Source of the DNA: an uncultured Clostridia bacterium
GTDB lineage: Bacteria > Bacillota > Clostridia > Christensenellales > Borkfalkiaceae
Length of the DNA: 54,920 bases
NCBI GenBank assembly: GCA_947589585.1
Contig: CANQCA010000001.1
Location: forward strand, 1-54,920
Direction of reading: 5' to 3'
Of the stretch, positions 1-54,920 are shown one piece after another. A program made the position numbers and the translations under genes. The number at the start of each line of letters is the position of its first letter. The stretch's first letter is position 1. The notes under the pieces were generated by a model. The model did not search any database. It was given only the letters and a program-made list of their open reading frames with translations, and was not told the DNA's origin.

Positions 1-2
1 TC

Positions 3-1034
3 AAATTCCACGACGCCATCAAGGGGGACATCACCGTCACCGAGAACGATCAGGACGTCGTTATACTGAAATCTGACGGCATTCCGACCTACCACTTCGC
101 CCACGCCATTGACGACCACTTCATGCGCACGACGCTCGTCATCCGCGGCGAGGAGTGGCTTGCGAGTTTGCCCATTCACATAGAACTCTTCGATGCGCTC
201 GGCTTTCAACGCCCGCGGTACGGGCACAACTGCTCCCTCATGAAGCAGGACGGCGAGACCCGCCGCAAGCTCTCCAAGCGCAAGGACCCCGAGCTCTCGC
301 TCGAATTTTATCGCAAAGAGGGCTACTATCCCCGCGCCGTCAAAGTATACATGCTCACGCTTCTCAATTCCAACTTCGAGGAGTGGTATCAAAAGAACCC
401 GGAAGCCGATCTTACCGAGTTCCCGTTCAAGGTAGAAAAGATGTCGAAATCGGGGTCGCTCTTCGATCTCGATAAGCTCAACGATATCTCGAAGAACGAG
501 TTATCGAAGCTATCGGTTGCGGACATGGGTGCCTTCTTGAAGGTCTGGGCGGAGGAATTCGGCACCGAAGAGCAGCGGCATTATTTCGACGATGAGGAAA
601 AGCTTTCCCACGTGCTTGCCCTCTGCATGGGCGTGGGCGGCAAGAAGCGCAGGAAGGATTTCACCACCGCCTCGCAGGCGATGGAATTCATCAGATACTT
701 CTTTGAAATGACGCCCCGCGCCGACGAATATCGGGTGGAAAAAACCGAGCGTACGTCCATTCTCAACGATTTTCTTGCCTCCTATTCACCCGCCGACGAC
801 GCACAGGTCTGGTTCGAAAAAGTCAAAACCGTTGCGGAAAAACACGGTTTTGCGGCGGATATGAAGGCTTATAAACTCTCCCCCGAGAACTTCAAGGGGA
901 GCGTCGCCGACGTCGCCGAGGTTTTGCGCATTGCGACGACGGGCAGGGCGAACACCCCCGACCTTTGGACCATCATGCAAATTTTGGGCGAGAAAGAAGT
1001 ACACGAAAGATTACAGAAGGCGAAAGATGAGTAA
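3..1034 (+). CDS. gltX: glutamate--tRNA ligase, C-terminal part (5' end lies outside the window)
   Basis: The frame is open from base 3. Translation reads DGIPTYHFAHAIDDHFMRTTLVIRGEEW ... KLSKRK (KMSKS-type motif), typical of class I GluRS. Confidence 0.9.
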   Translation, partial: KFHDAIKGDITVTENDQDVVILKSDGIPTYHFAHAIDDHFMRTTLVIRGEEWLASLPIHIELFDALGFQRPRYGHNCSLMKQDGETRRKLSKRKDPELSLEFYRKEGYYPRAVKVYMLTLLNSNFEEWYQKNPEADLTEFPFKVEKMSKSGSLFDLDKLNDISKNELSKLSVADMGAFLKVWAEEFGTEEQRHYFDDEEKLSHVLALCMGVGGKKRRKDFTTASQAMEFIRYFFEMTPRADEYRVEKTERTSILNDFLASYSPADDAQVWFEKVKTVAEKHGFAADMKAYKLSPENFKGSVADVAEVLRIATTGRANTPDLWTIMQILGEKEVHERLQKAKDE

Positions 1035-1857
1035 AGCAGATCTTATTTTTATTCAAAATTGCAAGGATATCCTCGAAAACGGAGTTTGGGATACGGATCG
1101 GGAAGTGCGTCCCCGTTGGGAGGACGGCACGCCTGCGCACACGGTGAAGAAATTCGGCATCGTCAACCGCTATGATCTTCGGGAGGAATTTCCCATCCTT
1201 ACCCTTCGCCGCACGGCATTCAAGAGCTGTATCGACGAGCTCCTTTGGATCTGGCAGAAAAAGAGCAATAATATCCACGATCTTCATTCCCACATTTGGG
1301 ATAGTTGGGCGGATGAGGACGGCAGTATCGGGAAGGCGTACGGCTACCAGCTCGGCGTCAAACACAAATATAAAGAGGGGATGTTCGACCAGGTCGACCG
1401 CGTTCTGTACGATCTGAAGCACAACCCTGCCTCCCGCAGGATCCTCACGAATATTTTCAATTTTCAGGACCTGCACGAGATGAATTTGTATCCCTGCGCC
1501 TACTCGATGACCTTCAACGTCTCGGGCGATACCTTGAACGGGATCTTGAACCAACGCTCGCAGGATATGCTCACGGCAAACAATTGGAACGTCGTGCAAT
1601 ACAGCATTCTGCTCCACATGATGGCAAGGGCGTCGGGGCTAAAAGCGGGGGAACTTGTGCACGTCATCGCCGACGCCCACATCTACGATCGGCATGTTCC
1701 CATCGTCGAAGAGATCGTAGAGAGGGCACCCATGTCCGCACCTACGCTCTCGATCGATGAAAATGTGACGAATTTCTACGACTTCACGACGGAGAGCTTT
1801 AAGCTCGAAAATTATGAATTCCATCCGCTCGATAAGAAGATCCCCGTCGCGATATGA
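1027..1857 (+). CDS. thyA: thymidylate synthase
   Basis: MSKADLIFIQNCKDILENG... with the RRILTNIFN and YPCAYSMTFNV regions typical of long Firmicute ThyA. The ATG at 1027 overlaps the gltX stop (ATGAGTAA). The upstream part of track ORF 931.. was trimmed. Confidence 0.9.
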   Translation: MSKADLIFIQNCKDILENGVWDTDREVRPRWEDGTPAHTVKKFGIVNRYDLREEFPILTLRRTAFKSCIDELLWIWQKKSNNIHDLHSHIWDSWADEDGSIGKAYGYQLGVKHKYKEGMFDQVDRVLYDLKHNPASRRILTNIFNFQDLHEMNLYPCAYSMTFNVSGDTLNGILNQRSQDMLTANNWNVVQYSILLHMMARASGLKAGELVHVIADAHIYDRHVPIVEEIVERAPMSAPTLSIDENVTNFYDFTTESFKLENYEFHPLDKKIPVAI

Positions 1858-1873
1858 TCATTAAGGAGAAGGC

Positions 1874-2368
1874 ATGCGCGCCATCTTTCATGCAGATAAA
1901 AATTGGGGCATCGGGAAAATCGGCAGCCTGATGTTTTCCCTTCCCAAGGATATGCAATTCTTTCGTGAGACGACGATGGGAAAGGTCGTCGTGATGGGGC
2001 TTGCAACGCTCAACTCCTTCCCCGGGGGGAAGCCCCTGAAGGGCCGCACGAATATCCTTCTTTGCCCCGAGACTAAAGAGGGAGTTTTGACCGTTCACAG
2101 CCTCGAAGAGCTATTCAAAGAATTGAAAAACTACCCCGGTGATGAAGTCTATGTCATCGGCGGGGCGAGTGTCTACCGCCAACTTCTTCCCTATTGCGCG
2201 GAAGCGCTCGTCACCAAGGTGGACGCAGACGGGGGAGCGGACTGCTTCGCTCCAAACCTCGACGCCGATCCTTCCTTCACCCTCATAAAAGAAACCGCCC
2301 CCCAAGAGGATAACGGCTATATCATCCGCTTCTGCACCTACAAAAACGAAAACGTGAAGCATTTCTGA
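1874..2368 (+). CDS. folA: dihydrofolate reductase
   Basis: 164 aa with NWGIGK...LPKDMQFFRETT...VVMG...GGKPLKGRTNILL motifs. It sits directly after thyA; GGAG lies 7 nt upstream. Confidence 0.88.
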   Translation: MRAIFHADKNWGIGKIGSLMFSLPKDMQFFRETTMGKVVVMGLATLNSFPGGKPLKGRTNILLCPETKEGVLTVHSLEELFKELKNYPGDEVYVIGGASVYRQLLPYCAEALVTKVDADGGADCFAPNLDADPSFTLIKETAPQEDNGYIIRFCTYKNENVKHF

Positions 2369-2372
2369 AAAT

Positions 2373-2410
2373 ATGCGGTACGCAAAGGAAAGCGTGCCGT
2401 ATTTTTATTT
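2373..2410 (+). terminator. intrinsic terminator after folA
   Basis: 11-bp stem ATGCGGTACGC / GCGTGCCGTAT (two G-U pairs), 8-nt loop, then TTTTTATTT. Confidence 0.65.
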
Positions 2411-2438
2411 TGACATCCCCCGAAAGTTGTGCTATAAT
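2410..2438 (+). promoter_or_regulatory. sigma-A type promoter, TTGACA-17-TATAAT
   Basis: Perfect -35 (2410-2415) and -10 (2433-2438) with a 17-nt spacer. The -10 ends only 11 nt before the ATG at 2450. Confidence 0.7.
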
Positions 2439-2449
2439 CATGTCGAATT

Positions 2450-4288
2450 ATGGCGAACGACATGAAAGTTGCGGCCGACGATGCGCTCTTAGAGCCCCTT
2501 CAGGCCTACAAAAGCAAATACGAAACTGCATTCCGCGCAAACTGCGAGGAGTATTTCGATGATCTCGTGAAAAAATCGGGCGTCGATCTCGCCGCGAACA
2601 ATGCGACGGTGGAAAAGTACGATGCGCAGTGCCGTCTTCGTCTTGCAGCCGAGAACCGGCTCTCCAAGGCGAAGGCGCTCAAATGGGCCTTTATCTTTTT
2701 GATCGTCCTCGGGGCCGTGCTCCTCACGGCCGGCATCGCCCTTCTCGTGGAAGAGCATATCACCGTCGGGGCGGTGCTCACTGCCCTCGGGCCCGTTCTG
2801 ATCGGGCTGTTTTTCACACTGATCTTTACGATCGTGGTCCCGCGGATCAAACGCAGCGAGGCGGAGAGAGCGCTTCACGATAAAAAGGCGGGGGAATATC
2901 TGCACGAGGCATGGGCGCAGATGGAGCCGCTCAACGATCTTTTCGAGAACAACGTTACCAAAAAGCTCATCGAAAAGACGGTCCCGCTCCTTGAGATAGA
3001 CGATACTTTCGATATGCGCCGCTACGACTATCTGAGCGGCAAGTACGGCTACGAGGGGAACCCCGATCCCAATGCTTCCACCGTCGGCATCCTCACGGGG
3101 GAGATCCTCGGCAATCCCTTCGTCGAAGAGCGTGTCCTCGTGCAGTCGATGCGGCCGCATACATACTACGGCTCCATCGTCATCACGTGGACGACCTACG
3201 AACACGATTCCGACGGACACTCGGTGCCCGTCACCCATACCGAGACGCTCACGGCCTCTGTCACCCGCCCGAGACCTTTCTATAGCCGCGAGACCCGCCT
3301 CGTCTATGGCAATGAGGCCGCACCCGATCTTACATTTTCGCGCGAGCCCTCGCATGCGGAAGATCTCGGCGAGAAGAAGCGGCGGGGCGTCGTAAAGCGG
3401 GGCGTAAAGAAGATCAGGAGAAAACAGAGCCGTGCGATGAAGGGGGGCAAGGGCTTCACCGGGATGGGAAACGAGGAATTCGATGTCCTGTTCGGTGCGA
3501 CCGACCGCGACAACGAGGTGCAGTTCCGCCTGCTCTTCACCCCACTTGCACAAAAAAATCTGCTCGCGCTCATCACGGACAGCGAGGGCTACGGCGACGA
3601 TTTCCATATGAGAAAGGCGGGCTGCCTCAACTTTGTCTCGTCCGAGCATTCCGCCGCATGGGATATGGAAGAGAAGCGGGAGCGGTATTTTTCCTACAGC
3701 GCCGCGCTCTCCCAAAAGGCGTTCCTATCCTTCAATACGCAGTTCTTCTCTTCGCTCTACTTCGACCTCGCGCCCCTTCTTTCCATCCCGCTCTATCAGC
3801 AGCAAAAACCGCATGAGTATATCTATAAACAAAGCTATCCCCGTACTTTCACGGTGCAGGAGACGGAACATGCCGTAAACTGCATGCCCGAGAGCGCCTT
3901 CTCGCCCCATGGCGCGGCGACGCCGAGCATCCTCAAGACGACCTTCCTCGACCGAGACGGGGAGAGCGATCGCGTCCGCGTGAGCGCAAATGCGTTCCGG
4001 GAAGTGCATCACACGGAGTTCGTTCCCGTTTTCGGTGGCGACGGGCATATGCACAACGTCCCCGTCGATTGGATAGAATATGTTCCCATCTCCGCGGATA
4101 CCGACGTCAAACTCAAGTATCTCGGTCTCTCCGACCGCATGTTCCATGCCGAAGCGGAAGGGGGAAAGCTCGGGAGCGCCCTCGCAAAGCACGGGAAGAT
4201 CGCCTATGGGTATACCCACGGCATTCTGTGCTGCGTCGCGTCCGAGGATGATTGCGATTTCGATCGCGATTTCACGATAGAAAAATAA
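2450..4288 (+). CDS. large membrane protein of unknown function (two TM helices near aa 85-135, possibly DUF3137-like)
   Basis: 612-aa ORF with hydrophobic segments WAFIFLIVLGAVLLTAGIALLV and VLIGLFFTLIFTIVV. The stretch NEEFDVLFGATDRDNEVQFRLLFTPLAQKNLLAL recalls, from memory only, the DUF3137 pattern often found next to LemA. Confidence 0.6.
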   Translation: MANDMKVAADDALLEPLQAYKSKYETAFRANCEEYFDDLVKKSGVDLAANNATVEKYDAQCRLRLAAENRLSKAKALKWAFIFLIVLGAVLLTAGIALLVEEHITVGAVLTALGPVLIGLFFTLIFTIVVPRIKRSEAERALHDKKAGEYLHEAWAQMEPLNDLFENNVTKKLIEKTVPLLEIDDTFDMRRYDYLSGKYGYEGNPDPNASTVGILTGEILGNPFVEERVLVQSMRPHTYYGSIVITWTTYEHDSDGHSVPVTHTETLTASVTRPRPFYSRETRLVYGNEAAPDLTFSREPSHAEDLGEKKRRGVVKRGVKKIRRKQSRAMKGGKGFTGMGNEEFDVLFGATDRDNEVQFRLLFTPLAQKNLLALITDSEGYGDDFHMRKAGCLNFVSSEHSAAWDMEEKRERYFSYSAALSQKAFLSFNTQFFSSLYFDLAPLLSIPLYQQQKPHEYIYKQSYPRTFTVQETEHAVNCMPESAFSPHGAATPSILKTTFLDRDGESDRVRVSANAFREVHHTEFVPVFGGDGHMHNVPVDWIEYVPISADTDVKLKYLGLSDRMFHAEAEGGKLGSALAKHGKIAYGYTHGILCCVASEDDCDFDRDFTIEK

Positions 4289-4303
4289 AAAAGGAGATAT
4301 ATT

Positions 4304-4972
4304 ATGAACGAATTGGATGAACTGACAGGTCCCGAGATGAAAGAGGGCAACGATGTGAAGGTCATCGCCAAACAGCTCCCCGTGACGATCGGCACTGGTT
4401 CGAAGGTCTTCGATATCATCTGGTGGTTCCTGCCGCCCGTCATCGGCGGGATCATCTGGATGATCATGAAGCGCAAGGCACGCAGCTATTTCTTGCAGCT
4501 CCAGCAGAAGATCCAGCACGACGCCTCGCAGATCGACAACTACCTCGAACAGCGCGTGCAGATCCTCAAAAACTGCGCCCGCCTGCTCGACAAGGCGATC
4601 GACCTCGACAAGGATACCTTCGAGAAGATCGCGGCGTACAGGAGCAAGGTGAGCCCCGACGGCGACGAAGCGCGCAATGCGTATGCGCGGGAAGTGGGCT
4701 CGCTCGCCCGCTCGGTAAACATCGCCTTCGAGAATTATCCCGAGCTTCGCGCGCACCAGGAGATCGCCGACGCCATGCAGCAGAATTCCTATCTGCAACG
4801 CGAGATCACCGCTGCCCGCGAGGTGTATAACGATACCGTGAACACGTGGAACCGCGACGTTTACGCTTGGCCCACCAAACAGATCGTGGCAGCCAAGGCG
4901 GGCTATACGACGCGCATTCCCTTCATCGCCGACGAGGAGACGAAGGAGGCTGCCCGCGGCACCTTCTTCTGA
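4304..4972 (+). CDS. LemA family protein
   Basis: N-terminal TM (FDIIWWFLPPVIGGIIWMIM), then a LemA-like helical region (NIAFENYPELRAHQ...REITAAREVYNDTVNTWNRDV). AGGAGA lies upstream. Confidence 0.8.
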   Translation: MNELDELTGPEMKEGNDVKVIAKQLPVTIGTGSKVFDIIWWFLPPVIGGIIWMIMKRKARSYFLQLQQKIQHDASQIDNYLEQRVQILKNCARLLDKAIDLDKDTFEKIAAYRSKVSPDGDEARNAYAREVGSLARSVNIAFENYPELRAHQEIADAMQQNSYLQREITAAREVYNDTVNTWNRDVYAWPTKQIVAAKAGYTTRIPFIADEETKEAARGTFF

Positions 4973-4986
4973 GCACAAGACAACAT

Positions 4987-5016
4987 GAGGGCGGGGTGAC
5001 CCGCTCTCTTTTTTAT
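4987..5016 (+). terminator. intrinsic terminator after the LemA gene
   Basis: 9-bp stem GAGGGCGGG / CCCGCTCTC (one G-U), GTGA loop, then a T-run. Confidence 0.7.
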
Positions 5017-5117
5017 TTTACGCAGACAAAATTTGAAAATGGCGCGGCAAAGTTGTTGTATTTTTTTTGCGAATGTATTATAATTTTCGGTGGACTTCAA
5101 GAGGTATTTACAAAACT

Positions 5118-6951
<1,834 letters not shown>

Positions 6952-6953
<2 letters not shown>

Positions 6954-6973
6954 TACTATGCCACGCATAATAC
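6952..6973 (+). repeat. copy a of the recurrent motif AGTACTAT-N6-CATA (AGTACTATGCCACGCATAATAC)
   Basis: Overlaps the typA stop codon TAG (6951-6953). Arms GTACTATG / CATAATAC form an imperfect palindrome. Confidence 0.8.
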
Positions 6974-7002
6974 AATGCTGATCCCATAAATTTTATTGCA
7001 AC

Positions 7003-7046
7003 AAACCCGAACCGAGCCGCATTTGGCAGGTTTCGGGTTTTTCTTT
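7003..7046 (+). terminator. intrinsic terminator after typA
   Basis: AAACCCGAA ... TTCGGGTTT stem with an inner GCC/GGC helix, followed by TTTTCTTTT. Confidence 0.75.
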
Positions 7047-7067
7047 TGAAAAGTGATTGCGACGTCC

Positions 7068-7096
7068 TTGACATATCCTTGCCTTCGTGGTAAAAT
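7068..7096 (+). promoter_or_regulatory. sigma-A type promoter with extended -10, TTGACA-17-(TGg)TAAAAT
   Basis: -35 at 7068-7073, TGG at 7088-7090, -10 at 7091-7096. Confidence 0.75.
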
Positions 7097-7102
7097 TAAA
7101 AT

Positions 7103-7329
7103 GCCAAACAAACTTTATATCCAAGAAAAGGAGGGCACGGTTTTTTCATGTAAATCTAAAATATAAGGGGAGGAGTATTTCCTGCTCATACATTGCTCAT
7201 ATTAGAATTTGGCAGAACTGCAAATTCCAATATATGGACGTTACTACCGTGCCGTATATAAAGTTTGTTTGGCGACAACCGGAGTTTGCGTTTTGTATGC
7301 GCTGACTTCGGTTGGCGCATTTTTATTTT
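7103..7329 (+). promoter_or_regulatory. structured leader or candidate invertible segment upstream of the LRR lipoprotein gene
   Basis: 18-bp perfect inverted repeat at 7103-7120 / 7256-7273 enclosing 135 bp. A second complementary pair is GGCACGG 7134-7140 / CCGTGCC 7247-7253. A terminator hairpin at 7297-7320 (UUCG loop) plus T-run 7321-7329 ends 5 nt before the SD AAGGAGA. Confidence 0.6.
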
Positions 7330-7346
7330 ATCAAGGAGAAATTGTT

Positions 7347-8531
7347 ATGAAAAAGTGGCTCACAGCGATCTTGATGATCGCATTTACTGTTTGTCTTTGC
7401 CTCGGACTTTCGGCATGCGAAAATTTCGGATCGTCCAACGACGGTCCCTCGGGCGGTTCGAGCAATACGCCGAAAGAGGACAACGACGGCACATTCATTT
7501 ATTCGGGCGCTTCGATCAAAGCAGCGAATACGTCCATTTCGGGCGATATCGTCATTCCCGCCTCGCATAACGGGGCGCCCATTGATACCATTCCCGAAGC
7601 GGCATTCAAGGGTTGCAACGGAATCACTTCGATCACCGTTCCCGAGAGCGTGACTTCGATCGGCGAAGGTGCATTTAACGGGTGTTCGCTCCTTCGGAGC
7701 ATTACATTGCCTTTTGTAGGAAGGCAGAAGGGAAATACGGGGAAATCTGCTTGTTTCGGATATATTTTTGGAACAAATTCTTATCAAGGCGGTACAAAAG
7801 TAAACCAGCATTACGATTCGGGCGTTGTAGCATCTTTTTATATTCCTTCAACCTTGAGAACTGTTACAATTACTAATGAAACAACAATTGGCAAATCTGC
7901 ATTTGAAAATTGCTCAATGCTGACAAAAATCGACCTGAATGATGGAGTTTTACAAGTCGGATCAGGTAGCTTTTCGGGATGCTCTAAGATTGAGGAAATC
8001 AATTTACCGAGTATTACAATTATTCCTTCGTCTCTCTTCAGCGGTTGCGTTTCTTTAAGTAATTTTACTATCAATGATTCCGTGGATACGATTGAATCAA
8101 GTGCGTTCTATGGGTGTACGGCTCTCGCTTCTATCAATTCCAAGGTAGTAGGAGAATTTATTATTCCAGACAGCGTGACCTCGATCGGCGAAGGCGCGTT
8201 TAACGGTTGCGCTCTTCTTCGGAGCATCACGCTACCCTTTGTTGGGAGCGGAAAGGGGAATACAGGGAGAGCCGCATGTTTTGGACATATTTTTGGGACA
8301 AGTTCATATCAAGGCGGTACACAAGTGAACCAGCATTACGGTTCCGGCGTTGTAGCATCTTTTTGTATTCCTTCAACTTTGAGAACTGTTACAATTACGA
8401 ATGAAACCATGATAGGACAAGGAGCATTCCAAAACTGTTCCATGATACAGACTCTTAAAATCAATTCCGCGGCGCAGGGCAATATCGGAACGTATGCCTT
8501 CAATGAAACGGTAACGCCGACGTGGTTCTAA
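7347..8531 (+). CDS. BspA-type leucine-rich-repeat surface lipoprotein
   Basis: MKKWLTAILMIAFTVCLCLGLSAC is a signal peptide with a lipobox. Repeated ...IPxSVTSIGEGAFxGCxxL... units fit LRR_5/BspA type. SD AAGGAGA lies at 7334-7340. Track ORF 7209 was trimmed. Confidence 0.85.
   Translation: MKKWLTAILMIAFTVCLCLGLSACENFGSSNDGPSGGSSNTPKEDNDGTFIYSGASIKAANTSISGDIVIPASHNGAPIDTIPEAAFKGCNGITSITVPESVTSIGEGAFNGCSLLRSITLPFVGRQKGNTGKSACFGYIFGTNSYQGGTKVNQHYDSGVVASFYIPSTLRTVTITNETTIGKSAFENCSMLTKIDLNDGVLQVGSGSFSGCSKIEEINLPSITIIPSSLFSGCVSLSNFTINDSVDTIESSAFYGCTALASINSKVVGEFIIPDSVTSIGEGAFNGCALLRSITLPFVGSGKGNTGRAACFGHIFGTSSYQGGTQVNQHYGSGVVASFCIPSTLRTVTITNETMIGQGAFQNCSMIQTLKINSAAQGNIGTYAFNETVTPTWF
7647..7922 (+). 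repeat. intragenic duplication, copy 1 (about 275 bp)
   Basis: Encodes VTSIGEGAFNGCSLLRSITLPFVGRQKGNTGKSACFGYIFGTNSYQGGTKVNQHYDSGVVASFYIPSTLRTVTITNETTIG..., nearly identical to copy 2. Confidence 0.85.
8172..8447 (+). repeat. intragenic duplication, copy 2 (about 275 bp)
   Basis: Encodes VTSIGEGAFNGCALLRSITLPFVGSGKGNTGRAACFGHIFGTSSYQGGTQVNQHYGSGVVASFCIPSTLRTVTITNETMIG..., offset 525 bp from copy 1. Confidence 0.85.
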
Positions 8532-8548
8532 ACAAGGCTCAGAATGCT

Positions 8549-8580
8549 TCAAAACCCTCGCCATCGTGCGAGGGTTTTGT
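8549..8580 (+). terminator. intrinsic terminator after the LRR gene
   Basis: AACCCTCGC / GCGAGGGTT stem followed by TTTGT. Confidence 0.65.
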
Positions 8581-8613
8581 CATACAGAAGGCGGCTTGGA
8601 CATAGCATAAGGT

Positions 8614-8871
8614 ATGCAGGAAATCAAGCAGAGCGTTCTCACGATCGAACAGCAGCAAAAGCTCACGATGACGGGGGTCTCTTCCGTCGATGCATTTTCG
8701 GATAGCTCCATCACGCTCACGGTAAACGGCAAGCGCGTGCAGATCGTGGGGGAAAAACTCAAGGTTCTTTCCTTTTCCGAAGGAAGCGGGAATTTTGCGG
8801 CGAGCGGAGAGGTCTTCTCCGTCAAATTCGGCGCCACACGGGGAACTTCCCTGAAAAAACTTTTTCAATAG
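8614..8871 (+). CDS. yabP: sporulation protein YabP
   Basis: 85 aa, LTIEQQQKLTMTGVSSVDAFSDSSITLTV.G.R..I.GE.L.V. The pattern and the yabP-yabQ-divIC gene order match Bacillus and Clostridia. Confidence 0.8.
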   Translation: MQEIKQSVLTIEQQQKLTMTGVSSVDAFSDSSITLTVNGKRVQIVGEKLKVLSFSEGSGNFAASGEVFSVKFGATRGTSLKKLFQ

Positions 8872-8874
8872 AAG

Positions 8875-9261
8875 ATGCAAGACGAGCTCAGATACTTTCT
8901 TCTCTTTATCCTCGTCGGCGTGGGCGGGGGAGCGCTGTACGACCTCATCTCTCTTCTTCGGGCGCCCTTCCGCGCAAAGTGGCTTCGTCCCGTGTGCGAT
9001 TTTATATTCTGCGGGATCTTTGCGGGCGGGGTGCTTCTTATCATGCTCAAATTCGGTCCGTTTTCTCTCCGTGCATACATGTTCGGGGGGATTTTGATCG
9101 GATTTTTCCTATATTTGAAAAGTTTTCATAAAACTGTTGCATTTTTTTCAAAAAAGGTATATAATGGTTACAGAGGAAAAACAAAGAGGGTAAAGCTATG
9201 TCGAAAAGGCTCTCGATGCCCGAGGAAAAATCCAAGAGGATCGCTATCGGCGCAACGGTAG
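8875..9261 (+). CDS. yabQ: spore cortex biosynthesis protein YabQ
   Basis: Small multi-TM protein (FLLFILVGVGGGALYDL..., DFIFCGIFAGGVLLIMLKFG..., GGILIGFFLYL) directly after yabP. Confidence 0.7.
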   Translation: MQDELRYFLLFILVGVGGGALYDLISLLRAPFRAKWLRPVCDFIFCGIFAGGVLLIMLKFGPFSLRAYMFGGILIGFFLYLKSFHKTVAFFSKKVYNGYRGKTKRVKLCRKGSRCPRKNPRGSLSAQR

Positions 9262-9473
9262 GCGGCGTCCTTTTGTTCATTATGCTCGTTGTGATCATCG
9301 TCATCCAATTTGTGCAGATGGGAGTGAGAAGGAGCGAGCTCAACGAGTACGAAGCTCAGCGGGAACAGCTTCAGGCCGAGATCGATAAGGATCTGCATGA
9401 CCTCGATTACTATCAATCGTGGTTCGGCATGTACAGCGCCGCTCTCAAGCAGGGTTTTGTTTTCCCCGACTGA
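9198..9473 (+). CDS. septum formation initiator (DivIC/FtsB-like)
   Basis: 91 aa with one TM (IGATVGGVLLFIMLVVIIVI) followed by a short coiled coil (ELNEYEAQREQLQAEIDKDLHDL). Its position after yabQ supports the call. It overlaps the yabQ tail by 64 nt. Confidence 0.65.
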   Translation: MSKRLSMPEEKSKRIAIGATVGGVLLFIMLVVIIVIQFVQMGVRRSELNEYEAQREQLQAEIDKDLHDLDYYQSWFGMYSAALKQGFVFPD

Positions 9474-9474
9474 T

Positions 9475-10332
9475 ATGCTCGCGATCATCGATATCGGTTC
9501 AAATTCCGTTCGTCTCATGCTTTGGGCGAACGGAAAATCTTTATTTAAGCAAGTTTGCACGACCCGTCTCGGCGAGGGGCTTGCCGCTTCGGGGGAACTA
9601 TCCGAAGCGGCGATGGCGCGGACACAGGCCGCCGTCGCAATGTTTTGCGAGAAAGCTTCTTCGGAGGAAGCGCGCACCTATCCCTTCGCAACGGCCGCCG
9701 TGCGCAATGCAAGAAACGGCGCCGCGTTTTGCGAAAGGATCAAGGCCGCCTGCGGGGTCGAAGTCGACGTCGTCTCGGGCGAAGAGGAAGCGCTTCTCGG
9801 CCTTACGGGGGCACTTTCTTCGCGGAAAACAGGCGGGATCATCGATATCGGCGGGGCGAGCACGGAGATATGTTTTCGGGACGTGAACCTTGTTTCCCAA
9901 AAGAAGAGCCTTCCCGTCGGCTGCGTCAGTCTTTACGATCGCTGCGGCGAAGACAGAGCCAAGCTCCAGAGGGCGATCGGCGATGTCCTTTGCGGCTTGG
10001 ATCCGGGAAGGACCGCCCAGCCCGTCTATTCCATCGGGGGAACGGCCGCAACGCTTACTTCGCTCAAGCTCGGTCTTCCCTCCTACGACGCCGGGAAAAT
10101 GCAAGAGACGATCCTCACCCGCGATCTGATGCACCAAACGGCGGAACTGCTGTTCTCTCTTTCCGAAAGCGAAAGGCGGAAGCTCCCCGGGATGGACGCA
10201 TCGCGGGCGGATATCATTGCGGGCGGGGCGTTGCTCCTGCTCAATATTATGAATTTTTTACACCTTGACGAAGTGCGTTTTTCCGACAGAGACAATTTAG
10301 AGGGGTATCTTTTCGCGAGGATTTTGCAATGA
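9475..10332 (+). CDS. Ppx/GppA phosphatase family protein
   Basis: MLAIIDIGSNSVRLMLW..., IIDIGGASTE and GGTA motifs of the ASKHA-fold Ppx/GppA N-terminal domains. The ATG at 9475 follows the previous stop. Confidence 0.8.
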   Translation: MLAIIDIGSNSVRLMLWANGKSLFKQVCTTRLGEGLAASGELSEAAMARTQAAVAMFCEKASSEEARTYPFATAAVRNARNGAAFCERIKAACGVEVDVVSGEEEALLGLTGALSSRKTGGIIDIGGASTEICFRDVNLVSQKKSLPVGCVSLYDRCGEDRAKLQRAIGDVLCGLDPGRTAQPVYSIGGTAATLTSLKLGLPSYDAGKMQETILTRDLMHQTAELLFSLSESERRKLPGMDASRADIIAGGALLLLNIMNFLHLDEVRFSDRDNLEGYLFARILQ

Positions 10333-11246
10333 GCGGTCACACCAAACGTATTTTATATGCGGTCTGCACGGTCGCGGGAGAGTGCATAGCCTTTGTTTCG
10401 GCTGTGCTCGGTTGGTGTTATTGTGCGCAGAGGTCATGGCCCGTGCTCAGCTCCTTTGTCGCCTTTTTCGTGTTTCTTCCGTTGAATGTTCTCGTGCACG
10501 AGCTCGGGCATATCTTCTTCGGACTTGTAACGAATATGAAGTTCGTCTCTTTGAAGCTCGGCCGCATCCTCTTCTTCCGTGAAAATAAAAAGCTGAAGTG
10601 CCGTGTTTGTATATCGACCGTCGCGGCGGGGGAGTGCGCGCTCTTCCCGAAGACGGACAGGCGGGTCCGCTCCTGCTTTTTGGCTGCGACCCTCGGCGGC
10701 GCGATCTTCAACTTTACATACGGCATAGTCTTTCTTCTTCTGTATTTTCTCGCCGAACAGCACCCCGTGCTTCTCTTTTTCGAAATGTTCGCCCCGGTCT
10801 CCCTTATAGAAGGCGTTGCCGCGCTCATTCCCGTAGAACTCGATGCGGGCAAGACGGACGGGCTCGTCGCCTTGGGACTTATAAAAAAATCTCCCGAGGA
10901 GGAGATCGCGCTCCGCGTTTTACGGGCGCAGGCGATTTTATACAAGCAGACTTTTTCCGAAGTTCCAGAGGCGCTTCTCTTCGATGTGCCCGTCGTGCGG
11001 GAGGATCTTTCCGCCCTGCACGCCCTCATGCTTTTGCGCATGCAGTACCTCCTTTGGGAGGGGAAAGAGGAGGAAGCTTCCCTGATTTTGCACTGCGTCC
11101 GGGAAGGGGAGAGCTTTTCCGTGGAAGAGAAGGCGGAGTTCGAACGCTACGATATGGCAAATGCGGCAGAGCATGTGCACGGCAACGACCTTCTCTTTGG
11201 CGTTCGTGCGCTCGAGGAGAAGCTCTGCGGAGCGCGAGAAAAATAA
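10329..11246 (+). CDS. site-2-protease (M50)-like membrane metalloprotease
   Basis: Multi-TM N-terminal half with HELGH inside a TM helix and a downstream IPVELDAGKTDG segment resembling the S2P LDG region. The C-terminal half is soluble and helical. Confidence 0.55.
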   Translation: MSGHTKRILYAVCTVAGECIAFVSAVLGWCYCAQRSWPVLSSFVAFFVFLPLNVLVHELGHIFFGLVTNMKFVSLKLGRILFFRENKKLKCRVCISTVAAGECALFPKTDRRVRSCFLAATLGGAIFNFTYGIVFLLLYFLAEQHPVLLFFEMFAPVSLIEGVAALIPVELDAGKTDGLVALGLIKKSPEEEIALRVLRAQAILYKQTFSEVPEALLFDVPVVREDLSALHALMLLRMQYLLWEGKEEEASLILHCVREGESFSVEEKAEFERYDMANAAEHVHGNDLLFGVRALEEKLCGAREK

Positions 11247-11351
11247 AAAATTCTGCTCTATGGCAGAATTTGCGATCTTTTGTATTTCCGTAGATACGGT
11301 CATCAAGCCTTCCCTCGGGCCGAACAAGTATATGAAGTTGTAAGATCTCGG

Positions 11352-11555
11352 TCAATCCGAAAGGCCAAGGAGATAATCCGAGGTAACGTTAAAATACCGT
11401 GCAATCTTCGCAATGTTCGATGCCGTCGGGTCGCTCTTGTTCGTCTCCCAATAGCATACGATCCCCAAACTGACGCTCAGATCCTTCGCAACAGTCGCTT
11501 GTGAGAGGCCTCGTTCTTTTCTCAGTTCCATGAGCCGTTCTGCAAATACTTTCAT
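11352..11555 (-). CDS. XRE-family helix-turn-helix transcriptional regulator
   Basis: 67 aa, ERLMELRKERGLSQATVAKDLSVSLGIVCYWETNKSDPTASNIAKIARYFNVTSDYLLG is a classic HTH_3 domain. Confidence 0.85.
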   Translation of the reverse strand: MKVFAERLMELRKERGLSQATVAKDLSVSLGIVCYWETNKSDPTASNIAKIARYFNVTSDYLLGLSD

Positions 11556-11726
11556 ATGCGTATATTATACTAAATTCCGTCTGCAAATGCAATAGTTTTT
11601 ATAAAATTTTTGATGAATTTTTGCAAAATTCACCAAATATATCAGGGGCATGTCTGCATGCGGAGAAAGCGCCTTTGATCCCCCGAAAAAATTCATGCAT
11701 AAACAGGACAGGCGTATGCCTGCATA

Positions 11727-12989
11727 TTAACCCTTTGTGAGAGCGGAGATGAGAGGGAAAAAGCCCTCGAACGACTTCCTTGTGCAAGCTGCTTCCCCGA
11801 TGGTCACCCCGCCCGTTTTCAGCCCGATGAGGGTGAAGGCCATTGCCACGCGGTGATCGCCGAAGCTTGAAAGATGAGCGGGGCGCGGGCGACCGGGAAG
11901 GATGGTAAACCCGTCTTCCCGGACGGTGCATTTTATCCCGAGCCGTTGGAGATTTTCGCATACGGCCGCCAAGCGGTCGCTCTCCTGATAGCGGAGGCGG
12001 GAGAGCCCCGTGATGCGGGTAGGCGTCGTTGCAAAGGGCGCGAGTGCGGCCACCGTGAGCGCTTGGTCGGAAAGCGATCGCATGTCTTCGCAAAAGCCAC
12101 GATACTCCCCGACGCCCGTTGCATCGGCGGTGAGCCCTTCCTCCGTCTCCTCGATGCGGACGCCCCGCTCCTGCAGATAGGAGAGGAAGGCAATGTCGCC
12201 CTGCACACTTTCCCGCTTGATTTTGCGGACGGTCACGGCGGCGCGAAGAAGCAGAGCTGCGGCGAAGAAATAGCATGCGGCCGAGACGTCGGGTTCGATC
12301 CCGATCTCATTGGGCTTATTTTCGATGGGACCTACGTTGTATGTATTTCCCACCCGATTGCAAGCTCCGCCGAACATTTCTATGAGCTTTGCCGTCATCG
12401 TAAGATAGGGGGAATGCTCTTCTCCGTCGGATAAAACGACGGAGAGGGGGCGGCCTGAGACCGCACCTGCGAGCATGAGGCCGCTTGCATCCTGCGTGCT
12501 GATCTGTGTCGGACAAGTGAGCGCGTGCGCAGCGACGCCGTCCGAATGCATGCGGAAGGGGAGACGGCCCTCCTCTTCCGAAAAATCGAATTTCACGCCG
12601 CATTGCTTCAGGATGGATATGATCTCCATGGGACGGCCACGCATCTGCGCCGAGGCGTTCACCTCGAAATCTCCGCCAAAGAATGCGAGGCAGGCCGTGA
12701 GGAACCTCGCCGCGGCGCCCGAGCTCTCCACATCGATGGCTGCCCGCCGCGCGATCTCCCGCGTGCCGTGCACGAGAAGGCCGCCTTCGCACTTTTCCGT
12801 CCGTACGCCGAGCGCATCGAGAGAGAAGAGAAGGGCGCGTACGTCTCCGCACAGTTCGCCCGAAGCAAGGAAGGTGTCTCCGGGGGTCAGGGCGGACAGG
12901 ATGAGCGCGCGGATGAGGATGCTCTTGGAGGCGGGCACCTCGACGGTAAATTTTTTGCTTGAAAGCTTGTTGACGGTAAAATCGTCCAT
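11727..12989 (-). CDS. aroA: 3-phosphoshikimate 1-carboxyvinyltransferase (EPSP synthase)
   Basis: VPASKSILIRALILSAL..., LSDQALTVAALAPFA..., RYQESDRL..., GDHRVAMAF motifs. The start is placed at MDDFTV (12989); the alternative upstream ATG is at 13037. Confidence 0.88.
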   Translation of the reverse strand: MDDFTVNKLSSKKFTVEVPASKSILIRALILSALTPGDTFLASGELCGDVRALLFSLDALGVRTEKCEGGLLVHGTREIARRAAIDVESSGAAARFLTACLAFFGGDFEVNASAQMRGRPMEIISILKQCGVKFDFSEEEGRLPFRMHSDGVAAHALTCPTQISTQDASGLMLAGAVSGRPLSVVLSDGEEHSPYLTMTAKLIEMFGGACNRVGNTYNVGPIENKPNEIGIEPDVSAACYFFAAALLLRAAVTVRKIKRESVQGDIAFLSYLQERGVRIEETEEGLTADATGVGEYRGFCEDMRSLSDQALTVAALAPFATTPTRITGLSRLRYQESDRLAAVCENLQRLGIKCTVREDGFTILPGRPRPAHLSSFGDHRVAMAFTLIGLKTGGVTIGEAACTRKSFEGFFPLISALTKG

Positions 12990-13029
12990 ACGAAAGATTA
13001 TAAGCGGAAGGGAGGGAAAAGTCAAGCTC

Positions 13030-13671
13030 ATGGGCATCGGGAATTACGAAGTGGTGCGAAGCAAGCGGAAGAGCTTGTCGCTCACCGTCACACGCGATCG
13101 GAAAATTCTTGTAAGGGCGCCCCTTTCGGTTTCCGAAGAACAGATAGGAAATTTTGTCATGGCGCACGGGAAATGGATAGAAAGGCGGCTCGCCGAGATG
13201 AGATACACGCCGACATTTTCCGACGGAAGCAAAATTCTCCTTCTCGGGCAGGAGATGGAGATCGCCTCCATGGCGCGGGCGGCCGTGAAAGATGGGGTAG
13301 TCTATCTGCCCCGTGCGGATCGCGAACGGGCGCTTGAGAGTATGTTGCGCCGCCTCACACGCGAGCGGATGCAGAGGATGCTTCTTTGCATCTGCGAAAA
13401 GGAACCGTCGCTTGAATTTACAAAGCTTACCGTGACGGGTGCGCGGGGAAGATGGGGCTCTTGCAGCAGCAAGAAGCATATTTCCTTTTCCTTCCGTACC
13501 GCCTTCCTTCCCGACGATCTCGCATACTACCTTTGCGTACACGAGCTTTGCCATACCCTGCATATGGATCACAGTGCAAAATTTTGGGCGTGCGTTGCGC
13601 GTCTCGTGCCCGACTATGCAAAAAAGAGGCGGGCGCTCAAGTCTTATCTTTGGGCGATGAACTGCCTTTGA
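13030..13671 (+). CDS. YgjP-like (DUF45/M48-type) metal-dependent hydrolase
   Basis: C-terminal 214 aa of track ORF 12475..13671. It contains RGRWGSCS...ISF..., HELCH (HExxH) and FW motifs. The upstream part of that ORF is antisense to aroA and was discarded. Confidence 0.75.
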   Translation: MGIGNYEVVRSKRKSLSLTVTRDRKILVRAPLSVSEEQIGNFVMAHGKWIERRLAEMRYTPTFSDGSKILLLGQEMEIASMARAAVKDGVVYLPRADRERALESMLRRLTRERMQRMLLCICEKEPSLEFTKLTVTGARGRWGSCSSKKHISFSFRTAFLPDDLAYYLCVHELCHTLHMDHSAKFWACVARLVPDYAKKRRALKSYLWAMNCL

Positions 13672-13695
13672 GCACATAAATTTGAAAGTTTGCAA

Positions 13696-13717
13696 AGTAC
13701 TATGTCACGCATAATTG
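13696..13717 (+). repeat. copy b of the recurrent motif (AGTACTATGTCACGCATAATTG)
   Basis: Lies 25 nt after the YgjP-like stop. It shares the 16-mer TTTGCAAAGTACTATG with copy d. Confidence 0.8.
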
Positions 13718-13833
13718 AAGGATATATCGCATTTTTCGCAAAAATCGTATTTTCATAAATACGATGAAAAATTACATTTTCCTCAAGAAAAATTGCAAAT
13801 TTTATATTTACAAAATTTTATGTATAGGTTATA

Positions 13834-14874
13834 ATGGAACAAGAAAAAGGTTTGTATTTCATTCGCATCGTCACCGAGCGCGAGGGGGAGAAAAGCTCCT
13901 TTGCCTCCCCGGGCGAATATTTTCCGACCGGGAAGGGCTTCCGCTTTGTCTACAAGACATATGGCGAGTCCACCGAGCTCGAACTATGCGGCGGGCGTCT
14001 TATTATGGCGCGGCGGGGCAGCAGCGGCTTTTCCTCTGTCTTCGAAGAGGGGACATCGGGCGAGATGCGGTTCTTTGCGGGCGGCTTGTCGGCCGTCATC
14101 CCCATGCGCACCCGGCGGCTTGAGATCGACGGCTCCGATCTCTTTGAAGCCATCCTTGAATACGATTTATTGTTCGGCGAATCTTTTACCCACTTTTGTC
14201 TTCATCTGAATATTTTTATCGGAGGTCCCATGCAGATCGATTATATCGGGCATTCTTGTTTTGCCCTTGAAAGCGGCGCAGGGCTTCGCATCGTCACAGA
14301 TCCCTTTGGGGACGTCGGGCTGCCCCTTCCGCCTCTTTCCGCAGATATCCTCACCGTAAGCCATGGCCACTACGACCACAACAACGTCTCTGCCGTAGCA
14401 CACGATAAACTTTTCGACCGTGCGGGCAAATATGAATACGGCGGCGCGACGATCGAAGCGTTCCGCAGTATGCACGACGACGTTCACGGCGCGAAACGGG
14501 GGGAGAATCTCATCTTTTCGTTTGAACTCGACGGCATGCGCATCGTCCATTTGGGGGATTGCGGCATGCGGGCGGAGGAGCTCCCCGCGGGGCTATCTCC
14601 CGATATCCTTCTCATTCCCGTCGGCGGAAATTATACCATCGATGCGCGCGAGGCAATGCGCTATATTGCGGCCCTTTCCCCCGGGATCGTCATCCCCATG
14701 CACTACCGTGTCGACGGGCTCAGGGTAGATATCGATGGCGTCGAGAAATTTTTGAAGTTCGCAAAAGAGCTGTATCCCGTCTCATATGCCAAGGGCGGGC
14801 TTTCCCTCACGAAGGCTTCGCTGCCTTCATCCACGAAAATCATTGTAATGGAGCGTAATCAAAATGGACAATAA
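13834..14874 (+). CDS. in-frame fusion of a DUF1934 (YwiB-like) domain and an MBL-fold metallo-hydrolase
   Basis: aa 1-132 resemble DUF1934 (RLIMARRG...MRFFAGG...IPMRTRRLEID...LEYDLLFG). From aa 133, MQIDYIGHSCFALE...SHGHYDHN...HLGDCG is MBL-fold. No stop lies between them, and GGAGG at 14221-14225 precedes the internal ATG at 14230. Confidence 0.7.
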   Translation: MEQEKGLYFIRIVTEREGEKSSFASPGEYFPTGKGFRFVYKTYGESTELELCGGRLIMARRGSSGFSSVFEEGTSGEMRFFAGGLSAVIPMRTRRLEIDGSDLFEAILEYDLLFGESFTHFCLHLNIFIGGPMQIDYIGHSCFALESGAGLRIVTDPFGDVGLPLPPLSADILTVSHGHYDHNNVSAVAHDKLFDRAGKYEYGGATIEAFRSMHDDVHGAKRGENLIFSFELDGMRIVHLGDCGMRAEELPAGLSPDILLIPVGGNYTIDAREAMRYIAALSPGIVIPMHYRVDGLRVDIDGVEKFLKFAKELYPVSYAKGGLSLTKASLPSSTKIIVMERNQNGQ

Positions 14875-16336
14875 AGTTGTCGAAAGAGATCTCCGCGACT
14901 ACTTAAGCTCGCTGCCCATCCCGATGCTGCGGATCGTCGGGAGAGAGAAGGGGGTGGCACAGCCTTCTTCCCTGAATAAAGAATCGCTCATCCAGTCGAT
15001 CCTCGATATCCTCACGGGGAGAACGCTTCCCATGCCTCGAAGCGGGCGGGGAGCGCCCGTTAAGCCCGCCGCGATCGATCCCGAGATCTGGCAAAGGCTG
15101 GATTTCTATACGAGGAGCTATCAGGAAAACGGCGGCTTCGATGATGCCTATCCTACGACGAAAAAGCTCGAGATGACGGTGCGCAGTCCTGTGCCCGCAA
15201 CACAGCCCGAAAACGATCCGAGGACTGTGAGCAACGGCATTCTCGAGATCACGCAGGCGGGATACGGATTTTTGCGCGCGAAAAACTGTCAGCCCTCCGT
15301 GGACGGCGACGTATTTATCCCCGCGCCCGTCATCAAAAATCTGCGTTTGCGGGCGGGGGACCACATCGCATGTATCGCCAAGCCCAAACTCAAGAGCGAT
15401 TCCGCTGCGGTAGAAGAGGTGCTCACCGTAAACGGCCTTCCCGTCGGCGCCTACGAACAGCGCCCGCACTTCGATTCGCTCACTGCAAAATATTCGCGCG
15501 AACGCATCACCCTCTCCGAGGGGTGCAACGACGTCTCTCTCCGCATCCTCGATATGTTTGCGCCCATCGGCAAGGGCCAGCGTGCGCTCATCATCGCACC
15601 GCCCAAAGCGGGAAAAACCACCCTTCTAAAATCTGTTGCCGGCGCCATTGCCGAGCACCATCGGGAGATCCGTCTCATCATTCTGCTCATCGACGAGCGG
15701 CCCGAGGAAGTCACGGATATTCGTGAAAGCGTGGAAAACGCCGAGATCGTCTATTCCACCTTCGACGAAGGGGCCGAGCATCATATCCGCGCGGCGGAGC
15801 TTACCATGGAGCACGCCAAGCGCTTTGTCGAGCTCGGGAAGGACGTCGTCATTTTGCTCGATTCGCTCACCAAGCTCACGCGGGCGTATAACTACGTCGT
15901 GGAGAGCACGGGAAAGACGCTCACGGGCGGCCTCGATGCCGCCGCATTTGCCGAGCCCAAGCGCTTCTTCGGCGCCGCCCGCAACACGGTGGAAGCGGGG
16001 AGCCTCACCATTCTCGCGACCGCGCTCGTCGAGACGGGCAGCCGCATGGACGATATCATCTATGAGGAGTTCAAGGGAACGGGCAATTCGGATATCTTCC
16101 TCTCGCGGGATCTGGCCGAAAAACGCATTTTCCCCGCCATCGATATCCGCCGTTCGGGAACGAGAAAGGAGGAGATGCTCCTCACGGGCGAAGAGCTTGC
16201 AGCCGTCTACAAACTGCGGGAGCGCGGCCTTACGGAGAATGTCGCGGGAATGATAGAAATGATCAAACGCACGGAGAACAATCAGGAGTTCGTCGCACGC
16301 ATTCCCGAGTGGCTCAAAGTATACAAAACCATGTAA
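14864..16336 (+). CDS. rho: transcription termination factor Rho
   Basis: [14 protein letters not shown] (CSD-like RNA-binding domain), [22 protein letters not shown] (Walker A) and [11 protein letters not shown]. Confidence 0.93.
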
Positions 16337-16349
16337 AAAGGAGAAAGCA

Positions 16350-17300
16350 ATGTTGATTGGGATCGATCTCGGGGGCATGTCGGCCAAGGCCGCCGTCCTC
16401 GGAAAAGATAATAAACTCATTGGAAAGACACGCGTTCAGACTTCACGGGAAAGATCGCCCGAGGAGACCTCATTCGCACTCGCACAGCTTGCAAGGCGTG
16501 CCGCCGAAGCGGCGGGGGTCCCCTTCGAAGAAGTGGAAGCCATCGGCATAGGTTCTCCCGGGGTCATCGACAGCGAAAAGGGCGTCGTCGTGCAATGGTC
16601 GAATTTCGCATGGAAAAATGTTCCCCTTGCATCCTACGTCGAAAAATATTCCGGGAAGAAGACCTTCGTGCTCAACGATGCCAACTCCGCCGCGCTCGGT
16701 GAAGCAAAATTCGGCGCGGGGAAAAATTTCGACGACTGTGCGCTCGTCACGATCGGTACGGGCGTCGGCCTCGGCGTCATCATCGGCGGAAAACTCTTTG
16801 AGGGCTTCCACGGCGCGGGAACTGAGTTCGGGCACATGGTCATCCGTCAGGACGGAGAGCTTTGCACCTGCGGGAGAAGGGGATGCTTTGAATGTTACGC
16901 CTCGGCGACGGCACTCATCCGTTCCACGAGAGAGGAGATGCAGAGGAACCGCGATTCCCTTCTCTGGAAACAGGCTCTTTCCTTGGAGGGTGCAGACGGA
17001 CGAACGGCCTTTCTCGCCGCCAAAGAGGGGGACGAGGGGGCAAAGCGCGTGCTTTCCGATTATTTTGCCGTACTCGGAGAGGGGATCGTCAACCTCGTAA
17101 ACATCTTGCGCCCGCAGGCAGTGCTCATCGGCGGGGGGATCTCGGCTGAGGGCGAGAACCTTTTAAGACCTCTGCGCGAATATATTTATCCCCGTCTCTA
17201 TGTGCTCGATTATGCGCCTTTGGTGCTTTGTTGCGCCTCGCTCGGCAACGACGCCGGCCTCTATGGTGCCATCGAAAACGCCCGCAACAAAATGCAATAA
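16350..17300 (+). CDS. ROK family glucokinase
   Basis: MLIGIDLGG..., GVIIGGK...G..G.EFGHM..., and CTCGRRGCFECYAS as the ROK zinc motif. Confidence 0.85.
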   Translation: MLIGIDLGGMSAKAAVLGKDNKLIGKTRVQTSRERSPEETSFALAQLARRAAEAAGVPFEEVEAIGIGSPGVIDSEKGVVVQWSNFAWKNVPLASYVEKYSGKKTFVLNDANSAALGEAKFGAGKNFDDCALVTIGTGVGLGVIIGGKLFEGFHGAGTEFGHMVIRQDGELCTCGRRGCFECYASATALIRSTREEMQRNRDSLLWKQALSLEGADGRTAFLAAKEGDEGAKRVLSDYFAVLGEGIVNLVNILRPQAVLIGGGISAEGENLLRPLREYIYPRLYVLDYAPLVLCCASLGNDAGLYGAIENARNKMQ

Positions 17301-17521
17301 TCGAAATGCGGTCCGCAAGGCTTCCCCCATTCCAAGGGTCGCAAAACGCATTTCTGCACATCGGCACAGTGTGCCGTGTGCTGCGTTTTTGCGAGAAGTA
17401 AAGCGCGTATGTGTGCGCGAACGGTGACTGCCCCGCCCGCACGTTCTGATAGTCGTCGAAGGGCGGCATAAGCCGTCCCGCATCCGTTTAGAAAATATAT
17501 CGGGTTTTTCGGGGGAATCCA

Positions 17522-17550
17522 TTGACTTCCCGTCCAAAGATTTGTATAAT
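17522..17550 (+). promoter_or_regulatory. sigma-A type promoter, TTGACT-17-TATAAT
   Basis: -35 at 17522-17527, -10 at 17545-17550. No credible ORF lies downstream. Confidence 0.65.
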
Positions 17551-17556
17551 CCATCA

Positions 17557-17641
17557 TAAGATGAGCATGAAGCGAAAGGCTTCTCCTCGGTGGCACTTAC
17601 ATTTGATAAGTCGCTTACGAAGCTCATCTTTTTTATTTTTT
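17557..17641 (+). ncRNA. candidate small RNA (about 85 nt) ending in an intrinsic terminator
   Basis: Begins about 7 nt after the -10. Outer stem AAGATGAGC 17558-17566 / GCTCATCTT 17622-17630, inner stem AAGCGA 17570-17575 / TCGCTT 17611-17616, then TTTTTATTTTTT. Confidence 0.45.
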
Positions 17642-18016
17642 GCCTTATCGCATACTAATTCTTCGGCTTTCGATTTGTACTCTTTTTATAGGCTTTCTTT
17701 ATATGACGGACAACAGGTATATCACCCGCACCAAAAGACCGGCCTTCGCGGTCTCTCGCCATCTGAATTTTTTCATATTGCGGTGGGACTGACTATACAA
17801 ATCATTGTCCCTATCTTCTTTTATAAATCAATCCAATCTGTAGATTTTGGGCCGATCGGTCATGGACGAAAGATTATCCTGAGAACTTTCCGAAAATCCT
17901 TTCAAAAGTTGGCAAAAATCATGGGAAATATGTTATAATATATCAAGGGCTGCGCTCATAAAAAACCTTTCTAAAAATACCGAGAGAGCAAAATAAAACT
18001 TTCCATAAATACCATA

Positions 18017-18050
18017 CAAAAAAACACCGACGGGCGTCGGTGTTTTTTTA
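18017..18050. terminator. bidirectional intrinsic terminator
   Basis: A-run, then ACACCGAC-GGGC-GTCGGTGT, then T-run. It lies 8 nt beyond the stop of the minus-strand PadR-like gene. Confidence 0.85.
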
Positions 18051-18057
18051 TACGCAT

Positions 18058-20439
18058 TTATTGTTTCTTCTTGGGGCGGGTGAGGATGTAGTAGCAAATG
18101 CCGAAGATGACGATCCCGAAGAAGAAGATGATGGGGACGACGATGAAGGTCGCAAGGTCGGAAGTGCTCGTAAAGTCGATCTTTGCCGAGAGGGCGACGA
18201 TGAACGTGATCACGATGGTAAGGGCATAGCCGACGACTGCATTGATAAGCGCGGGGCCGTTCCTTCGTATCGAACGTGCGCCGTAGTGGTTCGCATAGGC
18301 GAGACCGGTGACGAGAAGAACGACGACGCCGATCGCCCAGATGAAATAGGGGAAGTAGAGGGGAATGCCGTATTTCTCTCTCACGGCCATCACGATGGCC
18401 CCTTCGACGATGCAAACAAAGAGGAGCACGATGGCGGAGAGGAAGAGCATCTTTCCCTTATGGACGGTGTTGACGATATCTTCCTCGACCTTGGCGGGCA
18501 TGCCGCCGCCCGTCGTCGTGACGCGGATCCCGTCGCGTGAAGCACGCATCTCGAGGTCGTGGAAATCGATCCCGTCGAGCGGGCGTGCATATGCCGCGGC
18601 GTCGCCCCCATGTTCGGGCCGGTTGGCTCCCGCATAGATGCGGCGGACGACGGAACGGTATTCCTGCTCGGCCGCGGAGGCATCGAGCTCACCGTCTTCT
18701 TCCTTCCGTGCGGAAGAATTTACGAGGTCGAGATAGTTTTTGTGAAGGATCTGCTGTTCGCGCTGGCGGAAGATAACTTCTTGCTCCTGTAAGATCCTGC
18801 GTTCCTGATCGGCGAGCTCCTGCACATGCGCCCTGCGCTCGGCGCTGAGCTGTTCGTCCCTTTGGCGGAGAAGATCGGCGAAACGGCTGCGCTCCTGCGC
18901 ATAGAAGGCTTCCCGCTCGTTGAATTGCTGTTCGCGTTCTTCGATGATGCGTTTTCTCGAGGCTTCTTCCTCGTCGAGGATGCGCTTTCTCTCAAGCTCC
19001 TCAGCGGCGAGCGTGGACTTTTTGGCGGCCTCTTCAGCCTCAAGTGCGGCGCGTCTCACAGATTCAGCCTCTTCGAAGGCGCGCTTTCTCTCGGCCTCCT
19101 CGGCATCGAGCTTTGCCTTGCGGGCCTCGGCTTCCTCATCGAGAATACGCCTGCGCTCGCTCTCTTCCGCCTCCAAAGCGGCGCGGCGGGCGGCTTCTTC
19201 CTCGTCCATGGCGCGGCGCCTCTCCTCGAGACGGGCGGCCTCTTCGGCGAGGGCGGCTTCCTTTTGCTCCTGCTCTGCATTGGCGATGGTGATCTGCTCC
19301 CTGCGCATCGCCTCGAGACGTTCACGCTCTGCGGCAAGGGCCTGCTCGCGGGTCGCGATCTCCTGTTCACGCCATGCGAGTTCGCTGTCGGCGGCGTCCT
19401 CGTGCGCTTTTACCTCCTCTTCAAAGAGCTGCTTCTCTTCCTCATGGGCTTTTACTTCCTCTTCGAGGCGAAGCTTTTCCTCTTCGTGCAGACGGACCTC
19501 CTCCGCAAAGAGAAGGCGGTCTTCCTCGTGGGCTTTGACCTCTTCCTCGAGGCGTATCTTTTCTTCTTCGTGCGCCTTGAGTTCTTCCTCGAAGAGCTGT
19601 CTTTCCTCCTCATGCGCCTTGAGTTCTTCCTCGAAGAGCTGTTTTTCCTCTTCGTGCGCTTTTACTTCTTCCTCGAAGAGCTGCTTTTCTTCCTCATGCG
19701 CCTTGACCTCTTCTTCGAGGCGAAGTTTTTCTTCCGCATGGGCTTTTACTTCCTCTTCGAAGAGTTGCTTTTCTTCCTCATGCGCCTTGACCTCTTCTTC
19801 GAGACGAAGTTTTTCTTCCTCATGCGCCTTGACCTCTTCTTCGAGACGAAGTTTTTCTTCCTCGAGAGATTTGCGCTCCTCCTCGAGCTCGGCATTTTTA
19901 CGGGCGAACTCTTCGCTCAGGCGTGCCCGTTCCAAAGAATCATCGAAAACGGGTTCATAGTCGAGCTCCTCGCCTTCGCCCTCGCGGGAGGGGACGCGGG
20001 AGGTCGAGCTGCGCAGAACACGCATGTCCACCTGCGTGGGGGCGGGATTGTTGAAGTCGAAATCCTTATCCGAAATGAGCGAGTCGATGACCGTTCTCGA
20101 ATATTCCCACTCCGATTGGTTTTGCTCAGAGACGAGCTTTCCTTCATCGGTGAGGGAGAAATATTTCCTTCTGCCGCCCGCGACGGAGCCACCCCAATAG
20201 GAAGTCACATAGCCGTTCTTTTCGAGGCGCTTGAGCGCGCTGTAGAGGGAGGGCTCTTTGAGGGAATACTGCCCGTGGCTCTTGCGCTCGATCTCGGACA
20301 TGATCTCGTAGCCGTATTTATCTCCGTCGTAGAGTGCACGCAAGATTATGGTATTGATATGCCCGCGGATGAGATCGGAACTTATCGACTTATCGTCCTT
20401 TTGTTCTTTGACTTCATCGGGAGCGAATTCATCATCCAT
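18058..20439 (-). CDS. PadR-family wHTH fused to a long charged repeat or coiled-coil region and a C-terminal 4-TM domain
   Basis: N-terminus DLIRGHINTIILRALYDGDKYGYEIMSEIERKSHGQYSLKEPSLYSALKRLEKNGYV...GGRRKYFSLTDEG is PadR-like. About 420 aa are E/K/R/A-rich repeats. The last ~150 aa carry four hydrophobic helices. GGAGGA lies upstream. Confidence 0.8.
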   Translation of the reverse strand: MDDEFAPDEVKEQKDDKSISSDLIRGHINTIILRALYDGDKYGYEIMSEIERKSHGQYSLKEPSLYSALKRLEKNGYVTSYWGGSVAGGRRKYFSLTDEGKLVSEQNQSEWEYSRTVIDSLISDKDFDFNNPAPTQVDMRVLRSSTSRVPSREGEGEELDYEPVFDDSLERARLSEEFARKNAELEEERKSLEEEKLRLEEEVKAHEEEKLRLEEEVKAHEEEKQLFEEEVKAHAEEKLRLEEEVKAHEEEKQLFEEEVKAHEEEKQLFEEELKAHEEERQLFEEELKAHEEEKIRLEEEVKAHEEDRLLFAEEVRLHEEEKLRLEEEVKAHEEEKQLFEEEVKAHEDAADSELAWREQEIATREQALAAERERLEAMRREQITIANAEQEQKEAALAEEAARLEERRRAMDEEEAARRAALEAEESERRRILDEEAEARKAKLDAEEAERKRAFEEAESVRRAALEAEEAAKKSTLAAEELERKRILDEEEASRKRIIEEREQQFNEREAFYAQERSRFADLLRQRDEQLSAERRAHVQELADQERRILQEQEVIFRQREQQILHKNYLDLVNSSARKEEDGELDASAAEQEYRSVVRRIYAGANRPEHGGDAAAYARPLDGIDFHDLEMRASRDGIRVTTTGGGMPAKVEEDIVNTVHKGKMLFLSAIVLLFVCIVEGAIVMAVREKYGIPLYFPYFIWAIGVVVLLVTGLAYANHYGARSIRRNGPALINAVVGYALTIVITFIVALSAKIDFTSTSDLATFIVVPIIFFFGIVIFGICYYILTRPKKKQ
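19398..19862 (-). repeat. about 11 tandem 42-bp coding repeats (14-aa unit VKAHEEEK[LQ][RL][LF]EEE)
   Basis: Period-42 tandem repeat seen directly. The last two units on the + strand (CATGCGCCTTGACCTCTTCTTCGAGACGAAGTTTTTCTTCCT) are identical. Confidence 0.9.
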
Positions 20440-20464
20440 AGACGTTTCCTCCTTTGTTTCCTAT

Positions 20465-20493
20465 ATTTTACCACTTTGCATAGATTTTGTCAA
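20465..20493 (-). promoter_or_regulatory. sigma-A type promoter for the PadR-like gene, TTGACA-17-(TGg)TAAAAT on the minus strand
   Basis: Reverse complement reads TTGACAaaatctatgcaaagtggTAAAAT, about 25 nt upstream of the ATG at 20439. Confidence 0.7.
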
Positions 20494-20502
20494 TAGGAAA
20501 AT

Positions 20503-20524
20503 AGTACTATGTCAGACATAATTT
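20503..20524 (+). repeat. copy c of the recurrent motif (AGTACTATGTCAGACATAATTT)
   Basis: Sits in the divergent promoter region, 9 nt beyond the -35 of the PadR-like gene promoter. The core ATGTC-A-GACAT is a perfect palindrome. Confidence 0.8.
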
Positions 20525-20552
20525 TTATAAAAAATTAAGATTTTCTCATAAT

Positions 20553-21932
20553 TTGCACGAAAAACACATAGGAAAGCATGTGAATATCTTGCAGGGGGCA
20601 TTTTTTATCGTCGGCGGAGCGATCGGTGCGGGATTTGTCTCGGGGGCCGAGCTCGTGCGCTTTTTTCCCTCTGCACAGTACTTTGCACCCGCGCTTTTTT
20701 CGGGGATCTGCTTCGCCTTTTTCTGCGCGCTCTTCCTGCATTTCGGCAAGGTCTATGGGGGATTCTATCCCACCCTTGTAAAATTTTTCGGAAGGGGAGC
20801 GGGCGCGGCGAGGATCGCCATCTCGATTCTCTTTCTCGTCCCGTCCGCGGCGATGCTTGCGGGGCTGGATGCGCTTTTGCCCGCTATCTCTCCGCTTCCG
20901 TCGATCGGCGGGGCATTGCTCTGCGCAATGGTCATCCGCCGGGGAACGGTCGGGGTGGGAAAACTGAACAGCATCCTCGTTCCCGCTTTGATCTTCTGCA
21001 TCTTTCTTTTCGGCGGGCGAACGCTCTCCTTCGGCGACATATCGTTCGGGGGAATGGGAGGTGGCCTTCTCTATGCCTCGCTCAACTGCTTTTTGATGGC
21101 GCCCGTGCTCATGGATGCGGGAAGGGATATGCGCAATATCGCTGCGCCCTGTTTGCTTGCGGCCGCCATCGTCTTCTTCTCGTCGATGTGCATTCTCGGA
21201 AGTATCCGTGCTTGCGGCGAGAGGGCATTATCCGCCGAGATGCCCTTCCTCTATGCCATGGGGGGAAGGCCTTTTGTAAAGTTCCCGCTCGCACTCGCCA
21301 TCCTCACCTCGCTCGCATCTTCTCTCTATCCGCTCCTTCGTCTCCTCGAAAAGTTTCCGGGCAAGATAAAAACGGCCGCAAAGGGCGGAATGCTCCTTGC
21401 GGCCTTCGCACTCTCCCGCATCGGTCTTACGGGGATCGTGCAATATATCTACCCCGTGGAGGGGATGCTCGGCATATGCTTTTCAGTTTTCGGTATTTTT
21501 CAGGAGTATTTTCTCGAGAAGCACCACAAGAAAGTACATCCCCGCCGCGAGAACGCACAAGATCAGGGTGGCGCTCATCACGAGGTCGAGGCGGAACACC
21601 TGCCCGCCGTAGACGATAAGGTACCCGAGCCCGGCCCGCGAGACGATGTATTCTCCCATGATGGACCCGATCCACGCCATGCCGACGTTTACTTTCAGCA
21701 TGGAGATGAATGCGGGAAGGGAAGAGGGCACGACGAGCCTCGTGAGGATCTGAAACTTGCTCGCACCCATCGACCTGAGGAGGAGCATCTTATTCTTATC
21801 TGTTTCGATGAAGGCGGAGAGCATGTGCATGATCGCCACGATCACGCCGACGAGTACGGTCATGAACAGGATCGCCGTGCTGCCCGTCCCGAACCAGATG
21901 ATGATGAGCGGCCCCAAAGCGATCTTGGGTAA
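20553..21932 (+). CDS. YkvI-like polytopic membrane protein with a doubtful C-terminal tail
   Basis: The first ~325 aa are a multi-TM protein (FFIVGGAIGAGFVSGAELV...). The last ~130 aa are charged and low-complexity and lie antisense to the ABC permease gene. The start may be the GTG at 20580. Confidence 0.55.
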   Translation: MHEKHIGKHVNILQGAFFIVGGAIGAGFVSGAELVRFFPSAQYFAPALFSGICFAFFCALFLHFGKVYGGFYPTLVKFFGRGAGAARIAISILFLVPSAAMLAGLDALLPAISPLPSIGGALLCAMVIRRGTVGVGKLNSILVPALIFCIFLFGGRTLSFGDISFGGMGGGLLYASLNCFLMAPVLMDAGRDMRNIAAPCLLAAAIVFFSSMCILGSIRACGERALSAEMPFLYAMGGRPFVKFPLALAILTSLASSLYPLLRLLEKFPGKIKTAAKGGMLLAAFALSRIGLTGIVQYIYPVEGMLGICFSVFGIFQEYFLEKHHKKVHPRRENAQDQGGAHHEVEAEHLPAVDDKVPEPGPRDDVFSHDGPDPRHADVYFQHGDECGKGRGHDEPREDLKLARTHRPEEEHLILICFDEGGEHVHDRHDHADEYGHEQDRRAARPEPDDDERPQSDLG

Positions 21933-22301
21933 GGCGTTGATGACGACGATATAGGGTTCGAGCATCTTTCTGACGGTTTCGCTCCACCAGAGGGCGAGGG
22001 CGACGCCGTAGCCCACCGCAACGGCGATGGCAAAGCCCGCAAGCGTCTCCCAGAGCGTCGTCCCGATATGGTAGAAGAGGGTGCCGTCGTCGTAGAGCGA
22101 GGCGATGGTATTTGCGATGCGTGAGGGGGAACTCGTGAGGAAGGGGTCCACCCAGCCGAGATCGGCGGAGAGCTCCCAGAGTCCCAACAGAAGGACGAGA
22201 ATCCCGAGGCGCAACGACCAGACGAGGGCGACGTTTTGCCTTCTTTTTTTGAGAAATTGCCTGTGTTCTGCGGAAAATCCCATTGATTTCTGCTTTTTCA
22301 T
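21483..22301 (-). CDS. ABC transporter permease (NitT/TauT-type)
   Basis: Six-TM BPD-type permease (ALPKIALGPLIIIWFG..., LLRSMGASKFQILTRLVVPSSLP is an EAA-like loop). Its ATG overlaps the ATPase stop (ATGA), with GGAGG upstream. Confidence 0.85.
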   Translation of the reverse strand: MKKQKSMGFSAEHRQFLKKRRQNVALVWSLRLGILVLLLGLWELSADLGWVDPFLTSSPSRIANTIASLYDDGTLFYHIGTTLWETLAGFAIAVAVGYGVALALWWSETVRKMLEPYIVVINALPKIALGPLIIIWFGTGSTAILFMTVLVGVIVAIMHMLSAFIETDKNKMLLLRSMGASKFQILTRLVVPSSLPAFISMLKVNVGMAWIGSIMGEYIVSRAGLGYLIVYGGQVFRLDLVMSATLILCVLAAGMYFLVVLLEKILLKNTEN

Positions 22302-23041
22302 GCGTTCAACTCCTTCCAAAGTATTTCGAACCAGCCCGAAAATCCGTTCATCTCGCGTCTTCTCATGGGATTTTTCTCCTCTCCGAAATCGAGAGTATGC
22401 TCATGCGTGACGCGGGCGGGACGGGGAGATAAGACGAGGATGCGGTCGGCGAGTGAAATGGCCTCGGAGATATCGTGGGTGATGAGAAGGGCGGTCTTTC
22501 CCTCGCTGCGGATGATCCCGGAAACGTCCTCGGTCACATTCAGGCGGGTCTGATAGTCGAGCGCGGAGAAGGGCTCGTCGAGCAGGAGGACGTCGGGGTC
22601 GGTCGCAAGCGTACGGATGAGCGCCGCCCGCTGCCGCATCCCGCCCGAAAGCGCGGAGGGATAGCTCTGAAGAAAGTCGCCGAGCCCGTATTTTCTTGCA
22701 AGCGCTCTGGCGCGTTCGCAATTTTCTTCCGTCTTGATATGTTTGATCTCGAGGGGAAGGAAGATGTTCTTCTCCACCGTCCTCCAGCCGAAGAGCTCAT
22801 CGCGCTGCAGCATATAGCCGCAACTGCCCTGCCGTTCCACCAAGCCCTCCGAGGGCTTCAGCAGCCCTGCCGCGAGGGAGAGGAGGGTGGTTTTTCCGCA
22901 TCCGGAAGGCCCGATGACGGCGACGAATTCTCCTTCCGAAACGCTGAACGAGAGCGCATCCGCAGCTTTGGTCTCGCCGAGCTTTGTGTGATAGATAAGG
23001 GATACACCGGAAAAGCGCAACATTTCCTTTTTCATATGCAT
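22298..23041 (-). CDS. ABC transporter ATP-binding protein
   Basis: GPSGCGKTTLL (Walker A), LSGGMRQRAAL (signature), LLLDEPFSALD (Walker B). Confidence 0.92.
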   Translation of the reverse strand: MHMKKEMLRFSGVSLIYHTKLGETKAADALSFSVSEGEFVAVIGPSGCGKTTLLSLAAGLLKPSEGLVERQGSCGYMLQRDELFGWRTVEKNIFLPLEIKHIKTEENCERARALARKYGLGDFLQSYPSALSGGMRQRAALIRTLATDPDVLLLDEPFSALDYQTRLNVTEDVSGIIRSEGKTALLITHDISEAISLADRILVLSPRPARVTHEHTLDFGEEKNPMRRREMNGFSGWFEILWKELNA

Positions 23042-23064
23042 ACCTTCCGTATTTCAGATGTCTG

Positions 23065-24069
23065 TTATTTTTTGAGGGACGCGTACACTTCCTTTACCAA
23101 GCTGTTGTCGACGAAGAGGGAGAACGGAGCACGCTCGGGAAGCTCGCCCGCCGAGGCGATGATGTCCTGAAGGCGCTCGAAGCTCTCCTCCGTCATTGCC
23201 ATATCCGTCGCCCACGAGTCGATGCGCTTGTAGTTCCGGATGCTCGTTTCAAGCGATTCTATGGAGGTATCCGCAAAGTGTTTTTCGAGATAGGGCGCGA
23301 TGGCCTCGGGCGTGTTGTTTTGGGCGAAGTCCACGGCGCGCAGCATGGCGCGGAGGAATCCTTTCGCCGTAGCTTCGTTTTTTGTGAGCCACGAGCGCTT
23401 TGCGATAAAGCTCGTGTAGGGGACGACGCCGCTCTCATCTCCGACTGCGGCGACGATAAAGCCCTTGCCCGCGGCCTGCACTTCGGATGCGGTCGGTTCG
23501 AACATCGTGCAATACTGTGCCGTTCCCTCGATGAAGGCCGCCGTCATGTTATTGAAGGAGACGTCGAAGTTGAGGTTGATATCCGTGTCCGTGAGGCCGT
23601 GTTCGCGCAAAATGTATTCAAAGGTCATCGCAGGGACGCCGCCCTGTCTTCCCGCCAGAATTTCCTTTCCCTTGAGGCTCTCCCAGGTAAAGGTATCGGC
23701 CTCGTCCTCGCGGGAGAGGAGGAAGGAGCCGTCGCGCTGCGTGAGCTGGCCGAAGACGGTGGGGATATCGCTCGTGCCGCCGAGGGCGACATAGAGCGCC
23801 GCCTCGGGTCCGCAGAACCCGATATCCGCGCCACCCGAGAGAACGGCCGCCATGGTGTTGTCGGCCCCGCCGCCGTTCGTAAGTTCGATCTTGATGCCTT
23901 CTTCCTCGAAGTAGCCGAGCGAATCGGCAAGGTACATCGGGGCATAAAAGATGGAATGTGTGACTTCGTTGAGACGGACCGTCGTAAGGCCGTCGTTTTC
24001 TCCGCCGCAGGCAGAGAGGGGAAGGAGGGCGAAGAGCGCCGCTCCGAGAATTGCGAAAGTTTTTTTCAT
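23065..24069 (-). CDS. ABC transporter substrate-binding lipoprotein (NMT1/THI5-like, NitT/TauT family)
   Basis: MKKTFAILGAALFALLPLSAC is a lipobox. The mature part, IFYAPMYLADSLGYFEEEGIKIEL...GGADIGF, is typical of the NMT1/SsuA fold. Confidence 0.8.
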   Translation of the reverse strand: MKKTFAILGAALFALLPLSACGGENDGLTTVRLNEVTHSIFYAPMYLADSLGYFEEEGIKIELTNGGGADNTMAAVLSGGADIGFCGPEAALYVALGGTSDIPTVFGQLTQRDGSFLLSREDEADTFTWESLKGKEILAGRQGGVPAMTFEYILREHGLTDTDINLNFDVSFNNMTAAFIEGTAQYCTMFEPTASEVQAAGKGFIVAAVGDESGVVPYTSFIAKRSWLTKNEATAKGFLRAMLRAVDFAQNNTPEAIAPYLEKHFADTSIESLETSIRNYKRIDSWATDMAMTEESFERLQDIIASAGELPERAPFSLFVDNSLVKEVYASLKK

Positions 24070-24121
24070 AATCCGCTCCGTGAAAATTGGAATAATATAT
24101 CTTATGTGGACGGTCGTTTAA

Positions 24122-24150
24122 TTGACAACGCCGAAAAAAAGAGATATAAT
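24122..24150 (+). promoter_or_regulatory. sigma-A type promoter, TTGACA-17-TATAAT
   Basis: Perfect hexamers at 24122-24127 and 24145-24150, about 30 nt upstream of the valS start. Confidence 0.75.
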
Positions 24151-24181
24151 CATAGGAGAAACACATTTCGCGAGATGGTAT

Positions 24182-26830
24182 ATGAAAGATATGCAGACAA
24201 CTTACTCCCCCGGAAGCTTCGAAGACCGTATCTATGCCCAGTGGTCGGAAAGCGGCGCCTTCTCGGCAAAGATCGATGCCGATAAGATCCCTTTCACGGT
24301 AATGATGCCGCCCCCCAACGTGACGGGGCAGCTGCATATCGGGCATGCGATGGACGAGACGATGCAGGATATCGTCGTCCGCTTCAAGCGTATGCAGGGG
24401 TACAGCGTCTTGTGGCAGCCCGGCGTCGACCATGCATCGCTTGCCACCGAGCATAAGATCGTCGAAAAGCTCCGCGAGGAGGGGACGACGAAGGAAAAAC
24501 TCGGCAGAGAAGAGTTTTTGAGAAGGGCTTGGGCGTGGAAGGAGCAATACGGCGGCAGGATCGTCGAGCAGCTCAAAAAGCTCGGCTCTTCCTGCGATTG
24601 GTCGCGGCTCGCCTTCACGATGGACGAGAAGTGTTCGCGTGCCGTCCGCGAGGCCTTCTTCCGCCTCTATCATGCGGGGCTCATCTACCGCGGCAGCCGC
24701 ATCATCAACTGGTGCCCCGACTGCAAGACGGCGCTTTCCGACGAAGAGGTCTCCTACTCCGAGGATGACGGACATTTCTGGTATTTCAAATATCCCGTCG
24801 AGGGAACGGGGGAGTTTCTCACCATCGCGACCACCCGTCCCGAGACGATGCTCGGCGATACGGCCGTTGCCGTCAACCCTGCGGACAAGCGCTATGCCTC
24901 TCTCGTGGGAAAGACGCTCATCCTTCCCCTCGTCGGAAGAAGGATCCCCGTCGTCGCCGATAGTTACGTCGATCCCGAATTCGGCACGGGCGCAGTGAAG
25001 ATCACCCCCGCGCACGATCCCAACGACTTCGAGGTGGGCCTCCGCCACAACCTTCCCATGATCCGCATCCTGAGCGACGACGGTACAATTAACGCCGAGG
25101 GCGGAAAATATCAGGGGCTCGACCGCTATGAGGCGAGACGTCGCATCGTTGCCGACATGGAGGCCGAGGGCCTTCTTCTCAAGGTGGAAGCCCACAAGCA
25201 CAATGTCGGGCACTGCCACAGGTGCAACGCGACGCTCGAGCCCATCGTCTCCAAGCAGTGGTTCGTGAAGATGGCGCCCCTCGCAAAGCCCGCGATCGAC
25301 GCCGTCGCAAAGAACAAGACCAAATTCACGCCCGACCGCTTCGCCAAAATTTATTATAATTGGCTGGAAAATATCCGCGATTGGTGCATCTCCCGTCAGC
25401 TCTGGTGGGGGCACCGCATCCCCGTGTGGTACTGCGCCGACTGCGGCGCGGAGATCGTTCCCGAAACGGGGGAGCCGACCGTTTGCCCGCAATGCGGCGG
25501 AGAGGACCTTGCGCAGGATGAGGACTGTCTCGATACATGGTTTTCCTCGGCTCTGTGGCCGTTTTCCACCCTCGGCTGGCCCGAAGAGACCCCCGAATAC
25601 AAATATTTCTACCCGACGGACGTCCTCGTCACGGGCTACGATATCATCCCGTTCTGGGTGATGCGCATGATGGTCTCGGGGCTTCGCTATACGAAGAAGG
25701 TCCCGTTCCGCGACGTGCTCATCCACGGCCTCGTGCGCGACGAACAGGGGCGGAAGATGTCCAAGTCGCTCGGCAACGGCGTCGACCCGCTCGACGTCAT
25801 CGAAAAATACGGCGCGGACTCCCTTCGCCTCGCCCTGATCTCGGGCGTCGCTCCCGGGAATGATACGAGGATGTCGGCCGCCAAGTTCGAGGCCTCCCGG
25901 AACTTCCTCAATAAGATCTGGAACGCCTCCCGCTTTGTCCTGATGAATGTGAAGGACGAAGATATCCCCGCCGATCTTTCCAGGATCAAGCTGCAACCCG
26001 CCGACCGCTGGATCATCTCCCGCCTCATGGCGACGGTGCATGAAGTGACGATCGCACTGCAAAAGTACGATCTCGGGATCGCGGCGGATAAGGTCATGAG
26101 CTTTGCGTGGGACGATTTCTGCGATTGGTATATCGAACTCAGTAAGTCCGCCCTCTACGGCACGGACGTCGAGAGGAAGCTGCAGACGCTCGGCGTGCTT
26201 GTGTTCGTCCTTAAAAACATGTTGAAGCTTCTCCATCCGTTTGCGCCCTTCATCACGGAGGAGATCTGGAGCTATCTCCCGGGAACGGAGGGGATGATCA
26301 TGACGGCGGAGTTCCCGCGCTATAATTCCCGCCTTGCCTACCGCGAGGAAGCGAAGGCATTCGAAGAAGTCATCGAGCTCATCAAGGCGATCCGCGCCAT
26401 CAAGGTGACGTCCTCCTGCCCGCCCGCAAAGAAGGTGCACGTCTTCCTCGTCACCGATCCCGCCCGCCTTGTGCGTGCGAAGCGGCTCATCGCCGTCAAT
26501 AAGCAGTCCATCATGCGCCTTGCCGGCGCGAGCGAAGTGGAATTTGCCGAGAGCGGCGAAGCGGCAGGGGAGAAGACGGTATCTCAGGTCGTCTCTCTCG
26601 CCCATATCTTCGTGCCGCTCGGGGAGCTCGTCAACCTCGAAGAGGAGCGCGCCCGTCTGCAAAAAGAAGCGGAGCGTGTGGAAGGTGAGATCGCCCGTGC
26701 AAACGGTAAGCTCGCCAATCAGAATTTTGTCGCCAAGGCGCCCAAAAAGCTCGTGGACGACGAGCGGGCAAAGCTGGAAAAATTTCTCGATATGAAGCAG
26801 AAACTCGAAGCCCAGCTCAAATCGCTGTAA
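24182..26830 (+). CDS. valS: valine--tRNA ligase
   Basis: PPPNVTGQLHIGHA (HIGH), KMSKSLGN (KMSKS), and a C-terminal coiled coil. The start is set at MKDMQTTY (the ATG at 24191 is also possible). Confidence 0.93.
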   Translation: MKDMQTTYSPGSFEDRIYAQWSESGAFSAKIDADKIPFTVMMPPPNVTGQLHIGHAMDETMQDIVVRFKRMQGYSVLWQPGVDHASLATEHKIVEKLREEGTTKEKLGREEFLRRAWAWKEQYGGRIVEQLKKLGSSCDWSRLAFTMDEKCSRAVREAFFRLYHAGLIYRGSRIINWCPDCKTALSDEEVSYSEDDGHFWYFKYPVEGTGEFLTIATTRPETMLGDTAVAVNPADKRYASLVGKTLILPLVGRRIPVVADSYVDPEFGTGAVKITPAHDPNDFEVGLRHNLPMIRILSDDGTINAEGGKYQGLDRYEARRRIVADMEAEGLLLKVEAHKHNVGHCHRCNATLEPIVSKQWFVKMAPLAKPAIDAVAKNKTKFTPDRFAKIYYNWLENIRDWCISRQLWWGHRIPVWYCADCGAEIVPETGEPTVCPQCGGEDLAQDEDCLDTWFSSALWPFSTLGWPEETPEYKYFYPTDVLVTGYDIIPFWVMRMMVSGLRYTKKVPFRDVLIHGLVRDEQGRKMSKSLGNGVDPLDVIEKYGADSLRLALISGVAPGNDTRMSAAKFEASRNFLNKIWNASRFVLMNVKDEDIPADLSRIKLQPADRWIISRLMATVHEVTIALQKYDLGIAADKVMSFAWDDFCDWYIELSKSALYGTDVERKLQTLGVLVFVLKNMLKLLHPFAPFITEEIWSYLPGTEGMIMTAEFPRYNSRLAYREEAKAFEEVIELIKAIRAIKVTSSCPPAKKVHVFLVTDPARLVRAKRLIAVNKQSIMRLAGASEVEFAESGEAAGEKTVSQVVSLAHIFVPLGELVNLEEERARLQKEAERVEGEIARANGKLANQNFVAKAPKKLVDDERAKLEKFLDMKQKLEAQLKSL

Positions 26831-26835
26831 AAAAA

Positions 26836-26868
26836 AGCACCTTGCTACGTTTTGCAGGGTGCTTTCTT
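26836..26868 (+). terminator. intrinsic terminator after valS
   Basis: 10-bp stem AGCACCTTGC / GCAGGGTGCT, then TTCTT. Confidence 0.7.
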
Positions 26869-26905
26869 ATAATTGGCGGGCAGTTGCAAAAAATATGTCT
26901 CGGGA

Positions 26906-26934
26906 TTGACATTTTCGGAAAAATTTGGTACAAT
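26906..26934 (+). promoter_or_regulatory. sigma-A type promoter with extended -10, TTGACA-17-(TGg)TACAAT
   Basis: -35 at 26906-26911, -10 at 26929-26934. Confidence 0.7.
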
Positions 26935-26951
26935 AAATTAAAGAGGGTCTT

Positions 26952-29573
26952 ATGGAGGAAACCATGAAAGACTTCATCGTAGACGGCGAGGAATCGCTGG
27001 AAAAATTGCTCGCGCGGGTGCGTGCCGCCCAGAGGAAATTTGCGACATATTCGCAGGAGCAGGTGGATGAAATTTTCTACCGCGCCGCGCTCGCCGCAAA
27101 TAAAATGCGTATCCCGCTCGCAAAAATGGCGGTGGAAGAGACGGGCATGGGCGTCGTCGAGGACAAGGTCATCAAAAACCACTATGCCTCGGAGTACATT
27201 TATAACGCCTACAAAAATACAAAGACGTGCGGCGTCATCGAGCATGACGAGGGGTTCGGCTTCACCCGCATTGCGGAGCCGATCGGCGTCATCGCCGCCA
27301 TCATCCCCACGACCAATCCCACCTCGACGGCCATCTTCAAGGCGCTCATCTGCCTGAAGACGCGAAACGGGCTCATCATTTCCCCGCACCCGCGGGCAAA
27401 GAGAAGCACGATCGAGGCGGCAAAGATCGTCCTCGATGCGGCAGTCAAGGCGGGTGCGCCCGAGGATATCATCGGCTGGATAGATTTTCCCACCGTCCCG
27501 CTCTCGGGTATGGTCATGCGCGAAGCGGACATGATCCTTGCGACGGGCGGCTCGGGAATGGTGAAGGCCGCCTATACTTCGGGGAAGCCCGCCCTCGGCG
27601 TCGGCGCGGGAAATACGCCCGCCGTCGTCGATTCCACGGCGGATATCCGTCTCGCTGCTTCTTCCATCCTGCACTCCAAGACCTTCGATAACGGCATGAT
27701 CTGCGCCTCCGAACAGTCCGTCATCGTGCTTTCGGATATCTACGACGCATTCAAGGCCGAGATGGCGCTGCGCGGCGCCTATTTCCTCACCGGGGAAGAG
27801 ACGGAAATGGTCAGACGCACCATGTTCATAAACGGCGGGCTCAATGCCCGCATCGTCGGACAGACGGCAAAGACGATTGCGAGCCTTTCCGGCTTCGAAG
27901 TTCCCGATAAGACGAAAGTGCTCGTCGGCGAAGTGGAGAGCGTGGATTTTTCCGAGCCCTTCGCACACGAAAAGCTCTCGCCCGTGCTCGCGATGTACAG
28001 GGCGGAAGACTTCAAAGACGCCGTCGCAAAGGCGGAGCACCTCATCGAGGACGGCGGGCTCGGGCATACTTCCTCGCTGTATGTCGACGTTCACGCCCAT
28101 CCCGAAAAGGTAGAATATTTCTCTTCTGTGCTCAAGACCTGCCGCATCGTCCTCAACACGCCCTCTTCGCACGGCGGCATCGGCGATCTCTATAACTTCA
28201 AATTTGCACCCTCACTCACCCTTGGTTGCGGATCTTGGGGCGGGAACTCCGTCTCCGAGAACGTGGGAGTCAAGCACCTCATCAATATCAAAACGGTAGC
28301 GGAAAGGAAGGAGAATATGCTTTGGTTCAAAACGCCCGAAAAGGTGTATTTCAAGCGCGGCTGCCTCGGCGTCGCCTTAAAAGAGCTTGGCGAAGAATAC
28401 GGCAAGAAGAAGGCTTTTATCGTCACGGATAAATTCCTCTTTGAGAGCGGATATACGAAGCGCGCGACGGACGTGCTCGACAGCCTCGGCATCATCCACG
28501 AGACCTACTTTGGCGTCACGCCCGATCCCACGCTCGCATGTGCCAACGAGGGGCTTGCCCGCATGCGGGAGTTCGCACCCGACGTCATCATCGCGATCGG
28601 GGGCGGTTCGCCCATGGACGCCGCCAAGATCATGTGGGTCATGTACGAACACCCCGACGTCGACTTCGAAGATATGGCAATGCGGTTTTCGGATATCCGC
28701 AAACGCATCTATAAGTTCCCGCATATGGGGGAGAAGGCGCTCTTTGTCGCCATTCCCACGACGGCGGGCACGGGGAGCGAAGTCACGCCCTTCGCCGTCA
28801 TCACCGACGAGAAGACGGGAGGGAAGTACCCGCTCGCCGACTACGAACTCATGCCGAATATGGCGATCGTCGACGCCGACCTCATGATGAGCATCCCGAA
28901 GGGGCTCACGGCGGCATCGGGCATCGACGCGCTGAGCCACGCCTTGGAGGCGATCGCCTCCACGATGGCGACGGACTTTACGAACGGCATCGCCAAGGAA
29001 GCGGCAAAACTCATCTTCGAATATCTGCCGCGCGCATACGAAAAGGGCGCGGACGATATAGAGGCGCGCGAGCGGATGGCGAATGCGGCGACGATGGCGG
29101 GCATGGCGTTTGCCAACGCCTTCCTCGGCGTGTGCCATTCGATGGCGCACAAGCTCGGGGCGTACTTCCATATCGCGCACGGCGTCGCAAACGCGCTCAT
29201 GCTCGAAGAGGTCATCCGCTTCAACAGCGCCGATGCTCCCACGAAGATGGGGACCTTTCCGCAGTACGCCTACCCGCAGTGCAAGGAGCGCTATGCAGAC
29301 CTTGCCCGCTACGTGGGACTCAAAGGGAAAACGGACGACGAGCTCGTGGAAAAGCTCATCGAAAAGGTCAAAAAGCTCCGCTCTGAGATCGGCATCCATG
29401 CGACCATCCGCGAGGAGCTGGAGGGGAAGTTCACCGAAGAGGATTTCCTCGGAAAACTCGACGAAATGTCGGAGGCTGCGTTCGACGACCAGTGCACGGG
29501 CGCCAATCCCCGCTACCCGCTCATTGAGGAAATTAGGGAAATGTATCTGAACGCCTATTACGGCAGGAAGTAA
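26952..29573 (+). CDS. adhE: bifunctional acetaldehyde-CoA / alcohol dehydrogenase
   Basis: 873 aa with an N-terminal ALDH domain and a C-terminal iron-ADH domain (GGGSPMDAAK, HSMAHKLG). The ATG at 26964 (GGAGG 5 nt upstream) is an equally good start. Confidence 0.93.
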   Translation: MEETMKDFIVDGEESLEKLLARVRAAQRKFATYSQEQVDEIFYRAALAANKMRIPLAKMAVEETGMGVVEDKVIKNHYASEYIYNAYKNTKTCGVIEHDEGFGFTRIAEPIGVIAAIIPTTNPTSTAIFKALICLKTRNGLIISPHPRAKRSTIEAAKIVLDAAVKAGAPEDIIGWIDFPTVPLSGMVMREADMILATGGSGMVKAAYTSGKPALGVGAGNTPAVVDSTADIRLAASSILHSKTFDNGMICASEQSVIVLSDIYDAFKAEMALRGAYFLTGEETEMVRRTMFINGGLNARIVGQTAKTIASLSGFEVPDKTKVLVGEVESVDFSEPFAHEKLSPVLAMYRAEDFKDAVAKAEHLIEDGGLGHTSSLYVDVHAHPEKVEYFSSVLKTCRIVLNTPSSHGGIGDLYNFKFAPSLTLGCGSWGGNSVSENVGVKHLINIKTVAERKENMLWFKTPEKVYFKRGCLGVALKELGEEYGKKKAFIVTDKFLFESGYTKRATDVLDSLGIIHETYFGVTPDPTLACANEGLARMREFAPDVIIAIGGGSPMDAAKIMWVMYEHPDVDFEDMAMRFSDIRKRIYKFPHMGEKALFVAIPTTAGTGSEVTPFAVITDEKTGGKYPLADYELMPNMAIVDADLMMSIPKGLTAASGIDALSHALEAIASTMATDFTNGIAKEAAKLIFEYLPRAYEKGADDIEARERMANAATMAGMAFANAFLGVCHSMAHKLGAYFHIAHGVANALMLEEVIRFNSADAPTKMGTFPQYAYPQCKERYADLARYVGLKGKTDDELVEKLIEKVKKLRSEIGIHATIREELEGKFTEEDFLGKLDEMSEAAFDDQCTGANPRYPLIEEIREMYLNAYYGRK

Positions 29574-29611
29574 AATGGGGGGAATATTTCTCGATATTCC
29601 GGCATTTGCAA

Positions 29612-29633
29612 AGTACTATGCGTGACATAGATA
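29612..29633 (+). repeat. copy d of the recurrent motif (AGTACTATGCGTGACATAGATA)
   Basis: Lies 39 nt after the adhE stop, between convergent adhE and rplI. Its central 5 nt are the reverse complement of those in copy b. Confidence 0.8.
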
Positions 29634-29650
29634 TTTGATCGAACTATAAG

Positions 29651-29679
29651 AAAAACGCCTCCAAAGAGGCGTTTTTTTA
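29651..29679. terminator. bidirectional intrinsic terminator between adhE and rplI
   Basis: AAAAACGCCTC-CAAA-GAGGCGTTTTTTT. Confidence 0.85.
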
Positions 29680-29690
29680 CAATATGATTT

Positions 29691-30137
29691 TTATTCGAGG
29701 GGAACGACGTGCACCTTGATCTTGGCGACGACGCCCTCCATAAACCGCACTTCGGCATCGTAGGTGCCGACGTTTTTGAGCGGTTCCTTCGTCGTGATGC
29801 GCTTTTTATCCACCTCGTAGCCGAGCTCCGAGAGGGCCGCAGCGATCTTATCCGTCGTGACCGAGCCGAACACTTTCCCGTTCTTGCCCGTGCGGATGGC
29901 GACCTTCACTTCGCTTCCGCCAAGCTTTGCCGCCTGCTCCTTGAGCGCCTTGATATTTTCCGCCTTGTGGAAGGCATCTGCCGTGCGCTTTTGTTCCACT
30001 TCGTTGATCCCGCTCGCCGTTGCGATCTCTGCGAGACTGCGCTTCAAAAGAAAATTTTTGGCAAATCCGTCGGAAACTTCAACGATCTCGCCCTTCTTGC
30101 CCGTGCCTTTTACGTCTGCCTTGAGGATAACTTTCAT
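29691..30137 (-). CDS. rplI: 50S ribosomal protein L9
   Basis: MKVILKADVKGTGKKGEIVEVSDGFAKNFLL... is the canonical L9 N-terminus; 148 aa. Confidence 0.93.
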   Translation of the reverse strand: MKVILKADVKGTGKKGEIVEVSDGFAKNFLLKRSLAEIATASGINEVEQKRTADAFHKAENIKALKEQAAKLGGSEVKVAIRTGKNGKVFGSVTTDKIAAALSELGYEVDKKRITTKEPLKNVGTYDAEVRFMEGVVAKIKVHVVPLE

Positions 30138-30235
30138 GATCTCCCTCCTTTTTCGTCATTTTACAAAATTTCCTCCCCGATGTCAAGATATTTTTTCGTA
30201 ATTTTGCGGATACTGACTTCAGAAGGAGGAAAGCC

Positions 30236-30388
30236 ATGAAAGAGGAAATGAACTCGGGCGTCACCTGCGGCGTCGTCGATTGTGCGTTCAACTCAGACGG
30301 CATGCGTTGCAAGCTCGACAAGATCCATGTGGGCAATACCTGCGACTGCGAGCACTGCACCTGCTGCGACAGCTTCCAAAGAAGATAA
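30236..30388 (+). CDS. DUF1540-like small cysteine-rich protein (50 aa, below the ORF-track cutoff)
   Basis: MKEEMNSGVTCGVVDCAFNSDGMRCKLDKIHVGNTCDCEHCTCCDSFQRR. AAGGAGGA lies at 30223-30230, 5 nt before the ATG, and a terminator follows. Confidence 0.7.
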   Translation: MKEEMNSGVTCGVVDCAFNSDGMRCKLDKIHVGNTCDCEHCTCCDSFQRR

Positions 30389-30395
30389 GGAAAGG

Positions 30396-30419
30396 GGAGA
30401 GCGAAATGCTCTCCTTTTT
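30396..30419 (+). terminator. intrinsic terminator after the DUF1540 gene
   Basis: GGAGAGC-GAAAT-GCTCTCC followed by TTTTT. Confidence 0.8.
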
Positions 30420-30430
30420 CCTGGACTTCG

Positions 30431-30530
30431 TATGAGGGGATCCTTCGAGGATGCACTTTTGCGGACTGCGTATAGCCATTTTGGCTCAGGATGACGCGTT
30501 TGACAAGTCTGAAAGGCAGGATGACGCGTT
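30431..30530 (+). repeat. short interspersed repeat, locus A
   Basis: TATGAGGGGATCC (30431-30443) and GGATGACGCGTTTGACAAG (30489-30507) recur at 49081-49130. CAGGATGACGCGTT is duplicated at 30487 and 30517. Confidence 0.7.
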
Positions 30531-30734
30531 ATTTTTTGCCCCGGAATGACAGCGAATAAACATGTATAATGTGAGCTTAGTTGCACATGCTTTTTTCAGC
30601 GGGCGACCGCTTTCAGATAAAGTTTTTGCGTTTGCAGATATTGCAGGGCAAAAACGCGGAGGGGCTGCATATTTTGCGGCCTCTCTTGCGTGAGAGGAGC
30701 ATGCGCGGGCAAAAAAATACATAGAATATCGCGT

Positions 30735-31646
30735 ATGAAAGCGAAGTTTTCTCTGCGCATGCTATCTGCCGCCCTGTGCTATATTCTCATCGCGGCAGTT
30801 TTCTTCTGCTTACTTTTTTGGCCGGAAGGGAATACGGAGGAAGATACACAAAAGCGCGTTCTGACTATTTGGAACGTCGATACCTTCGAGGGGGGAAAGG
30901 GTTCGCGCACGGCATTTTTGCGAAAGATCGCCCGCAAGGCGGAAAAGAAGCGAGACGGCGTCTATTTCCTTGTGACATCCTATACCCCGGAGGGAGCGGA
31001 AGCGGCTCTTCTTTCCGGCAACGTGCCCGATCTTCTCTCCTTCGGCTTGGGACTTTCATCGTTTGCGGAGAAGAGTTTTCCTCTTCCCTACGATTTTGCG
31101 GGCGGGAAGGTGGGGAGCGAATGCCTCGCCGTCCCTTGGTGCATGGGCGGCTACTATCTCTTTTCGCTTTCCGATGAATTCGAGGAAGCGGGGAGCGCCG
31201 CGATCTCGGCGGGCGGTGCAAATCTCGGTGTTCTCTCTGCGGCCTGTGAGGGACTACACGGGGAAGAAGTGGACTCCCAGGCCGCCTATGTGGGGTTCTT
31301 AAGCGGAAAGTATCGCTATCTTCTCGGGACTCAGCGGGATATCTGCCGCTTCCTATCGCGCGGGGCGACCGTCTACAGCCGCCCGCTTTTAAGATACAAC
31401 GACCTTTTCCAATACATATCCATTACAAAGAGCGATCACATGGAGGACGCACTTGCCTTCCTTACGGAGCTTCTCTCCGAGGAGACGAAAAGCTCTCTCT
31501 CCGAAATCGGCATGTCGCCCGCAGAGGCGGGCGGGGAGACGAAAACGCCGTGCGTTTTTACGGATAAAGAGGCACTCTCCCGCCTTCATGCGATGTGTGC
31601 GGAAGGGGATCTGAAAAATCTCGACAAATTTCTGAAAACCATTTGA
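30735..31646 (+). CDS. hypothetical membrane-anchored protein
   Basis: 303 aa with an N-terminal TM (LSAALCYILIAAVFFCLLFW). No family was recognised. Track ORF 30690 was trimmed to the ATG at 30735. Confidence 0.6.
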   Translation: MKAKFSLRMLSAALCYILIAAVFFCLLFWPEGNTEEDTQKRVLTIWNVDTFEGGKGSRTAFLRKIARKAEKKRDGVYFLVTSYTPEGAEAALLSGNVPDLLSFGLGLSSFAEKSFPLPYDFAGGKVGSECLAVPWCMGGYYLFSLSDEFEEAGSAAISAGGANLGVLSAACEGLHGEEVDSQAAYVGFLSGKYRYLLGTQRDICRFLSRGATVYSRPLLRYNDLFQYISITKSDHMEDALAFLTELLSEETKSSLSEIGMSPAEAGGETKTPCVFTDKEALSRLHAMCAEGDLKNLDKFLKTI

Positions 31647-31686
31647 AATCATGCGGGAAATATGGTAGAATGAAAGGAGCAATGCA

Positions 31687-32568
31687 TTGAACATTTCCGC
31701 CCTTCTTTGCGAACACCTTCGCGGGCTCTGTCTCGAGGAAAATTTCAGCTTTGCGCGGCATACGACGATCGGCTGCGGCGGCTCGGCCTCTGTTTGCGCC
31801 TATCCCCAAGATCGGGAGGAGCTTTTCTGTCTCCTCAAAATTTTGAAAAATCACGGTATACCCTACTGCTTTTTGGGGGCGGGGGCGAACGTTTTGCCCG
31901 CGGACTGCCCTTTTGAGGGCGTTGTCATCCGCTTTATGAGGTTTTCTTCTATCGAACAAGATGGGGAAGAGGTGCTCTGCGGCGCAGGCGTGACCGCGGG
32001 AGAGCTCCTTCGCTTCACGGAGGAGAGGGGGCTCGGCGGGTTGGAATTTCTGACGGGAATCCCCGCTTCCATGGGGGGCGCCGTCGTCATGAATGCGGGC
32101 GTGAAGGAGCGGCACCTTTCGGATATCGTGCAGACCGTTTATGCCGTGGAAGGGGGCAAGGCGCGTAGTTTTCCCCGAAATGAATGTGATTTTTCCGAGA
32201 AACGCAGCATTTTTCAAAGCGGCATTGCCGTCACCCATTTGCGTCTCAAGGCAGCGCATACGCCGCGAGAGGAAATTCTCGAAAGGAAGGCGTACTTCCG
32301 CGCAAAACGCGCCCATCTTCCCAAGGGGCGCAGCATGGGTTGCGTGTTCGTCAATCCCGCAGGTGCGTCTGCGGGGGAGATCATAGACCGTTGCGGCTTG
32401 AAAGGGCTGTCTCGCGGCGGGGCCTTCGTCTCGCGGGAGCATGCGAACTTTATCATCAACCGCGGCGGGACCTCCGAGGATATCCAAACGCTCATCCGCC
32501 TTATCAAGGTGAGGGTCTTTTCCAAGACGGGGATCCGCCTTCGCGAGGAGATAAGGTACATTCCATAG
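31687..32568 (+). CDS. murB: UDP-N-acetylenolpyruvoylglucosamine reductase
   Basis: HTTIGCGGSA..., LGAGANVL, GIPASMGGAVVMNAG, GCVFVNP motifs. TTG start with AAAGGAG upstream. Confidence 0.88.
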   Translation: MNISALLCEHLRGLCLEENFSFARHTTIGCGGSASVCAYPQDREELFCLLKILKNHGIPYCFLGAGANVLPADCPFEGVVIRFMRFSSIEQDGEEVLCGAGVTAGELLRFTEERGLGGLEFLTGIPASMGGAVVMNAGVKERHLSDIVQTVYAVEGGKARSFPRNECDFSEKRSIFQSGIAVTHLRLKAAHTPREEILERKAYFRAKRAHLPKGRSMGCVFVNPAGASAGEIIDRCGLKGLSRGGAFVSREHANFIINRGGTSEDIQTLIRLIKVRVFSKTGIRLREEIRYIP

Positions 32569-32583
32569 TTAAGAAGAATACAT

Positions 32584-33354
32584 ATGAGACTTACGGCAGA
32601 TTTTCATACACATACGCCCTATTCGCACGGGGAGGGGACGGTGCTCGAAAACGCGGCCCGTGCAAAGGAGCTCGGGCTTCTCGCCGTGGGCATCACCGAC
32701 CACGGCTTTTCGCATAAGTGTTTTGCCCTGAATCGGAAGGAAGTCCCTGCCCTCATCAAAGACTGCAGAGAGGCGGAGGAGAAGACGGGGATCAAAGTCC
32801 TCGTCGGCATGGAGAGCAACATCCGCGGTGTCTCGGGCCTTTGCGACCTCACCGAGAAGGATTACGAGAATTTCGACCTCTTTCTCGCAGGCATCCATAT
32901 CATCATCAGATACGAACACTTCTCCGACCGCAAGTTGGGTTGGGGAAATTGGGCGCGTAAAAAGTTCAACATGAAGCCTTCCGCATCGCTTGTAAAGGAG
33001 ACGACGAAGGCTTATATCCATGCCATCGAAAAAAATCCCGTCGATATTCTCACCCATCTCAACTACGGATGTATGGCAGATGTCCGGGAAGTCGCCAAGT
33101 GCTGCCGCGACTATGGGACCTATCTCGAGCTCAATTCCAAGAAAAATCATCTTACGGACGAAGAGCTCTTTTCCGTCGCCCAAACGGGGGTGCGGTTCGT
33201 CGTGGATTCGGACGCCCATTCCTCTTCGCGCGTGGGTGATACCCTGCTCGTCGAAGAGCAGATCGCGCGCGTCGGGTTGGACCGAAGCCTCATCGACAAT
33301 ATCGAAGGCCGTTATCCGAGGTTCCGCTTTGCGGAATACAAAAAACACATGTGA
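32584..33354 (+). CDS. PHP-domain phosphoesterase
   Basis: MRLTADFHTHTPYSHG...GITDHG... and a C-terminal DSDAH, characteristic PHP metal ligands. Confidence 0.8.
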   Translation: MRLTADFHTHTPYSHGEGTVLENAARAKELGLLAVGITDHGFSHKCFALNRKEVPALIKDCREAEEKTGIKVLVGMESNIRGVSGLCDLTEKDYENFDLFLAGIHIIIRYEHFSDRKLGWGNWARKKFNMKPSASLVKETTKAYIHAIEKNPVDILTHLNYGCMADVREVAKCCRDYGTYLELNSKKNHLTDEELFSVAQTGVRFVVDSDAHSSSRVGDTLLVEEQIARVGLDRSLIDNIEGRYPRFRFAEYKKHM

Positions 33355-33366
33355 GGGGGGGCATCT

Positions 33367-34254
33367 GTGAACTTTTCCAGCGAGATCAGAAGGGAGCTCA
33401 TGCGGAACGTCCCCAAAAAACGTTGCTGCGATCTCGCCCTTTTACGCGCCTTTCTCGATACGAGCGGGACGATCGCGCAGGGGCGCGGAGGAGGGTTTTC
33501 CTTCACGAGCGAAAACGAGGATATCGCCGGATACATGCTCGGCATCGTCGAAAAACTCTTCTGCGTCCGGATGACGGTGGAAGGGGCGGTACGTGACCCC
33601 AAGCACGGGCGGGACAAGCTCACCTTTTCCTATCGCGGCGAGGGTGGCGCGGCCTTTGCGGAGGAACTTTTGAATGCGCGTCTTCTTCCCTGTTGCGAGC
33701 AGGCGTATCTTCGCGGGGCATATCTCGGGAGCGGCAGCTGTACCCTTCCCCGCGGCGACAGTAAGACGGGCTATCATCTCGAATTTGTCTTTCGCACGAG
33801 GGAGCGCGCCCTTGCCCTTCTCGAGATCCTCGACGGGCTGCAGCTCATCGGGAGCATCGTAAAGCGGGGGGAAAAGAGCGTCGTCTATTGCAAGTCGCGG
33901 GAGGCAATCGCCGATTTTCTCTCCGTCGTCGGGGCGGAGGGGGCGCTGAAAACGCTCGAGGATGTCTCCGCCGTCCGTGAGGAAAATAATCAGGAGAACC
34001 GCGTGCTCAACTGCCTTGCAGGCAATGCCGACCGTGCGGCTATGGCCAGCGCGGAGCAGACCGTCGCCTTTGCTCATCTCAAAAAGACGGGGCTTTTGCT
34101 GTCGCTTCCCGAGCCCCTTCGCGCGGCTGCGGAGGGACGCCTTCTTTATCCCACACTCTCGCTTGCGGAGCTTGCGGAAAAGCTCTCCGTCTCCAAGAGC
34201 TGCCTCAACCACCGCATCAGAAAACTCATGCAAATTTATACGGAACACCTATGA
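33367..34254 (+). CDS. whiA: DNA-binding protein WhiA
   Basis: FSSEIRRELMRNVPKKRCC..LALLRAF, a LAGLIDADG-like middle domain, and a C-terminal HTH (LSLAELAEKLSVSKSCLNHRIRKL). GTG start. Confidence 0.88.
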   Translation: MNFSSEIRRELMRNVPKKRCCDLALLRAFLDTSGTIAQGRGGGFSFTSENEDIAGYMLGIVEKLFCVRMTVEGAVRDPKHGRDKLTFSYRGEGGAAFAEELLNARLLPCCEQAYLRGAYLGSGSCTLPRGDSKTGYHLEFVFRTRERALALLEILDGLQLIGSIVKRGEKSVVYCKSREAIADFLSVVGAEGALKTLEDVSAVREENNQENRVLNCLAGNADRAAMASAEQTVAFAHLKKTGLLLSLPEPLRAAAEGRLLYPTLSLAELAEKLSVSKSCLNHRIRKLMQIYTEHL

Positions 34255-37200
34255 CAGATTTTGTACATTTACATCTCCATACAGAATACAGCCTCCTCGA
34301 CGGCGCAGTCAAGGTGGACGATCTCGTGCGCCATTGCAAAGCGAACAATATCGACACCGTCGCCGTCACCGACCACGGCAACATGTATGCCTCTTTGAAA
34401 TTTGCCGAGAAGTGCAAGAAAAATAAGATCAAGGCGATCATCGGCTGTGAGTTCTACGTCGTCGACGACTACAGGAAGCATATCGACCAGCACGCCGACC
34501 ATCTCATCCTTCTCGCAAAGAACAAGGCGGGGTATATCAACCTCGTCCAGCTCGATAGTTTGGCGTTCGTGGACGGCTATTACTACCGCCCGCGCATCGA
34601 CTACACCGTCCTTAAAGAGCATACCGAAGGGGTCATCTGCCTCTCCGCCTGCCTCGCGGGGCGCATCCCGCGCCTTCTGATGGCGGGGGAATATGAGAAG
34701 GCAAAGGAGTTCGCACTCTACCTTCAGAGCCTTTTCGGCGAAGATTTCTATATCGAGATACAGGATCACGGCATTCCCGAACAGAGACAGATCCTTCCCG
34801 ACCTTGTGCGCATCGCCCGTGAGATCGGGGCGCAGATCGTCGCCACCAACGACGTGCATTATCTCAAAAAAGAAGATTGGGAGATGCAGGATATCCTTCT
34901 CTGCATCCAGACCAAGCGCACCCTCGACGATCCCGCCCGCATGAAGATGCAGACGCATGAGTTCTATATGAAGTCGGGCGACGAGATGGCAGCCATCTTC
35001 AAGGACTATCCCGAAGCCATCTCCAACACCCGCGTCATTGCCGATAAAGTTTCGGATACGGATACGCCCTTCAACCTCAAAGAGGACGGAAATCCCGTCT
35101 ACGATAAATCGCTCATTCCGCTCTATACGGCGGACGACGGCACGCCCTCGCCCGAATATCTCACCCGCCTTACGTGGGAAGGGCTTCCCAAGCGCTACGA
35201 AGTTATCACGGACGAAATTCGCAAACGGGCGGAATACGAACTTGATATCATCATCAAGATGGGGTTTGCCGATTACTTCCTCATCGTCTGGGACTATATC
35301 AACTGGTCTCGCCTCAACGATATCCCCGTGGGGCCGGGGCGGGGCTCGGGCGTCGGGAGCATCGTCGCCTATGCCATCGGTATCACGAGCGTGGATCCCC
35401 TGCGCTACGATCTCCTCTTCGAGAGATTTCTCAACCCCGACCGCGTCTCCATGCCCGATTTCGACGTCGATTTCTGCACCGAGAGAAGGGGGGAGACCAT
35501 CGAATACGTGCGCAAGCGCTATCACCCCGAAAACGTGGCGCAGATCGTCACGTTCGGAACGCTGAAGTCCCGCGCCGTCATCAAGGACGTGGGGCGGGTC
35601 ATGCGGATTCCCTATTCCGAAGTCAACCGCGTCACCAAGGTCATGGACGGGAAATCCACCATCCGAGAACTTTTAGGGCTCGACCTCGAAGAGCTTCGCG
35701 CCAAAGCGGAGAAGGCAAAGCTCGCCGCGGATGAGGCGGAACGGAGCAGTCCCGACGACGAGGCGAAGATCGCCGACCTCAAGGGGAAATACGATGAGGC
35801 GGTGAAAAAGTTCACGGAGACGGAGGGGAAGCGTAATCCCGAGTTCATCGAGATCTATGGCTCGGATGCGCTCCTCAAAGAGGTCATCGACATGGGCTTG
35901 AAGCTCGAAGGGATGCCGCGCAACACCTCCATGCACGCCGCCGGCGTCGTCATCTGCCGCAAAAAGATCGCCGACAATGTTCCGCTCTCGCGAAACGGCG
36001 AGGATATCACCACGCAGTTCGACATGAAGGAGGTCGAGTCCATCGGCATGCTCAAGATGGACTTTTTGGCGCTCGCGACGCTCACCGATATCAAAAAGGC
36101 GTGTGACTATATCTATGAAGATACGGGAAGGCGCATCGAATTCGATCAGGCATGCGACGATCCCAAGGCCTACGCGCTCATCGCAGAGGGGGATACCGAT
36201 GCCGTGTTCCAGCTTGAACAAGGGGGGATGAAGCGGTTCATGAAACAGCTTCAGCCCACCTGTCTCGAGGATCTCATCGCAGGCATTTCTCTCTACCGCC
36301 CGGGGCCCATGGACTTCATTCCCGCATACCTCAAAAACAGGGAGGATCCCGCCCACATCAAATATCTCACGCCCCTTCTGAGACCCATCCTCGAAAAGAC
36401 TTACGGCGTCATCATCTACCAGGAGCAGGTCATGCAGATCTTCCAGAATCTTGCGGGCTATTCCTTGGGGCAGGCAGACCTCGTCCGAAGGGCAATGGCG
36501 AAAAAGCACCTCTCCGAGCTGATGGCGCAAAAGGATAAGTTCATTCACGGAGATATCGATAAGGGGGGGAACATCACGGGGTGTGCCTCCAAGGGCATTC
36601 CCGAGGACGTCGCAAAGGAGCTTTTCGCCCAGATGGAGAGTTTCGCCTCCTACGCCTTCAACAAATCACATGCGGCCGCCTATGCCGTCGTCACCTACCA
36701 GACGGCCTATCTCAAAAAATATTATCCCAAAGAATTTTTGGCGGGTGTGCTCAATAACCGTATCGGCAAGATCGAAGAGATCGCCAAGTACGTCGTCTAC
36801 ATGAAGGAAAAGAACATCCCCGTCTACCCGCCCGACGTCAACGAATCCAAGGTCTATTTCTCCGTACAGGGCGGGGGGATCCGCTTCGGCCTGTGTGCCC
36901 TGCGCGGGGTGGGTCTCGGCGCGATGGAGGGCGTTATCGAGGAGCGGGAGAAGCACGGGAAATTCAAGGATTTCCCCGATTTCCTCATGCGCTGTACCAA
37001 GTTCTGCAACCGCCGCATGGTGGAGAGCCTCATCTTCGGCGGCGCGTTCGACGGCATGGGCTATAAACGTTCGCAATACAACGCCGTTTACGAAGAGCTC
37101 ATGCGGCGCATCGCGGGCATGGATAAGCAGAAGGGCAGTGCGCAGATCTCGCTCTTCGGCGATATCATCGAAGAAGAGGCGCCCGAGGCCGAGTATCCGA

Positions 37201-37886
37201 ACATCCCCGAGTGGGATTCGGCAGAGCTTCTCTCCAAGGAAAAGAACGTGCTCGGCGTCTATGTCAGCGGGCACCCGTTCGCGGCCTTTTCCCATGCCTT
37301 CAAGGATTGCAATTTCAACAGCGGCATGCTCGCCGACTTCGAAGAGGACGAAGACACGGGCGATCGGACCTACCATCAGATCAAGAGCGGCGATACGGCC
37401 ACCATGGGCGGGCTCGTCTCCGCGATCAAAAAAGTTGCGACGAAGGGGGGCGCTTTTATGGCCTTCATCACCGTCGAAGATCTCTACGGCAGCGTTGAGT
37501 GCGTCGCGTTTCCCCGCCTCTATGAGAAGGCACGTTCCTTTTTACGGCAGGATGCAGTGGTGCGGATCGGGGGGAAGATCGATATCCAGCCCGAAAAACT
37601 TCCCGTCATCATCCTCGACACGATCGACGAATATGTCCCCGAGAAGAGCGCGCCCGCGCCCGTGCGGGAAGAGACCCGCGAGAAGGTGCTCTGGCTGGAC
37701 GCCCGCACCATGGACGGGGAAGAGTTCGAAGAGCTCCTGGATGCGCTCTCCGAATACGAGGGCACGACCAAGACGAAGATCGTCCGCAGCGAGAAGGAAC
37801 GCTACTCCTACAGCGTCAACCTCTCCCGCGCGCTCATGGCGGAATTGAGGACTTTCCTTCCCGAGAGCTGTATCAAACTTATGTAA
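34251..37886 (+). CDS. dnaE: DNA polymerase III subunit alpha
   Basis: 1211 aa. N-terminal PHP domain FVHLHLHTEYSLLDG, a GPGRGSGVGS / PDFDVDF palm, and a C-terminal OB fold. Confidence 0.93.
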   Translation: MTDFVHLHLHTEYSLLDGAVKVDDLVRHCKANNIDTVAVTDHGNMYASLKFAEKCKKNKIKAIIGCEFYVVDDYRKHIDQHADHLILLAKNKAGYINLVQLDSLAFVDGYYYRPRIDYTVLKEHTEGVICLSACLAGRIPRLLMAGEYEKAKEFALYLQSLFGEDFYIEIQDHGIPEQRQILPDLVRIAREIGAQIVATNDVHYLKKEDWEMQDILLCIQTKRTLDDPARMKMQTHEFYMKSGDEMAAIFKDYPEAISNTRVIADKVSDTDTPFNLKEDGNPVYDKSLIPLYTADDGTPSPEYLTRLTWEGLPKRYEVITDEIRKRAEYELDIIIKMGFADYFLIVWDYINWSRLNDIPVGPGRGSGVGSIVAYAIGITSVDPLRYDLLFERFLNPDRVSMPDFDVDFCTERRGETIEYVRKRYHPENVAQIVTFGTLKSRAVIKDVGRVMRIPYSEVNRVTKVMDGKSTIRELLGLDLEELRAKAEKAKLAADEAERSSPDDEAKIADLKGKYDEAVKKFTETEGKRNPEFIEIYGSDALLKEVIDMGLKLEGMPRNTSMHAAGVVICRKKIADNVPLSRNGEDITTQFDMKEVESIGMLKMDFLALATLTDIKKACDYIYEDTGRRIEFDQACDDPKAYALIAEGDTDAVFQLEQGGMKRFMKQLQPTCLEDLIAGISLYRPGPMDFIPAYLKNREDPAHIKYLTPLLRPILEKTYGVIIYQEQVMQIFQNLAGYSLGQADLVRRAMAKKHLSELMAQKDKFIHGDIDKGGNITGCASKGIPEDVAKELFAQMESFASYAFNKSHAAAYAVVTYQTAYLKKYYPKEFLAGVLNNRIGKIEEIAKYVVYMKEKNIPVYPPDVNESKVYFSVQGGGIRFGLCALRGVGLGAMEGVIEEREKHGKFKDFPDFLMRCTKFCNRRMVESLIFGGAFDGMGYKRSQYNAVYEELMRRIAGMDKQKGSAQISLFGDIIEEEAPEAEYPNIPEWDSAELLSKEKNVLGVYVSGHPFAAFSHAFKDCNFNSGMLADFEEDEDTGDRTYHQIKSGDTATMGGLVSAIKKVATKGGAFMAFITVEDLYGSVECVAFPRLYEKARSFLRQDAVVRIGGKIDIQPEKLPVIILDTIDEYVPEKSAPAPVREETREKVLWLDARTMDGEEFEELLDALSEYEGTTKTKIVRSEKERYSYSVNLSRALMAELRTFLPESCIKLM

Positions 37887-37995
37887 TTTTTTCACAAATG
37901 TGCAAAAAAGGCGCGAAATTTTCTTCCATTTTCGGGAGAAATCTGCTATAATCTTAAATCGGTAACAAACTAAGAGGAAGCTTTGGAGGAACAAA

Positions 37996-38958
37996 ATGAA
38001 GCGTATCGGAATACTCACGAGCGGCGGCGACGCGCCGGGCATGAATGCGGCCATCCGTGCGGCCGTCAGAACGGCTACGGCAAACGGAATGGAAGTTTTC
38101 GGCATCCTGCGCGGTTATACGGGCCTCATCGAAGATACGCTCATCCCCATGGATGAGATGAGCGTGACGGGCATCGCGGGAAAGGGCGGCACCATCCTTC
38201 GCACGGCACGCTGTCTGGAGATGCTCGAAAAGCCGGGGCAGGAGAAGGCCGCATCCACCCTCAGAAGACACAATATCGAGGGTCTTATCGTCATCGGCGG
38301 CGACGGTTCCTTCACGGGCGCCAAGACGCTTGCCGAAAACTACGGCATCGCGGCGGTCGGCATCCCGGGCACCATCGACAACGATCTTGCATATACGGAT
38401 TACACGCTCGGTTTCGATACGGCAGTCAACACCTGCGTCGAAGCGATCGGAAAGCTGCGCGACACGATGGAATCGCACGAGCGAATCTCCGTCGTCGAGG
38501 TGATGGGGCGCCACTGCGGCGACATCGCCTTATATGCGGGGATCGCAACGGGCGCTGAGGCGACCGTCGTTCCCGAAGCTCCCTATGATCTCAACGCCAT
38601 CGCAGAGCGCATCAAAGCGTCGCGCGCCCGTGGAAAGCATTCGGGTATCGTGATCGTGGCGGAGGGCGTCATGAGCGGGGAAGCGTTCGCCAAGCAGCTG
38701 CAGCCCCTGCTTCCCTACGACGTTCGTGCGACCAACCTTGGTCACATCCAACGCGGGGGAACGCCCACCATGGCGGATCGCGTGCTCGGCGCCCGTCTCG
38801 GCAACCGCGCGGCCGAGCTTCTCAAGGAAGGCGTGCAAAACCGCGCCGTCGGCATCCACAAGAACGCGATCATCGATATGGATATCTTCGAAGCGGTCTC
38901 CATGAAAAAACAATTCGACGGAGCGCTTCTCTCCATGCTCCAAACGATCTCCCTCTGA
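37996..38958 (+). CDS. pfkA: ATP-dependent 6-phosphofructokinase
   Basis: MKRIGILTSGGDAPGMNAAIRA..., GGDGS, PGTIDND, MGR motifs. GGAGGA lies upstream. Confidence 0.93.
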   Translation: MKRIGILTSGGDAPGMNAAIRAAVRTATANGMEVFGILRGYTGLIEDTLIPMDEMSVTGIAGKGGTILRTARCLEMLEKPGQEKAASTLRRHNIEGLIVIGGDGSFTGAKTLAENYGIAAVGIPGTIDNDLAYTDYTLGFDTAVNTCVEAIGKLRDTMESHERISVVEVMGRHCGDIALYAGIATGAEATVVPEAPYDLNAIAERIKASRARGKHSGIVIVAEGVMSGEAFAKQLQPLLPYDVRATNLGHIQRGGTPTMADRVLGARLGNRAAELLKEGVQNRAVGIHKNAIIDMDIFEAVSMKKQFDGALLSMLQTISL

Positions 38959-38968
38959 GAGGCCGCAC

Positions 38969-39895
38969 ATGATCCTGACAGTCTGCATGAGCCCAAGCGT
39001 CGATGTCACCTTATCGCTCGATCGGTTTTGCATCGGTAAGATGAATATCGTCAAAGATAAGTCGCGCACATATACGGGGAAAGCCATCAATGTGGCGATC
39101 GGCGTGAGCCGCCTCGGCCGCGAGGTGCATTCGACGGGCTTTATGTACCGGGAAGACGCATCCGCCTTCGAAGAAGAATTGCGCGGAGAGGGGATACGGA
39201 CATCCTTTATCTATAGTGACGGGCGCGTGCGCGAAAACTATAAAATCATCGACGGGAACTCCCTTCTCACCGAGATCAACGGCATCGGCGCACCCGTGGG
39301 GAAGGATAAGCTCGATGCGCTTTTGCAGGCTGTACACACCCTTTCGGGGCAGGCAGACGTCACCGTCGTCTCGGGAGGACTTCCCGAGGGCGTGGACGAC
39401 AGCTTCTACGGCGAGATCTTCAAAGCCGTCGATAAGCATTCCCTCCGCATTGCGGATACCGAGGGGAAGCGGCTGTTTGCGGCCATCGAAGCGGGCGTCG
39501 ACCTCGTCAAACCCAACCGTGAGGAGCTCGAGCATTCCCTCGGGCGCAAGCTGCGGGGAAGGGCGGACGTGCATGCCGCGTGCGGCGAACTTATCGCGCG
39601 GGGGGCAAGGGCAGTGCTGCTCTCCCTCGGCAGGGAGGGGGCCGTCCTCGCGAGCGGGAAGAAGAGCTACTATTGCAAGAGCATCGACGTTCCCGTGTAC
39701 TCTACCGTGGGCGCGGGCGACGGGATGGTCGCGGCGGCTGCAGTCAAAATGCAGGAGGGCGCATCGCTTCCCGAAGTGCTCCGCGCAGGCGTTGCGGCGG
39801 GAACGGCGACGGTCACCCTGCAGGGCGCCGTCTCCTTCACGAAGAAGAAATATTCCGAGATCTACGCCGCACTCTCTGCTTCCGAATTTGAATAA
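38969..39895 (+). CDS. 1-phosphofructokinase-family (PfkB) sugar kinase
   Basis: MILTVCMSPSVDV..., GKAINVA, and a C-terminal TVGAGDGMVAA anion-hole motif. Confidence 0.82.
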   Translation: MILTVCMSPSVDVTLSLDRFCIGKMNIVKDKSRTYTGKAINVAIGVSRLGREVHSTGFMYREDASAFEEELRGEGIRTSFIYSDGRVRENYKIIDGNSLLTEINGIGAPVGKDKLDALLQAVHTLSGQADVTVVSGGLPEGVDDSFYGEIFKAVDKHSLRIADTEGKRLFAAIEAGVDLVKPNREELEHSLGRKLRGRADVHAACGELIARGARAVLLSLGREGAVLASGKKSYYCKSIDVPVYSTVGAGDGMVAAAAVKMQEGASLPEVLRAGVAAGTATVTLQGAVSFTKKKYSEIYAALSASEFE

Positions 39896-39965
39896 TCCAA
39901 GCGTTTTTTGTGTGTAACTTTTGCGCCCTTCGTTTCACAACCAAAATTCGTCATTTTTCCGCACG

Positions 39966-40014
39966 ACCACAAGATATAGTGGTATGCGGAAAATTTTTTA
40001 CCAAAATATGGGGA
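39966..40014 (+). promoter_or_regulatory. two candidate NrdR boxes
   Basis: ACCACAAGATATAGTGGT (39966-39983) and ACCAAAATATGGGGA (40000-40014). Their centres are about 32 bp apart, immediately upstream of the nrdD promoter. Confidence 0.45.
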
Positions 40015-40020
40015 ATTTCC

Positions 40021-40049
40021 TTGACAAGCAAATACCGCCGATGTATAAT
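40021..40049 (+). promoter_or_regulatory. sigma-A type promoter, TTGACA-17-TATAAT
   Basis: Perfect hexamers at 40021-40026 and 40044-40049. Confidence 0.75.
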
Positions 40050-40137
40050 AAAAACGTTCCCTTCCGGGGGGACGATTTTTTCCCTTCCGAGCCGCTTTTT
40101 CTTTTGCGGGACGGGCGAAGGGGGCAAGGAGCGAACA

Positions 40138-42306
40138 ATGAAGATCATAAAAAGAAACGGGGCCGAAGTCGCCTTCGATATCGATAAGATCATAAATGCC
40201 GTACGCAAAGCCAACAACGAAGTGAGCGATATGAACCGTCTTTCGGAGGAGCAGATCGAACGCATCGCCGAAAACGTCGCCGCGCTTGCGGGGGATCTCA
40301 ACAGGGCTGTGAATGTCGAGGAGATCCAAGACTATGTCGAAAACCAGATCATGGACCAAAAGGCGTTTGCCGTCGCGCGCAAATACGTCACATATCGCTA
40401 TGCCCGCGCGCTCGCCCGTAAGAAGAATACCATCGACGATCAGATCCTCACGCTCATCGAGTGCAACAACGAGGAAGTCAAGCAGGAAAATTCCAACAAA
40501 AATCCCACCGTCAACTCTGTGCAGCGGGACTATATGGCGGGCGAGGTCTCCAAGGACCTCACGCGCCGCGTCCTTCTTCCCCGCGAGATCGTCGAAGCGC
40601 ACGATCAGGGCCTCATCCATTTCCACGATATGGACTATTTCGCCCAGCACATGCACAACTGCGACCTCGTCAATCTCGAGGATATGCTGCAAAACGGCAC
40701 CGTGATCTCGGGGACGATGATCGAAAAACCGCATTCTTTTTCTACGGCTTGCAACATTGCGACGCAGATCATCGCACAGGTCGCCTCCAACCAATACGGC
40801 GGTCAGTCCATCTCGCTCACCCATCTCGCACCCTTCGTCGATATCAGCCGCCAAAAGATCCGCGCGGAAGTTTTGGAAGAACTCAAAGACGTCGCCGTCA
40901 TGCAGGATACCATCGATGCGATCACGGAAAAACGCCTGAAAGAAGAGATCAGGAAGGGAATTCAGACCATCCAATACCAGGTCGTCACCCTGCTTACGAC
41001 GAACGGACAAGCTCCCTTCGTCACCGTCTTTATGTATCTCGGTGAAGCGAGAAACGAAAGAGAACGCGACGATCTCGCCATGATCATCGAGGAGACCTTG
41101 CGCCAGCGCATCGAGGGCGTCAAGAACGAATCGGGCGTCTATGTCACACCCGCCTTCCCCAAGCTCATCTATGTGCTCGAAGAAGACAATGTGCGCGAAG
41201 GAAGTAAATATTGGTACCTTACAGAGCTCGCCGCAAAGTGCACGGCAAAGCGCATGGTGCCCGACTACATCTCCGAGAAGAAGATGCTCGAGTTCAAGGT
41301 GGATAAGAACGGTGAGGGGCACTGCTATACCTGCATGGGCTGCCGCAGCTTTTTAACGCCCTATGTCGACGAAAACGGCAAGCCGAAATACTACGGAAGA
41401 TTCAACCAGGGGGTCGTCACCATCAACCTTGTCGACGTCGCGCTCTCCTCGCAGGGGGATATGGAGGAGTTCTGGAAGATCTTCGACGAACGCTTAGACC
41501 TTTGCTACCGTGCACTCCTGTACCGCCACAACAGGCTCAAAGGGACGCTCTCCGACGCCGCGCCCATTCTTTGGCAGTACGGCGCGCTCGCCCGCCTCAA
41601 GAAGGGGGAACCCATCGATAAGCTGCTCTACGGCGGATATTCCACGATCTCGCTCGGCTATGCGGGCCTCTATGAATGCGTCAAATATATGACGGGGAAG
41701 TCGCACACCGATGCCGAGGCCAAGCCCTTCGCGCTCTCCGTGATGCAGCATATGAACGATAAGTGCAAGGAGTGGAAGGCAAAGCACAACATCGATTTCT
41801 CGCTCTACGGGACGCCGCTCGAGAGCACGACCTACCGTTTCGCAAAGTGCCTGCAGCAGCGGTTCGGGATCATCCCCGGCGTCACCGATAAGAATTATAT
41901 CACCAACAGCTACCATGTGCACGTCACGGAAAAGATCGACGCATTCACCAAGCTCAAGTTCGAGAGCGAGTTCCAGCAGCTCTCCCCGGGCGGCGCGATC
42001 TCCTATGTGGAAGTGCCCAACATGCAGGATAACATTCCCGCAGTGCTCGCCGTGATGCAGTACATCTATGAGAACATCATGTATGCCGAACTCAACACCA
42101 AGAGCGACTACTGCCAGGTGTGCGGCTACGACGGCGAGATCAAGATCGTCGAAGAGGACGGAAAGCTCCTCTGGGAATGCCCGCACTGCCACAACCGCGA
42201 CCAGAGCAAGATGAATGTCGCCCGCCGTACCTGCGGCTATATCGGCACGCAGTATTGGAACCAAGGGCGCACGCAGGAGATCCGGGACAGAGTCTTACAC
42301 CTTTAA
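40138..42306 (+). CDS. nrdD: anaerobic ribonucleoside-triphosphate reductase
   Basis: MKIIKRNG..V.FD..KI is an ATP-cone. A C-terminal CxxC...CPHC zinc site and the glycyl-radical motif RRTCGYIG are present. AAGGAG lies at 40126-40131. Track ORF 39910 was trimmed. Confidence 0.92.
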   Translation: MKIIKRNGAEVAFDIDKIINAVRKANNEVSDMNRLSEEQIERIAENVAALAGDLNRAVNVEEIQDYVENQIMDQKAFAVARKYVTYRYARALARKKNTIDDQILTLIECNNEEVKQENSNKNPTVNSVQRDYMAGEVSKDLTRRVLLPREIVEAHDQGLIHFHDMDYFAQHMHNCDLVNLEDMLQNGTVISGTMIEKPHSFSTACNIATQIIAQVASNQYGGQSISLTHLAPFVDISRQKIRAEVLEELKDVAVMQDTIDAITEKRLKEEIRKGIQTIQYQVVTLLTTNGQAPFVTVFMYLGEARNERERDDLAMIIEETLRQRIEGVKNESGVYVTPAFPKLIYVLEEDNVREGSKYWYLTELAAKCTAKRMVPDYISEKKMLEFKVDKNGEGHCYTCMGCRSFLTPYVDENGKPKYYGRFNQGVVTINLVDVALSSQGDMEEFWKIFDERLDLCYRALLYRHNRLKGTLSDAAPILWQYGALARLKKGEPIDKLLYGGYSTISLGYAGLYECVKYMTGKSHTDAEAKPFALSVMQHMNDKCKEWKAKHNIDFSLYGTPLESTTYRFAKCLQQRFGIIPGVTDKNYITNSYHVHVTEKIDAFTKLKFESEFQQLSPGGAISYVEVPNMQDNIPAVLAVMQYIYENIMYAELNTKSDYCQVCGYDGEIKIVEEDGKLLWECPHCHNRDQSKMNVARRTCGYIGTQYWNQGRTQEIRDRVLHL

Positions 42307-42348
42307 GAAAAGGGGAACGGACCCGTACAAGGGCAGTAAAATCATCGC

Positions 42349-42870
42349 ATGAACATTGCCGAAGTCAAGAAAACAGATATCGCAAACGGAGAGGGAGTAC
42401 GCGTTTCCCTCTTCGTTTCAGGCTGTAGACGGCATTGCAAGAACTGCTTCAACGCCGTTGCATGGGATTTTTCCTATGGAAGGCATTTCGACAAAGGATT
42501 CGAAGAGGAGATCTTAAATGCGCTCTCCCCCGACTATATCGCGGGGCTTTCGCTTCTCGGCGGGGATCCCTTTGAGCCCGAGAACCGGGAGGGGCTGCTT
42601 CCGTTTTTGAGAAAGGTCCGCGCCCGTTTTCCCGATAAGACGATCTGGTGCTACACGGGCTATACCTTCGAAGACGGGGGCATCCGCGAGCCGCAGGTGG
42701 GCGGCGAGCGGGCACGCGAGATGATTTCCCTTCTCGACGTCCTCGTCGACGGACCGTTTATCGAAGAACTCAAGGATATCCGCCTCAAATTCCGCGGCTC
42801 ATCCAACCAGCGCGTCATCGATGTGAAACGCAGTTTAGAGCAAAATAGCGTAGTACTATATCTGACATAG
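42349..42870 (+). CDS. nrdG: anaerobic ribonucleotide reductase activating protein (radical SAM)
   Basis: DIANGEGVRVSLFVSGCRRHCKNCFN carries the CxxxCxxC cluster motif. Confidence 0.9.
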   Translation: MNIAEVKKTDIANGEGVRVSLFVSGCRRHCKNCFNAVAWDFSYGRHFDKGFEEEILNALSPDYIAGLSLLGGDPFEPENREGLLPFLRKVRARFPDKTIWCYTGYTFEDGGIREPQVGGERAREMISLLDVLVDGPFIEELKDIRLKFRGSSNQRVIDVKRSLEQNSVVLYLT

Positions 42871-42873
42871 TAC
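42852..42873 (+). repeat. copy e of the recurrent motif (AGTACTATATCTGACATAGTAC)
   Basis: Overlaps the nrdG stop codon TAG (42868-42870). Arms GTACTAT / ATAGTAC are perfectly complementary. Confidence 0.8.
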
Positions 42874-42927
42874 CTCAAATAAAGGCAAGTATCATCAAAA
42901 TATTCAAAAAATTTAAGGAGAATCTAC

Positions 42928-44157
42928 ATGAACAAGCTTCAACTTCGCAGGTATGCAAAGCTTCTCGCCAAGACGGGCGTCAACGTGAGAAAGGGGCAGT
43001 GGGTCATCGTCCAGGCCGAGCTAGACCAGCCCGAGTTCGTCGAGATGGTGGTGGAGGAGCTCTACCGCGCGGGTGCGGGGAAGGTCACCGTCGAGTGGTC
43101 GCACCAGAATCTCATTCCCCTGCACTATAAATATCAAAAGGAGGCAGTGCTCGAGAAATTCGAGAAGTGGGAGATCGCCAAACTCGAACACAGAGTGGAG
43201 GAGCTCCCCGCCATGCTCTATCTTGAATCCGAGGACCCCGACGGGCTCAACGGGATGGATCAGGAACTCTTCACCCGCGTCCGCAGTGCGCGCTCCAAAG
43301 TCATCAAGCCCTTCCGCGACGAGATGGAAAATAAGTACCAGTGGTGCATCGCGGCCGTTCCCGGCAAGGCTTGGGCGAAGAAGGTCTTCCCCGATCTGAA
43401 GCTCGGGAATACGGCTGTCGACTCCCTGTGGGACGCCATTCTGAAGGCTTCCCGCGCCGACGGGCCCGATCCCGTCCGCGCTTGGCTTCACCACAACGAC
43501 GAGCTCGCCGCAAAGTGCGACTATCTGAACCGTTTAAAGCTCGTCTCCCTCGAATATAAGTCCAAAAACGGCACCGATTTCAAGGTCGGGCTCATCGAAA
43601 ACAGCGCCTTCTGCGGCGGAGGGGAGGAGACGATCGACGGGAAATATTTCAACCCGAACATTCCCTCCGAGGAGATCTTCATCTCTCCCAAGGCGGGCGT
43701 TGCGGAAGGTATCGTCTATTCGACGAAGCCGCTCTCCTATCAAGGGGAGCTCATCGAGGACTTCTCCATCCGTTTCGAAGGGGGCAAGGCCGTCGAGGTC
43801 AAGGCGAAGAAGAACCAGCATCTCCTCGAGAAGATGATCGCCATGGACGAGGGCGCCTGCATGCTCGGCGAGTGCGCACTCATCGCCTACGATTCTCCCA
43901 TCAACAATTCGGGCATCCTCTTCTACAATACGCTCTTCGACGAGAACGCGAGCTGCCATCTCGCCTTGGGGCGGGGCTTCAACGAATGCCTGCGCGGCTA
44001 TGAGCATATGTCGAAGGAAGAGATCAAAGCAAAGGGCATCAACGACAGCGTGATCCATGTCGACTTCATGATCGGCTCCGAGGATCTCGAGATCGTCGGC
44101 GTGACAAAGAGCGGCGAGAGGGTGCAGATCTTCAAGGACGGCAACTGGGCTTTCTGA
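42928..44157 (+). CDS. M29-family aminopeptidase (PepS/AmpS-like)
   Basis: 409 aa, LRRYAKLLAKTGVNVRKGQ.V...A......F...V.EE.Y.AGA start, and a C-terminal HLALG...H.D motif. AAGGAGA lies upstream. Confidence 0.85.
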   Translation: MNKLQLRRYAKLLAKTGVNVRKGQWVIVQAELDQPEFVEMVVEELYRAGAGKVTVEWSHQNLIPLHYKYQKEAVLEKFEKWEIAKLEHRVEELPAMLYLESEDPDGLNGMDQELFTRVRSARSKVIKPFRDEMENKYQWCIAAVPGKAWAKKVFPDLKLGNTAVDSLWDAILKASRADGPDPVRAWLHHNDELAAKCDYLNRLKLVSLEYKSKNGTDFKVGLIENSAFCGGGEETIDGKYFNPNIPSEEIFISPKAGVAEGIVYSTKPLSYQGELIEDFSIRFEGGKAVEVKAKKNQHLLEKMIAMDEGACMLGECALIAYDSPINNSGILFYNTLFDENASCHLALGRGFNECLRGYEHMSKEEIKAKGINDSVIHVDFMIGSEDLEIVGVTKSGERVQIFKDGNWAF

Positions 44158-44292
44158 TAACATTCAAGTAAGATATTCGGTCCGTGCGGGAGAAATTTTC
44201 CCGCGCGGGCTTTCAAATTGTAAAAAAATTGTTTGAGGCGGGCCTCAGGCGGTTTATATACAATAGTGATAAATTTGTAAGAGGCGTTTTTT

Positions 44293-45399
44293 ATGATCAG
44301 GATCGATATTTTCTCGGGATTTTTGGGCGCAGGGAAGACGACGCTCATCAAAAAACTCATCAAAGAGGCCTATGCGGGCGAACAGGTCGTTCTCATCGAG
44401 AATGAGTTCGGCGAGATCGGCATCGACGGCGGATTTTTACAGGATGCGGGCATTAAGATCACCGAGATGAACTCGGGATGTATCTGCTGTTCCCTCGTCG
44501 GTGATTTTTCGCGTGCCCTTAAAGAAGTTGCCGAAAAGTTCCATCCCGAGCGCATCATCATCGAGCCCTCGGGCGTGGGAAAGCTCTCCGACGTCATCAA
44601 GGCCGTTCAGCGCGCAGCCGTTCCCGATAGCAAGCTCAACGCCTTCTGCACCGTCGTCGACGCAAAAAAATGCAAGATGTACCTCAAAAACTTCGGCGAA
44701 TTTTTCCTCGATCAGGTGGAGAATGCGAGCTGCATCGTCCTCTCGCACACCGCGGATGCAAGCAAGGTGGCGGAAGCCGTCGCGCTTTTGAAAGAACATA
44801 CATCCGTTACCATCGTCACCACCGATTGGGAGAAGCTCGCGGGCAAGGATATCCTTTCCGCCATGCAGCAGACGGAGCCGCTCGAAGCAGAGCTTAAACG
44901 CCTTGCCGAGGAAGCGCACGAGGAACATGAGCATCATCACCACCACCACCATCATCATGATGAAGATGAAGACGATGACGAAGAGGAGCATGAGCACCAT
45001 CATCATGACGACGATGACGAGGACGATGACGAAGAGGAGCACGAACACCATCACCACCATCACCATCATCATGACGGAGAGGAGTGCGACGACCCCGCAT
45101 GCGAATGTCACCATCACCACCATCATGCCGACGAAGTCTTCACGAGTTGGGGAAGGGAGACGGCCAAAGTCTTCTCGAAAGAGGAACTCGAAAAGATCCT
45201 CAAGGCGCTCGATGCGGGCGAATACGGGCAGATCCTCCGCGCAAAGGGCATCGTGGACGGTAAAGACGCATGGCTTTACTTCGACTATGTCCCGGGGGAG
45301 ATCGATATCCGCACAGGCTCACCCGCCGTCACGGGCAGGCTTTGCGTCATCGGTTGCGATCTGAATGAAACCAAGCTCGAGGAGCTTATTCTCAAGTAA
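44293..45399 (+). CDS. COG0523 (CobW/YjiA-type) GTPase metallochaperone with a His/Asp/Glu-rich insert
   Basis: GFLGAGKTTL (Walker A), ENEFGE, GCICCS (CxCC). There is a ~75-aa insert HEEHEHHHHHHHHHDEDEDDDEEEHEHHHHDDDD...CECHHHHHH, then a CobW_C-like end. Confidence 0.82.
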   Translation: MIRIDIFSGFLGAGKTTLIKKLIKEAYAGEQVVLIENEFGEIGIDGGFLQDAGIKITEMNSGCICCSLVGDFSRALKEVAEKFHPERIIIEPSGVGKLSDVIKAVQRAAVPDSKLNAFCTVVDAKKCKMYLKNFGEFFLDQVENASCIVLSHTADASKVAEAVALLKEHTSVTIVTTDWEKLAGKDILSAMQQTEPLEAELKRLAEEAHEEHEHHHHHHHHHDEDEDDDEEEHEHHHHDDDDEDDDEEEHEHHHHHHHHHDGEECDDPACECHHHHHHADEVFTSWGRETAKVFSKEELEKILKALDAGEYGQILRAKGIVDGKDAWLYFDYVPGEIDIRTGSPAVTGRLCVIGCDLNETKLEELILK

Positions 45400-45400
45400 T

Positions 45401-46348
45401 ATGGTAAAGGAAATTCCCGTCTATCTCTTCCTCGGCTTTTTGGAAGCGGGGAAGACAAAATTCATACAGGAGACGCTCGAGGATCCCCGCTTCGACGAAC
45501 CGCGTGAGCGGACGCTCCTTCTCATTTGCGAAGAGGGGGAGGAGGAATACGACCCCGCCCGTTTTGCGGTGAAGAGTATCGCCGTCGAGACGCTTTCGCA
45601 GGATGAGATCACCTTGGAGAACCTCTCAGCCCTTGCAAAAAAACACCGTCCCGGGCGCATCGTCGTCGAATACAACGGCATGCTCACCCTCGATAAGTTC
45701 TTCGAGGCGATGCCCGACGGCTGGCTCATCGCGCAGACGATGACCTTCTTCGATTCGAATACCTTTCTGCAATACAACCAAAACATGCGCCAGCTCGTGT
45801 TTGATAAGGTGCAGTTCGCGGACATGGTGGTATTCAATCGTTTCAAGGGGGAATTTTCCAAAGAGGAATTCCATAAGATCATCCGCGCCGTCTCGCGCCG
45901 CCCCGGGATCGTCTATGAATACGTCGGCGGCAATGCGGAATACGACGACATCGTCGACCCGCTTCCTTTCGATATCGATGCGCCCATCATTGAGATCGCA
46001 GATAAAGACTATGCCTTTTTCTACCGGGATCTCGTCGAAGATATGCAAAAATACGACGGAAAGACGGTACGCTTCAAGGGTCTTGTCGCAACGGATAAAA
46101 GCCTGAAGCGGGGCACGATCGTCGTCGGGCGGCATGTGATGACCTGCTGCGAAGCGGATATCACCTACAGCGGGCTCGTATGTCTGCACGATCCTTTCCT
46201 CACGTTCAGGATGCGGGAGTGGGTCATGGTGACGGCGAAGATCTCGATCGAGCGCCATCCCGTCTATGGGCAGGAGGGGCCCGTTTTGCGGGCGACTTCT
46301 GTCACGCAAACCACGCCACCCGAACAAGAACTTGCGACATTTTTCTGA
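45401..46348 (+). CDS. second COG0523-like GTP-binding protein lacking the CxCC motif
   Basis: GFLEAGKTKFI (Walker A). ICEEGEEEYD replaces ENEFGE and no CxCC is present. The C-terminal part has VMTCCEADI. The ATG lies 2 nt after the previous stop. Confidence 0.65.
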   Translation: MVKEIPVYLFLGFLEAGKTKFIQETLEDPRFDEPRERTLLLICEEGEEEYDPARFAVKSIAVETLSQDEITLENLSALAKKHRPGRIVVEYNGMLTLDKFFEAMPDGWLIAQTMTFFDSNTFLQYNQNMRQLVFDKVQFADMVVFNRFKGEFSKEEFHKIIRAVSRRPGIVYEYVGGNAEYDDIVDPLPFDIDAPIIEIADKDYAFFYRDLVEDMQKYDGKTVRFKGLVATDKSLKRGTIVVGRHVMTCCEADITYSGLVCLHDPFLTFRMREWVMVTAKISIERHPVYGQEGPVLRATSVTQTTPPEQELATFF

Positions 46349-46419
46349 GATTTTCTCCGATGAGAGCAAAATTTATGTAAAAAAAACCAAAAATTTGTGA
46401 AAAAAATTACTTTTGGATA

Positions 46420-46448
46420 TTTACTTTCTCAAAACAATATGATATAAT
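46420..46448 (+). promoter_or_regulatory. sigma-A type promoter with extended -10, TTTACT-17-(TGa)TATAAT
   Basis: -35 at 46420-46425, -10 at 46443-46448. Confidence 0.65.
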
Positions 46449-46477
46449 ATCACTGATACAATGTGCGGAGGTATCGC

Positions 46478-46951
46478 ATGAAGAAACTCATCGTGTTTTA
46501 TTCTTTAACGGGAAATACGCGTGCTTTGGCAAAGAAACTTGCTCTCAAGCTCAAAGCAGATGTTCTCGAGATCAAGACTATCAAGACTTATCCCGATGAT
46601 TATGATGTGCTTTTAGGCCTCGGCCAGCGCGAAATCGCATCCGGGTACATCCCGCAGCTCAAACCCTATCGCATCGATTATTCCCAATACGACGCCGTTC
46701 TCATCGGCACCCCCGTGTGGTGGTCTTCGTTTGCTCCCGCCGTGAAATCTTTCATGCGTACAAATAACTGGACGGGCATCAATGTCTATCCCTTCGCGAC
46801 CAATGAGGGGACGCTCGGTCACACGCCCAGCGATTTCCGTAAGGCGCTCCGCGGCGCAAACGTCGCTCCTGTGCTCAGTGCGAAGTTCGAGGACGGCGAA
46901 TTGGTGACGCCCGACGCGGATATCGACGAATGGCTCTCCCTCATCAAATAA
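46478..46951 (+). CDS. flavodoxin-family protein
   Basis: MKKLIVFYSLTGNTRALAKKLA... is an FMN-binding loop; ...IGTPVWW.... GGAGG lies at 46467-46471. Confidence 0.8.
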   Translation: MKKLIVFYSLTGNTRALAKKLALKLKADVLEIKTIKTYPDDYDVLLGLGQREIASGYIPQLKPYRIDYSQYDAVLIGTPVWWSSFAPAVKSFMRTNNWTGINVYPFATNEGTLGHTPSDFRKALRGANVAPVLSAKFEDGELVTPDADIDEWLSLIK

Positions 46952-47811
46952 ATTCTCTCTTTGCATACATTTCGGCGCAGTACGGCGAGAGCCGTGCGGA
47001 AGAGATCTCGGCGGTTTCCGACCGCCCTGTTTCTTTGCGCATCAATCGAATAAAATCGGGCACGGAGGAAGTTGAAAAAGCTTTCGCCGATGCCCGAATT
47101 TGTTTTCGGACGGCCGCTTGGTCGTCCGATGCGTATATTCTTACGGATGCAGCCGAGCGCGAGATCGAGCGTCTGCCCATCTATGAGGAGGGGAAGATCT
47201 ATTTGCAGAGCCTCTCGTCCATGCTGCCGCCCCTGTATCTTGCACCCAAGGCAGGGGAGTGCATCCTCGATATGACGGCGGCCCCCGGGGGGAAGACCTC
47301 TCAGATGTATGCGCTTTCCGAGGGGAAGGCGCTCATCACCGCCTGTGAACGGGATAAGATCCGCTTTGAACGGCTCAAATTCAATTTGCAGCGGCAGGGG
47401 GCGACGCGCGTGACGGCGATCCTTTCAGATGCTTTGAAGCTGAGCGACTTTCTATCCTTCGATAAAATTCTCCTCGATGCGCCCTGTACGGGCAGCGGCA
47501 CTTCGACGCAGCATGCGCCCATTCGCTTCACGGAAGAGTATCTTGCAAAGTGTGTCCGCATGCAGGAAAAACTTTTGAGAAAGGCGTTGCGGCTCCTTAA
47601 GAAGGGGGGAACGCTCGTCTATTCGACGTGTTCCATCTTAAAAGAGGAGAATTGGCAGCTTTTGGATCGCGTCCTGCCTGCGGCGGGGGGAAGAATCGTT
47701 CCCATTCAGCCGCCCGAAGGCGTTCCCACGCTTCCCTCCAAGGAGGGCACCATCACCGTCTGTCCGACTTCCCTCTACGAAGGTTTCTTTGTCGCAAAGA
47801 TAGAAAAATAA
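46930..47811 (+). CDS. RsmB/NOP2-family SAM-dependent RNA cytosine-C5 methyltransferase
   Basis: LDMTAAPGGKT, LLDAPCTGSGT, and YSTCS (catalytic Cys). The start is uncertain; 46930 overlaps the flavodoxin end by 22 nt. Confidence 0.8.
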   Translation: MALPHQINSLFAYISAQYGESRAEEISAVSDRPVSLRINRIKSGTEEVEKAFADARICFRTAAWSSDAYILTDAAEREIERLPIYEEGKIYLQSLSSMLPPLYLAPKAGECILDMTAAPGGKTSQMYALSEGKALITACERDKIRFERLKFNLQRQGATRVTAILSDALKLSDFLSFDKILLDAPCTGSGTSTQHAPIRFTEEYLAKCVRMQEKLLRKALRLLKKGGTLVYSTCSILKEENWQLLDRVLPAAGGRIVPIQPPEGVPTLPSKEGTITVCPTSLYEGFFVAKIEK

Positions 47812-47822
47812 AAGGGTTGTGA

Positions 47823-48224
47823 GTGTTTATGAAAGCAAAGTCGATTTTAGCGTCCTTCATCACATTTATCGGGGCATTATGTATAGGAATGTCGCTCGCG
47901 CTTTCGGCGCTTTATCCCAAAGCAGAAGAATTTTTTGAATTGCCCCTGTGGCTCAAAATCATGCTGATCGGCGGGATATGCATTTCGCTTTTGGGGCTCA
48001 TTTTAAGTTTTGTGTTCAAAAACAGGAAGAATACCTTCAAATTTGCGCTGTTTATCGAGGGCGGCATTTTTGCGCTCGGTATCGTATGCGCGACTTTTGC
48101 CCTCGCCCGAACGGAGGCGCCCTTCAAAGCGGTGATCGTTGACGCGGCTCCCGTCCTGCTCGCCGTGGGGGCACTGTGTTTCCTTTCCACCCTCATCGGG
48201 ATATGTAAGAAAGGAAAGCGCTAA
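47823..48224 (+). CDS. hypothetical 4-TM membrane protein
   Basis: 133-aa ORF with four hydrophobic segments. No family was recognised. Confidence 0.55.
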   Translation: MFMKAKSILASFITFIGALCIGMSLALSALYPKAEEFFELPLWLKIMLIGGICISLLGLILSFVFKNRKNTFKFALFIEGGIFALGIVCATFALARTEAPFKAVIVDAAPVLLAVGALCFLSTLIGICKKGKR

Positions 48225-48260
48225 AATAAGCGCACTTCAAAATTTGACAGAGGAAGAATT

Positions 48261-48962
48261 ATGCTCATCGATAATCTTTGCGCCGGGATCGATGCAAAAT
48301 ATGAAGAATTAAAATCTGCCCTTTGCGGGACGGATCCGGACAAGATAAAAGAGCTTACCCTGGAAATGCACGCCTTGGTCCATCCCGCTGTCATTTCCGG
48401 AAGAAAAGAAAGAACACTTGCCGACTACGTTTGGGAACACATGCTATGCGGCAATCAAAACGAATTGGTCCCGAGGAAGAATTTCGCGTCGGACCTGCAT
48501 TATGACGGAACGGCTACCGTGCCGCTCGTGTGGCAGTTCTGGCATACATACAGAATAGAAGATCTTATCAGCAATATTTTGATGGGAAACAGAGACCAGA
48601 TCTTCAATTCCGAGTGGCAAAAAAGAATAGGCTCGCCGATCGCCGATACGGGCAATGCTTTGGAATTTGATGAAGCGGTAAAATTCGGCAAAGCCATCGA
48701 CGCAGAGGAACTTTACAGCTACATGATCGCCGTGGGGAAAAACACGAGGGAGATCATAGCTTCCCTTACGCTCGATCAAATCCATTCCATGGTGCCCGAG
48801 GAATGGGTCATGCGCATCTTTGAAGAGGACGGCGTCACCGCCGATCTTCGCTCTGTATGGCTGTTGGTGTTTTGGGGACGTCTTACCGTCGGCGGAATGA
48901 TCTTGACCCCGCTCACTTGTCATCATACGATGCACCTTTACGCCTGTTTGGATAAAATATAA
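48261..48962 (+). CDS. hypothetical protein (possibly DinB-like helical bundle)
   Basis: 233-aa ORF with conserved-looking His residues (HALVH, WHTYRIEDL, CHHTMH). The family assignment is tentative. Confidence 0.5.
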   Translation: MLIDNLCAGIDAKYEELKSALCGTDPDKIKELTLEMHALVHPAVISGRKERTLADYVWEHMLCGNQNELVPRKNFASDLHYDGTATVPLVWQFWHTYRIEDLISNILMGNRDQIFNSEWQKRIGSPIADTGNALEFDEAVKFGKAIDAEELYSYMIAVGKNTREIIASLTLDQIHSMVPEEWVMRIFEEDGVTADLRSVWLLVFWGRLTVGGMILTPLTCHHTMHLYACLDKI

Positions 48963-49080
48963 GAAATTTCATGCCTTCCATGGAAGAAAATATTTTGAGT
49001 GAAAAAATGGTTGAGATTATGAAAAAAGCGAGGGCATTCTTGCCCCCCCAAGGAAGGGGAAGGCTTATTATCGGGCTACG

Positions 49081-49130
49081 TATAAGGGGATCCACTCGGG
49101 CTACGCCCTCGGGATGACGCGTTTGACAAG
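49081..49130 (+). repeat. short interspersed repeat, locus B
   Basis: TATAAGGGGATCC (49081-49093) and GGATGACGCGTTTGACAAG (49112-49130) match locus A at 30431-30507. Confidence 0.7.
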
Positions 49131-49141
49131 GCGCGGGTTTT

Positions 49142-49251
49142 GGTTTGCCGTCCTCGCGCGGGGTCGAACGGAATTGTCCGATCCCTTCACGGCACCCAAA
49201 AAGCACCCTTATTGGGGTCAGACTTAAATTTTTGTAAATGTGCCGGTGATC
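49142..49251 (+). repeat. tRNA-Leu-proximal tandem unit 1 (includes a copy of the tRNA 3'-end 12-mer)
   Basis: 49142-49218 is about 90 percent identical to 49319-49396. GTGCCGGTGATC at 49240-49251 repeats the tRNA-Leu 3' end (49407-49418). Confidence 0.8.
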
Positions 49252-49318
49252 TCTTCGCCCCAAGGGGCTCGAGAGCTTCGGACGGCAAAAAGGGCAGACT
49301 GCTTTTTTTTATTTTCTC

Positions 49319-49418
49319 GGTTTGCTGTCCTCGCGCGGGGGCGAACGAAATTGTCCAATCCCTTCACGGCACCAAAAAAAGCACCCTTATTGGGGTGCTT
49401 TTTTTGGTGCCGGTGATC
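49319..49418 (+). repeat. tRNA-Leu-proximal tandem unit 2 (includes the tRNA terminator hairpin and the tRNA 3' end)
   Basis: Same element as unit 1. It ends in the hairpin GCACCC-TTAT-TGGGGTGC, flanked by an A-run and a T-run (bidirectional terminator, 49374-49404). Confidence 0.8.
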
Positions 49419-49491
49419 GGGGTCGAACCGATACGGTATTTCTACCACAGGATTTTGAGTCCAGCGCGTCTGCCAATTCCACCACACCGGC
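49405..49491 (-). tRNA. tRNA-Leu (anticodon CAA), CCA encoded
   Basis: Reverse complement GCCGGTG..GGAATTGGCAGA..CTCAAAA..long variable arm GGTAGAAATACC..ATCGGTTCGACCCCGAT CACCGGC A CCA. There is one U-U mismatch in the anticodon stem. Confidence 0.88.
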
Positions 49492-49583
49492 ATGTAAGAA
49501 AATTATACCGAACTCCATGAGAAAAATCAAGCGATTTTCCCGATATTCTTGCAAAAAAATCTCGGGCATGGTAAAATAGATAT

Positions 49584-52139
49584 ATGGATAAACTTGTTCT
49601 CATCGATGGAAACAGCCTTCTGAACCGCGCATTTTATGCGATGAACGTGTTCACGACGAAGGACGGGCTACCTACAAACGGTATCTTCGGGTTTGTGAAA
49701 CTGCTTCTGAAGATCGCAGAGGATGAAAAGCCGCAATACATGGCAGTCGCATTCGACGTGCATGCGCCCACCTTCCGCCATCTCAAATATAAGGATTACA
49801 AGGGAACGAGAAAGCCGATGCCCGAGGAGCTGCGCGTGCAAGTCCCCGTGCTCAAAGAGCTTCTTCAAGCGATGAATATCTGCACGGTAGAACTTGCGGG
49901 GTTTGAGGCGGACGATCTCATCGGAACGCTCTCCCGCAAATTCGGAAATGTGCATGTGCTCATCTTTACGGGGGACCGCGACAGTTACCAGCTCGTCAAA
50001 GAGAACGTTGACGTCTGCTTCACAAAGCGCGGCGTGAGCGATCTCGACCGTCTTACCGCCGAGAATTTCTTTGATAAAGTGGGGCTTGAACCCGCGCAGA
50101 TCATCGAAGAAAAGGCACTCATGGGGGATGTTTCGGATAATATCCCCGGCGTCCGCGGCGTGGGGCCCAAGAGCGCGCTCTCCCTTTTGCAGAACTATCA
50201 CGATCTCGACGGCGTCTATGCCAATCTCGATAAGATCAAGGGCGCCCTTCACATAAAGCTCGAAGAGGGCAGGGAGAATGCGTATTTCTCCCGCGAACTC
50301 GCCACGATCGATACCGCCGTGCCGCTTCCCGTCACGCTTGAAGAATGCAGGCTCCATCTTCCCTTCCCGGGGGAAGCCCGCGCCTTTTTTACAAAACTCG
50401 AGTTCCGTTCTCTCATCAATTCTCAATTTTTTGTATCCGAGCGCGCAAATTCGGAGGTCGATACGGCCGTGCGCGCCGAAAGCATCTCCGATCTTGCCGC
50501 GCTCTATCCTCTCTTGGAAGGGGCGGAGGAAGCGGCCCTTTGCGTCGAGAAGAATGCGGTATATCTTTGCATGGGCGGAAAGAACTATCAGATCGCCTTA
50601 AGGGAGAATTTTCTCTCGCCCGGGTTCTTCTTTCCCGAACTTGCCCCGCTCCTTTCCGCGCTGCTGACGGAAAAAAGGCGGGTGATCGTGCCCGATGCGA
50701 AGGCGCTCGCTCATACGCTGGATACGATCGGCTTGCACATCAGCTGTTCTTCGCTCGAGGACGTCAACCTCTTGCGCTATCTTCTCAACTCCAATGCAAA
50801 GCCCGCTTCGGCCGCAGAGCTCGCAAGTGAATATTCTCTTCCCGACAGTTGCTGTGCGCAGGCAGTCCTGTGTGCCTACAAAGAGGCGATCGAGGCGATA
50901 GGCGGGACCGAGGAAGAAAAACTCTACCGTGAGATCGAACTACCGCTCGAGGACGTCCTCTGCGATATGGAACGCACGGGCGTGCGCATCGACCTCGACA
51001 AGTTTCCCGTCTTCTCGGAAAAATTTCAGACGGAGCTTTCAGAGCTTTCCAAACGCATCTATGAGCTCGCGGATGTGCCGCCCTTCAACCTCAATTCCAC
51101 TTTCAAGCTCTCCGAAGTGCTCTTCGGCAAGCTCGGGCTCAGCGCGAAAGGGGCGAAGAAGATGCAGAGGGGGGGATATTCCACGAGTGCGGATGTGCTT
51201 GAAAAACTTGCCGAGAGCAGTGAAGTCGTGCGTCTTGTCCTTCGCTACAGAGAGATCCAAAAGCTGCAATCCACCTATATCGACGGCATCCGTCCGCTCA
51301 TCGTGGGCGGGATCGTGCACACGACCTACAACCAGACGGTCACGACGACGGGAAGGCTCTCGAGCGCGAACCCCAATCTCCAGAACATCCCCGTCCGCAC
51401 GGATGAGGGGAAGGAGCTGAGGAAGCTGTTCATCGCCCGCGAGGGAAATATCCTCATCGACGCCGACTATTCCCAGATCGAGCTAAGGCTCCTCGCCCAC
51501 TTTTCCAAGTGTGCGGCGCTCGTCGATTCCTACCGAAAGGGGGAGGATGTGCATGCGGCGACGGCTGCCCGCGTATTCGGCGTTGCACCCGATGAAGTTA
51601 CCCCTTCCATGCGGAGAAGGGCAAAGGTCGTCAATTTCGGCATCATTTACGGCATGAGCGCTTTCGGCCTTGCCAAGGATCTCGGCTGCGGCGCGTCCGA
51701 GGCGGCAGATTTTATCGCGAAATATTTCGAACTCCACCCCGAGGTCAAGGAATATATGGACGGGAATGTGCAGAAGGCGAAGGAAGAGGGGTTCGTCACG
51801 ACCATTCTCGGCAGAAAACGCTTTATCCCCGAACTCAAATCGTCGAGCTACAACACCCGTGCCTTCGGCGAGCGTGCGGCGATGAATATGCCCCTTCAGG
51901 GCAGTGCGGCGGATATCATCAAGATCGCAATGCTACGCGTGTTCGATCGGCTGCAGAGGGAGGGGCTCAAGACCAGACTTGTGCTTCAGGTCCACGACGA
52001 GCTGCTTCTGGATGCACCCGAGGAAGAAGCGGAGACCGCCGCAAGACTTCTCAAGGAGGAGATGGAAGGGGCGGTCGCGCTCGATGTTCCGCTCATCGCC
52101 GAGGTCTCTATGGGGAGAAGCTGGTATGACGCAAAGTAA
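49584..52139 (+). CDS. polA: DNA polymerase I
   Basis: N-terminal 5'-3' exonuclease (LIDGNSLLNRAFYA, GDRDSYQL, IPGVRGVGPK) and C-terminal family A polymerase motifs (DYSQIELR, QVHDELL). Confidence 0.93.
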   Translation: MDKLVLIDGNSLLNRAFYAMNVFTTKDGLPTNGIFGFVKLLLKIAEDEKPQYMAVAFDVHAPTFRHLKYKDYKGTRKPMPEELRVQVPVLKELLQAMNICTVELAGFEADDLIGTLSRKFGNVHVLIFTGDRDSYQLVKENVDVCFTKRGVSDLDRLTAENFFDKVGLEPAQIIEEKALMGDVSDNIPGVRGVGPKSALSLLQNYHDLDGVYANLDKIKGALHIKLEEGRENAYFSRELATIDTAVPLPVTLEECRLHLPFPGEARAFFTKLEFRSLINSQFFVSERANSEVDTAVRAESISDLAALYPLLEGAEEAALCVEKNAVYLCMGGKNYQIALRENFLSPGFFFPELAPLLSALLTEKRRVIVPDAKALAHTLDTIGLHISCSSLEDVNLLRYLLNSNAKPASAAELASEYSLPDSCCAQAVLCAYKEAIEAIGGTEEEKLYREIELPLEDVLCDMERTGVRIDLDKFPVFSEKFQTELSELSKRIYELADVPPFNLNSTFKLSEVLFGKLGLSAKGAKKMQRGGYSTSADVLEKLAESSEVVRLVLRYREIQKLQSTYIDGIRPLIVGGIVHTTYNQTVTTTGRLSSANPNLQNIPVRTDEGKELRKLFIAREGNILIDADYSQIELRLLAHFSKCAALVDSYRKGEDVHAATAARVFGVAPDEVTPSMRRRAKVVNFGIIYGMSAFGLAKDLGCGASEAADFIAKYFELHPEVKEYMDGNVQKAKEEGFVTTILGRKRFIPELKSSSYNTRAFGERAAMNMPLQGSAADIIKIAMLRVFDRLQREGLKTRLVLQVHDELLLDAPEEEAETAARLLKEEMEGAVALDVPLIAEVSMGRSWYDAK

Positions 52140-52704
52140 GAAGATCGCCGTGACCGGAGGGATCGGCAGCGGAAAGACGGAGTTTTGTAATATTTTGAAG
52201 AAATTCGGCTATCCCGTCTTCTCCTGTGACGAAATTTCGCATGCGCTTTGGAAGGACGAAGCGTATCTTTCGGGGCTTGCAGAGCTCTTCCCCACATGTG
52301 TCGTGGACGGAACCGTGCAAAAAAGCCGCGTCTCCGCGCTCGTTTTTTCCGATAAAGCCGCCCTTGAAAAACTCAACGCCTACGCCCATCCGCGCATCAT
52401 GCAAAAACTTTTGGACGAAATGCAGGCAGATCCCGTTTCCGTCGCAGAGGTGCCCCTTCTCTTCGAAGGGGGATTCGAACGCCTCTTCGATGCGGTCGTC
52501 ATCGTAAAAAGAGAGGAGGAAACGCGCATCAAAAGCGCTGCGAGGCGGGATCATCTTGCCGAAGAGGAGATAAGGGCACGGGTGCGCGCGCAGAACCCGC
52601 ACGAGGAGAAGGAAGGGGGGAAATTCATCGTCGTCGAAAACAACGGTTCGATCGGGGAGCTCTTCTTAGCGGCAGAGCGCGTCATCAAAAAATTGGGCAT
52701 TTAA
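52125..52704 (+). CDS. coaE: dephospho-CoA kinase
   Basis: KKIAVTGGIGSGKTEF (P-loop), then ...VAEVPLLFEGG.... The ATG at 52125 overlaps the polA end. Confidence 0.85.
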
Positions 52705-52741
52705 GGAGAGAAGATATTTTCACAAATCTCGCGTAAAAGTC

Positions 52742-52770
52742 TTGACGAACAGGCGCAAACGCGCTATAAT
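52742..52770 (+). promoter_or_regulatory. sigma-A type promoter, TTGACG-17-TATAAT, for tRNA-Trp
   Basis: -35 at 52742-52747, -10 at 52765-52770, 12 nt upstream of the tRNA 5' end. Confidence 0.75.
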
Positions 52771-52782
52771 ATAGATGAACAT

Positions 52783-52857
52783 AGGGGAGTAGTTCAATGG
52801 TAGAGCAACGGTCTCCAAAACCGTCTGTTGCGTGTTCGAGTCGCGTCTCCCCTGCCA
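52783..52857 (+). tRNA. tRNA-Trp (anticodon CCA), CCA end encoded
   Basis: AGGGGAG TA GTTCAATGGTAGAGC A ACGGT CTCCAAA ACCGT CTGTT GCGTGTTCGAGTCGCGT CTCCCCT G CCA folds as a cloverleaf. Confidence 0.9.
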
Positions 52858-52862
52858 AAAAG

Positions 52863-52885
52863 ACCTGCGCAAGCAGGTTTTTTTG
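52863..52885 (+). terminator. intrinsic terminator after tRNA-Trp
   Basis: ACCTGC-GCAA-GCAGGT followed by TTTTTTT. Confidence 0.8.
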
Positions 52886-52980
52886 ATAAGGGTCAGGCGC
52901 GAATCGAAAGAAGACGGGGGTCCCCAAAAAAAGCCGCTGCCGTAAAAATAAATAAAGACGAAGGGTTTTTGGATTTTTTT

Positions 52981-53007
52981 GGGGAGAAAGACGCGTCTCC
53001 CCTGCCA
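52981..53007 (+). repeat. tRNA-Trp remnant or att-like duplicate (acceptor-stem minihelix)
   Basis: GGGGAGaaagaCGCGTCTCCCCTGCCA. The last 16 nt are identical to the tRNA-Trp 3' end (52842-52857), and the 5' GGGGAG matches the acceptor 5' strand. Confidence 0.75.
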
Positions 53008-53065
53008 TTATGAAAGCCGTCGCAACCTTGTGACGGCTTTTGTGTAAAATCGAGGAGAGGAGTTC

Positions 53066-54157
53066 ATGGAACACAGAGGTACCAAAGTATTGGAGACGGC
53101 GCGCCTTATCCTGCGCCCGTGGAAAGAAAGCGACGCGGAAGAGGCGTTCGCAAACTGGATGAACGATCCCGAAGTGACCAAATTCCTCACCTGGACGCCA
53201 CACGGCGATATTTCCGTTACGCGCGCTCTGCTCAGAACATGGGAAAAGGAATATGCCTCTCCCGCCGTCTATCACTGGGCGATTGTCCTCAAAGAGGGCA
53301 ATGTTCTCATCGGGGATATCATCGTCATGCATGCGGACGATTATCAGGAGATGGGCAAGCTCGGCTACTGCATGGGCAAGGCTTGGTGGGGAAAGGGCAT
53401 CATGACGGAAGCACTCTCAGAAGTGCTGCGTTATTGTTTTGAGGAAGTGGGCTTCTACCGCATTGACGGGACACACGCGGCGAAAAATTTCGGCTCCTCC
53501 CGCGTCATGGAAAAGTGCGGCCTGCAATATGAGGGGACGCGGAGAAGCTATTTCCGCCTTCTCTCCACGGGGGAACGCGTCGATATCGTCCAGCGCGGCA
53601 TTCTCCGCGAGGAATATTTTGCCGGAAAATACGCTTCCAAAGAACAGAAAAATGCAGAAAATAAAGGCGGCGTCACGCTCTATACCGATGGGGCGTGTTC
53701 GGGCAATCCCGGCGCGGGCGGATGGGGGTGCGTTCTTCTCTATGGCGAGCACAGACTCGAGCTCTCGGGCGGAGAGGAGGAGACGACCAACAACCGCATG
53801 GAGCTTTTGGCCGTCATTGCGGGGCTGGAAAGGCTCAGATATCCCTGTGCAGTCAGCGTATACAGCGATTCCTCCTATACGGTTAATGCCTTTAACGAGG
53901 GCTGGGTGTATGGATGGGAGAAATCAGGCTGGAAGAAGGCCGACAATAAGCCCGTGCAAAACGACGACCTTTGGAAACGGCTTCTATCCCTCACGCGGGT
54001 GCATAAGGTCACCTTCTGCAAAGTGAAGGGGCATGCGGACGACGAGCTCAATAACCGCTGCGACGCCCTCGCCCGTGCCGCCATTCCCAAAATTTCCCCG
54101 AAGGAAGAAGGGGAGACGCCTTCGCCCGTAAATAAAAGCGGGGGAGATGATGTATAA
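53066..54157 (+). CDS. fusion of a GNAT (RimJ/RimL-type) N-acetyltransferase and RNase HI
   Basis: aa 1-185: LETARLILRPWKESDAEEAF..W..D.EV..., KGIMTEAL... are Acetyltransf_3-like. aa ~200-345: LYTDGACSGNPGAGGWG, NNRMEL, YSDS, KGHA, NNRCDALA form the full RNase H DEDD(H) set. It is a single uninterrupted frame. Confidence 0.8.
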   Translation: MEHRGTKVLETARLILRPWKESDAEEAFANWMNDPEVTKFLTWTPHGDISVTRALLRTWEKEYASPAVYHWAIVLKEGNVLIGDIIVMHADDYQEMGKLGYCMGKAWWGKGIMTEALSEVLRYCFEEVGFYRIDGTHAAKNFGSSRVMEKCGLQYEGTRRSYFRLLSTGERVDIVQRGILREEYFAGKYASKEQKNAENKGGVTLYTDGACSGNPGAGGWGCVLLYGEHRLELSGGEEETTNNRMELLAVIAGLERLRYPCAVSVYSDSSYTVNAFNEGWVYGWEKSGWKKADNKPVQNDDLWKRLLSLTRVHKVTFCKVKGHADDELNNRCDALARAAIPKISPKEEGETPSPVNKSGGDDV

Positions 54158-54306
54158 TATAGGAGAGCGCGTGGGCGGAACGGGATGCCCTACCCCGCTT
54201 TGATGGGGGCGAACGAAGTGAGACGGGTGGGGGTTCCCACGTTCAACCCCCACCACCGCTTATCGGCGGAGCCGCCCCCTTCAAAGGGGGCAGCCTTTTA
54301 GTGAAT

Positions 54307-54920
54307 ATGGAGCAAGCTCAGGAACAAAACAGGGCGACCCTTTTTAGGGTATTGCATATCATCGGAATTGCCTTAGCGGCGGCCGCCACAGAGGTATTTT
54401 TGATGCTGTGCCTGAATTTCTATCATGGTGTCTGGAAGGAAGCGTATTGGCTATCCGCCGTGATCGGGGGAAGCATCCTCAATGCCGCCCTGCTCGTTAC
54501 CGACTATATCTCTTACTTTTTCAAAAAACAGGTCATCTATAAATTTTGTATTACGCTTTACGTGATGGCGGTCTTTTTCGCCGTCACGGCATATGCGCTC
54601 ATCCGCACGGGATTTTTCGAAATCATGCGGGACGAGGAAAAGCTCGAGGACTTTTTGCGCAGATCGGGCTGGTGGATGTATATCATCTTCGTCCTTCTGC
54701 AATTTCTGCAAGTCGTCCTTCTGCCCATTCCGAGCACGGTGACCGTCGTCGCGGGCGCCGCACTCTTCGGGCCGCTCATCGGGAGTATTTTGAGCCTTCT
54801 CGGCATCGCGATCGGCTCGCTCGTCGCCTTCCTCATCGGTAGATATGCGGGCATCCGCGTCGTCTCGTGGCTCGTCGGGAAGGAGACCCTCGAAAAATGG
54901 CTGAAAAAGATCAAGGGGAA
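54307..54920 (+). CDS. TVP38/TMEM64 (DedA-related) family membrane protein, 3' end outside the window
   Basis: Open frame from the ATG at 54307 to the window edge, absent from the ORF track because it has no stop. ...FVLLQFLQVVLLPIPSTVTVVAGAALFGPLIGSILSLLGIAIGSLVAFLIGRYAG... is characteristic of the family. Confidence 0.7.
   Translation, partial: MEQAQEQNRATLFRVLHIIGIALAAAATEVFLMLCLNFYHGVWKEAYWLSAVIGGSILNAALLVTDYISYFFKKQVIYKFCITLYVMAVFFAVTAYALIRTGFFEIMRDEEKLEDFLRRSGWWMYIIFVLLQFLQVVLLPIPSTVTVVAGAALFGPLIGSILSLLGIAIGSLVAFLIGRYAGIRVVSWLVGKETLEKWLKKIKG

Follow-up and report, generated by a model that had tools for sequence, protein, structure and literature searches.

Copies of a 20-bp dyad with helically phased flanks look like chromosome-organising signals in a family of gut Clostridia

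The Noc, SlmA and MatP proteins organise chromosomes through palindromic, high-specificity sites (NBS, SBS and matS, respectively) that are bound by dimeric DNA-binding proteins, that are dispersed in tens to hundreds and that are unrelated to the function of neighbouring genes; Noc complexes tether DNA to the membrane. PadR/LmrR-type operators have the form ATGT-N8-ACAT, with half-sites 8 bp apart, and BcrR, a membrane-bound one-component regulator with a helix-turn-helix and four transmembrane helices, acts at one or a few promoters. A more extended signal is read by DNA gyrase, whose motif in Escherichia coli spans 130 bp symmetrically around the cleavage site, with a degenerate, indirectly read centre and arms (-63 to -17 and 20 to 66) in which G/C content varies in phase with a period of 10.75 bp (PMC6379681). 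Gyrase cleavage is enriched downstream of transcription units, BIME-2 repeats are strong gyrase sites that act independently of transcription, and such transcription-independent sites have been proposed to contribute to genome organisation (PMC6379681).

Here we analyse a motif in the window, by which we mean the whole 54,920-nt stretch of DNA from an uncultured Clostridia bacterium (contig CANQCA010000001.1), of a lineage close to 'Candidatus Gallimonas'. The pattern AGTACTAT-N6-CATA has exactly five matches in the window (at 6952, 13696, 20503, 29612 and 42852), all on the + strand, versus an expected number of 0.00 (maximum 0) in 100 dinucleotide-preserving shuffles, bearing out the claim of an earlier note that five same-strand copies are far above chance. 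Relaxing the search to two mismatches adds nothing but copies a and e read in reverse, and the window holds no further site within six mismatches of the 20-nt consensus beyond the five copies. GTACTA is confined to the copies, and AGTACT occurs once outside them.

6952..6973, + strand: copy a (AGTACTATGCCACGCATAATAC), overlapping the typA stop codon, with an intrinsic terminator about 50-95 nt 3' of it
13696..13717, + strand: copy b (AGTACTATGTCACGCATAATTG), 24 nt 3' of a YgjP-like ORF that ends at 13671
20503..20524, + strand: copy c (AGTACTATGTCAGACATAATTT), the consensus form, in a divergent region 9 nt from the -35 of a PadR-like gene
29612..29633, + strand: copy d (AGTACTATGCGTGACATAGATA), between convergent adhE (+) and rplI (-), upstream of their shared terminator
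42852..42873, + strand: copy e (AGTACTATATCTGACATAGTAC), nearly symmetric, with the nrdG stop codon inside it

The ORF coordinates confirmed these contexts, which the earlier note had described. The typA ORF ends at 6953, the AG of its TAG stop coming from copy a, and the nrdG ORF ends at 42870, its TAG forming motif positions 17-19 of copy e, which lies 54 nt 5' of an M29 aminopeptidase gene. Copy b is 116 nt 5' of an MBL-fold gene that itself precedes rho, copy c is 54 nt 5' of the ATG (20579) of a membrane-protein gene, and adhE ends at 29573, 38 nt ahead of copy d. The further claim that four copies precede a terminator held for typA and adhE and failed for the other two.

Conservation in related genomes, which the earlier note had named as a check, was found. 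We collected 42 Rho loci of related species (738.5 kb) through Rho, blind to the motif, and these contain 60 sites (1 per 12.3 kb) at three orthologous positions; 55 are on the Rho strand only, five on both strands and none on the other strand only. Loci of more distant Clostridia contained no sites. With a metagenome scan added, the total came to about 45 independent genomic positions, three low-GC groups having been left out as probable chance matches; the metagenome loci were chosen by the motif itself, and core conservation there is partly by design. Sites orthologous to copy a lie 3' of typA in at least nine other species (group 2), those orthologous to copy b are present in about 20 species (group 1), and the position of copy d was found again in locus L187 (group 28). 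Judged from sequence, the sites hold their genomic positions from genus to genus within one gut Clostridia family. Genome-wide density, spacing and relation to replichores are extrapolations from these loci.

The core of the motif is an asymmetric, odd-centred dyad, AGTAcTATGTC-W-GACATAAT, 20 bp long with its axis on a base pair, and is made up of a strict left arm (AGTAcTATG), a centre (TC-W-GA) and a right arm (CATAAT). Some 17 positions do not vary, the information content comes to about 40 bits, and inverted ATGT/ACAT half-sites occupy motif positions 7-10 and 14-17, 3 bp apart. Core b is the exact reverse complement of core d, and core c is that of core e with one mismatch; this is the central inversion seen in the earlier note, and half-site variants of a dyad yield such pairs. 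The base at position 5 differs between sister lineages, and the palindrome of locus L324 has diverged.

Outside the core, A/T content oscillates symmetrically about the dyad to ±70 bp with a period of 10.36 bp (bootstrap 95% interval 10.20-10.55; z≈14), peaking at ±6, 16, 26.5, 37, 47.5, 58 and 68 bp, with an amplitude of 0.070 versus 0.0001 ± 0.005 at control positions. The phasing score is positive in 44 of 46 groups, intragenic sites are phased too, and the phased arms span ±13 to about 72 bp from the dyad. Helical register is preserved where there is more than one site, with tandem copies at a spacing of 32 bp and a second, partial site 51 bp away from the first dyad. Symmetric phasing of this kind indicates double-stranded DNA that would be wrapped on a protein. 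Using the group-averaged A/T phasing, we drew the putative wrapped segments as the dyad ± 72 bp and applied them to each copy in the window:

6891..7035, no strand: putative wrapped segment of copy a, dyad at 6963, from group-average phasing
13635..13779, no strand: putative wrapped segment of copy b, dyad at 13707, from group-average phasing
20442..20586, no strand: putative wrapped segment of copy c, dyad at 20514, from group-average phasing
29551..29695, no strand: putative wrapped segment of copy d, dyad at 29623, from group-average phasing
42791..42935, no strand: putative wrapped segment of copy e, dyad at 42863, from group-average phasing

The bias in strand extends beyond the Rho loci, at 24:3 among independent informative (co-directional or intragenic) positions, and in 11 of 12 cases two motifs that lie on the same contig share a strand. 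Such biases favour a polar chromosome motif, as the earlier note had suggested, that is, a KOPS/SRS- or Chi-like signal oriented with replication and read by a translocase or recombination machine, and the density of KOPS in E. coli, about 1 per 12 kb, is close to that of the sites here. To our knowledge, however, known polar motifs are 5-8 nt long, lie mostly in coding DNA and are not conserved at individual sites, whereas this motif is 20 nt long, partly palindromic and conserved in position, with symmetric phased flanks. At least one site (locus L136) opposes both its local genes and the majority strand, and the bias confounds replication orientation with gene orientation. The polarity stands, but length, positional conservation and the apparently wrapped flanks are unlike those of KOPS or Chi, and we regard a signal of this kind as very improbable.

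Sites usually lie after co-directional genes and between convergent genes, divergent promoters being rare: of the roughly 45 positions, 12 groups are convergent versus two divergent, and six positions are inside genes. Flanking genes, among them typA, adhE, nrdG, uvrA, gyrA, thyA, birA, spoIVB, gpsA, dacB and mgmt, share no function, and many sites fall between co-transcribed genes, 11-23 nt from a start codon. Intragenic sites occur in MiaA, SpoIIIAE, RibF and Dxs, in each case within a conserved Pfam domain, and also in a DNA-alkylation repair enzyme; these involve no insertion, since Pfam match lengths equal model lengths, and the positions were found again in two to seven divergent orthologues with flanks 55-77% identical. 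Both stop-motif-terminator and stop-terminator-motif orders were seen, and one site comes after the T-box terminator of thrS and before the thrS ribosome-binding site, indicating that the motif is not tied to transcripts. Three sites are antisense in confirmed operons, and one copy is carried by a mobilisable element.

These contexts bear on two readings at the level of transcription. One is an RNA element of untranslated regions, 3' (as the earlier note proposed) or 5', where a hairpin would stabilise the transcript, direct its processing or bind a protein. The majority of sites do lie within transcription units and point the same way, ...CATAATACT copies can fold an 11-bp interrupted stem, and the motif tops a terminator-like hairpin in two loci. 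The hairpin is marginal, however, with a minimum free energy of -1.3 kcal/mol in the common form and -4.0 in the extended one (mean -2.4 versus -1.4 for shuffles), the right arm that the stem requires is weakly conserved, and no Rfam family matched the motif. Sites are also found past strong terminators and in a divergent promoter, and three are antisense in the operons noted above. The 10.4-bp periodicity of the non-conserved flanks has no RNA explanation and is a property of duplex DNA. An RNA element is not supported; it is largely refuted, and we give it next to no credence.

The other is a promoter recognised by an alternative sigma factor or by a phage-type RNA polymerase, laid out either with a -35 TTKMCA at -7 to -2, a -10 CATAAT at 15-20 and a start near position 27, or with a -10 TACTAT and a start at A16. 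A T-rich, -35-like stretch often lies just 5', CATAAT is near the -10 consensus, positions 26-29 are A-rich and the motif is co-oriented with genes. Against this, the spacer would be 14-15 bp, the 12 convergent positions offer no gene to drive, a start after typA would fall 5-25 nt ahead of a terminator in at least seven species, and a start at the thrS site would circumvent the T-box. Several loci would have their ribosome-binding site ahead of the predicted start, and the A/T ladder is symmetric, reaching 70 bp downstream. We find a promoter function hard to credit.

Nor can much be said for a selfish palindromic repeat of the REP type, disseminated by a RAYT or another HUH transposase, to which we assign a negligible probability. 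Like such repeats, the motif is palindromic and extragenic, has a conserved 5' block (A-GTAC), is clade-specific and strand-consistent, and prefers gene 3' ends and convergent regions. Its positions are, however, maintained across genera, its intragenic copies come from substitution, not insertion, its stem is AT-rich and weak, and its copies are single, not paired. The flanks are not repeat sequence, yet phasing is present at every site, implying that selection acted in place. No transposase was seen beside any site, and matches in viral contigs were at chance level only.

Copy c differs in context, and the features around it are:

18058..20439, - strand: PadR-like gene (793-aa product), candidate cognate binder
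20465..20493, - strand: sigma-A consensus promoter of the PadR-like gene, with -35 TTGACA (20488-20493), a 17-nt spacer and -10 TAAAAT (20465-20470)
20579..21932, + strand: divergent membrane-protein gene, the promoter region of which abuts copy c

The putative wrapped segment of copy c takes in the PadR-like promoter, whose -10 is preceded by TGG, and the start of the membrane-protein gene, which has no Pfam match and whose ORF overlaps a - strand ABC permease gene at its 3' end, making 21932 an uncertain end. Orthologous loci conserve the -35 together with a TATAAT -10; they also carry a second, partial site, about 51 bp away from the first dyad and near the divergent gene start. In the PadR-like protein an N-terminal PadR winged helix (aa 32-102) is followed by some 400 aa of coiled-coil repeats rich in E and K and then by four hydrophobic helices at the C-terminus; the closest solved relatives of the protein are LmrR-like, and homologues conserve the combination of PadR domain and four-helix membrane part. 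The motif lies 60-160 nt upstream in 44 of 44 PadR-like genes examined, adjoining the -35, and every homologue with a canonical motif has it beside its own -35. Even a 48%-identical homologue without the coiled coil (L323) has the motif upstream, 18 nt from the -35 rather than the usual 8-9 nt, an offset longer by one helical turn that keeps the phase.

On these grounds the best candidate for the binder is the membrane-anchored PadR-like protein, which may also repress its own gene at copy c, an assignment that we consider quite possible though short of probable; that gyrase reads the site directly is unlikely, and the remaining probability falls to some other protein. With about 110 aa, a PadR-type dimer is not large enough to wrap 140 bp unaided. 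The winged helix is 70-93% identical within the clade and its recognition helix invariant despite the changes at position 5 and in the L324 palindrome, so protein and DNA do not co-vary. The PadR link comes from one site class, at which an autoregulated or unrelated factor could bind.

The same locus favours an ordinary operator set, through which a global or local transcription factor, PadR-like or other, would repress or activate adjacent genes: the core is dyad-symmetric, copy c abuts both the PadR-like -35 and the divergent promoter, with the partial site near that gene's start, and the helical phase to the -35 is maintained in L323. The dimeric-regulator operator of the earlier note thus survives as a dyad at the DNA level with the PadR-like gene as best candidate, but not as a classical operator set. 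Its half-sites are only 3 bp apart, sites recur about once per 12 kb beside genes without functional coherence, convergent and intragenic positions outnumber the two divergent ones, many sites sit close to start codons between co-transcribed genes, about 40 bits are spent where roughly 15 would be enough for some 200 sites, and phased flanks of about 140 bp are foreign to simple operators. We consider an operator set improbable.

Instead, each copy is, by a slight preponderance of probability, the centre of a site of about 140 bp that a protein bends or wraps, with a chromosome-wide role and not one in regulating neighbouring genes; the motif has the look of a signal that organises the chromosome, not of a gene switch, RNA hairpin or mobile repeat. 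A protein complex would sit on the duplex and read the 20-bp core directly, the simplest reader being a dimeric winged-helix protein with recognition elements one helical turn apart. A/T tracts every 10.36 bp in register with the dyad would place narrow minor grooves on one side, letting about ±70 bp curve around the bound protein. Such sites recur about every 12 kb, tending to follow genes or to fall between convergent genes, and lying in coding sequence where a spacer is absent; they mostly avoid promoters, and might serve supercoil management or loop or membrane anchoring. Density, conserved positions and promoter avoidance argue for a chromosome-wide rather than a local role. While the motif set, conservation, contexts, strand bias and phased flanks are observed directly, we infer the wrapping, from sequence periodicity, and the architectural role. 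The strand bias has no mechanism in this wrapped-docking-site model.

The main rival, which we consider unlikely though above the others, is that the copies are dedicated strong gyrase sites, the core being the gate segment and the phased arms wrapping on the GyrA C-terminal domains, placed where positive supercoils accumulate, downstream of genes and between convergent genes. The arms (±13 to about 72 bp) resemble those of the 130-bp E. coli motif, the sites prefer gene 3' ends and convergent regions (12:2) at about 12-kb intervals, and one copy is on a mobilisable element. Flexible TpA steps lie ±5.5 bp from the dyad, where they would fit the bending that type IIA enzymes impose. However, about 17 core positions are invariant here versus a degenerate, indirectly read centre in E. 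coli, and the core is lineage-specific and varies between sister lineages despite the high conservation of gyrase. Its axis falls on a base pair, where a 4-bp staggered cut calls for one between base pairs, and the period is 10.36 bp (10.20-10.55) versus 10.75 bp.

Compared with described systems, the candidate binder shares with BcrR-type regulators a cytoplasmic DNA-binding domain joined to a membrane domain of four helices, encoded beside a membrane-protein gene, but such regulators would not account for one site per 12 kb or for intragenic and convergent sites. PadR/LmrR systems likewise have inverted ATGT/ACAT halves and, when autoregulated, a copy at the promoter of a PadR-family gene; the spacing here is 3 bp, not 8, the extrapolated number of sites is in the hundreds versus one or two, and the protein is anchored by four helices with a long coiled coil. 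Nucleosome positioning sequences match the A/T minor grooves (±5-6, 16, 26, 37, 47, 58 and 68 bp), a period slightly below 10.5 bp and a length of about 140 bp, but here the host is bacterial, a sequence-specific core sits at the dyad and no histone-like protein was identified. The E. coli gyrase motif, the Mu strong gyrase site and BIME-2 are similarly about 130-140 bp long and symmetric with arms phased at 10-11 bp, and gyrase sites and BIME-2 also lie downstream of genes and in intergenic 3' regions (PMC6379681). Unlike them, this motif has an almost invariant, lineage-specific 20-bp centre with its axis on a base pair and a period of 10.36 rather than 10.75 bp, is conserved in position across genera, also in coding sequence, and has no repeat unit beyond the core. 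The sites of Noc, SlmA and MatP share with the motif a palindromic form, high specificity, a dimeric reader (putative here) and dispersal irrespective of what nearby genes do, but they are unrelated in sequence, no homologue of these proteins is implicated, and we know of no report of strand bias, 140-bp phased flanks or an odd-centred asymmetric dyad among them. A further likeness to Noc is in attachment to the membrane, as would be expected of a membrane-anchored PadR-like binder.

The motif is a real DNA-level element under strong selection. All five matches to AGTACTAT-N6-CATA in the 54,920-bp window lie on the + strand, and the gene contexts that the earlier note had assigned to them all held on checking:

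Copy a, 6952, + strand: overlaps the typA stop codon.
Copy b, 13696, + strand: 24 nt 3' of the YgjP-like ORF.
Copy c, 20503, + strand: 9 nt past the -35 of the PadR-domain gene, whose consensus promoter (TTGACA-17-TAAAAT) is on the - strand.
Copy d, 29612, + strand: 38 nt 3' of adhE, with rplI convergent on the other side.
Copy e, 42852, + strand: nrdG ends at the TAG within the copy.

The same note had judged a chance origin very unlikely, and chance is indeed ruled out, since 100 dinucleotide-preserving shuffles gave an expected count of 0.00 and a maximum of 0 for this pattern; the octamer by itself occurs seven times on the two strands of the window, versus 0.24 expected. When two mismatches were tolerated, the sole additions in the window were copies a and e read in reverse, and a search of the window with the 20-nt consensus, allowing up to six mismatches, returned nothing beyond the five copies. 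The copies therefore form a discrete site set and are not the tip of a degenerate family. The window has a G+C content of ~55% and encodes housekeeping products including YabQ, WhiA, Rho, DnaE and NrdDG. Shadow ORFs at this G+C range are a trap for gene calling by ORF length: those at 23618-26662 (-), antisense to valS, and 12316-13695 (-), antisense to the YgjP-like gene, had no Pfam match, and the first, at 1014 aa, exceeds the real gene in length. The membrane-protein ORF 3' of copy c (20553-21932, +) overlaps the convergent ABC permease gene (21483-22319, -) by ~450 nt; its 3' end is tentative, and a sequencing frameshift is possible.

Conservation in related genomes, which the earlier note had proposed as a check, is evident at orthologous positions in the clade. 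Using Rho as the query, we fetched 80 loci from species-representative genomes independently of the motif; the closest (57-78% identity) belong to uncultured Clostridia of rabbit and chicken gut and to 'Candidatus Gallimonas'. Exact matches number 46; all are on the Rho strand and all fall within this clade, and the Christensenellaceae, Oscillospiraceae and Paenibacillus loci among the 80, which are more distant, have none. With position 5 left free (a T there yields a perfect 23-bp palindrome, AGTATTATGTC-W-GACATAATACT), 42 clade loci spanning 738.5 kb contain 60 distinct sites (a density of 1 per 12.3 kb), of which 55 read on the Rho strand only, five on both strands by symmetry and none on the other strand only. 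Three positions are orthologous among the Rho loci (3' of typA, just 5' of the gene preceding rho, and beside the PadR promoter), and in species without the exact pattern these positions hold variants, AGTATTATG, AGTAATATG and AGTAGTATG among them. A metagenome scan with AGTACTATGTSWGACATAAW returned at least 120 stretches, mostly from gut assemblies, which together with the earlier loci gave at least 179 instances (at least 162 unique); clustering of their flanks by protein similarity produced 48 groups among the matches listed, including three low-GC groups (9, 24 and 38) that are probably outside the clade and chance or unrelated matches. Because our own gene calls, based on codon and dicodon models, are rough (atypical genes are missed, and strand is mis-assigned in short windows), decisive contexts were checked with Pfam. 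A phage origin was considered and rejected, as two scans of viral contigs gave matches at chance level and one canonical copy.

Gene contexts of the motif, by group, among the matches listed
Gene-motif-gene, all co-directional: ~18 groups
Between convergent genes: 12 groups
Between divergent genes: 2 groups (PadR promoter; NlpC/P60-hydrolase pair)
Motif opposed to both flanking genes: 3 groups (xerD-like to hflX; rsgA to rpe; BrnTA/Mob_Pre mobilisable element)
Within genes, sense strand: 6 groups (MiaA, DNA-alkylation repair enzyme, SpoIIIAE, RibF, Dxs, α/β hydrolase)

The ratio of convergent to divergent groups among the matches listed is 12:2 (one-sided binomial P = 0.0065), and the genes upstream of the sites, including uvrA, gyrA, thyA, birA, spoIVB, gpsA, dacB, mgmt, glycosidases and peptidases, share no common function. 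The site at gyrA is 56 nt 3' of the stop codon, just past the gyrA terminator (locus L132, 4861). The mobilisable element, which encodes BrnT/BrnA and a Mob_Pre relaxase, carries a canonical copy 151 nt upstream of mob and in the opposite orientation (locus L177, 2901; also L107 and L196). Within genes, Pfam matches span the motif in MiaA (residues 37-276 against model positions 2-242) and SpoIIIAE (73-391 against 2-320), and those of RibF and Dxs likewise traverse it without added residues, indicating that the intragenic sites arose by substitution and excluding in-frame insertion of a mobile element. Frame 1 of the motif translates as S-T-M-S/C-D-I-I/N, and TAA is present in frame 2, the frame that supplies the nrdG stop. 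The intragenic motif falls on the same codons in 2 to 7 orthologues with flanks only 55-77% identical; identity of the core in this motif-selected set is partly by design, but its repeated presence at the same position in divergent genomes is not.

One meaning offered in the earlier note, a 3' UTR RNA hairpin or processing site, was not borne out. A fixed order of terminator and motif was expected, but both orders were found: a strong terminator lies 3' of the motif at typA (in at least seven species) and adhE, and directly 5' of it in, for example, loci L082, L101, L127, L139 and L163, in all of which a convergent gene follows. An Rfam search of the window returned two tRNAs only and no RNA family at the motif, the stem is weak (-1.3 kcal/mol in the common form and -4.0 kcal/mol in the extended form; mean -2.4 versus -1.4 for shuffles), and the motif also occurs outside transcripts or antisense to them, all of which argues against an RNA family or hairpin. 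At two loci (L095, 8612; L157, 531) runs rich in A and in T border the motif (AAAAAACAAAG ... CTTTGTTTTTT), such that motif and flanks together make a terminator-like hairpin. At many operon junctions the motif ends 11-23 nt before the start codon, and in locus L170 (7950; also L099) it lies between the terminator of a thrS T-box leader, which contains aaggtggaaccgcg, and the ribosome-binding site. Promoter readings fared no better. A sigma-70-type promoter precedes a gene of its own direction and has 16-18 bp between its -35 and -10 hexamers; the spacing here is 14-15 bp, and such a function is at odds with the 12 convergent positions, the typA-terminator sites and the T-box case. Use of TACTAT or CATAAT as the -10 of a sigma-A promoter gives the wrong spacers (10-15 or 22-24 nt) and conflicting contexts, and the spacings of sporulation sigma, sigma-54 and phage-type promoters are, we presume, also unlike that of the motif.

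To describe the anatomy of the sites, we gave each group equal weight. Counting the motif as positions 1-23 with the dyad at position 12, positions 1-9 (AGTACTATG) and 13-19 (GACATAA) are near-invariant, T10 is present in 93%, C11 in 73% and T20 in 60%, position 12 is A or T, and positions 21-23 retain a mere trace of the palindromic partner. The segment from -8 to +23 contains ~40 bits of information, versus the roughly 15 bits that would suffice for ~200 sites in a few-megabase genome. The sequence of the flanks is not conserved, but their A/T content oscillates, with upstream peaks at -5/-6, -15/-16, -25/-26, -36/-37, -46/-47 and -57/-58 and downstream peaks at +27 to +29, +38 to +40, +49 to +51, +58 to +61 and +68 to +71; T predominates on the left and A on the right, and the pattern is therefore symmetric about position 12. 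This ladder extends from ±13 to ~±72 bp from the dyad (z ~14), and the best-fitting cosine has a period of 10.36 bp (bootstrap 95% interval 10.20-10.55) and a phase 6 bp from the dyad. The ladder has an amplitude of 0.070, versus 0.0001 ± 0.005 for controls placed elsewhere in these loci (best-fit control maximum 0.019). The signal weakens with distance: 0.11 at 13-33 bp, 0.04 at 55-75 bp and 0.02 at 76-90 bp. The phasing score is positive in 44 of 46 groups, and the intragenic groups are phased alike. Tandem copies occur 32 bp, or three helical turns, apart (locus L086, 3326 and 3358; locus L193, 10974 and 11006), and in loci carrying the counterpart of copy c (L016, L019, L039, L050 and others) a second site, TGTCAGACATAA, is partial in that it lacks the AGTAC arm; it lies ~51 bp from the first dyad, close to where the divergent membrane-protein gene begins, and keeps helical register with the main site. 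Periodicity at the helical repeat in otherwise unrelated flanks points to duplex DNA bent one way, as it would be when lying on a protein surface. The most likely interpretation of these sequences is that the motif nucleates, in a sequence-specific manner, a complex that wraps DNA at fixed places on the chromosome and whose role is architectural or topological.

Alternatively, gyrase itself could read the sites. The motif of E. coli gyrase extends over 130 bp, symmetrically around the point of cleavage, with a degenerate centre (-16 to 19) and arms (-63 to -17 and 20 to 66) in which G/C variation is phased at 10.75 bp, 'resembling ... nucleosomes'; in E. coli, cleavage is enriched 3' of transcription units, and BIME-2 repeats act as strong gyrase sites independently of transcription (PMC6379681). 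The sites described here are a good match in the extent and symmetry of their phased arms and in their preference for 3' ends and convergent regions, but their core has ~17 invariant positions and is lineage-specific, and its dyad falls on a single W base pair, unlike the axis of the 4-bp staggered gyrase cut, which lies between base pairs. The best-fit period also differs (10.36 versus 10.75 bp), though the amplitude falls merely from 0.070 to 0.067 at 10.75 bp. Since arms and placement match while the core does not and the period may differ, a gyrase that recognises the sites directly is in our view the main rival to a dedicated wrapping complex, albeit an unlikely one; recruitment of gyrase by a specific factor is possible.

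The strand bias of the motif is real, with informative orientations of 24:3 for groups among the matches listed (P ~2.5e-5) and 55:0 in the unbiased Rho loci. The asymmetry consists of a strict outer left arm and a degenerate outer right arm, and phasing is stronger in the left arm (amplitude 0.084 versus 0.056). The motif runs in the direction of ~76-86% of coding bases, so the effects of gene strand and of replication direction are confounded; the three exceptions run against both. KOPS, SRS and Chi are strongly strand-skewed words of 5-8 nt that are mostly intragenic and not conserved as individual sites. Of the earlier suggestion of a polar chromosomal motif, the strong skew, here relative to the Rho or gene strand, is upheld, but the 20-nt, mostly intergenic core, conserved at orthologous positions, is unlike these words.

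The gene adjoining copy c (18058-20439, -) encodes a candidate binder, in which a PadR winged helix is joined to a coiled coil of E/K-rich repeats (~400 aa) and to four hydrophobic helices. Its DNA-binding domain, whose closest solved relatives are LmrR-like PadR proteins, is 70-93% identical within the clade, exceeding the conservation of Rho; the family is small (202 hits) and annotated merely as 'PadR family transcriptional regulator'. The window's protein has ~15 near-identical repeats (EEKLRLEEEVKAHEE...), at which relatives' assemblies often break; most database homologues are truncated, and in loci L323 and L324 the PadR and membrane parts are called as separate ORFs. All 44 PadR-like genes examined have the motif (0-2 mismatches) 60-160 nt upstream, beside the -35 and in the same orientation, and in the L323 homologue (48% identical) an identical motif is one helical turn more distant from the -35, at 18 nt instead of 8-9 nt. 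Since the sites otherwise avoid promoters, the exception at copy c suggests that the factor occupying the sites regulates its own gene, and the PadR-like protein is the candidate for that factor.

The earlier proposal of an operator for a dimeric, PadR-family regulator is likewise only partly upheld. The consensus has ATGT at positions 7-10 and ACAT at positions 14-17, with 3 bp between, and its conserved blocks, CTATG and CATAA, are one helical turn apart. Half-sites of PadR/LmrR operators are separated by 8 bp. Inverted ATGT/ACAT halves and a site at the promoter of a PadR gene are shared with such operators; the 3-bp spacing is not, and it counts against the PadR link, as do the inability of a small dimer to wrap 140 bp and a recognition helix that is invariant despite the variable position 5 and the diverged palindrome of L324. 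Co-variation of this helix with motif variants was looked for, and none was seen. In L324, whose PadR homologue is 59% identical, palindromes with both arms altered (GTATTCTGTC / GACAGAATAC) and the recognition helix unchanged lie near the PadR gene and a sigma-factor gene (9900-9990 and 16513-16621). WhiA was also considered as the binder and rejected. An unrelated low-GC organism (loci L111 and L119; WhiA 29% identical) provided the lead, an exact 22-mer in the 3' end of a cofD/yvcK-like gene, 124 nt before whiA. WhiA sites contain the word GACAC, with a site near whiA; the motif reads GACAT on both strands, not GACAC, and no motif lies within 3.7 kb of the window's own whiA (33367-34254, +; LAGLIDADG_WhiA and HTH_WhiA domains, preceded by MurB and a PHP-domain protein).

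We put forward, tentatively, one form of the wrapping-complex interpretation, which we consider possible rather than probable: this gut Clostridia family would mark its chromosome with a dedicated 20-bp signal that has an orientation, recurs approximately every 12 kb and sits within ~140 bp of DNA evolved for wrapping. The membrane-anchored PadR-like protein would read the signal, and at these fixed loci it would either tether the chromosome and form loops or recruit gyrase. If true, supercoil or loop domains and membrane attachment would be programmed by sequence, an arrangement without a described counterpart in the literature covered, though it may have been described before, and by a system strong enough for selection to have written its signal into conserved enzyme domains. 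If the motif does nucleate a wrapping complex, a hard-wired domain or supercoil organisation, possibly with chromosome-membrane tethering, would be directly testable in an uncultured gut lineage. The motif is also of practical use as a sharp lineage marker and as a ready set of sites for ChIP-seq, Topo-seq and Hi-C.

REP/BIME elements are extragenic palindromes at 3' gene ends that are absent from divergent promoters, form a stable stem-loop, vary in presence between relatives, are never found in coding sequence and are associated with a RAYT transposase. The motif resembles them as an imperfect palindrome at 3' gene ends (~18 co-directional, 12 convergent and 2 divergent groups among the matches listed), but it differs in its weak stem (-1.3 to -4 kcal/mol), in positions that are conserved across genera and in the six groups inside conserved domains; the loci examined contained no visible RAYT transposase. 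The organisation of bacterial chromosomes is generally attributed for the most part to weakly specific proteins and to transcription, and the sequence-specific organising sites known to us (parS, NBS, SBS, matS and ram) are few and short. Set beside these systems, the combination found here is unusual: a near-invariant, over-informative core, flanks evolved for wrapping as at a nucleosome or gyrase site, fixed positions that span genera, sites within coding sequence, and strand bias.

Follow-up and report, generated by a model that had tools for sequence, protein, structure and literature searches.

The perfect inverted repeat that lies between a promoter and a surface-lipoprotein gene in this uncultured Clostridia bacterium almost certainly belongs to an RNA-level element rather than to a DNA switch. 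We propose that positions 7103–7330 of the window, the whole stretch of 54,920 nucleotides that was analyzed, encode a conditional-termination leader for the downstream gene, with attenuation in cis as its main role, and we give this reading a probability of about 0.6. An earlier, sequence-only reading had left two explanations side by side: (a) a DNA inversion switch resembling that of cwpV and (b) a structured attenuator leader or sRNA. All scored copies of the element have a single orientation and repeat arms that covary and include G·U pairs, and the RNA is a covarying multi-helix structure with a conserved antiterminator that competes with the terminator. Because the single orientation is found together with covarying arms and interior helices, explanation (a) is unsupported, whereas (b) is supported. 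The element represents what is apparently an undescribed, widespread family of structured leader RNAs of gut Clostridia that share a conserved conditional terminator.

Layout of the promoter, leader RNA, and lipoprotein gene

The features of the locus are listed here in the order of transcription.

7068–7096, + strand: sigma-70-type promoter, TTGACA-17-(TG)TAAAAT, 11/12 consensus matches plus the TG extension
7103–7120, + strand: 5' strand of helix P1, GCCAAACAAACUUUAUAU, from the inverted-repeat search and covariation across members
7121–7133, + strand: internal loop J1/2 with a GGAGG motif, which is kept in the rabbit-gut clade only
7134–7141, + strand: 5' strand of helix P2, GGCACGGU, with 5/8 pairs changed on both sides in alignment A1
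7167–7187, + strand: small hairpin P3, GGGGAGGAGUAUUUCCUGCUC, at a three-way junction, 91% paired
7194–7202, + strand: 5' strand of the P4 lower stem, paired with 7232–7240
7205–7228, + strand: P4 apex hairpin, GAAUUUGGCAGAACUGCAAAUUCC, whose loop and 3' strand (7215–7228) are complementary to the tail
7232–7240, + strand: 3' strand of the P4 lower stem, paired with 7194–7202
7246–7253, + strand: 3' strand of P2, ACCGUGCC, paired with 7134–7141
7256–7273, + strand: 3' strand of P1, AUAUAAAGUUUGUUUGGC, the exact reverse complement of 7103–7120
7274–7296, + strand: 3' tail, GACAACCGGAGUUUGCGUUUUGU, the putative switching strand, with two alternative conserved partners
7297–7330, + strand: intrinsic terminator, AUGCGCUGAC-UUCG-GUUGGCGCAU plus U-run, 97% paired with 5 covarying pairs
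7334–7338, + strand: Shine-Dalgarno (SD) sequence AGGAG ahead of the ATG at 7347
7347–8531, + strand: ORF of a BspA-type LRR lipoprotein, 394 aa, lipobox LGLSAC, Pfam LRR_5 at E = 7.8e-45

Much of this layout had been called in the sequence-only reading, and most of it stands. The near-consensus promoter is recovered by a promoter scan, and the claimed 18-bp perfect inverted repeat, GCCAAACAAACTTTATAT, is present as 7103–7120 against 7256–7273, verified as exact reverse complements with 135 nt between the arms. When up to three mismatches are allowed, the 18-mer occurs in the 54.9 kb at these two sites only, where shuffles expect 0.01. The second complementary pair that had been reported inside the repeat is there as well, but it is 8 bp long (7134–7141 / 7246–7253) and not 7 bp. 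The intrinsic terminator claimed ahead of the gene is borne out as a 10-bp stem with a UUCG loop (7297–7320), followed by TTTTTATTTT, and its helix is conserved; the lipobox and the LRR_5 match likewise confirm the BspA-type LRR lipoprotein gene at ATG 7347. It had also been argued that transcription from the 7068 promoter must cross this terminator to reach the gene, in agreement with which the scan finds no promoter-like site on the + strand between the terminator and ATG 7347.

Transcription is predicted to start at G7103, which would place the 5' end of the RNA at the P1 5' strand. The gene upstream of the leader in the window encodes TypA/BipA, and just after its stop codon there is a hairpin, AAACCCGAACCGAGCC / GGCAGGTTTCGGGTTT plus a T-run (7003–7046), that is likely the TypA terminator; the leader promoter at 7068 would therefore begin a separate transcription unit. 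Farther upstream, ARAGORN reports a tRNA-Ser(tga) at 4530–4600 (− strand) inside a LemA-family ORF (4304–4972, + strand), a call on which the Rfam tRNA model is silent and which is probably a false positive. The LRR lipoprotein itself contains a long internal duplication, at residues ~118–195 and ~294–371, with the pattern SITLPFVG..KGNTG..ACFG.IFGT.SYQGGT.VNQHY.SGVVASF.IPSTLRTVTITNET.IG..AF.NCSM.

The RNA from 7100 to 7335 has a predicted folding energy of −79.5 kcal/mol (z = −6.9 relative to dinucleotide shuffles), and its MFE fold lacks the terminator, having instead a competing hairpin formed by 7276–7291 with 7299–7314. P4, at about 22–25 bp, is roughly as long as P1 and P2 combined (about 25 bp); were it folded back at the three-way junction, it would bring its apex close to the site where the tail exits P1. 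A start-stop mini-ORF is found at 7130–7153, where GGAGG is followed 13 nt on by AUG-UAA; an AUG with 0–4 codons occurs in 19 of 22 rabbit-clade copies and is missing from distant members, many of which have no GGAGG motif in J1/2 either. A mini-uORF (7130–7153) or a STAB-SD-like stabilizer was rejected as the core function, being conserved in the rabbit-gut clade only.

Conservation and covariation across the family

Relatives of the element were collected in two surveys with orientation-neutral baits, the 18-mer and a tail motif. One genome per species was scanned with the 18-mer, such that either orientation was detectable, and 48 loci were returned. Of these, 21 come from MAGs of uncultured gut Clostridia, mostly from rabbit, that carry the whole arrangement in the same order: −35/−10, GCCAAAC..., interior, ...GTTTGGC, GACAAYNGGRGTTTGC, the terminator with its CTTCGG loop, T-run, SD, and ATG. 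The metagenome survey used a tail-motif scan followed by nhmmer, with a bait, TGGCGACAANNGGNGTTTGC, that lies outside the repeat, and it yielded about 60 far more divergent copies on metagenome contigs, many of them from the human gut. The invariance of the 17 bait bases of TGGCGACAANNGGNGTTTGC within the metagenome set is by construction; the 22 genome members, retrieved through the P1 18-mer, carry the common tail independently of the tail bait, and the apex, terminator, promoter, and 5' end are also conserved even though they lie outside the metagenome bait. The −35/−10 pair stands at a constant distance from GCCAAAC in almost all family members, with a spacer of variable sequence. A scan of viral contigs with the tail pattern gave two matches, at least one of which is the contig of a metagenome match that fails the family profile, and exact-protein look-ups with the LRR protein and TypA found no second assembly of the source strain.

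Structure was assessed on MAFFT alignments with anchor-based pair counts, judged by shuffles and slid controls. For the 22 closest sequences, P1–P4, the apex, and the terminator together have 94% of cells paired and 19 two-sided pair changes; none of 500 shuffles matched the pairing values, and slid controls reached at most 47%. Across the 72 unique members, P1 positions 1–9 (GCCAAACAA) are near-invariant and positions 10–15 covary, with UA 34, CG 25, AU 10, and GC 2 at position 11 and UA 29, AU 21, and CG 12 at position 14. The length of P1 ranges from 11 to 21 bp among members. The frequent G·U pairs suggest that this strand is selected as RNA. Farther inside the RNA, the P4 lower stem is 97% paired with compensatory changes in 6 of 9 pairs, the P4 apex is among the best conserved blocks of the family, and P3 in distant members takes the form GGGAUA..UAUACCC followed by a U-run. 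The sequence-only reading had proposed looking for helix covariation in related upstream regions and for the repeat in relatives that carry the LRR gene: P1 and the interior helices do covary, and the whole unit is present in the 21 MAGs.

The element is tightly associated with the gene that follows it. An orthologue of the LRR lipoprotein (57–77% identity) comes directly after the element in at least 15 of the 21 related species, and the upstream neighbor changes while the LRR gene stays, with TypA upstream only in the window and at locus L016. Wherever enough downstream sequence is available, nearly all members place the RNA between a promoter and, on the same strand, an ORF without its own promoter, and in most the T-run is 16–40 nt from the start codon. 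Of 48 downstream proteins from members outside the rabbit clade, about 21 carry a lipoprotein signal peptide and 27 an N-terminal hydrophobic segment. Among the Pfam families of distant members LRR_5 recurs, accompanied by the Listeria-Bacteroides repeat (Flg_new), zinc-ribbon membrane proteins, DUF4234, SHOCT, a DrrA-like ABC ATPase, and a YpsA-SLOG protein. The cassette stands ahead of lipoprotein, surface, and membrane-protein genes in many gut Clostridia, which probably makes these genes an envelope regulon under coordinate control.

Only one copy of the RNA is found within the 55-kb window. Elsewhere, nine copies are 90–95% identical to one another from the −35 box to the terminator U-run, and they have unrelated flanks and differing downstream genes, from which it appears that the cassette is multi-copy. 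A single metagenome assembly, JAEIGA01, supplied five of the nine; there the near-identical cassettes (L079, L088, L090, L113, and L103) precede unrelated genes, namely those for a zinc-ribbon membrane protein, two lipoproteins, a DUF4234-like protein, and a membrane protein. This set suggests multi-copy leaders in concerted evolution within one genome or population.

Three further loci depart from the common layout. L119 (13568–14692, − strand) contains three tandem RNA units, each with a TTGTAA-17-TATACT promoter and a terminator, ahead of a gene of the YpsA-SLOG family; in units 2 and 3, P1 differs in sequence and the sensor domain is shorter. At L116 (1207–1256, − strand), a tail-plus-terminator module (..CGGAGUUUGCGUUUUU plus a hairpin with a CUUCGG loop) that has no sensor comes directly after a protein-coding gene. 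At L098 (6240–6300, − strand), a tail-like sequence shares the bidirectional terminator hairpin downstream of a tmRNA gene (6419–6784, − strand) and lies on the opposite strand. The tails of L116 and of the second and third L119 units are more divergent, and the family is therefore wider than sampled. Together, the tandem units and the L116 and L098 modules may mean that the RNA, or its tail, does more than control the next gene in cis.

The tail and its two alternative partners

The tail of the leader is complementary to two other parts of the same RNA. In the antiterminator, 7276–7286 and 7288–7291 pair with 7304–7314 and 7299–7302. The pairing of this helix in 63 sequences is 96%, where slid controls reach no more than 49%, and one of its column pairs varies among A-U, G-U, and G-C. 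The predicted hairpin energies in the window are −23.0 kcal/mol for the antiterminator and −13.5 kcal/mol for the terminator. At full length, the MFE is −79.7 kcal/mol with the antiterminator and −72.1 kcal/mol when the terminator is enforced, a cost of 7.6 kcal/mol. The antiterminator is the MFE structure of the tail-plus-terminator segment in 60 of 72 members, and on average it lies 4.3 kcal/mol below the terminator alone.

The other partner is the P4 apex. Tail positions 7281–7294 are complementary to the apex loop and 3' strand (7228–7215), and this helix is 95% paired across the same number of sequences, 63 (slid controls at most 57%), which exceeds the 85% pairing of the apex hairpin itself. 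At column pair 177/254, U-A is replaced by C-G in nine sequences, at the only tail position that was free in the search pattern; the covariation of the apex-tail helix consists of that single column, and with P1 formed, the apex-tail pairing would be a pseudoknot. The tail's two conserved partners, the P4 apex and the terminator, are mutually exclusive. A nested fold without P1, in which the 5' end pairs with the apex 5' strand and the apex 3' strand with the tail, was considered and rejected: it is calculated to lie 21 kcal/mol above the MFE and is unlikely to be a full equilibrium state. Conservation is highest in the expression platform, that is, the tail and terminator, and lower in the putative sensor, a distribution that is unusual for metabolite riboswitches and fits better with an element recognized by a protein or an RNA.

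A mechanism consistent with these pairings would run as follows. Transcription from the promoter at 7068–7096 would produce a leader of ~225 nt (7103–7330), in which the 18-bp repeat would form helix P1 and close a rod or three-way-junction domain, P1–P4, with the conserved tail immediately after it. In the ON state, the tail would pair with the 5' arm, the loop, and part of the 3' arm of the terminator, forming the antiterminator and allowing readthrough into the LRR gene. In the OFF state, the tail would pair instead with the P4 apex loop and 3' strand, leaving the terminator free to stop transcription at about 7329. A putative effector acting on P1–P4, whether a small molecule, a protein, or an RNA, would presumably select the partner of the tail and so set the expression of the lipoprotein. 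We infer both the ON/OFF direction of the switch and the existence of an effector.

Extended to the family, the same model would describe a portable promoter-sensor-tail-terminator cassette, an unrecognized class of riboregulator in which the tail toggles between apex and terminator and envelope genes are placed under one signal. We put this generalization forward tentatively, as a possibility that on balance we doubt; the signal may be a new riboswitch ligand or a dedicated RNA-binding protein.

Alternative explanations and known systems

The cis leader is not the only way to read a compact transcription unit of this kind. It might be an independent, abundant sRNA of ~225 nt, possibly multi-copy and trans-acting, for which readthrough into the downstream gene is secondary; we regard this as rather unlikely in its own right, and it is compatible with the leader model, the two not being mutually exclusive. 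Such an sRNA could act through its P4 apex (AAAACGCAAAUUCC-like) by pairing with tail modules on other transcripts; another possibility is that it binds or titrates a protein. The element does have its own consensus promoter and strong terminator, its three tandem units in L119 each carry both with no ORF between them, sensor-less tail modules occur after a protein gene (L116) and, in tail-like form, after the tmRNA gene (L098), and copies that are 90–95% identical have different flanks and downstream genes, with five of the nine compared coming from one assembly. A free-standing sRNA nevertheless fits poorly with an element that is nearly always on the same strand as, and directly upstream of, the next gene, with downstream genes that have an SD, lack a promoter of their own, and mostly begin 16–40 nt past the U-run, and with the functional coherence of those genes, which encode lipoproteins and envelope proteins; a conserved antiterminator would moreover be purposeless in a simple sRNA gene. 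Tails behind a protein gene and, in tail-like form, a tmRNA gene mean that the leaders might therefore act in trans through the apex, and L119, L116, and L098 may point to an sRNA or trans role, or to a protein that recognizes the tail. If that were true, leader apices acting on other "tailed" terminators would constitute an RNA-RNA termination network.

The remaining alternatives are far less probable than either of these. Surface proteins are typical targets of invertons, and a perfect 18-bp repeat around 135 bp, placed after a promoter and ahead of a surface-protein gene, is what a switch of the C. difficile cwpV/flgB type would present, in which a trans-encoded recombinase flips 7121–7255 and alters termination in the 5' UTR. 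We nevertheless find this explanation barely credible: all 22 genome-derived copies are collinear over their full length (in assemblies, not reads), and the apex motif is forward in 63 of the 72 unique copies, reverse in none, and unscored in nine. The arms covary, contain G·U (G·T) pairs, and vary from 11 to 21 bp among members, the interior hairpins P2 and P4 have strand-specific G·U pairs and compensatory changes, and the tail, which lies outside the segment, is complementary to the interior apex in the observed orientation only. A perfect inverted repeat in a 5' UTR can thus be the closing helix of a structured RNA, and scoring it as an inverton needs evidence for both orientations. A MITE or other selfish repeat (Correia/REP-like) that happens to sit in the intergenic region would account for terminal inverted repeats and for 90–95% identical copies with unrelated flanks in gut metagenomes (five of nine from one assembly), but we consider it very improbable, since the similarity passes the repeats, extending from the −35 box up to the terminator U-run, the copies are oriented toward the downstream gene at a short fixed distance, the helices covary with the structure maintained, and the 55-kb window has a single copy. 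It is also improbable, if slightly less so, that a known RNA was missed by the models, such as 6S RNA, a T-box, a c-di-GMP or other riboswitch, a STAB-SD-like stabilizer, or a mini-uORF. The rod-like fold closed by a long helix, and the GGAGG followed by an AUG and early stop in 19 of 22 rabbit-clade sequences, would suit members of this group; against them, most distant members lack the GGAGG/AUG motif, the RNA has no two-sided central bubble like that of 6S RNA, and scans with Rfam 15 were negative. Its families, 6S, T-box, c-di-GMP-I/II, ydaO, raiA, and EAR among them, gave no relevant match at E ≤ 10 (positions 6500–8000 of the window) or at the gathering threshold (whole window), and none at E ≤ 1 in ten other members, which agrees with the earlier statement that no known riboswitch or T-box signature was recognized. 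By eye, the tail also lacks the signatures of ANTAR (hexaloop A1/G4), RAT (UGGN bulge), and T-box (T-box sequence) systems.

Taken together, the evidence favors the conditional-termination leader. Lipoproteins and BspA-type LRR proteins are the main surface and host-contact molecules of gut Firmicutes, and to our knowledge, the regulation of such surface proteins in uncultured Clostridia is essentially unknown. A family that is widespread and strongly constrained, each copy having a promoter and a candidate termination switch, offers a testable handle on a surface-protein regulon. The RNA is also a candidate orphan riboswitch or riboregulator, unusual in that its platform would pair the apex with the tail, and the compact regulatory cassette may be of use for engineering in Clostridia. 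We found no description of this RNA in the literature, including Weinberg 2017 (PMC5737381), nor did we find it in Fremin & Bhatt 2021 (PMC8040213) and the first 200 of its 408 supplementary files; it could be among the unnamed candidates of large screens.

Several known systems share parts of this arrangement. Like the RecV-dependent cwpV and flgB switches of C. difficile, the locus has inverted repeats in a 5' UTR past the promoter, a surface gene, and termination as its proposed output; it differs from them in its one orientation, in a repeat that covaries as an RNA helix, and in an interior that is a conserved structured RNA. With the attenuation leaders and riboswitches of Firmicutes (T-box, purine/SAM), it has in common its site in the 5' UTR, a structured sensor closed by P1, a terminator just before the SD, and an alternative hairpin that sequesters the 5' arm of the terminator. 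Unlike typical riboswitches, however, it is matched by no Rfam family, is conserved more in its platform than in its sensor, and has a switching strand complementary to a distal apical loop instead of a P1 strand; the promoter is also part of the conserved cassette, with tandem units each having their own. The c-di-GMP-I and -II riboswitches are likewise multi-copy cis RNAs with terminators upstream of surface genes in Clostridia, but there is no Rfam match to GEMM-I/II and the architecture is different. Near-identical copies with their own promoter and terminator, in tandem at L119, recall Listeria LhrC1-5 and Vibrio Qrr, in comparison with which the present RNA is larger and more structured, has an antiterminator, and is almost always fused to a promoter-less gene. 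Finally, the RNA resembles 6S RNA in its length of roughly 200 nt, its rod-like form, and the placement of its 5' and 3' regions in a long closing stem, whereas it lacks a bubble resembling an open promoter, has a three-way junction and a 3' extension with a terminator, and is multi-copy, linked to genes, and without a match to RF00013.

Follow-up and report, generated by a model that had tools for sequence, protein, structure and literature searches.

The gene on the reverse strand at positions 18058–20439 of the window (the entire 54,920-nt stretch analysed, from an uncultured Clostridia bacterium) encodes a 793-residue, membrane-anchored PadR-like protein. Judged from its sequence, this protein represents a new arrangement in which a known PadR subfamily-2 (PadR-s2) head is combined with a rod and a membrane anchor in one polypeptide. 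We regard an autoregulated, membrane-tethered one-component PadR regulator with many targets as the best reading of this architecture, and we hold it with about even confidence. Our search for PadR proteins fused to transmembrane (TM) helices found no description in the literature covered, which was limited, so that its silence is not proof.

Gene and domain anatomy

The reading frame, taken from the ORF list with its ATG start, ends in a stop codon at 18058–18060 and is matched by intact orthologous frames in 53 species genomes. The gene has a strong promoter and a terminator of its own. A consensus scan placed a sigma-A-type promoter at 20465–20493 on the same strand (11 of 12 matches), composed of a −35 hexamer TTGACA (20493–20488), a 17-nt spacer with a TG extension and a −10 hexamer TAAAAT (20470–20465); TTGACA and TATAAT-like hexamers occur at the equivalent place in ~50 orthologous loci. 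A ribosome-binding site, GGAGG (20448–20452, reverse strand), lies 8 nt 5' of the ATG and is kept in orthologues, and an intrinsic terminator with a 19-pair stem followed by a T-run (18013–18054, reverse strand) lies immediately 3' of the stop codon. On the forward strand, a divergent gene at 20553–21557, whose open frame extends to 21932, encodes an uncharacterised polytopic membrane protein, for which tblastn found matches in the same divergent arrangement at 52 of 57 related loci. This neighbour had no relative in Pfam, NCBIfam and PDB sequence searches.

The PadR-s2 head spans residues 19–125 (20065–20385, reverse strand) and consists of a winged helix-turn-helix followed by a C-terminal dimerisation helix, as identified by Pfam, phmmer, AlphaFold2 (AF2) and Foldseek. 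Pfam PF03551 matched residues 32–102 (E=2.1e-19; 69.7 bits against a curated cut-off of 27) and was found in all 50 family members tested. Using phmmer, residues 19–126 aligned with 1XMA (E=3e-27) and LmrR was also matched; the alignment to 1XMA, 9QBC and LmrR continues through residues 103–126, which form the dimerisation helix, and identity with PadR-s2 structures is 35–48% over the whole head (residues 19–126). The AF2 model of the head has pLDDT values of 75–92 with a helix at residues 98–122, and Foldseek returned TM-scores of 0.7–0.8 (target-normalised) over ~100 residues. A preliminary description of this DNA had assigned the N-terminus to the PadR winged helix-turn-helix, and this end-to-end alignment with PadR-s2 crystal structures, dimerisation helix included, confirms that assignment. 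The head thus combines the profile match with the single predicted C-terminal dimer-interface helix that mark subfamily 2, but the whole protein, at 793 residues with four TM helices, is not of the small soluble ~110-residue type. Among orthologues, the head has a mean identity of 89%.

The head is followed by a linker (residues 126–170; 19930–20064, reverse strand) with the pattern DFDFxNPAPTxVxMRVLxxxTSRVPSRE, which is predicted to be disordered (pLDDT <50) and shows 67% mean identity in 52 orthologues. Its residues D128, F129 and L142 are almost invariant throughout the wide family.

Residues 171–573 (18721–19929, reverse strand) form a spacer that AF2 models as helices at 171–332 and 347–573, in line with composition and charge-pair analysis. 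The earlier suggestion that the E/K-rich middle of the protein is helical therefore agrees with a model in which it is predicted to be helical nearly throughout; a second low-confidence stretch covers residues 574–622. Charged residues make up 53% of the spacer, the net charge is −56, and opposite-charge i/i+4 pairs number 0.22 per residue versus 0.01 for like-charge pairs. About 21% of the residues are strongly hydrophobic, and the a/d seam is half-populated, with V and L/F alternating with H and K. The spacer has a mean identity of 24% and 40% gaps among orthologues.

Two repeats are embedded in this spacer. The first is an array of 11 tandem 14-residue (42-bp) units with the pattern EEEK(L/Q)(R/L)(L/F)EEEVKAH (residues 193–346; 19402–19863, reverse strand). 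Tandem Repeats Finder reported 19397–19863 with period 42, 11.1 copies and 75% matches, which together with our unit table agrees with the initial count of about 11 units, two of them identical: units 1 and 2 do not differ in DNA, and the mean pairwise DNA identity is 75%. Comparison with sibling species, in which this segment is present as a single-copy progenitor and the array flanks align on both sides, indicates that the array is a lineage-specific amplification. The second repeat, previously described as a looser periodicity, was resolved by a column table as a hendecad, R-(R/K)-x-(A/I)-L-(E/D)-x-E-E, with ~8 tandem 11-residue units of R(R/K)x(A/I)L(E/D)xEExE at residues 416–503 (18931–19194, reverse strand); orthologues carry 33-, 66- and 99-nt repeats of the same type. 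The proposal that the spacer is prone to expansion and contraction stands in so far as the array arose by amplification in this lineage, but only two units are identical and units with identical peptides differ at synonymous sites, so that the array has the look of repeats that are old and under selection, not of a fast slippage tract. Among Logan contigs from four rabbit or other gut metagenome runs (40–700 nt, 2–7x deep), none spans the array, and no strain-level variation could be demonstrated from them.

The length of the spacer is variable. The distance from head to TM1 is 405–737 residues among orthologues and ~265–290 residues in distant family members, where the spacer is estimated at 100–150 residues; overall, spacer length varies ~three-fold among orthologues and ~five-fold across the wider family. 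The idea of a "defined" distance between head and membrane does not survive this spread, which also led us to reject a molecular ruler.

The C-terminal part begins with a conserved juxtamembrane segment (residues 616–660; 18460–18594, reverse strand), ARPLDGIDFxDLExRAxxDGIRI ... VHKGK, with 52% mean identity in the alignment; its DFxDL...DG(I/F)(R/K)I motif is also present in a distant subfamily. The four-helix membrane domain (residues 661–793; 18061–18459, reverse strand) was delineated by hydropathy, AF2, invariant columns and the positive-inside pattern. Hydrophobic segments at about 663–686, 692–714, 729–751 and 762–786 coincide with AF2 helices at 661–690, 695–716, 730–751 and 759–787 (pLDDT 95–98), in agreement with the four C-terminal TM helices proposed at the outset. 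The model used was a full-length run with a 50-sequence alignment; a run on the C-terminal 230 residues with an 8-sequence alignment gave pLDDT 56 and was set aside. A predicted cytoplasmic loop, TGLAYANHYGxRSxR(R/K), and a PKK tail are conserved. Across 53 sequences, the pre-TM1 segment, loop 2 and the tail each carry on average ~3 K+R, versus ~1 in loops 1 and 3, which are 8–10 residues long. This charge distribution would put the head in the cytoplasm and leaves almost no external loops, corresponding to an anchor that lacks a sensory ectodomain. With a DNA-binding domain and TM segments in one polypeptide and the head predicted to be cytoplasmic, the protein has the domain arrangement of membrane-bound one-component regulators such as BcrR, ToxR and CadC. 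The membrane domain had no relative in Pfam, NCBIfam and PDB sequence searches, in which an NADHdh match (E=0.018) was dismissed as noise. A fold search with the full model returned only PadR heads and so says nothing on the membrane domain.

Distribution of the family and integrity of the frame

Uninterrupted orthologues of 561–939 residues were identified in 53 species-level genomes, comprising Candidatus Gallimonas and related uncultured Clostridia MAGs, with conserved synteny and a membrane domain fixed at 130–140 residues. The head-spacer-TM architecture set out in the preliminary description is accordingly conserved in other uncultured Clostridia. An exhaustive profile search with the C-terminal domain matched 184 representatives at E<=1e-3. 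In the 150 of these that were listed, the match reaches the C-terminus or stops no more than ~20 residues short of it, and ~100 also carry the head, the others having the appearance of fragments. A further ~100 more distant clusters share the design of head, rod and four TM helices. The family is abundant in uncultured gut Clostridia, and the public annotations that we saw are generic ("PadR family" or "helix-turn-helix transcriptional regulator"). It became visible only by exhaustive profile search combined with a genome scan, as word-indexed protein searches gave fragments only, seven for the C-terminus and, for the head, a best 120 matches that are all <=321 residues. The gene is usually truncated in metagenome assemblies. 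An exact look-up in public assemblies found no identical copy of the 793-residue protein.

Such breakage is what would be expected if the frame were a chimera or a collapse across low-complexity repeats, as the preliminary description had allowed. Public metagenome assemblies often break or mis-join the gene: P0001 and P0002 carry unrelated N-termini, three assemblies of one species each break the gene at a different place, and the array is unspanned by the Logan contigs mentioned above. We nevertheless consider an artefact exceedingly improbable here, because 53 independent species genomes carry the same frame unbroken and in conserved synteny, and because it is maintained over 2.4 kb and can be aligned with sibling species on both flanks of the array. 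In addition, no exact internal repeat in the gene exceeds 53 nt and the units show synonymous differences, so any collapse could affect little beyond the two identical units.

A candidate operator and its sites

A recurrent motif, TATG-N5-CATAGTACT, which in its longer form is the imperfect palindrome AATTATG-N5-CATAGTACT and whose elements include TATG and CATAGTAC, occurs five times in the window versus 0.01 expected. A PWM scan returned exactly these five sites, at 26–42 bits against a shuffle maximum of 13. The copy with 41.8 bits, the candidate operator TATGTCTGACATAGTACT (20503–20520, reverse strand), lies between the −35 of the 793-residue gene and the divergent gene, 9 nt from the −35 and centred near −53, which bears out the earlier placement of a copy just 5' of the gene's own promoter. 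The intergenic region that holds it is common to both genes. A second copy (13696–13713, reverse strand), syntenic in most related species, is located 25 nt after the stop of a ygjP-like gene and 120 nt upstream of DUF1934/Lactamase_B_3-rho-ROK genes. The copy at 6952–6969 (reverse strand) overlaps the typA/bipA stop, 240 nt upstream of the start codon of an LRR-protein gene (7209). The copy at 29612–29629 (reverse strand) sits between the adhE stop (29573) and the terminator common to the convergent adhE and rplI genes, which is not a promoter position. The last, a near-perfect 23-bp palindrome AGTACTATATCTGACATAGTACC at 42852–42874, extends over the stop of a Fer4_12 (NrdG-like) gene and precedes an M29 aminopeptidase gene by 55 nt. 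None of the five lies inside a coding body, and two overlap stop codons.

The motif is conserved beside the −35, exactly or with one mismatch, in ~50 species whose proteins are only 35–75% identical in the C-terminal part. Small soluble PadRs that share this head, and more distant long members, also have it within their promoters, and no copy precedes the genes of members with QGTFYSA(L/M)QR in place of (S/T)LYSxLKRLE as recognition helix. Based on this co-variation and conservation, the motif is most likely the operator of this PadR head, and the initial suggestion that the head may bind the AGTACTAT motif gains strong comparative backing. To our knowledge, the motif has no likeness to sigma-54, sporulation-sigma, LexA, CodY, Rex or CcpA sites. 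Operators of PadR proteins typically contain ATGT/ACAT tetranucleotides, in canonical form as the inverted repeat ATGT-N8-10-ACAT, and usually lie at the promoter of the regulator gene itself (PMC3506622, PMC5050560). The candidate half-sites contain ATGT and ACAT with a 3-nt spacer (ATGT-N3-ACAT, or TATG-N5-CATA), plus GTACT.

Instead, the motif might belong to a promoter or be bound by another factor, with the protein acting only as a local regulator or in another role. The weak arm CATAAT, often with a preceding TGn, resembles an extended −10; in many species the second copy is found 25–45 nt before a start codon with no other promoter between; and the five window copies all share one orientation. 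This explanation appears quite unlikely to us, since the motif is palindromic, since the copy that accompanies the 793-residue gene is followed by a separate canonical promoter, TTGACA-17-TAAAAT, and since motif and recognition helix vary together in long as well as short PadRs. Moreover, the window holds no other PadR gene, and one copy has no downstream gene to drive. A plain sigma-70 promoter was rejected, as the −35-like TTTACA or TTGCAA beside some copies leaves a spacer of only 14–15 nt.

Proposed role and comparison with known systems

According to the reading that we prefer, the conserved flexible linker and then a long helical rod of strongly acidic character would connect a cytoplasmic PadR-s2 head with the four-helix membrane domain. 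The head most likely binds the imperfect palindrome as a dimer. The copy between the −35 and the divergent gene implies autoregulation together with control of that always-adjacent membrane-protein gene, and the four further copies in other intergenic regions of the window suggest that the regulon comprises many sites and not just one local target. An anchoring role, and probably also one as an intramembrane or cytoplasmic-face sensor, would fall to the membrane domain. The rod, ~400 residues here and ~60 nm if fully extended, would let a membrane-fixed head reach nucleoid DNA, and its net negative charge would keep it off DNA and anionic lipid. Several features speak against such a regulator. 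Typical PadR repressors overlap the core promoter, unlike the operator at the gene's own promoter, which is upstream of the −35, and the half-site spacing departs from the canonical one. The 29612 site, between convergent genes, has no promoter to regulate, and another overlaps the typA stop. At five sites per 55 kb, a whole genome would hold well over a hundred, an unusual number for a PadR, and a plain tethered regulator has no obvious need for a 170–500-residue rod.

An alternative is a sequence-specific chromosome-membrane tether, in which the head occupies many dispersed sites while rod and anchor hold loci near the membrane. Such a protein would serve nucleoid organisation or segregation in the manner of Noc or RacA, with transcription affected only secondarily. 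Sites occur at ~1 per 11 kb, at least one of them away from promoters; every orthologue has a long rod (head to TM1 at least 405 residues), whose strong net negative charge suits a spacer; and the anchor has no ectodomain with which to sense. We consider a tether unlikely, while giving it some weight. The density comes from 55 kb of one genome, and the five sites all avoid coding bodies, which is typical of regulatory sites and, as far as we know, is not required of tether sites. The site with the best conservation adjoins the promoter of the gene itself, soluble small PadRs have the same operator in the classical autorepressor position, and the spacer shrinks to an estimated 100–150 residues in distant members. 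The specific proposal that head dimers bind well over a hundred dispersed intergenic sites, with an acidic rod of ~25–75 nm and an integral four-TM foot pinning loci under the membrane, strikes us as improbable. Such a nucleoid-to-membrane anchor would, if it existed, be of a new kind, and Christensenellales-like gut bacteria would use it to structure the chromosome or to link it with the state of the envelope. In a further alternative, which resembles the activation of membrane-bound transcription factors by regulated proteolysis, the protein is stored at the membrane and a signal frees the head by cleavage in the linker (residues 126–170) or near the membrane. A linker that is disordered yet conserved, with its almost invariant residues, and the second low-confidence stretch are compatible with release. 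This seems highly unlikely to us, because a rod of hundreds of residues is pointless if the head simply leaves, and the freed fragment would be an ordinary PadR-s2 that such bacteria could encode directly. Comparison of related loci revealed no protease gene conserved beside the 793-residue gene, and we know of no cleavage motif.

How membrane-fixed bacterial transcription factors find specific sites on nucleoid DNA is an old question, to which this family seems to respond by linking a well-understood DNA-binding head to a compact membrane foot through a long, fast-evolving helical rod. The candidate operator is sharply defined and can be counted in genomes, which makes global versus local regulon, and regulator versus tether, directly testable. 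The natural series of rod lengths, which starts at an estimated 100 residues and extends to 500 or more, likewise makes the relation between reach and rod length testable.

The rod resembles ER/K single alpha-helix (SAH) spacers and two-stranded coiled coils in its high E/K/R content, many opposite-charge i/i+4 pairs and long predicted helix. It differs from an ER/K SAH in being net −56 rather than balanced and in having a half-populated hydrophobic seam where SAHs have none; in other lineages of the family, the spacers are rich in leucine and look like ordinary coiled coils.

RacA and Noc of Bacillus subtilis are chromosome-to-pole and chromosome-to-membrane tethers with a MerR-like and a ParB-like head, respectively. 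They share with the 793-residue protein a sequence-specific DNA-binding head, a membrane- or pole-directed end and many dispersed sites, and RacA also has a coiled-coil middle. Their attachment is peripheral, through DivIVA or an amphipathic helix, in contrast to the integral four-TM domain here, and, as far as we know, their sites also occur outside intergenic DNA. Pfam and further sequence searches found no ParB or MerR-like head homology in the 793-residue protein. BcrR of Enterococcus faecalis, which senses within the membrane, likewise has four TM helices and no ectodomain. BcrR uses an XRE helix-turn-helix, and ToxR and CadC an OmpR-type fold, as DNA-binding domains, all with short linkers, as opposed to the 170–500-residue helical rod here; their membrane parts have no sequence relationship to that of the 793-residue protein.

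With PadR subfamily 2, including LmrR of Lactococcus lactis, 1XMA of C. thermocellum, CdPadR_0991 and bcPadR1/2, the head aligns over its whole length and shares the single predicted dimerisation helix; the candidate operator at the gene's own promoter contains ATGT/ACAT half-sites (PMC3506622). Known members are soluble and ~110 residues long, whereas here 670 more residues form the rod and membrane domain, the half-sites are spaced differently and candidate sites are many more. Small PadR repressors commonly control membrane-protein operons and respond to envelope-active compounds (PMC6624303), and they are often paired with a membrane-protein partner (PMC11237479). The HAAS-PadR dyads and Listeria LstR/LltR-type repressors (PMC11237479, PMC6624303) resemble our protein in coupling a PadR-s2 head to a membrane protein, in their envelope-related logic and in the adjoining membrane-protein gene. 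Pfam gave no match to HAAS families in the 793-residue protein or its neighbours, and a weak DUF1129 match (E=0.0075) in one of 50 family members; this is not a standalone PadR beside a HAAS protein. In the dyads the membrane partner is a separate HAAS protein (DUF1700, DUF1129 or DUF1048), whereas here anchor and head are one polypeptide with a long rod inserted. Given the known coupling of PadR and membrane proteins, their fusion in cis would be a plausible evolutionary step.

Domain organisation of the membrane-anchored PadR-like protein

The gene at 18058–20439 on the reverse strand encodes a membrane-anchored PadR-like protein of 793 residues and is a self-contained transcription unit. 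Its promoter (20493–20465, reverse strand; TTGACA-17-TAAAAT with a TG extension) matches the consensus at 11 of 12 positions, the ribosome-binding site GGAGG lies 8 nt ahead of the ATG on the same strand, and a reverse-strand terminator hairpin of 19 pairs is found directly 3' of the stop codon.

The preliminary description had recognised a PadR winged-HTH domain (the head) at the N-terminus and four transmembrane (TM) helices at the C-terminus, and our analysis bore out both assignments. Pfam identified PadR at residues 32–102 (E=2e-19, 69.7 bits versus a cut-off of 27), and NCBIfam PadR models covered residues 25–122 with scores under their equivalog cut-offs. In a PDB sequence search, residues 19–126 aligned without gaps to PadR subfamily-2 proteins, including 1XMA (E=3e-27), a Brachyspira PadR and LmrR; the aligned region takes in the C-terminal helix through which members of this subfamily (defined in PMC3506622) dimerise. 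The full-length protein was modelled with AlphaFold2 using a family alignment of 50 sequences. The head (pLDDT 75–92) matched PadR subfamily-2 structures in Foldseek with target-normalised TM-scores of 0.7–0.8. It is followed by a disordered linker (residues 126–170, pLDDT below 50), two very long helices (residues 171–332 and 347–573, pLDDT 60–85), a low-confidence region (residues 574–622) and membrane helices at residues 661–690, 695–716, 730–751 and 759–787 (pLDDT 95–98). Kyte-Doolittle analysis, independently of the model, gave the same four hydrophobic segments.

Across 53 sequences, lysine and arginine together average about three in each of the segment preceding TM1, loop 2 and the C-terminal tail, and about one in loops 1 and 3, which are only 8–10 residues each. 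This distribution fits a predicted N-in/C-in topology with a cytoplasmic head and virtually no external domain. Loop 2 holds TGLAYANHYGxRSxR(R/K), the motif most strongly conserved in the membrane part, and any sensing by this domain would be expected inside the membrane or on the cytoplasmic face. Sequence searches of Pfam, NCBIfam and PDB returned no relatives of the membrane domain.

The rod that separates head and membrane domain (residues 171–573) is composed of 53% charged and 21% strongly hydrophobic residues, with a net charge of −56; opposite-charge i/i+4 pairs occur at 0.22 per residue and like-charge pairs are almost absent (0.01). TRF detected a tandem repeat of period 42 at 19397–19863 (11.1 copies), corresponding to eleven 14-residue units, EEEK(L/Q)(R/L)(L/F)EEEVKAH, at residues 193–346. 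Units 1 and 2 are identical in DNA, in line with the two identical repeats noted earlier; the remaining array is imperfect. Because mean pairwise DNA identity is 75% and units with identical peptide vary at synonymous positions, the array is no run of perfect copies (longest exact internal repeat, 53 nt), and the unit seems to be maintained at the peptide level. The second, looser periodicity reported earlier was recovered as an 11-residue repeat of about eight units at residues 416–503.

Periodicity analysis of the rod sequence identified no clean 3.5-residue period. Read in heptads, the 14-mer places V and L/F at every other core position with H and K between them, and the spacers of other family lineages are ordinary, leucine-rich and coiled-coil-like. 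The data are as compatible with a weak two-stranded coiled coil as with a single alpha-helix; since the head should dimerise, we lean towards a parallel dimer. Each 14-mer unit is closed by a histidine, giving eleven histidines at exact 14-residue spacing along the predicted helix (residues 206–346, window 19402–19824) at the would-be core d position. These residues could render the rod sensitive to pH or metal.

Conservation and evolution of the family

Alignment of the C-terminal region against one genome per GTDB species identified 57 loci, every one in a metagenome-assembled genome (MAG) labelled uncultured Clostridia, Candidatus Gallimonas or uncultured Christensenellaceae. Isolate names indicate rabbit and chicken samples as well as a gut MAG catalogue, and rabbit gut metagenome runs contain the window's own DNA. 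In 53 of the 57 loci, a single unbroken ORF of 561–939 residues encodes the head (S[IV]SSDLIRGHINTIILR...), then a charged central region and the four TM helices, so that the architecture recurs in other Clostridia. Synteny is also retained, with the divergent membrane-protein gene at 52 loci, an ABC permease gene at 53, rho at 46 and the DUF1934/Lactamase_B gene at 43. Given these intact, syntenic orthologues, the protein represents a real conserved family and not a chimera, and an assembly artefact is essentially excluded for everything except the unit count of the array. The gene is frequently broken in short-read assemblies; three assemblies of one species each break it at a different point, and the representative genome (L036) has it intact. 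Two public metagenome proteins (P0001 and P0002) combine the conserved C-terminal domain with unrelated N-termini, one AAA-like and the other zinc-ribbon-like with a precomputed PF18073 match, and have the appearance of mis-joined sequences or wrong gene calls over the low-complexity spacer.

When 1.84 billion representatives were searched exhaustively by profile, 184 proteins proved to have the C-terminal domain. Among the 150 listed, the domain match finishes within about 20 residues of the C-terminus, and about 100 also carry the head; the remainder begin within the rod and are fragment-like. None of the best 120 head matches in a large protein collection exceeded 321 residues, a further sign of gene breakage in short-read assemblies. 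The source annotations examined for family members go no further than "PadR family transcriptional regulator" or "helix-turn-helix transcriptional regulator". PF27734 and PF27881 appear in precomputed annotations of some N-terminal family fragments (P0236, P0262, P0272 and P0273) and were not returned by our Pfam scan; more recent Pfam releases may therefore have models for parts of the family already. Scanning metagenomes with a distant subgroup brought in additional long members (410–961 residues) and small soluble PadRs of 106–120 residues with an identical head motif, SDLIRGHIDTIIL (L125, L128, L129, L133, L134, L137–L139 and L141). These small proteins are probably the ancestral stock of the long membrane-anchored form; at their loci, L141 excepted, the candidate operator described below lies inside their own promoter.

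Compared with the window protein, 52 orthologues have a mean identity of 0.89 in the head, 0.67 in the linker, 0.24 in the rod (40% gaps), 0.52 in the juxtamembrane segment and 0.55 in the membrane domain. The membrane part invariably spans 130–140 residues in the 53 loci, and the head-to-TM1 distance ranges from 405 to 737 residues (median 540; 636 in the window protein). The 14-mer array is absent from the other orthologues. The closest species harbour a single copy of the progenitor segment (e.g., ...EDEKQRFEEEMKAR...) with flanks as in the window, which makes the array an 11-fold amplification specific to this lineage, with a gain of about 140 residues. Other species show amplifications of their own, with periods of 33, 66, 99, 45 and 204 nt. 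As judged from these comparisons, the rod evolves through tandem duplication and its length is unfixed. The preliminary observation is confirmed and its interpretation was largely right, apart from the "defined" head-to-membrane distance, which, because rod length varies, is better described as long but free to vary.

The linker (window 19930–20064) is disordered yet conserved (DFDFxNPAPTxVxMRVLxxxTSRVPSRE), with D128, F129 and L142 nearly invariant throughout the wide family, and may be a docking or cleavage motif. Some orthologues (L054–L057 and L060) carry an acidic, Pro-rich tandem-repeat extension of 100–170 residues N-terminal to the head, with units such as DEPEEEPETPTVEFE, as well as PAPAP-type repeats ahead of the membrane domain; their loci also have a second partial motif copy (ATGTCTGACAAAATACA) farther upstream.

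A candidate operator

The 18-mer TATG-N5-CATAGTACT occurs in the window at 6952, 13696, 20503, 29612 and 42852 (five observed versus 0.01 expected). A position weight matrix built from 92 sites of related loci scores these five at 26–42 bits and all else at 12 or less, the shuffled-sequence maximum being 13. The motif is an imperfect palindrome with strong arm CATAGTACT and weak arm CATAAT; the 42852 copy is near-perfect (AGTACTATa-N5-cATAGTACc). Its half-sites share the ATGT/ACAT tetranucleotides known for PadR operators, whereas the spacing differs (PMC3506622, PMC5050560).

The 20503 copy, between the PadR-like gene and the divergent membrane-protein gene, lies 9 nt before the −35, in agreement with its earlier placement just upstream of the promoter, and is separated by 3 nt from a weak hexamer that resembles the −35 of a possible divergent promoter. 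In nearly every species the orthologous gene has the motif, exact or with one mismatch, 7–9 nt from TTGACA. Most species share a second copy in conserved synteny, just after ygjP and before tyrA-like or DUF1934-rho genes; the 13696 copy is 25 nt past the ygjP-like stop, with the canonical promoter (TTTACA-17-TATAAT) of the DUF1934/Lactamase_B-rho-ROK genes downstream. The 6952 copy overlaps the typA stop upstream of the promoter of a leucine-rich-repeat protein gene (7209–8531, forward strand; BspA-type, with its own TTGACA-type promoter), and the 42852 copy overlaps the stop of a Fer4_12 gene, 55 nt ahead of an M29 peptidase gene. The 29612 copy occupies a promoter-free position between the adhE stop and the terminator common to convergent rplI; in this stretch (29612–29670) the bidirectional terminator lies within about 25 nt after the motif. 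With the weak arm as −10 the transcript would be only about 45 nt; otherwise this copy would be a non-promoter binding site.

The divergent frame (20553–21932, forward strand) meets its first stop only at 21932 and so shares about 450 nt with the 3' end of the ABC permease gene that converges on it (21483–22319, reverse strand). The homologue in a related species has 334 residues and an overlap of only about 20 nt, which points to a sequence error, a frameshift or the loss of a stop codon in the window. Pfam, NCBIfam and PDB sequence searches gave no relatives of this protein.

In small soluble PadRs that share this head, the motif sits within their own promoters, over the −35, spacer or −10. 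Related versions occur in more distant long members, and in the L085–L100 group of these the motif occupies the spacer of TTGACA-17-TAGAAT. It is absent upstream of members with the recognition helix QGTFYSA(L/M)QR instead of (S/T)LYSxLKRLE. On these comparative grounds, the PadR head very probably uses the motif as its operator; that it is a promoter element or the site of another factor is improbable. The window contains no second PadR gene.

Proposed function and relation to known regulators

A membrane-integrated one-component PadR regulator is the best-supported reading, and we give it an even chance of being correct. The dimeric head would bind the candidate operator at its own promoter, common to the conserved divergent gene, and further intergenic motif sites; the four-helix foot would act as an anchor and possibly sense membrane state, and the acidic rod would provide reach without contacting DNA or anionic lipid. 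The main rival, a true chromosome-membrane tether, is favoured by the presence of the rod, the site at a non-promoter position and the motif density, five sites in 55 kb being far above the needs of a local PadR. The intergenic bias of the sites argues against it, all five window sites avoiding coding bodies as regulatory sites do, as does the classical autorepressor geometry in soluble relatives, and we regard a tether as unlikely. Release of the head by proteolysis, suggested by the conserved disordered linker, is improbable.

The head belongs to PadR subfamily 2, and the protein as a whole is atypical of that subfamily, whose members are typically small and soluble. In its proposed function it resembles BcrR-type membrane-bound one-component regulators, which combine an N-terminal HTH with four TM helices and have no known ectodomain. 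Literature searches found no description of PadR fused to transmembrane helices, and a Pfam search of the window protein and 50 family members detected no HAAS domain beyond a single weak DUF1129 match (E=0.0075). The protein can be viewed as a cis-fused counterpart of HAAS-PadR dyads and of PadR repressors acting on operons for membrane proteins (PMC11237479, PMC6624303). In architecture the family represents a new variant on known regulator types, and it offers a clear, testable candidate operator and a natural series of rod lengths.
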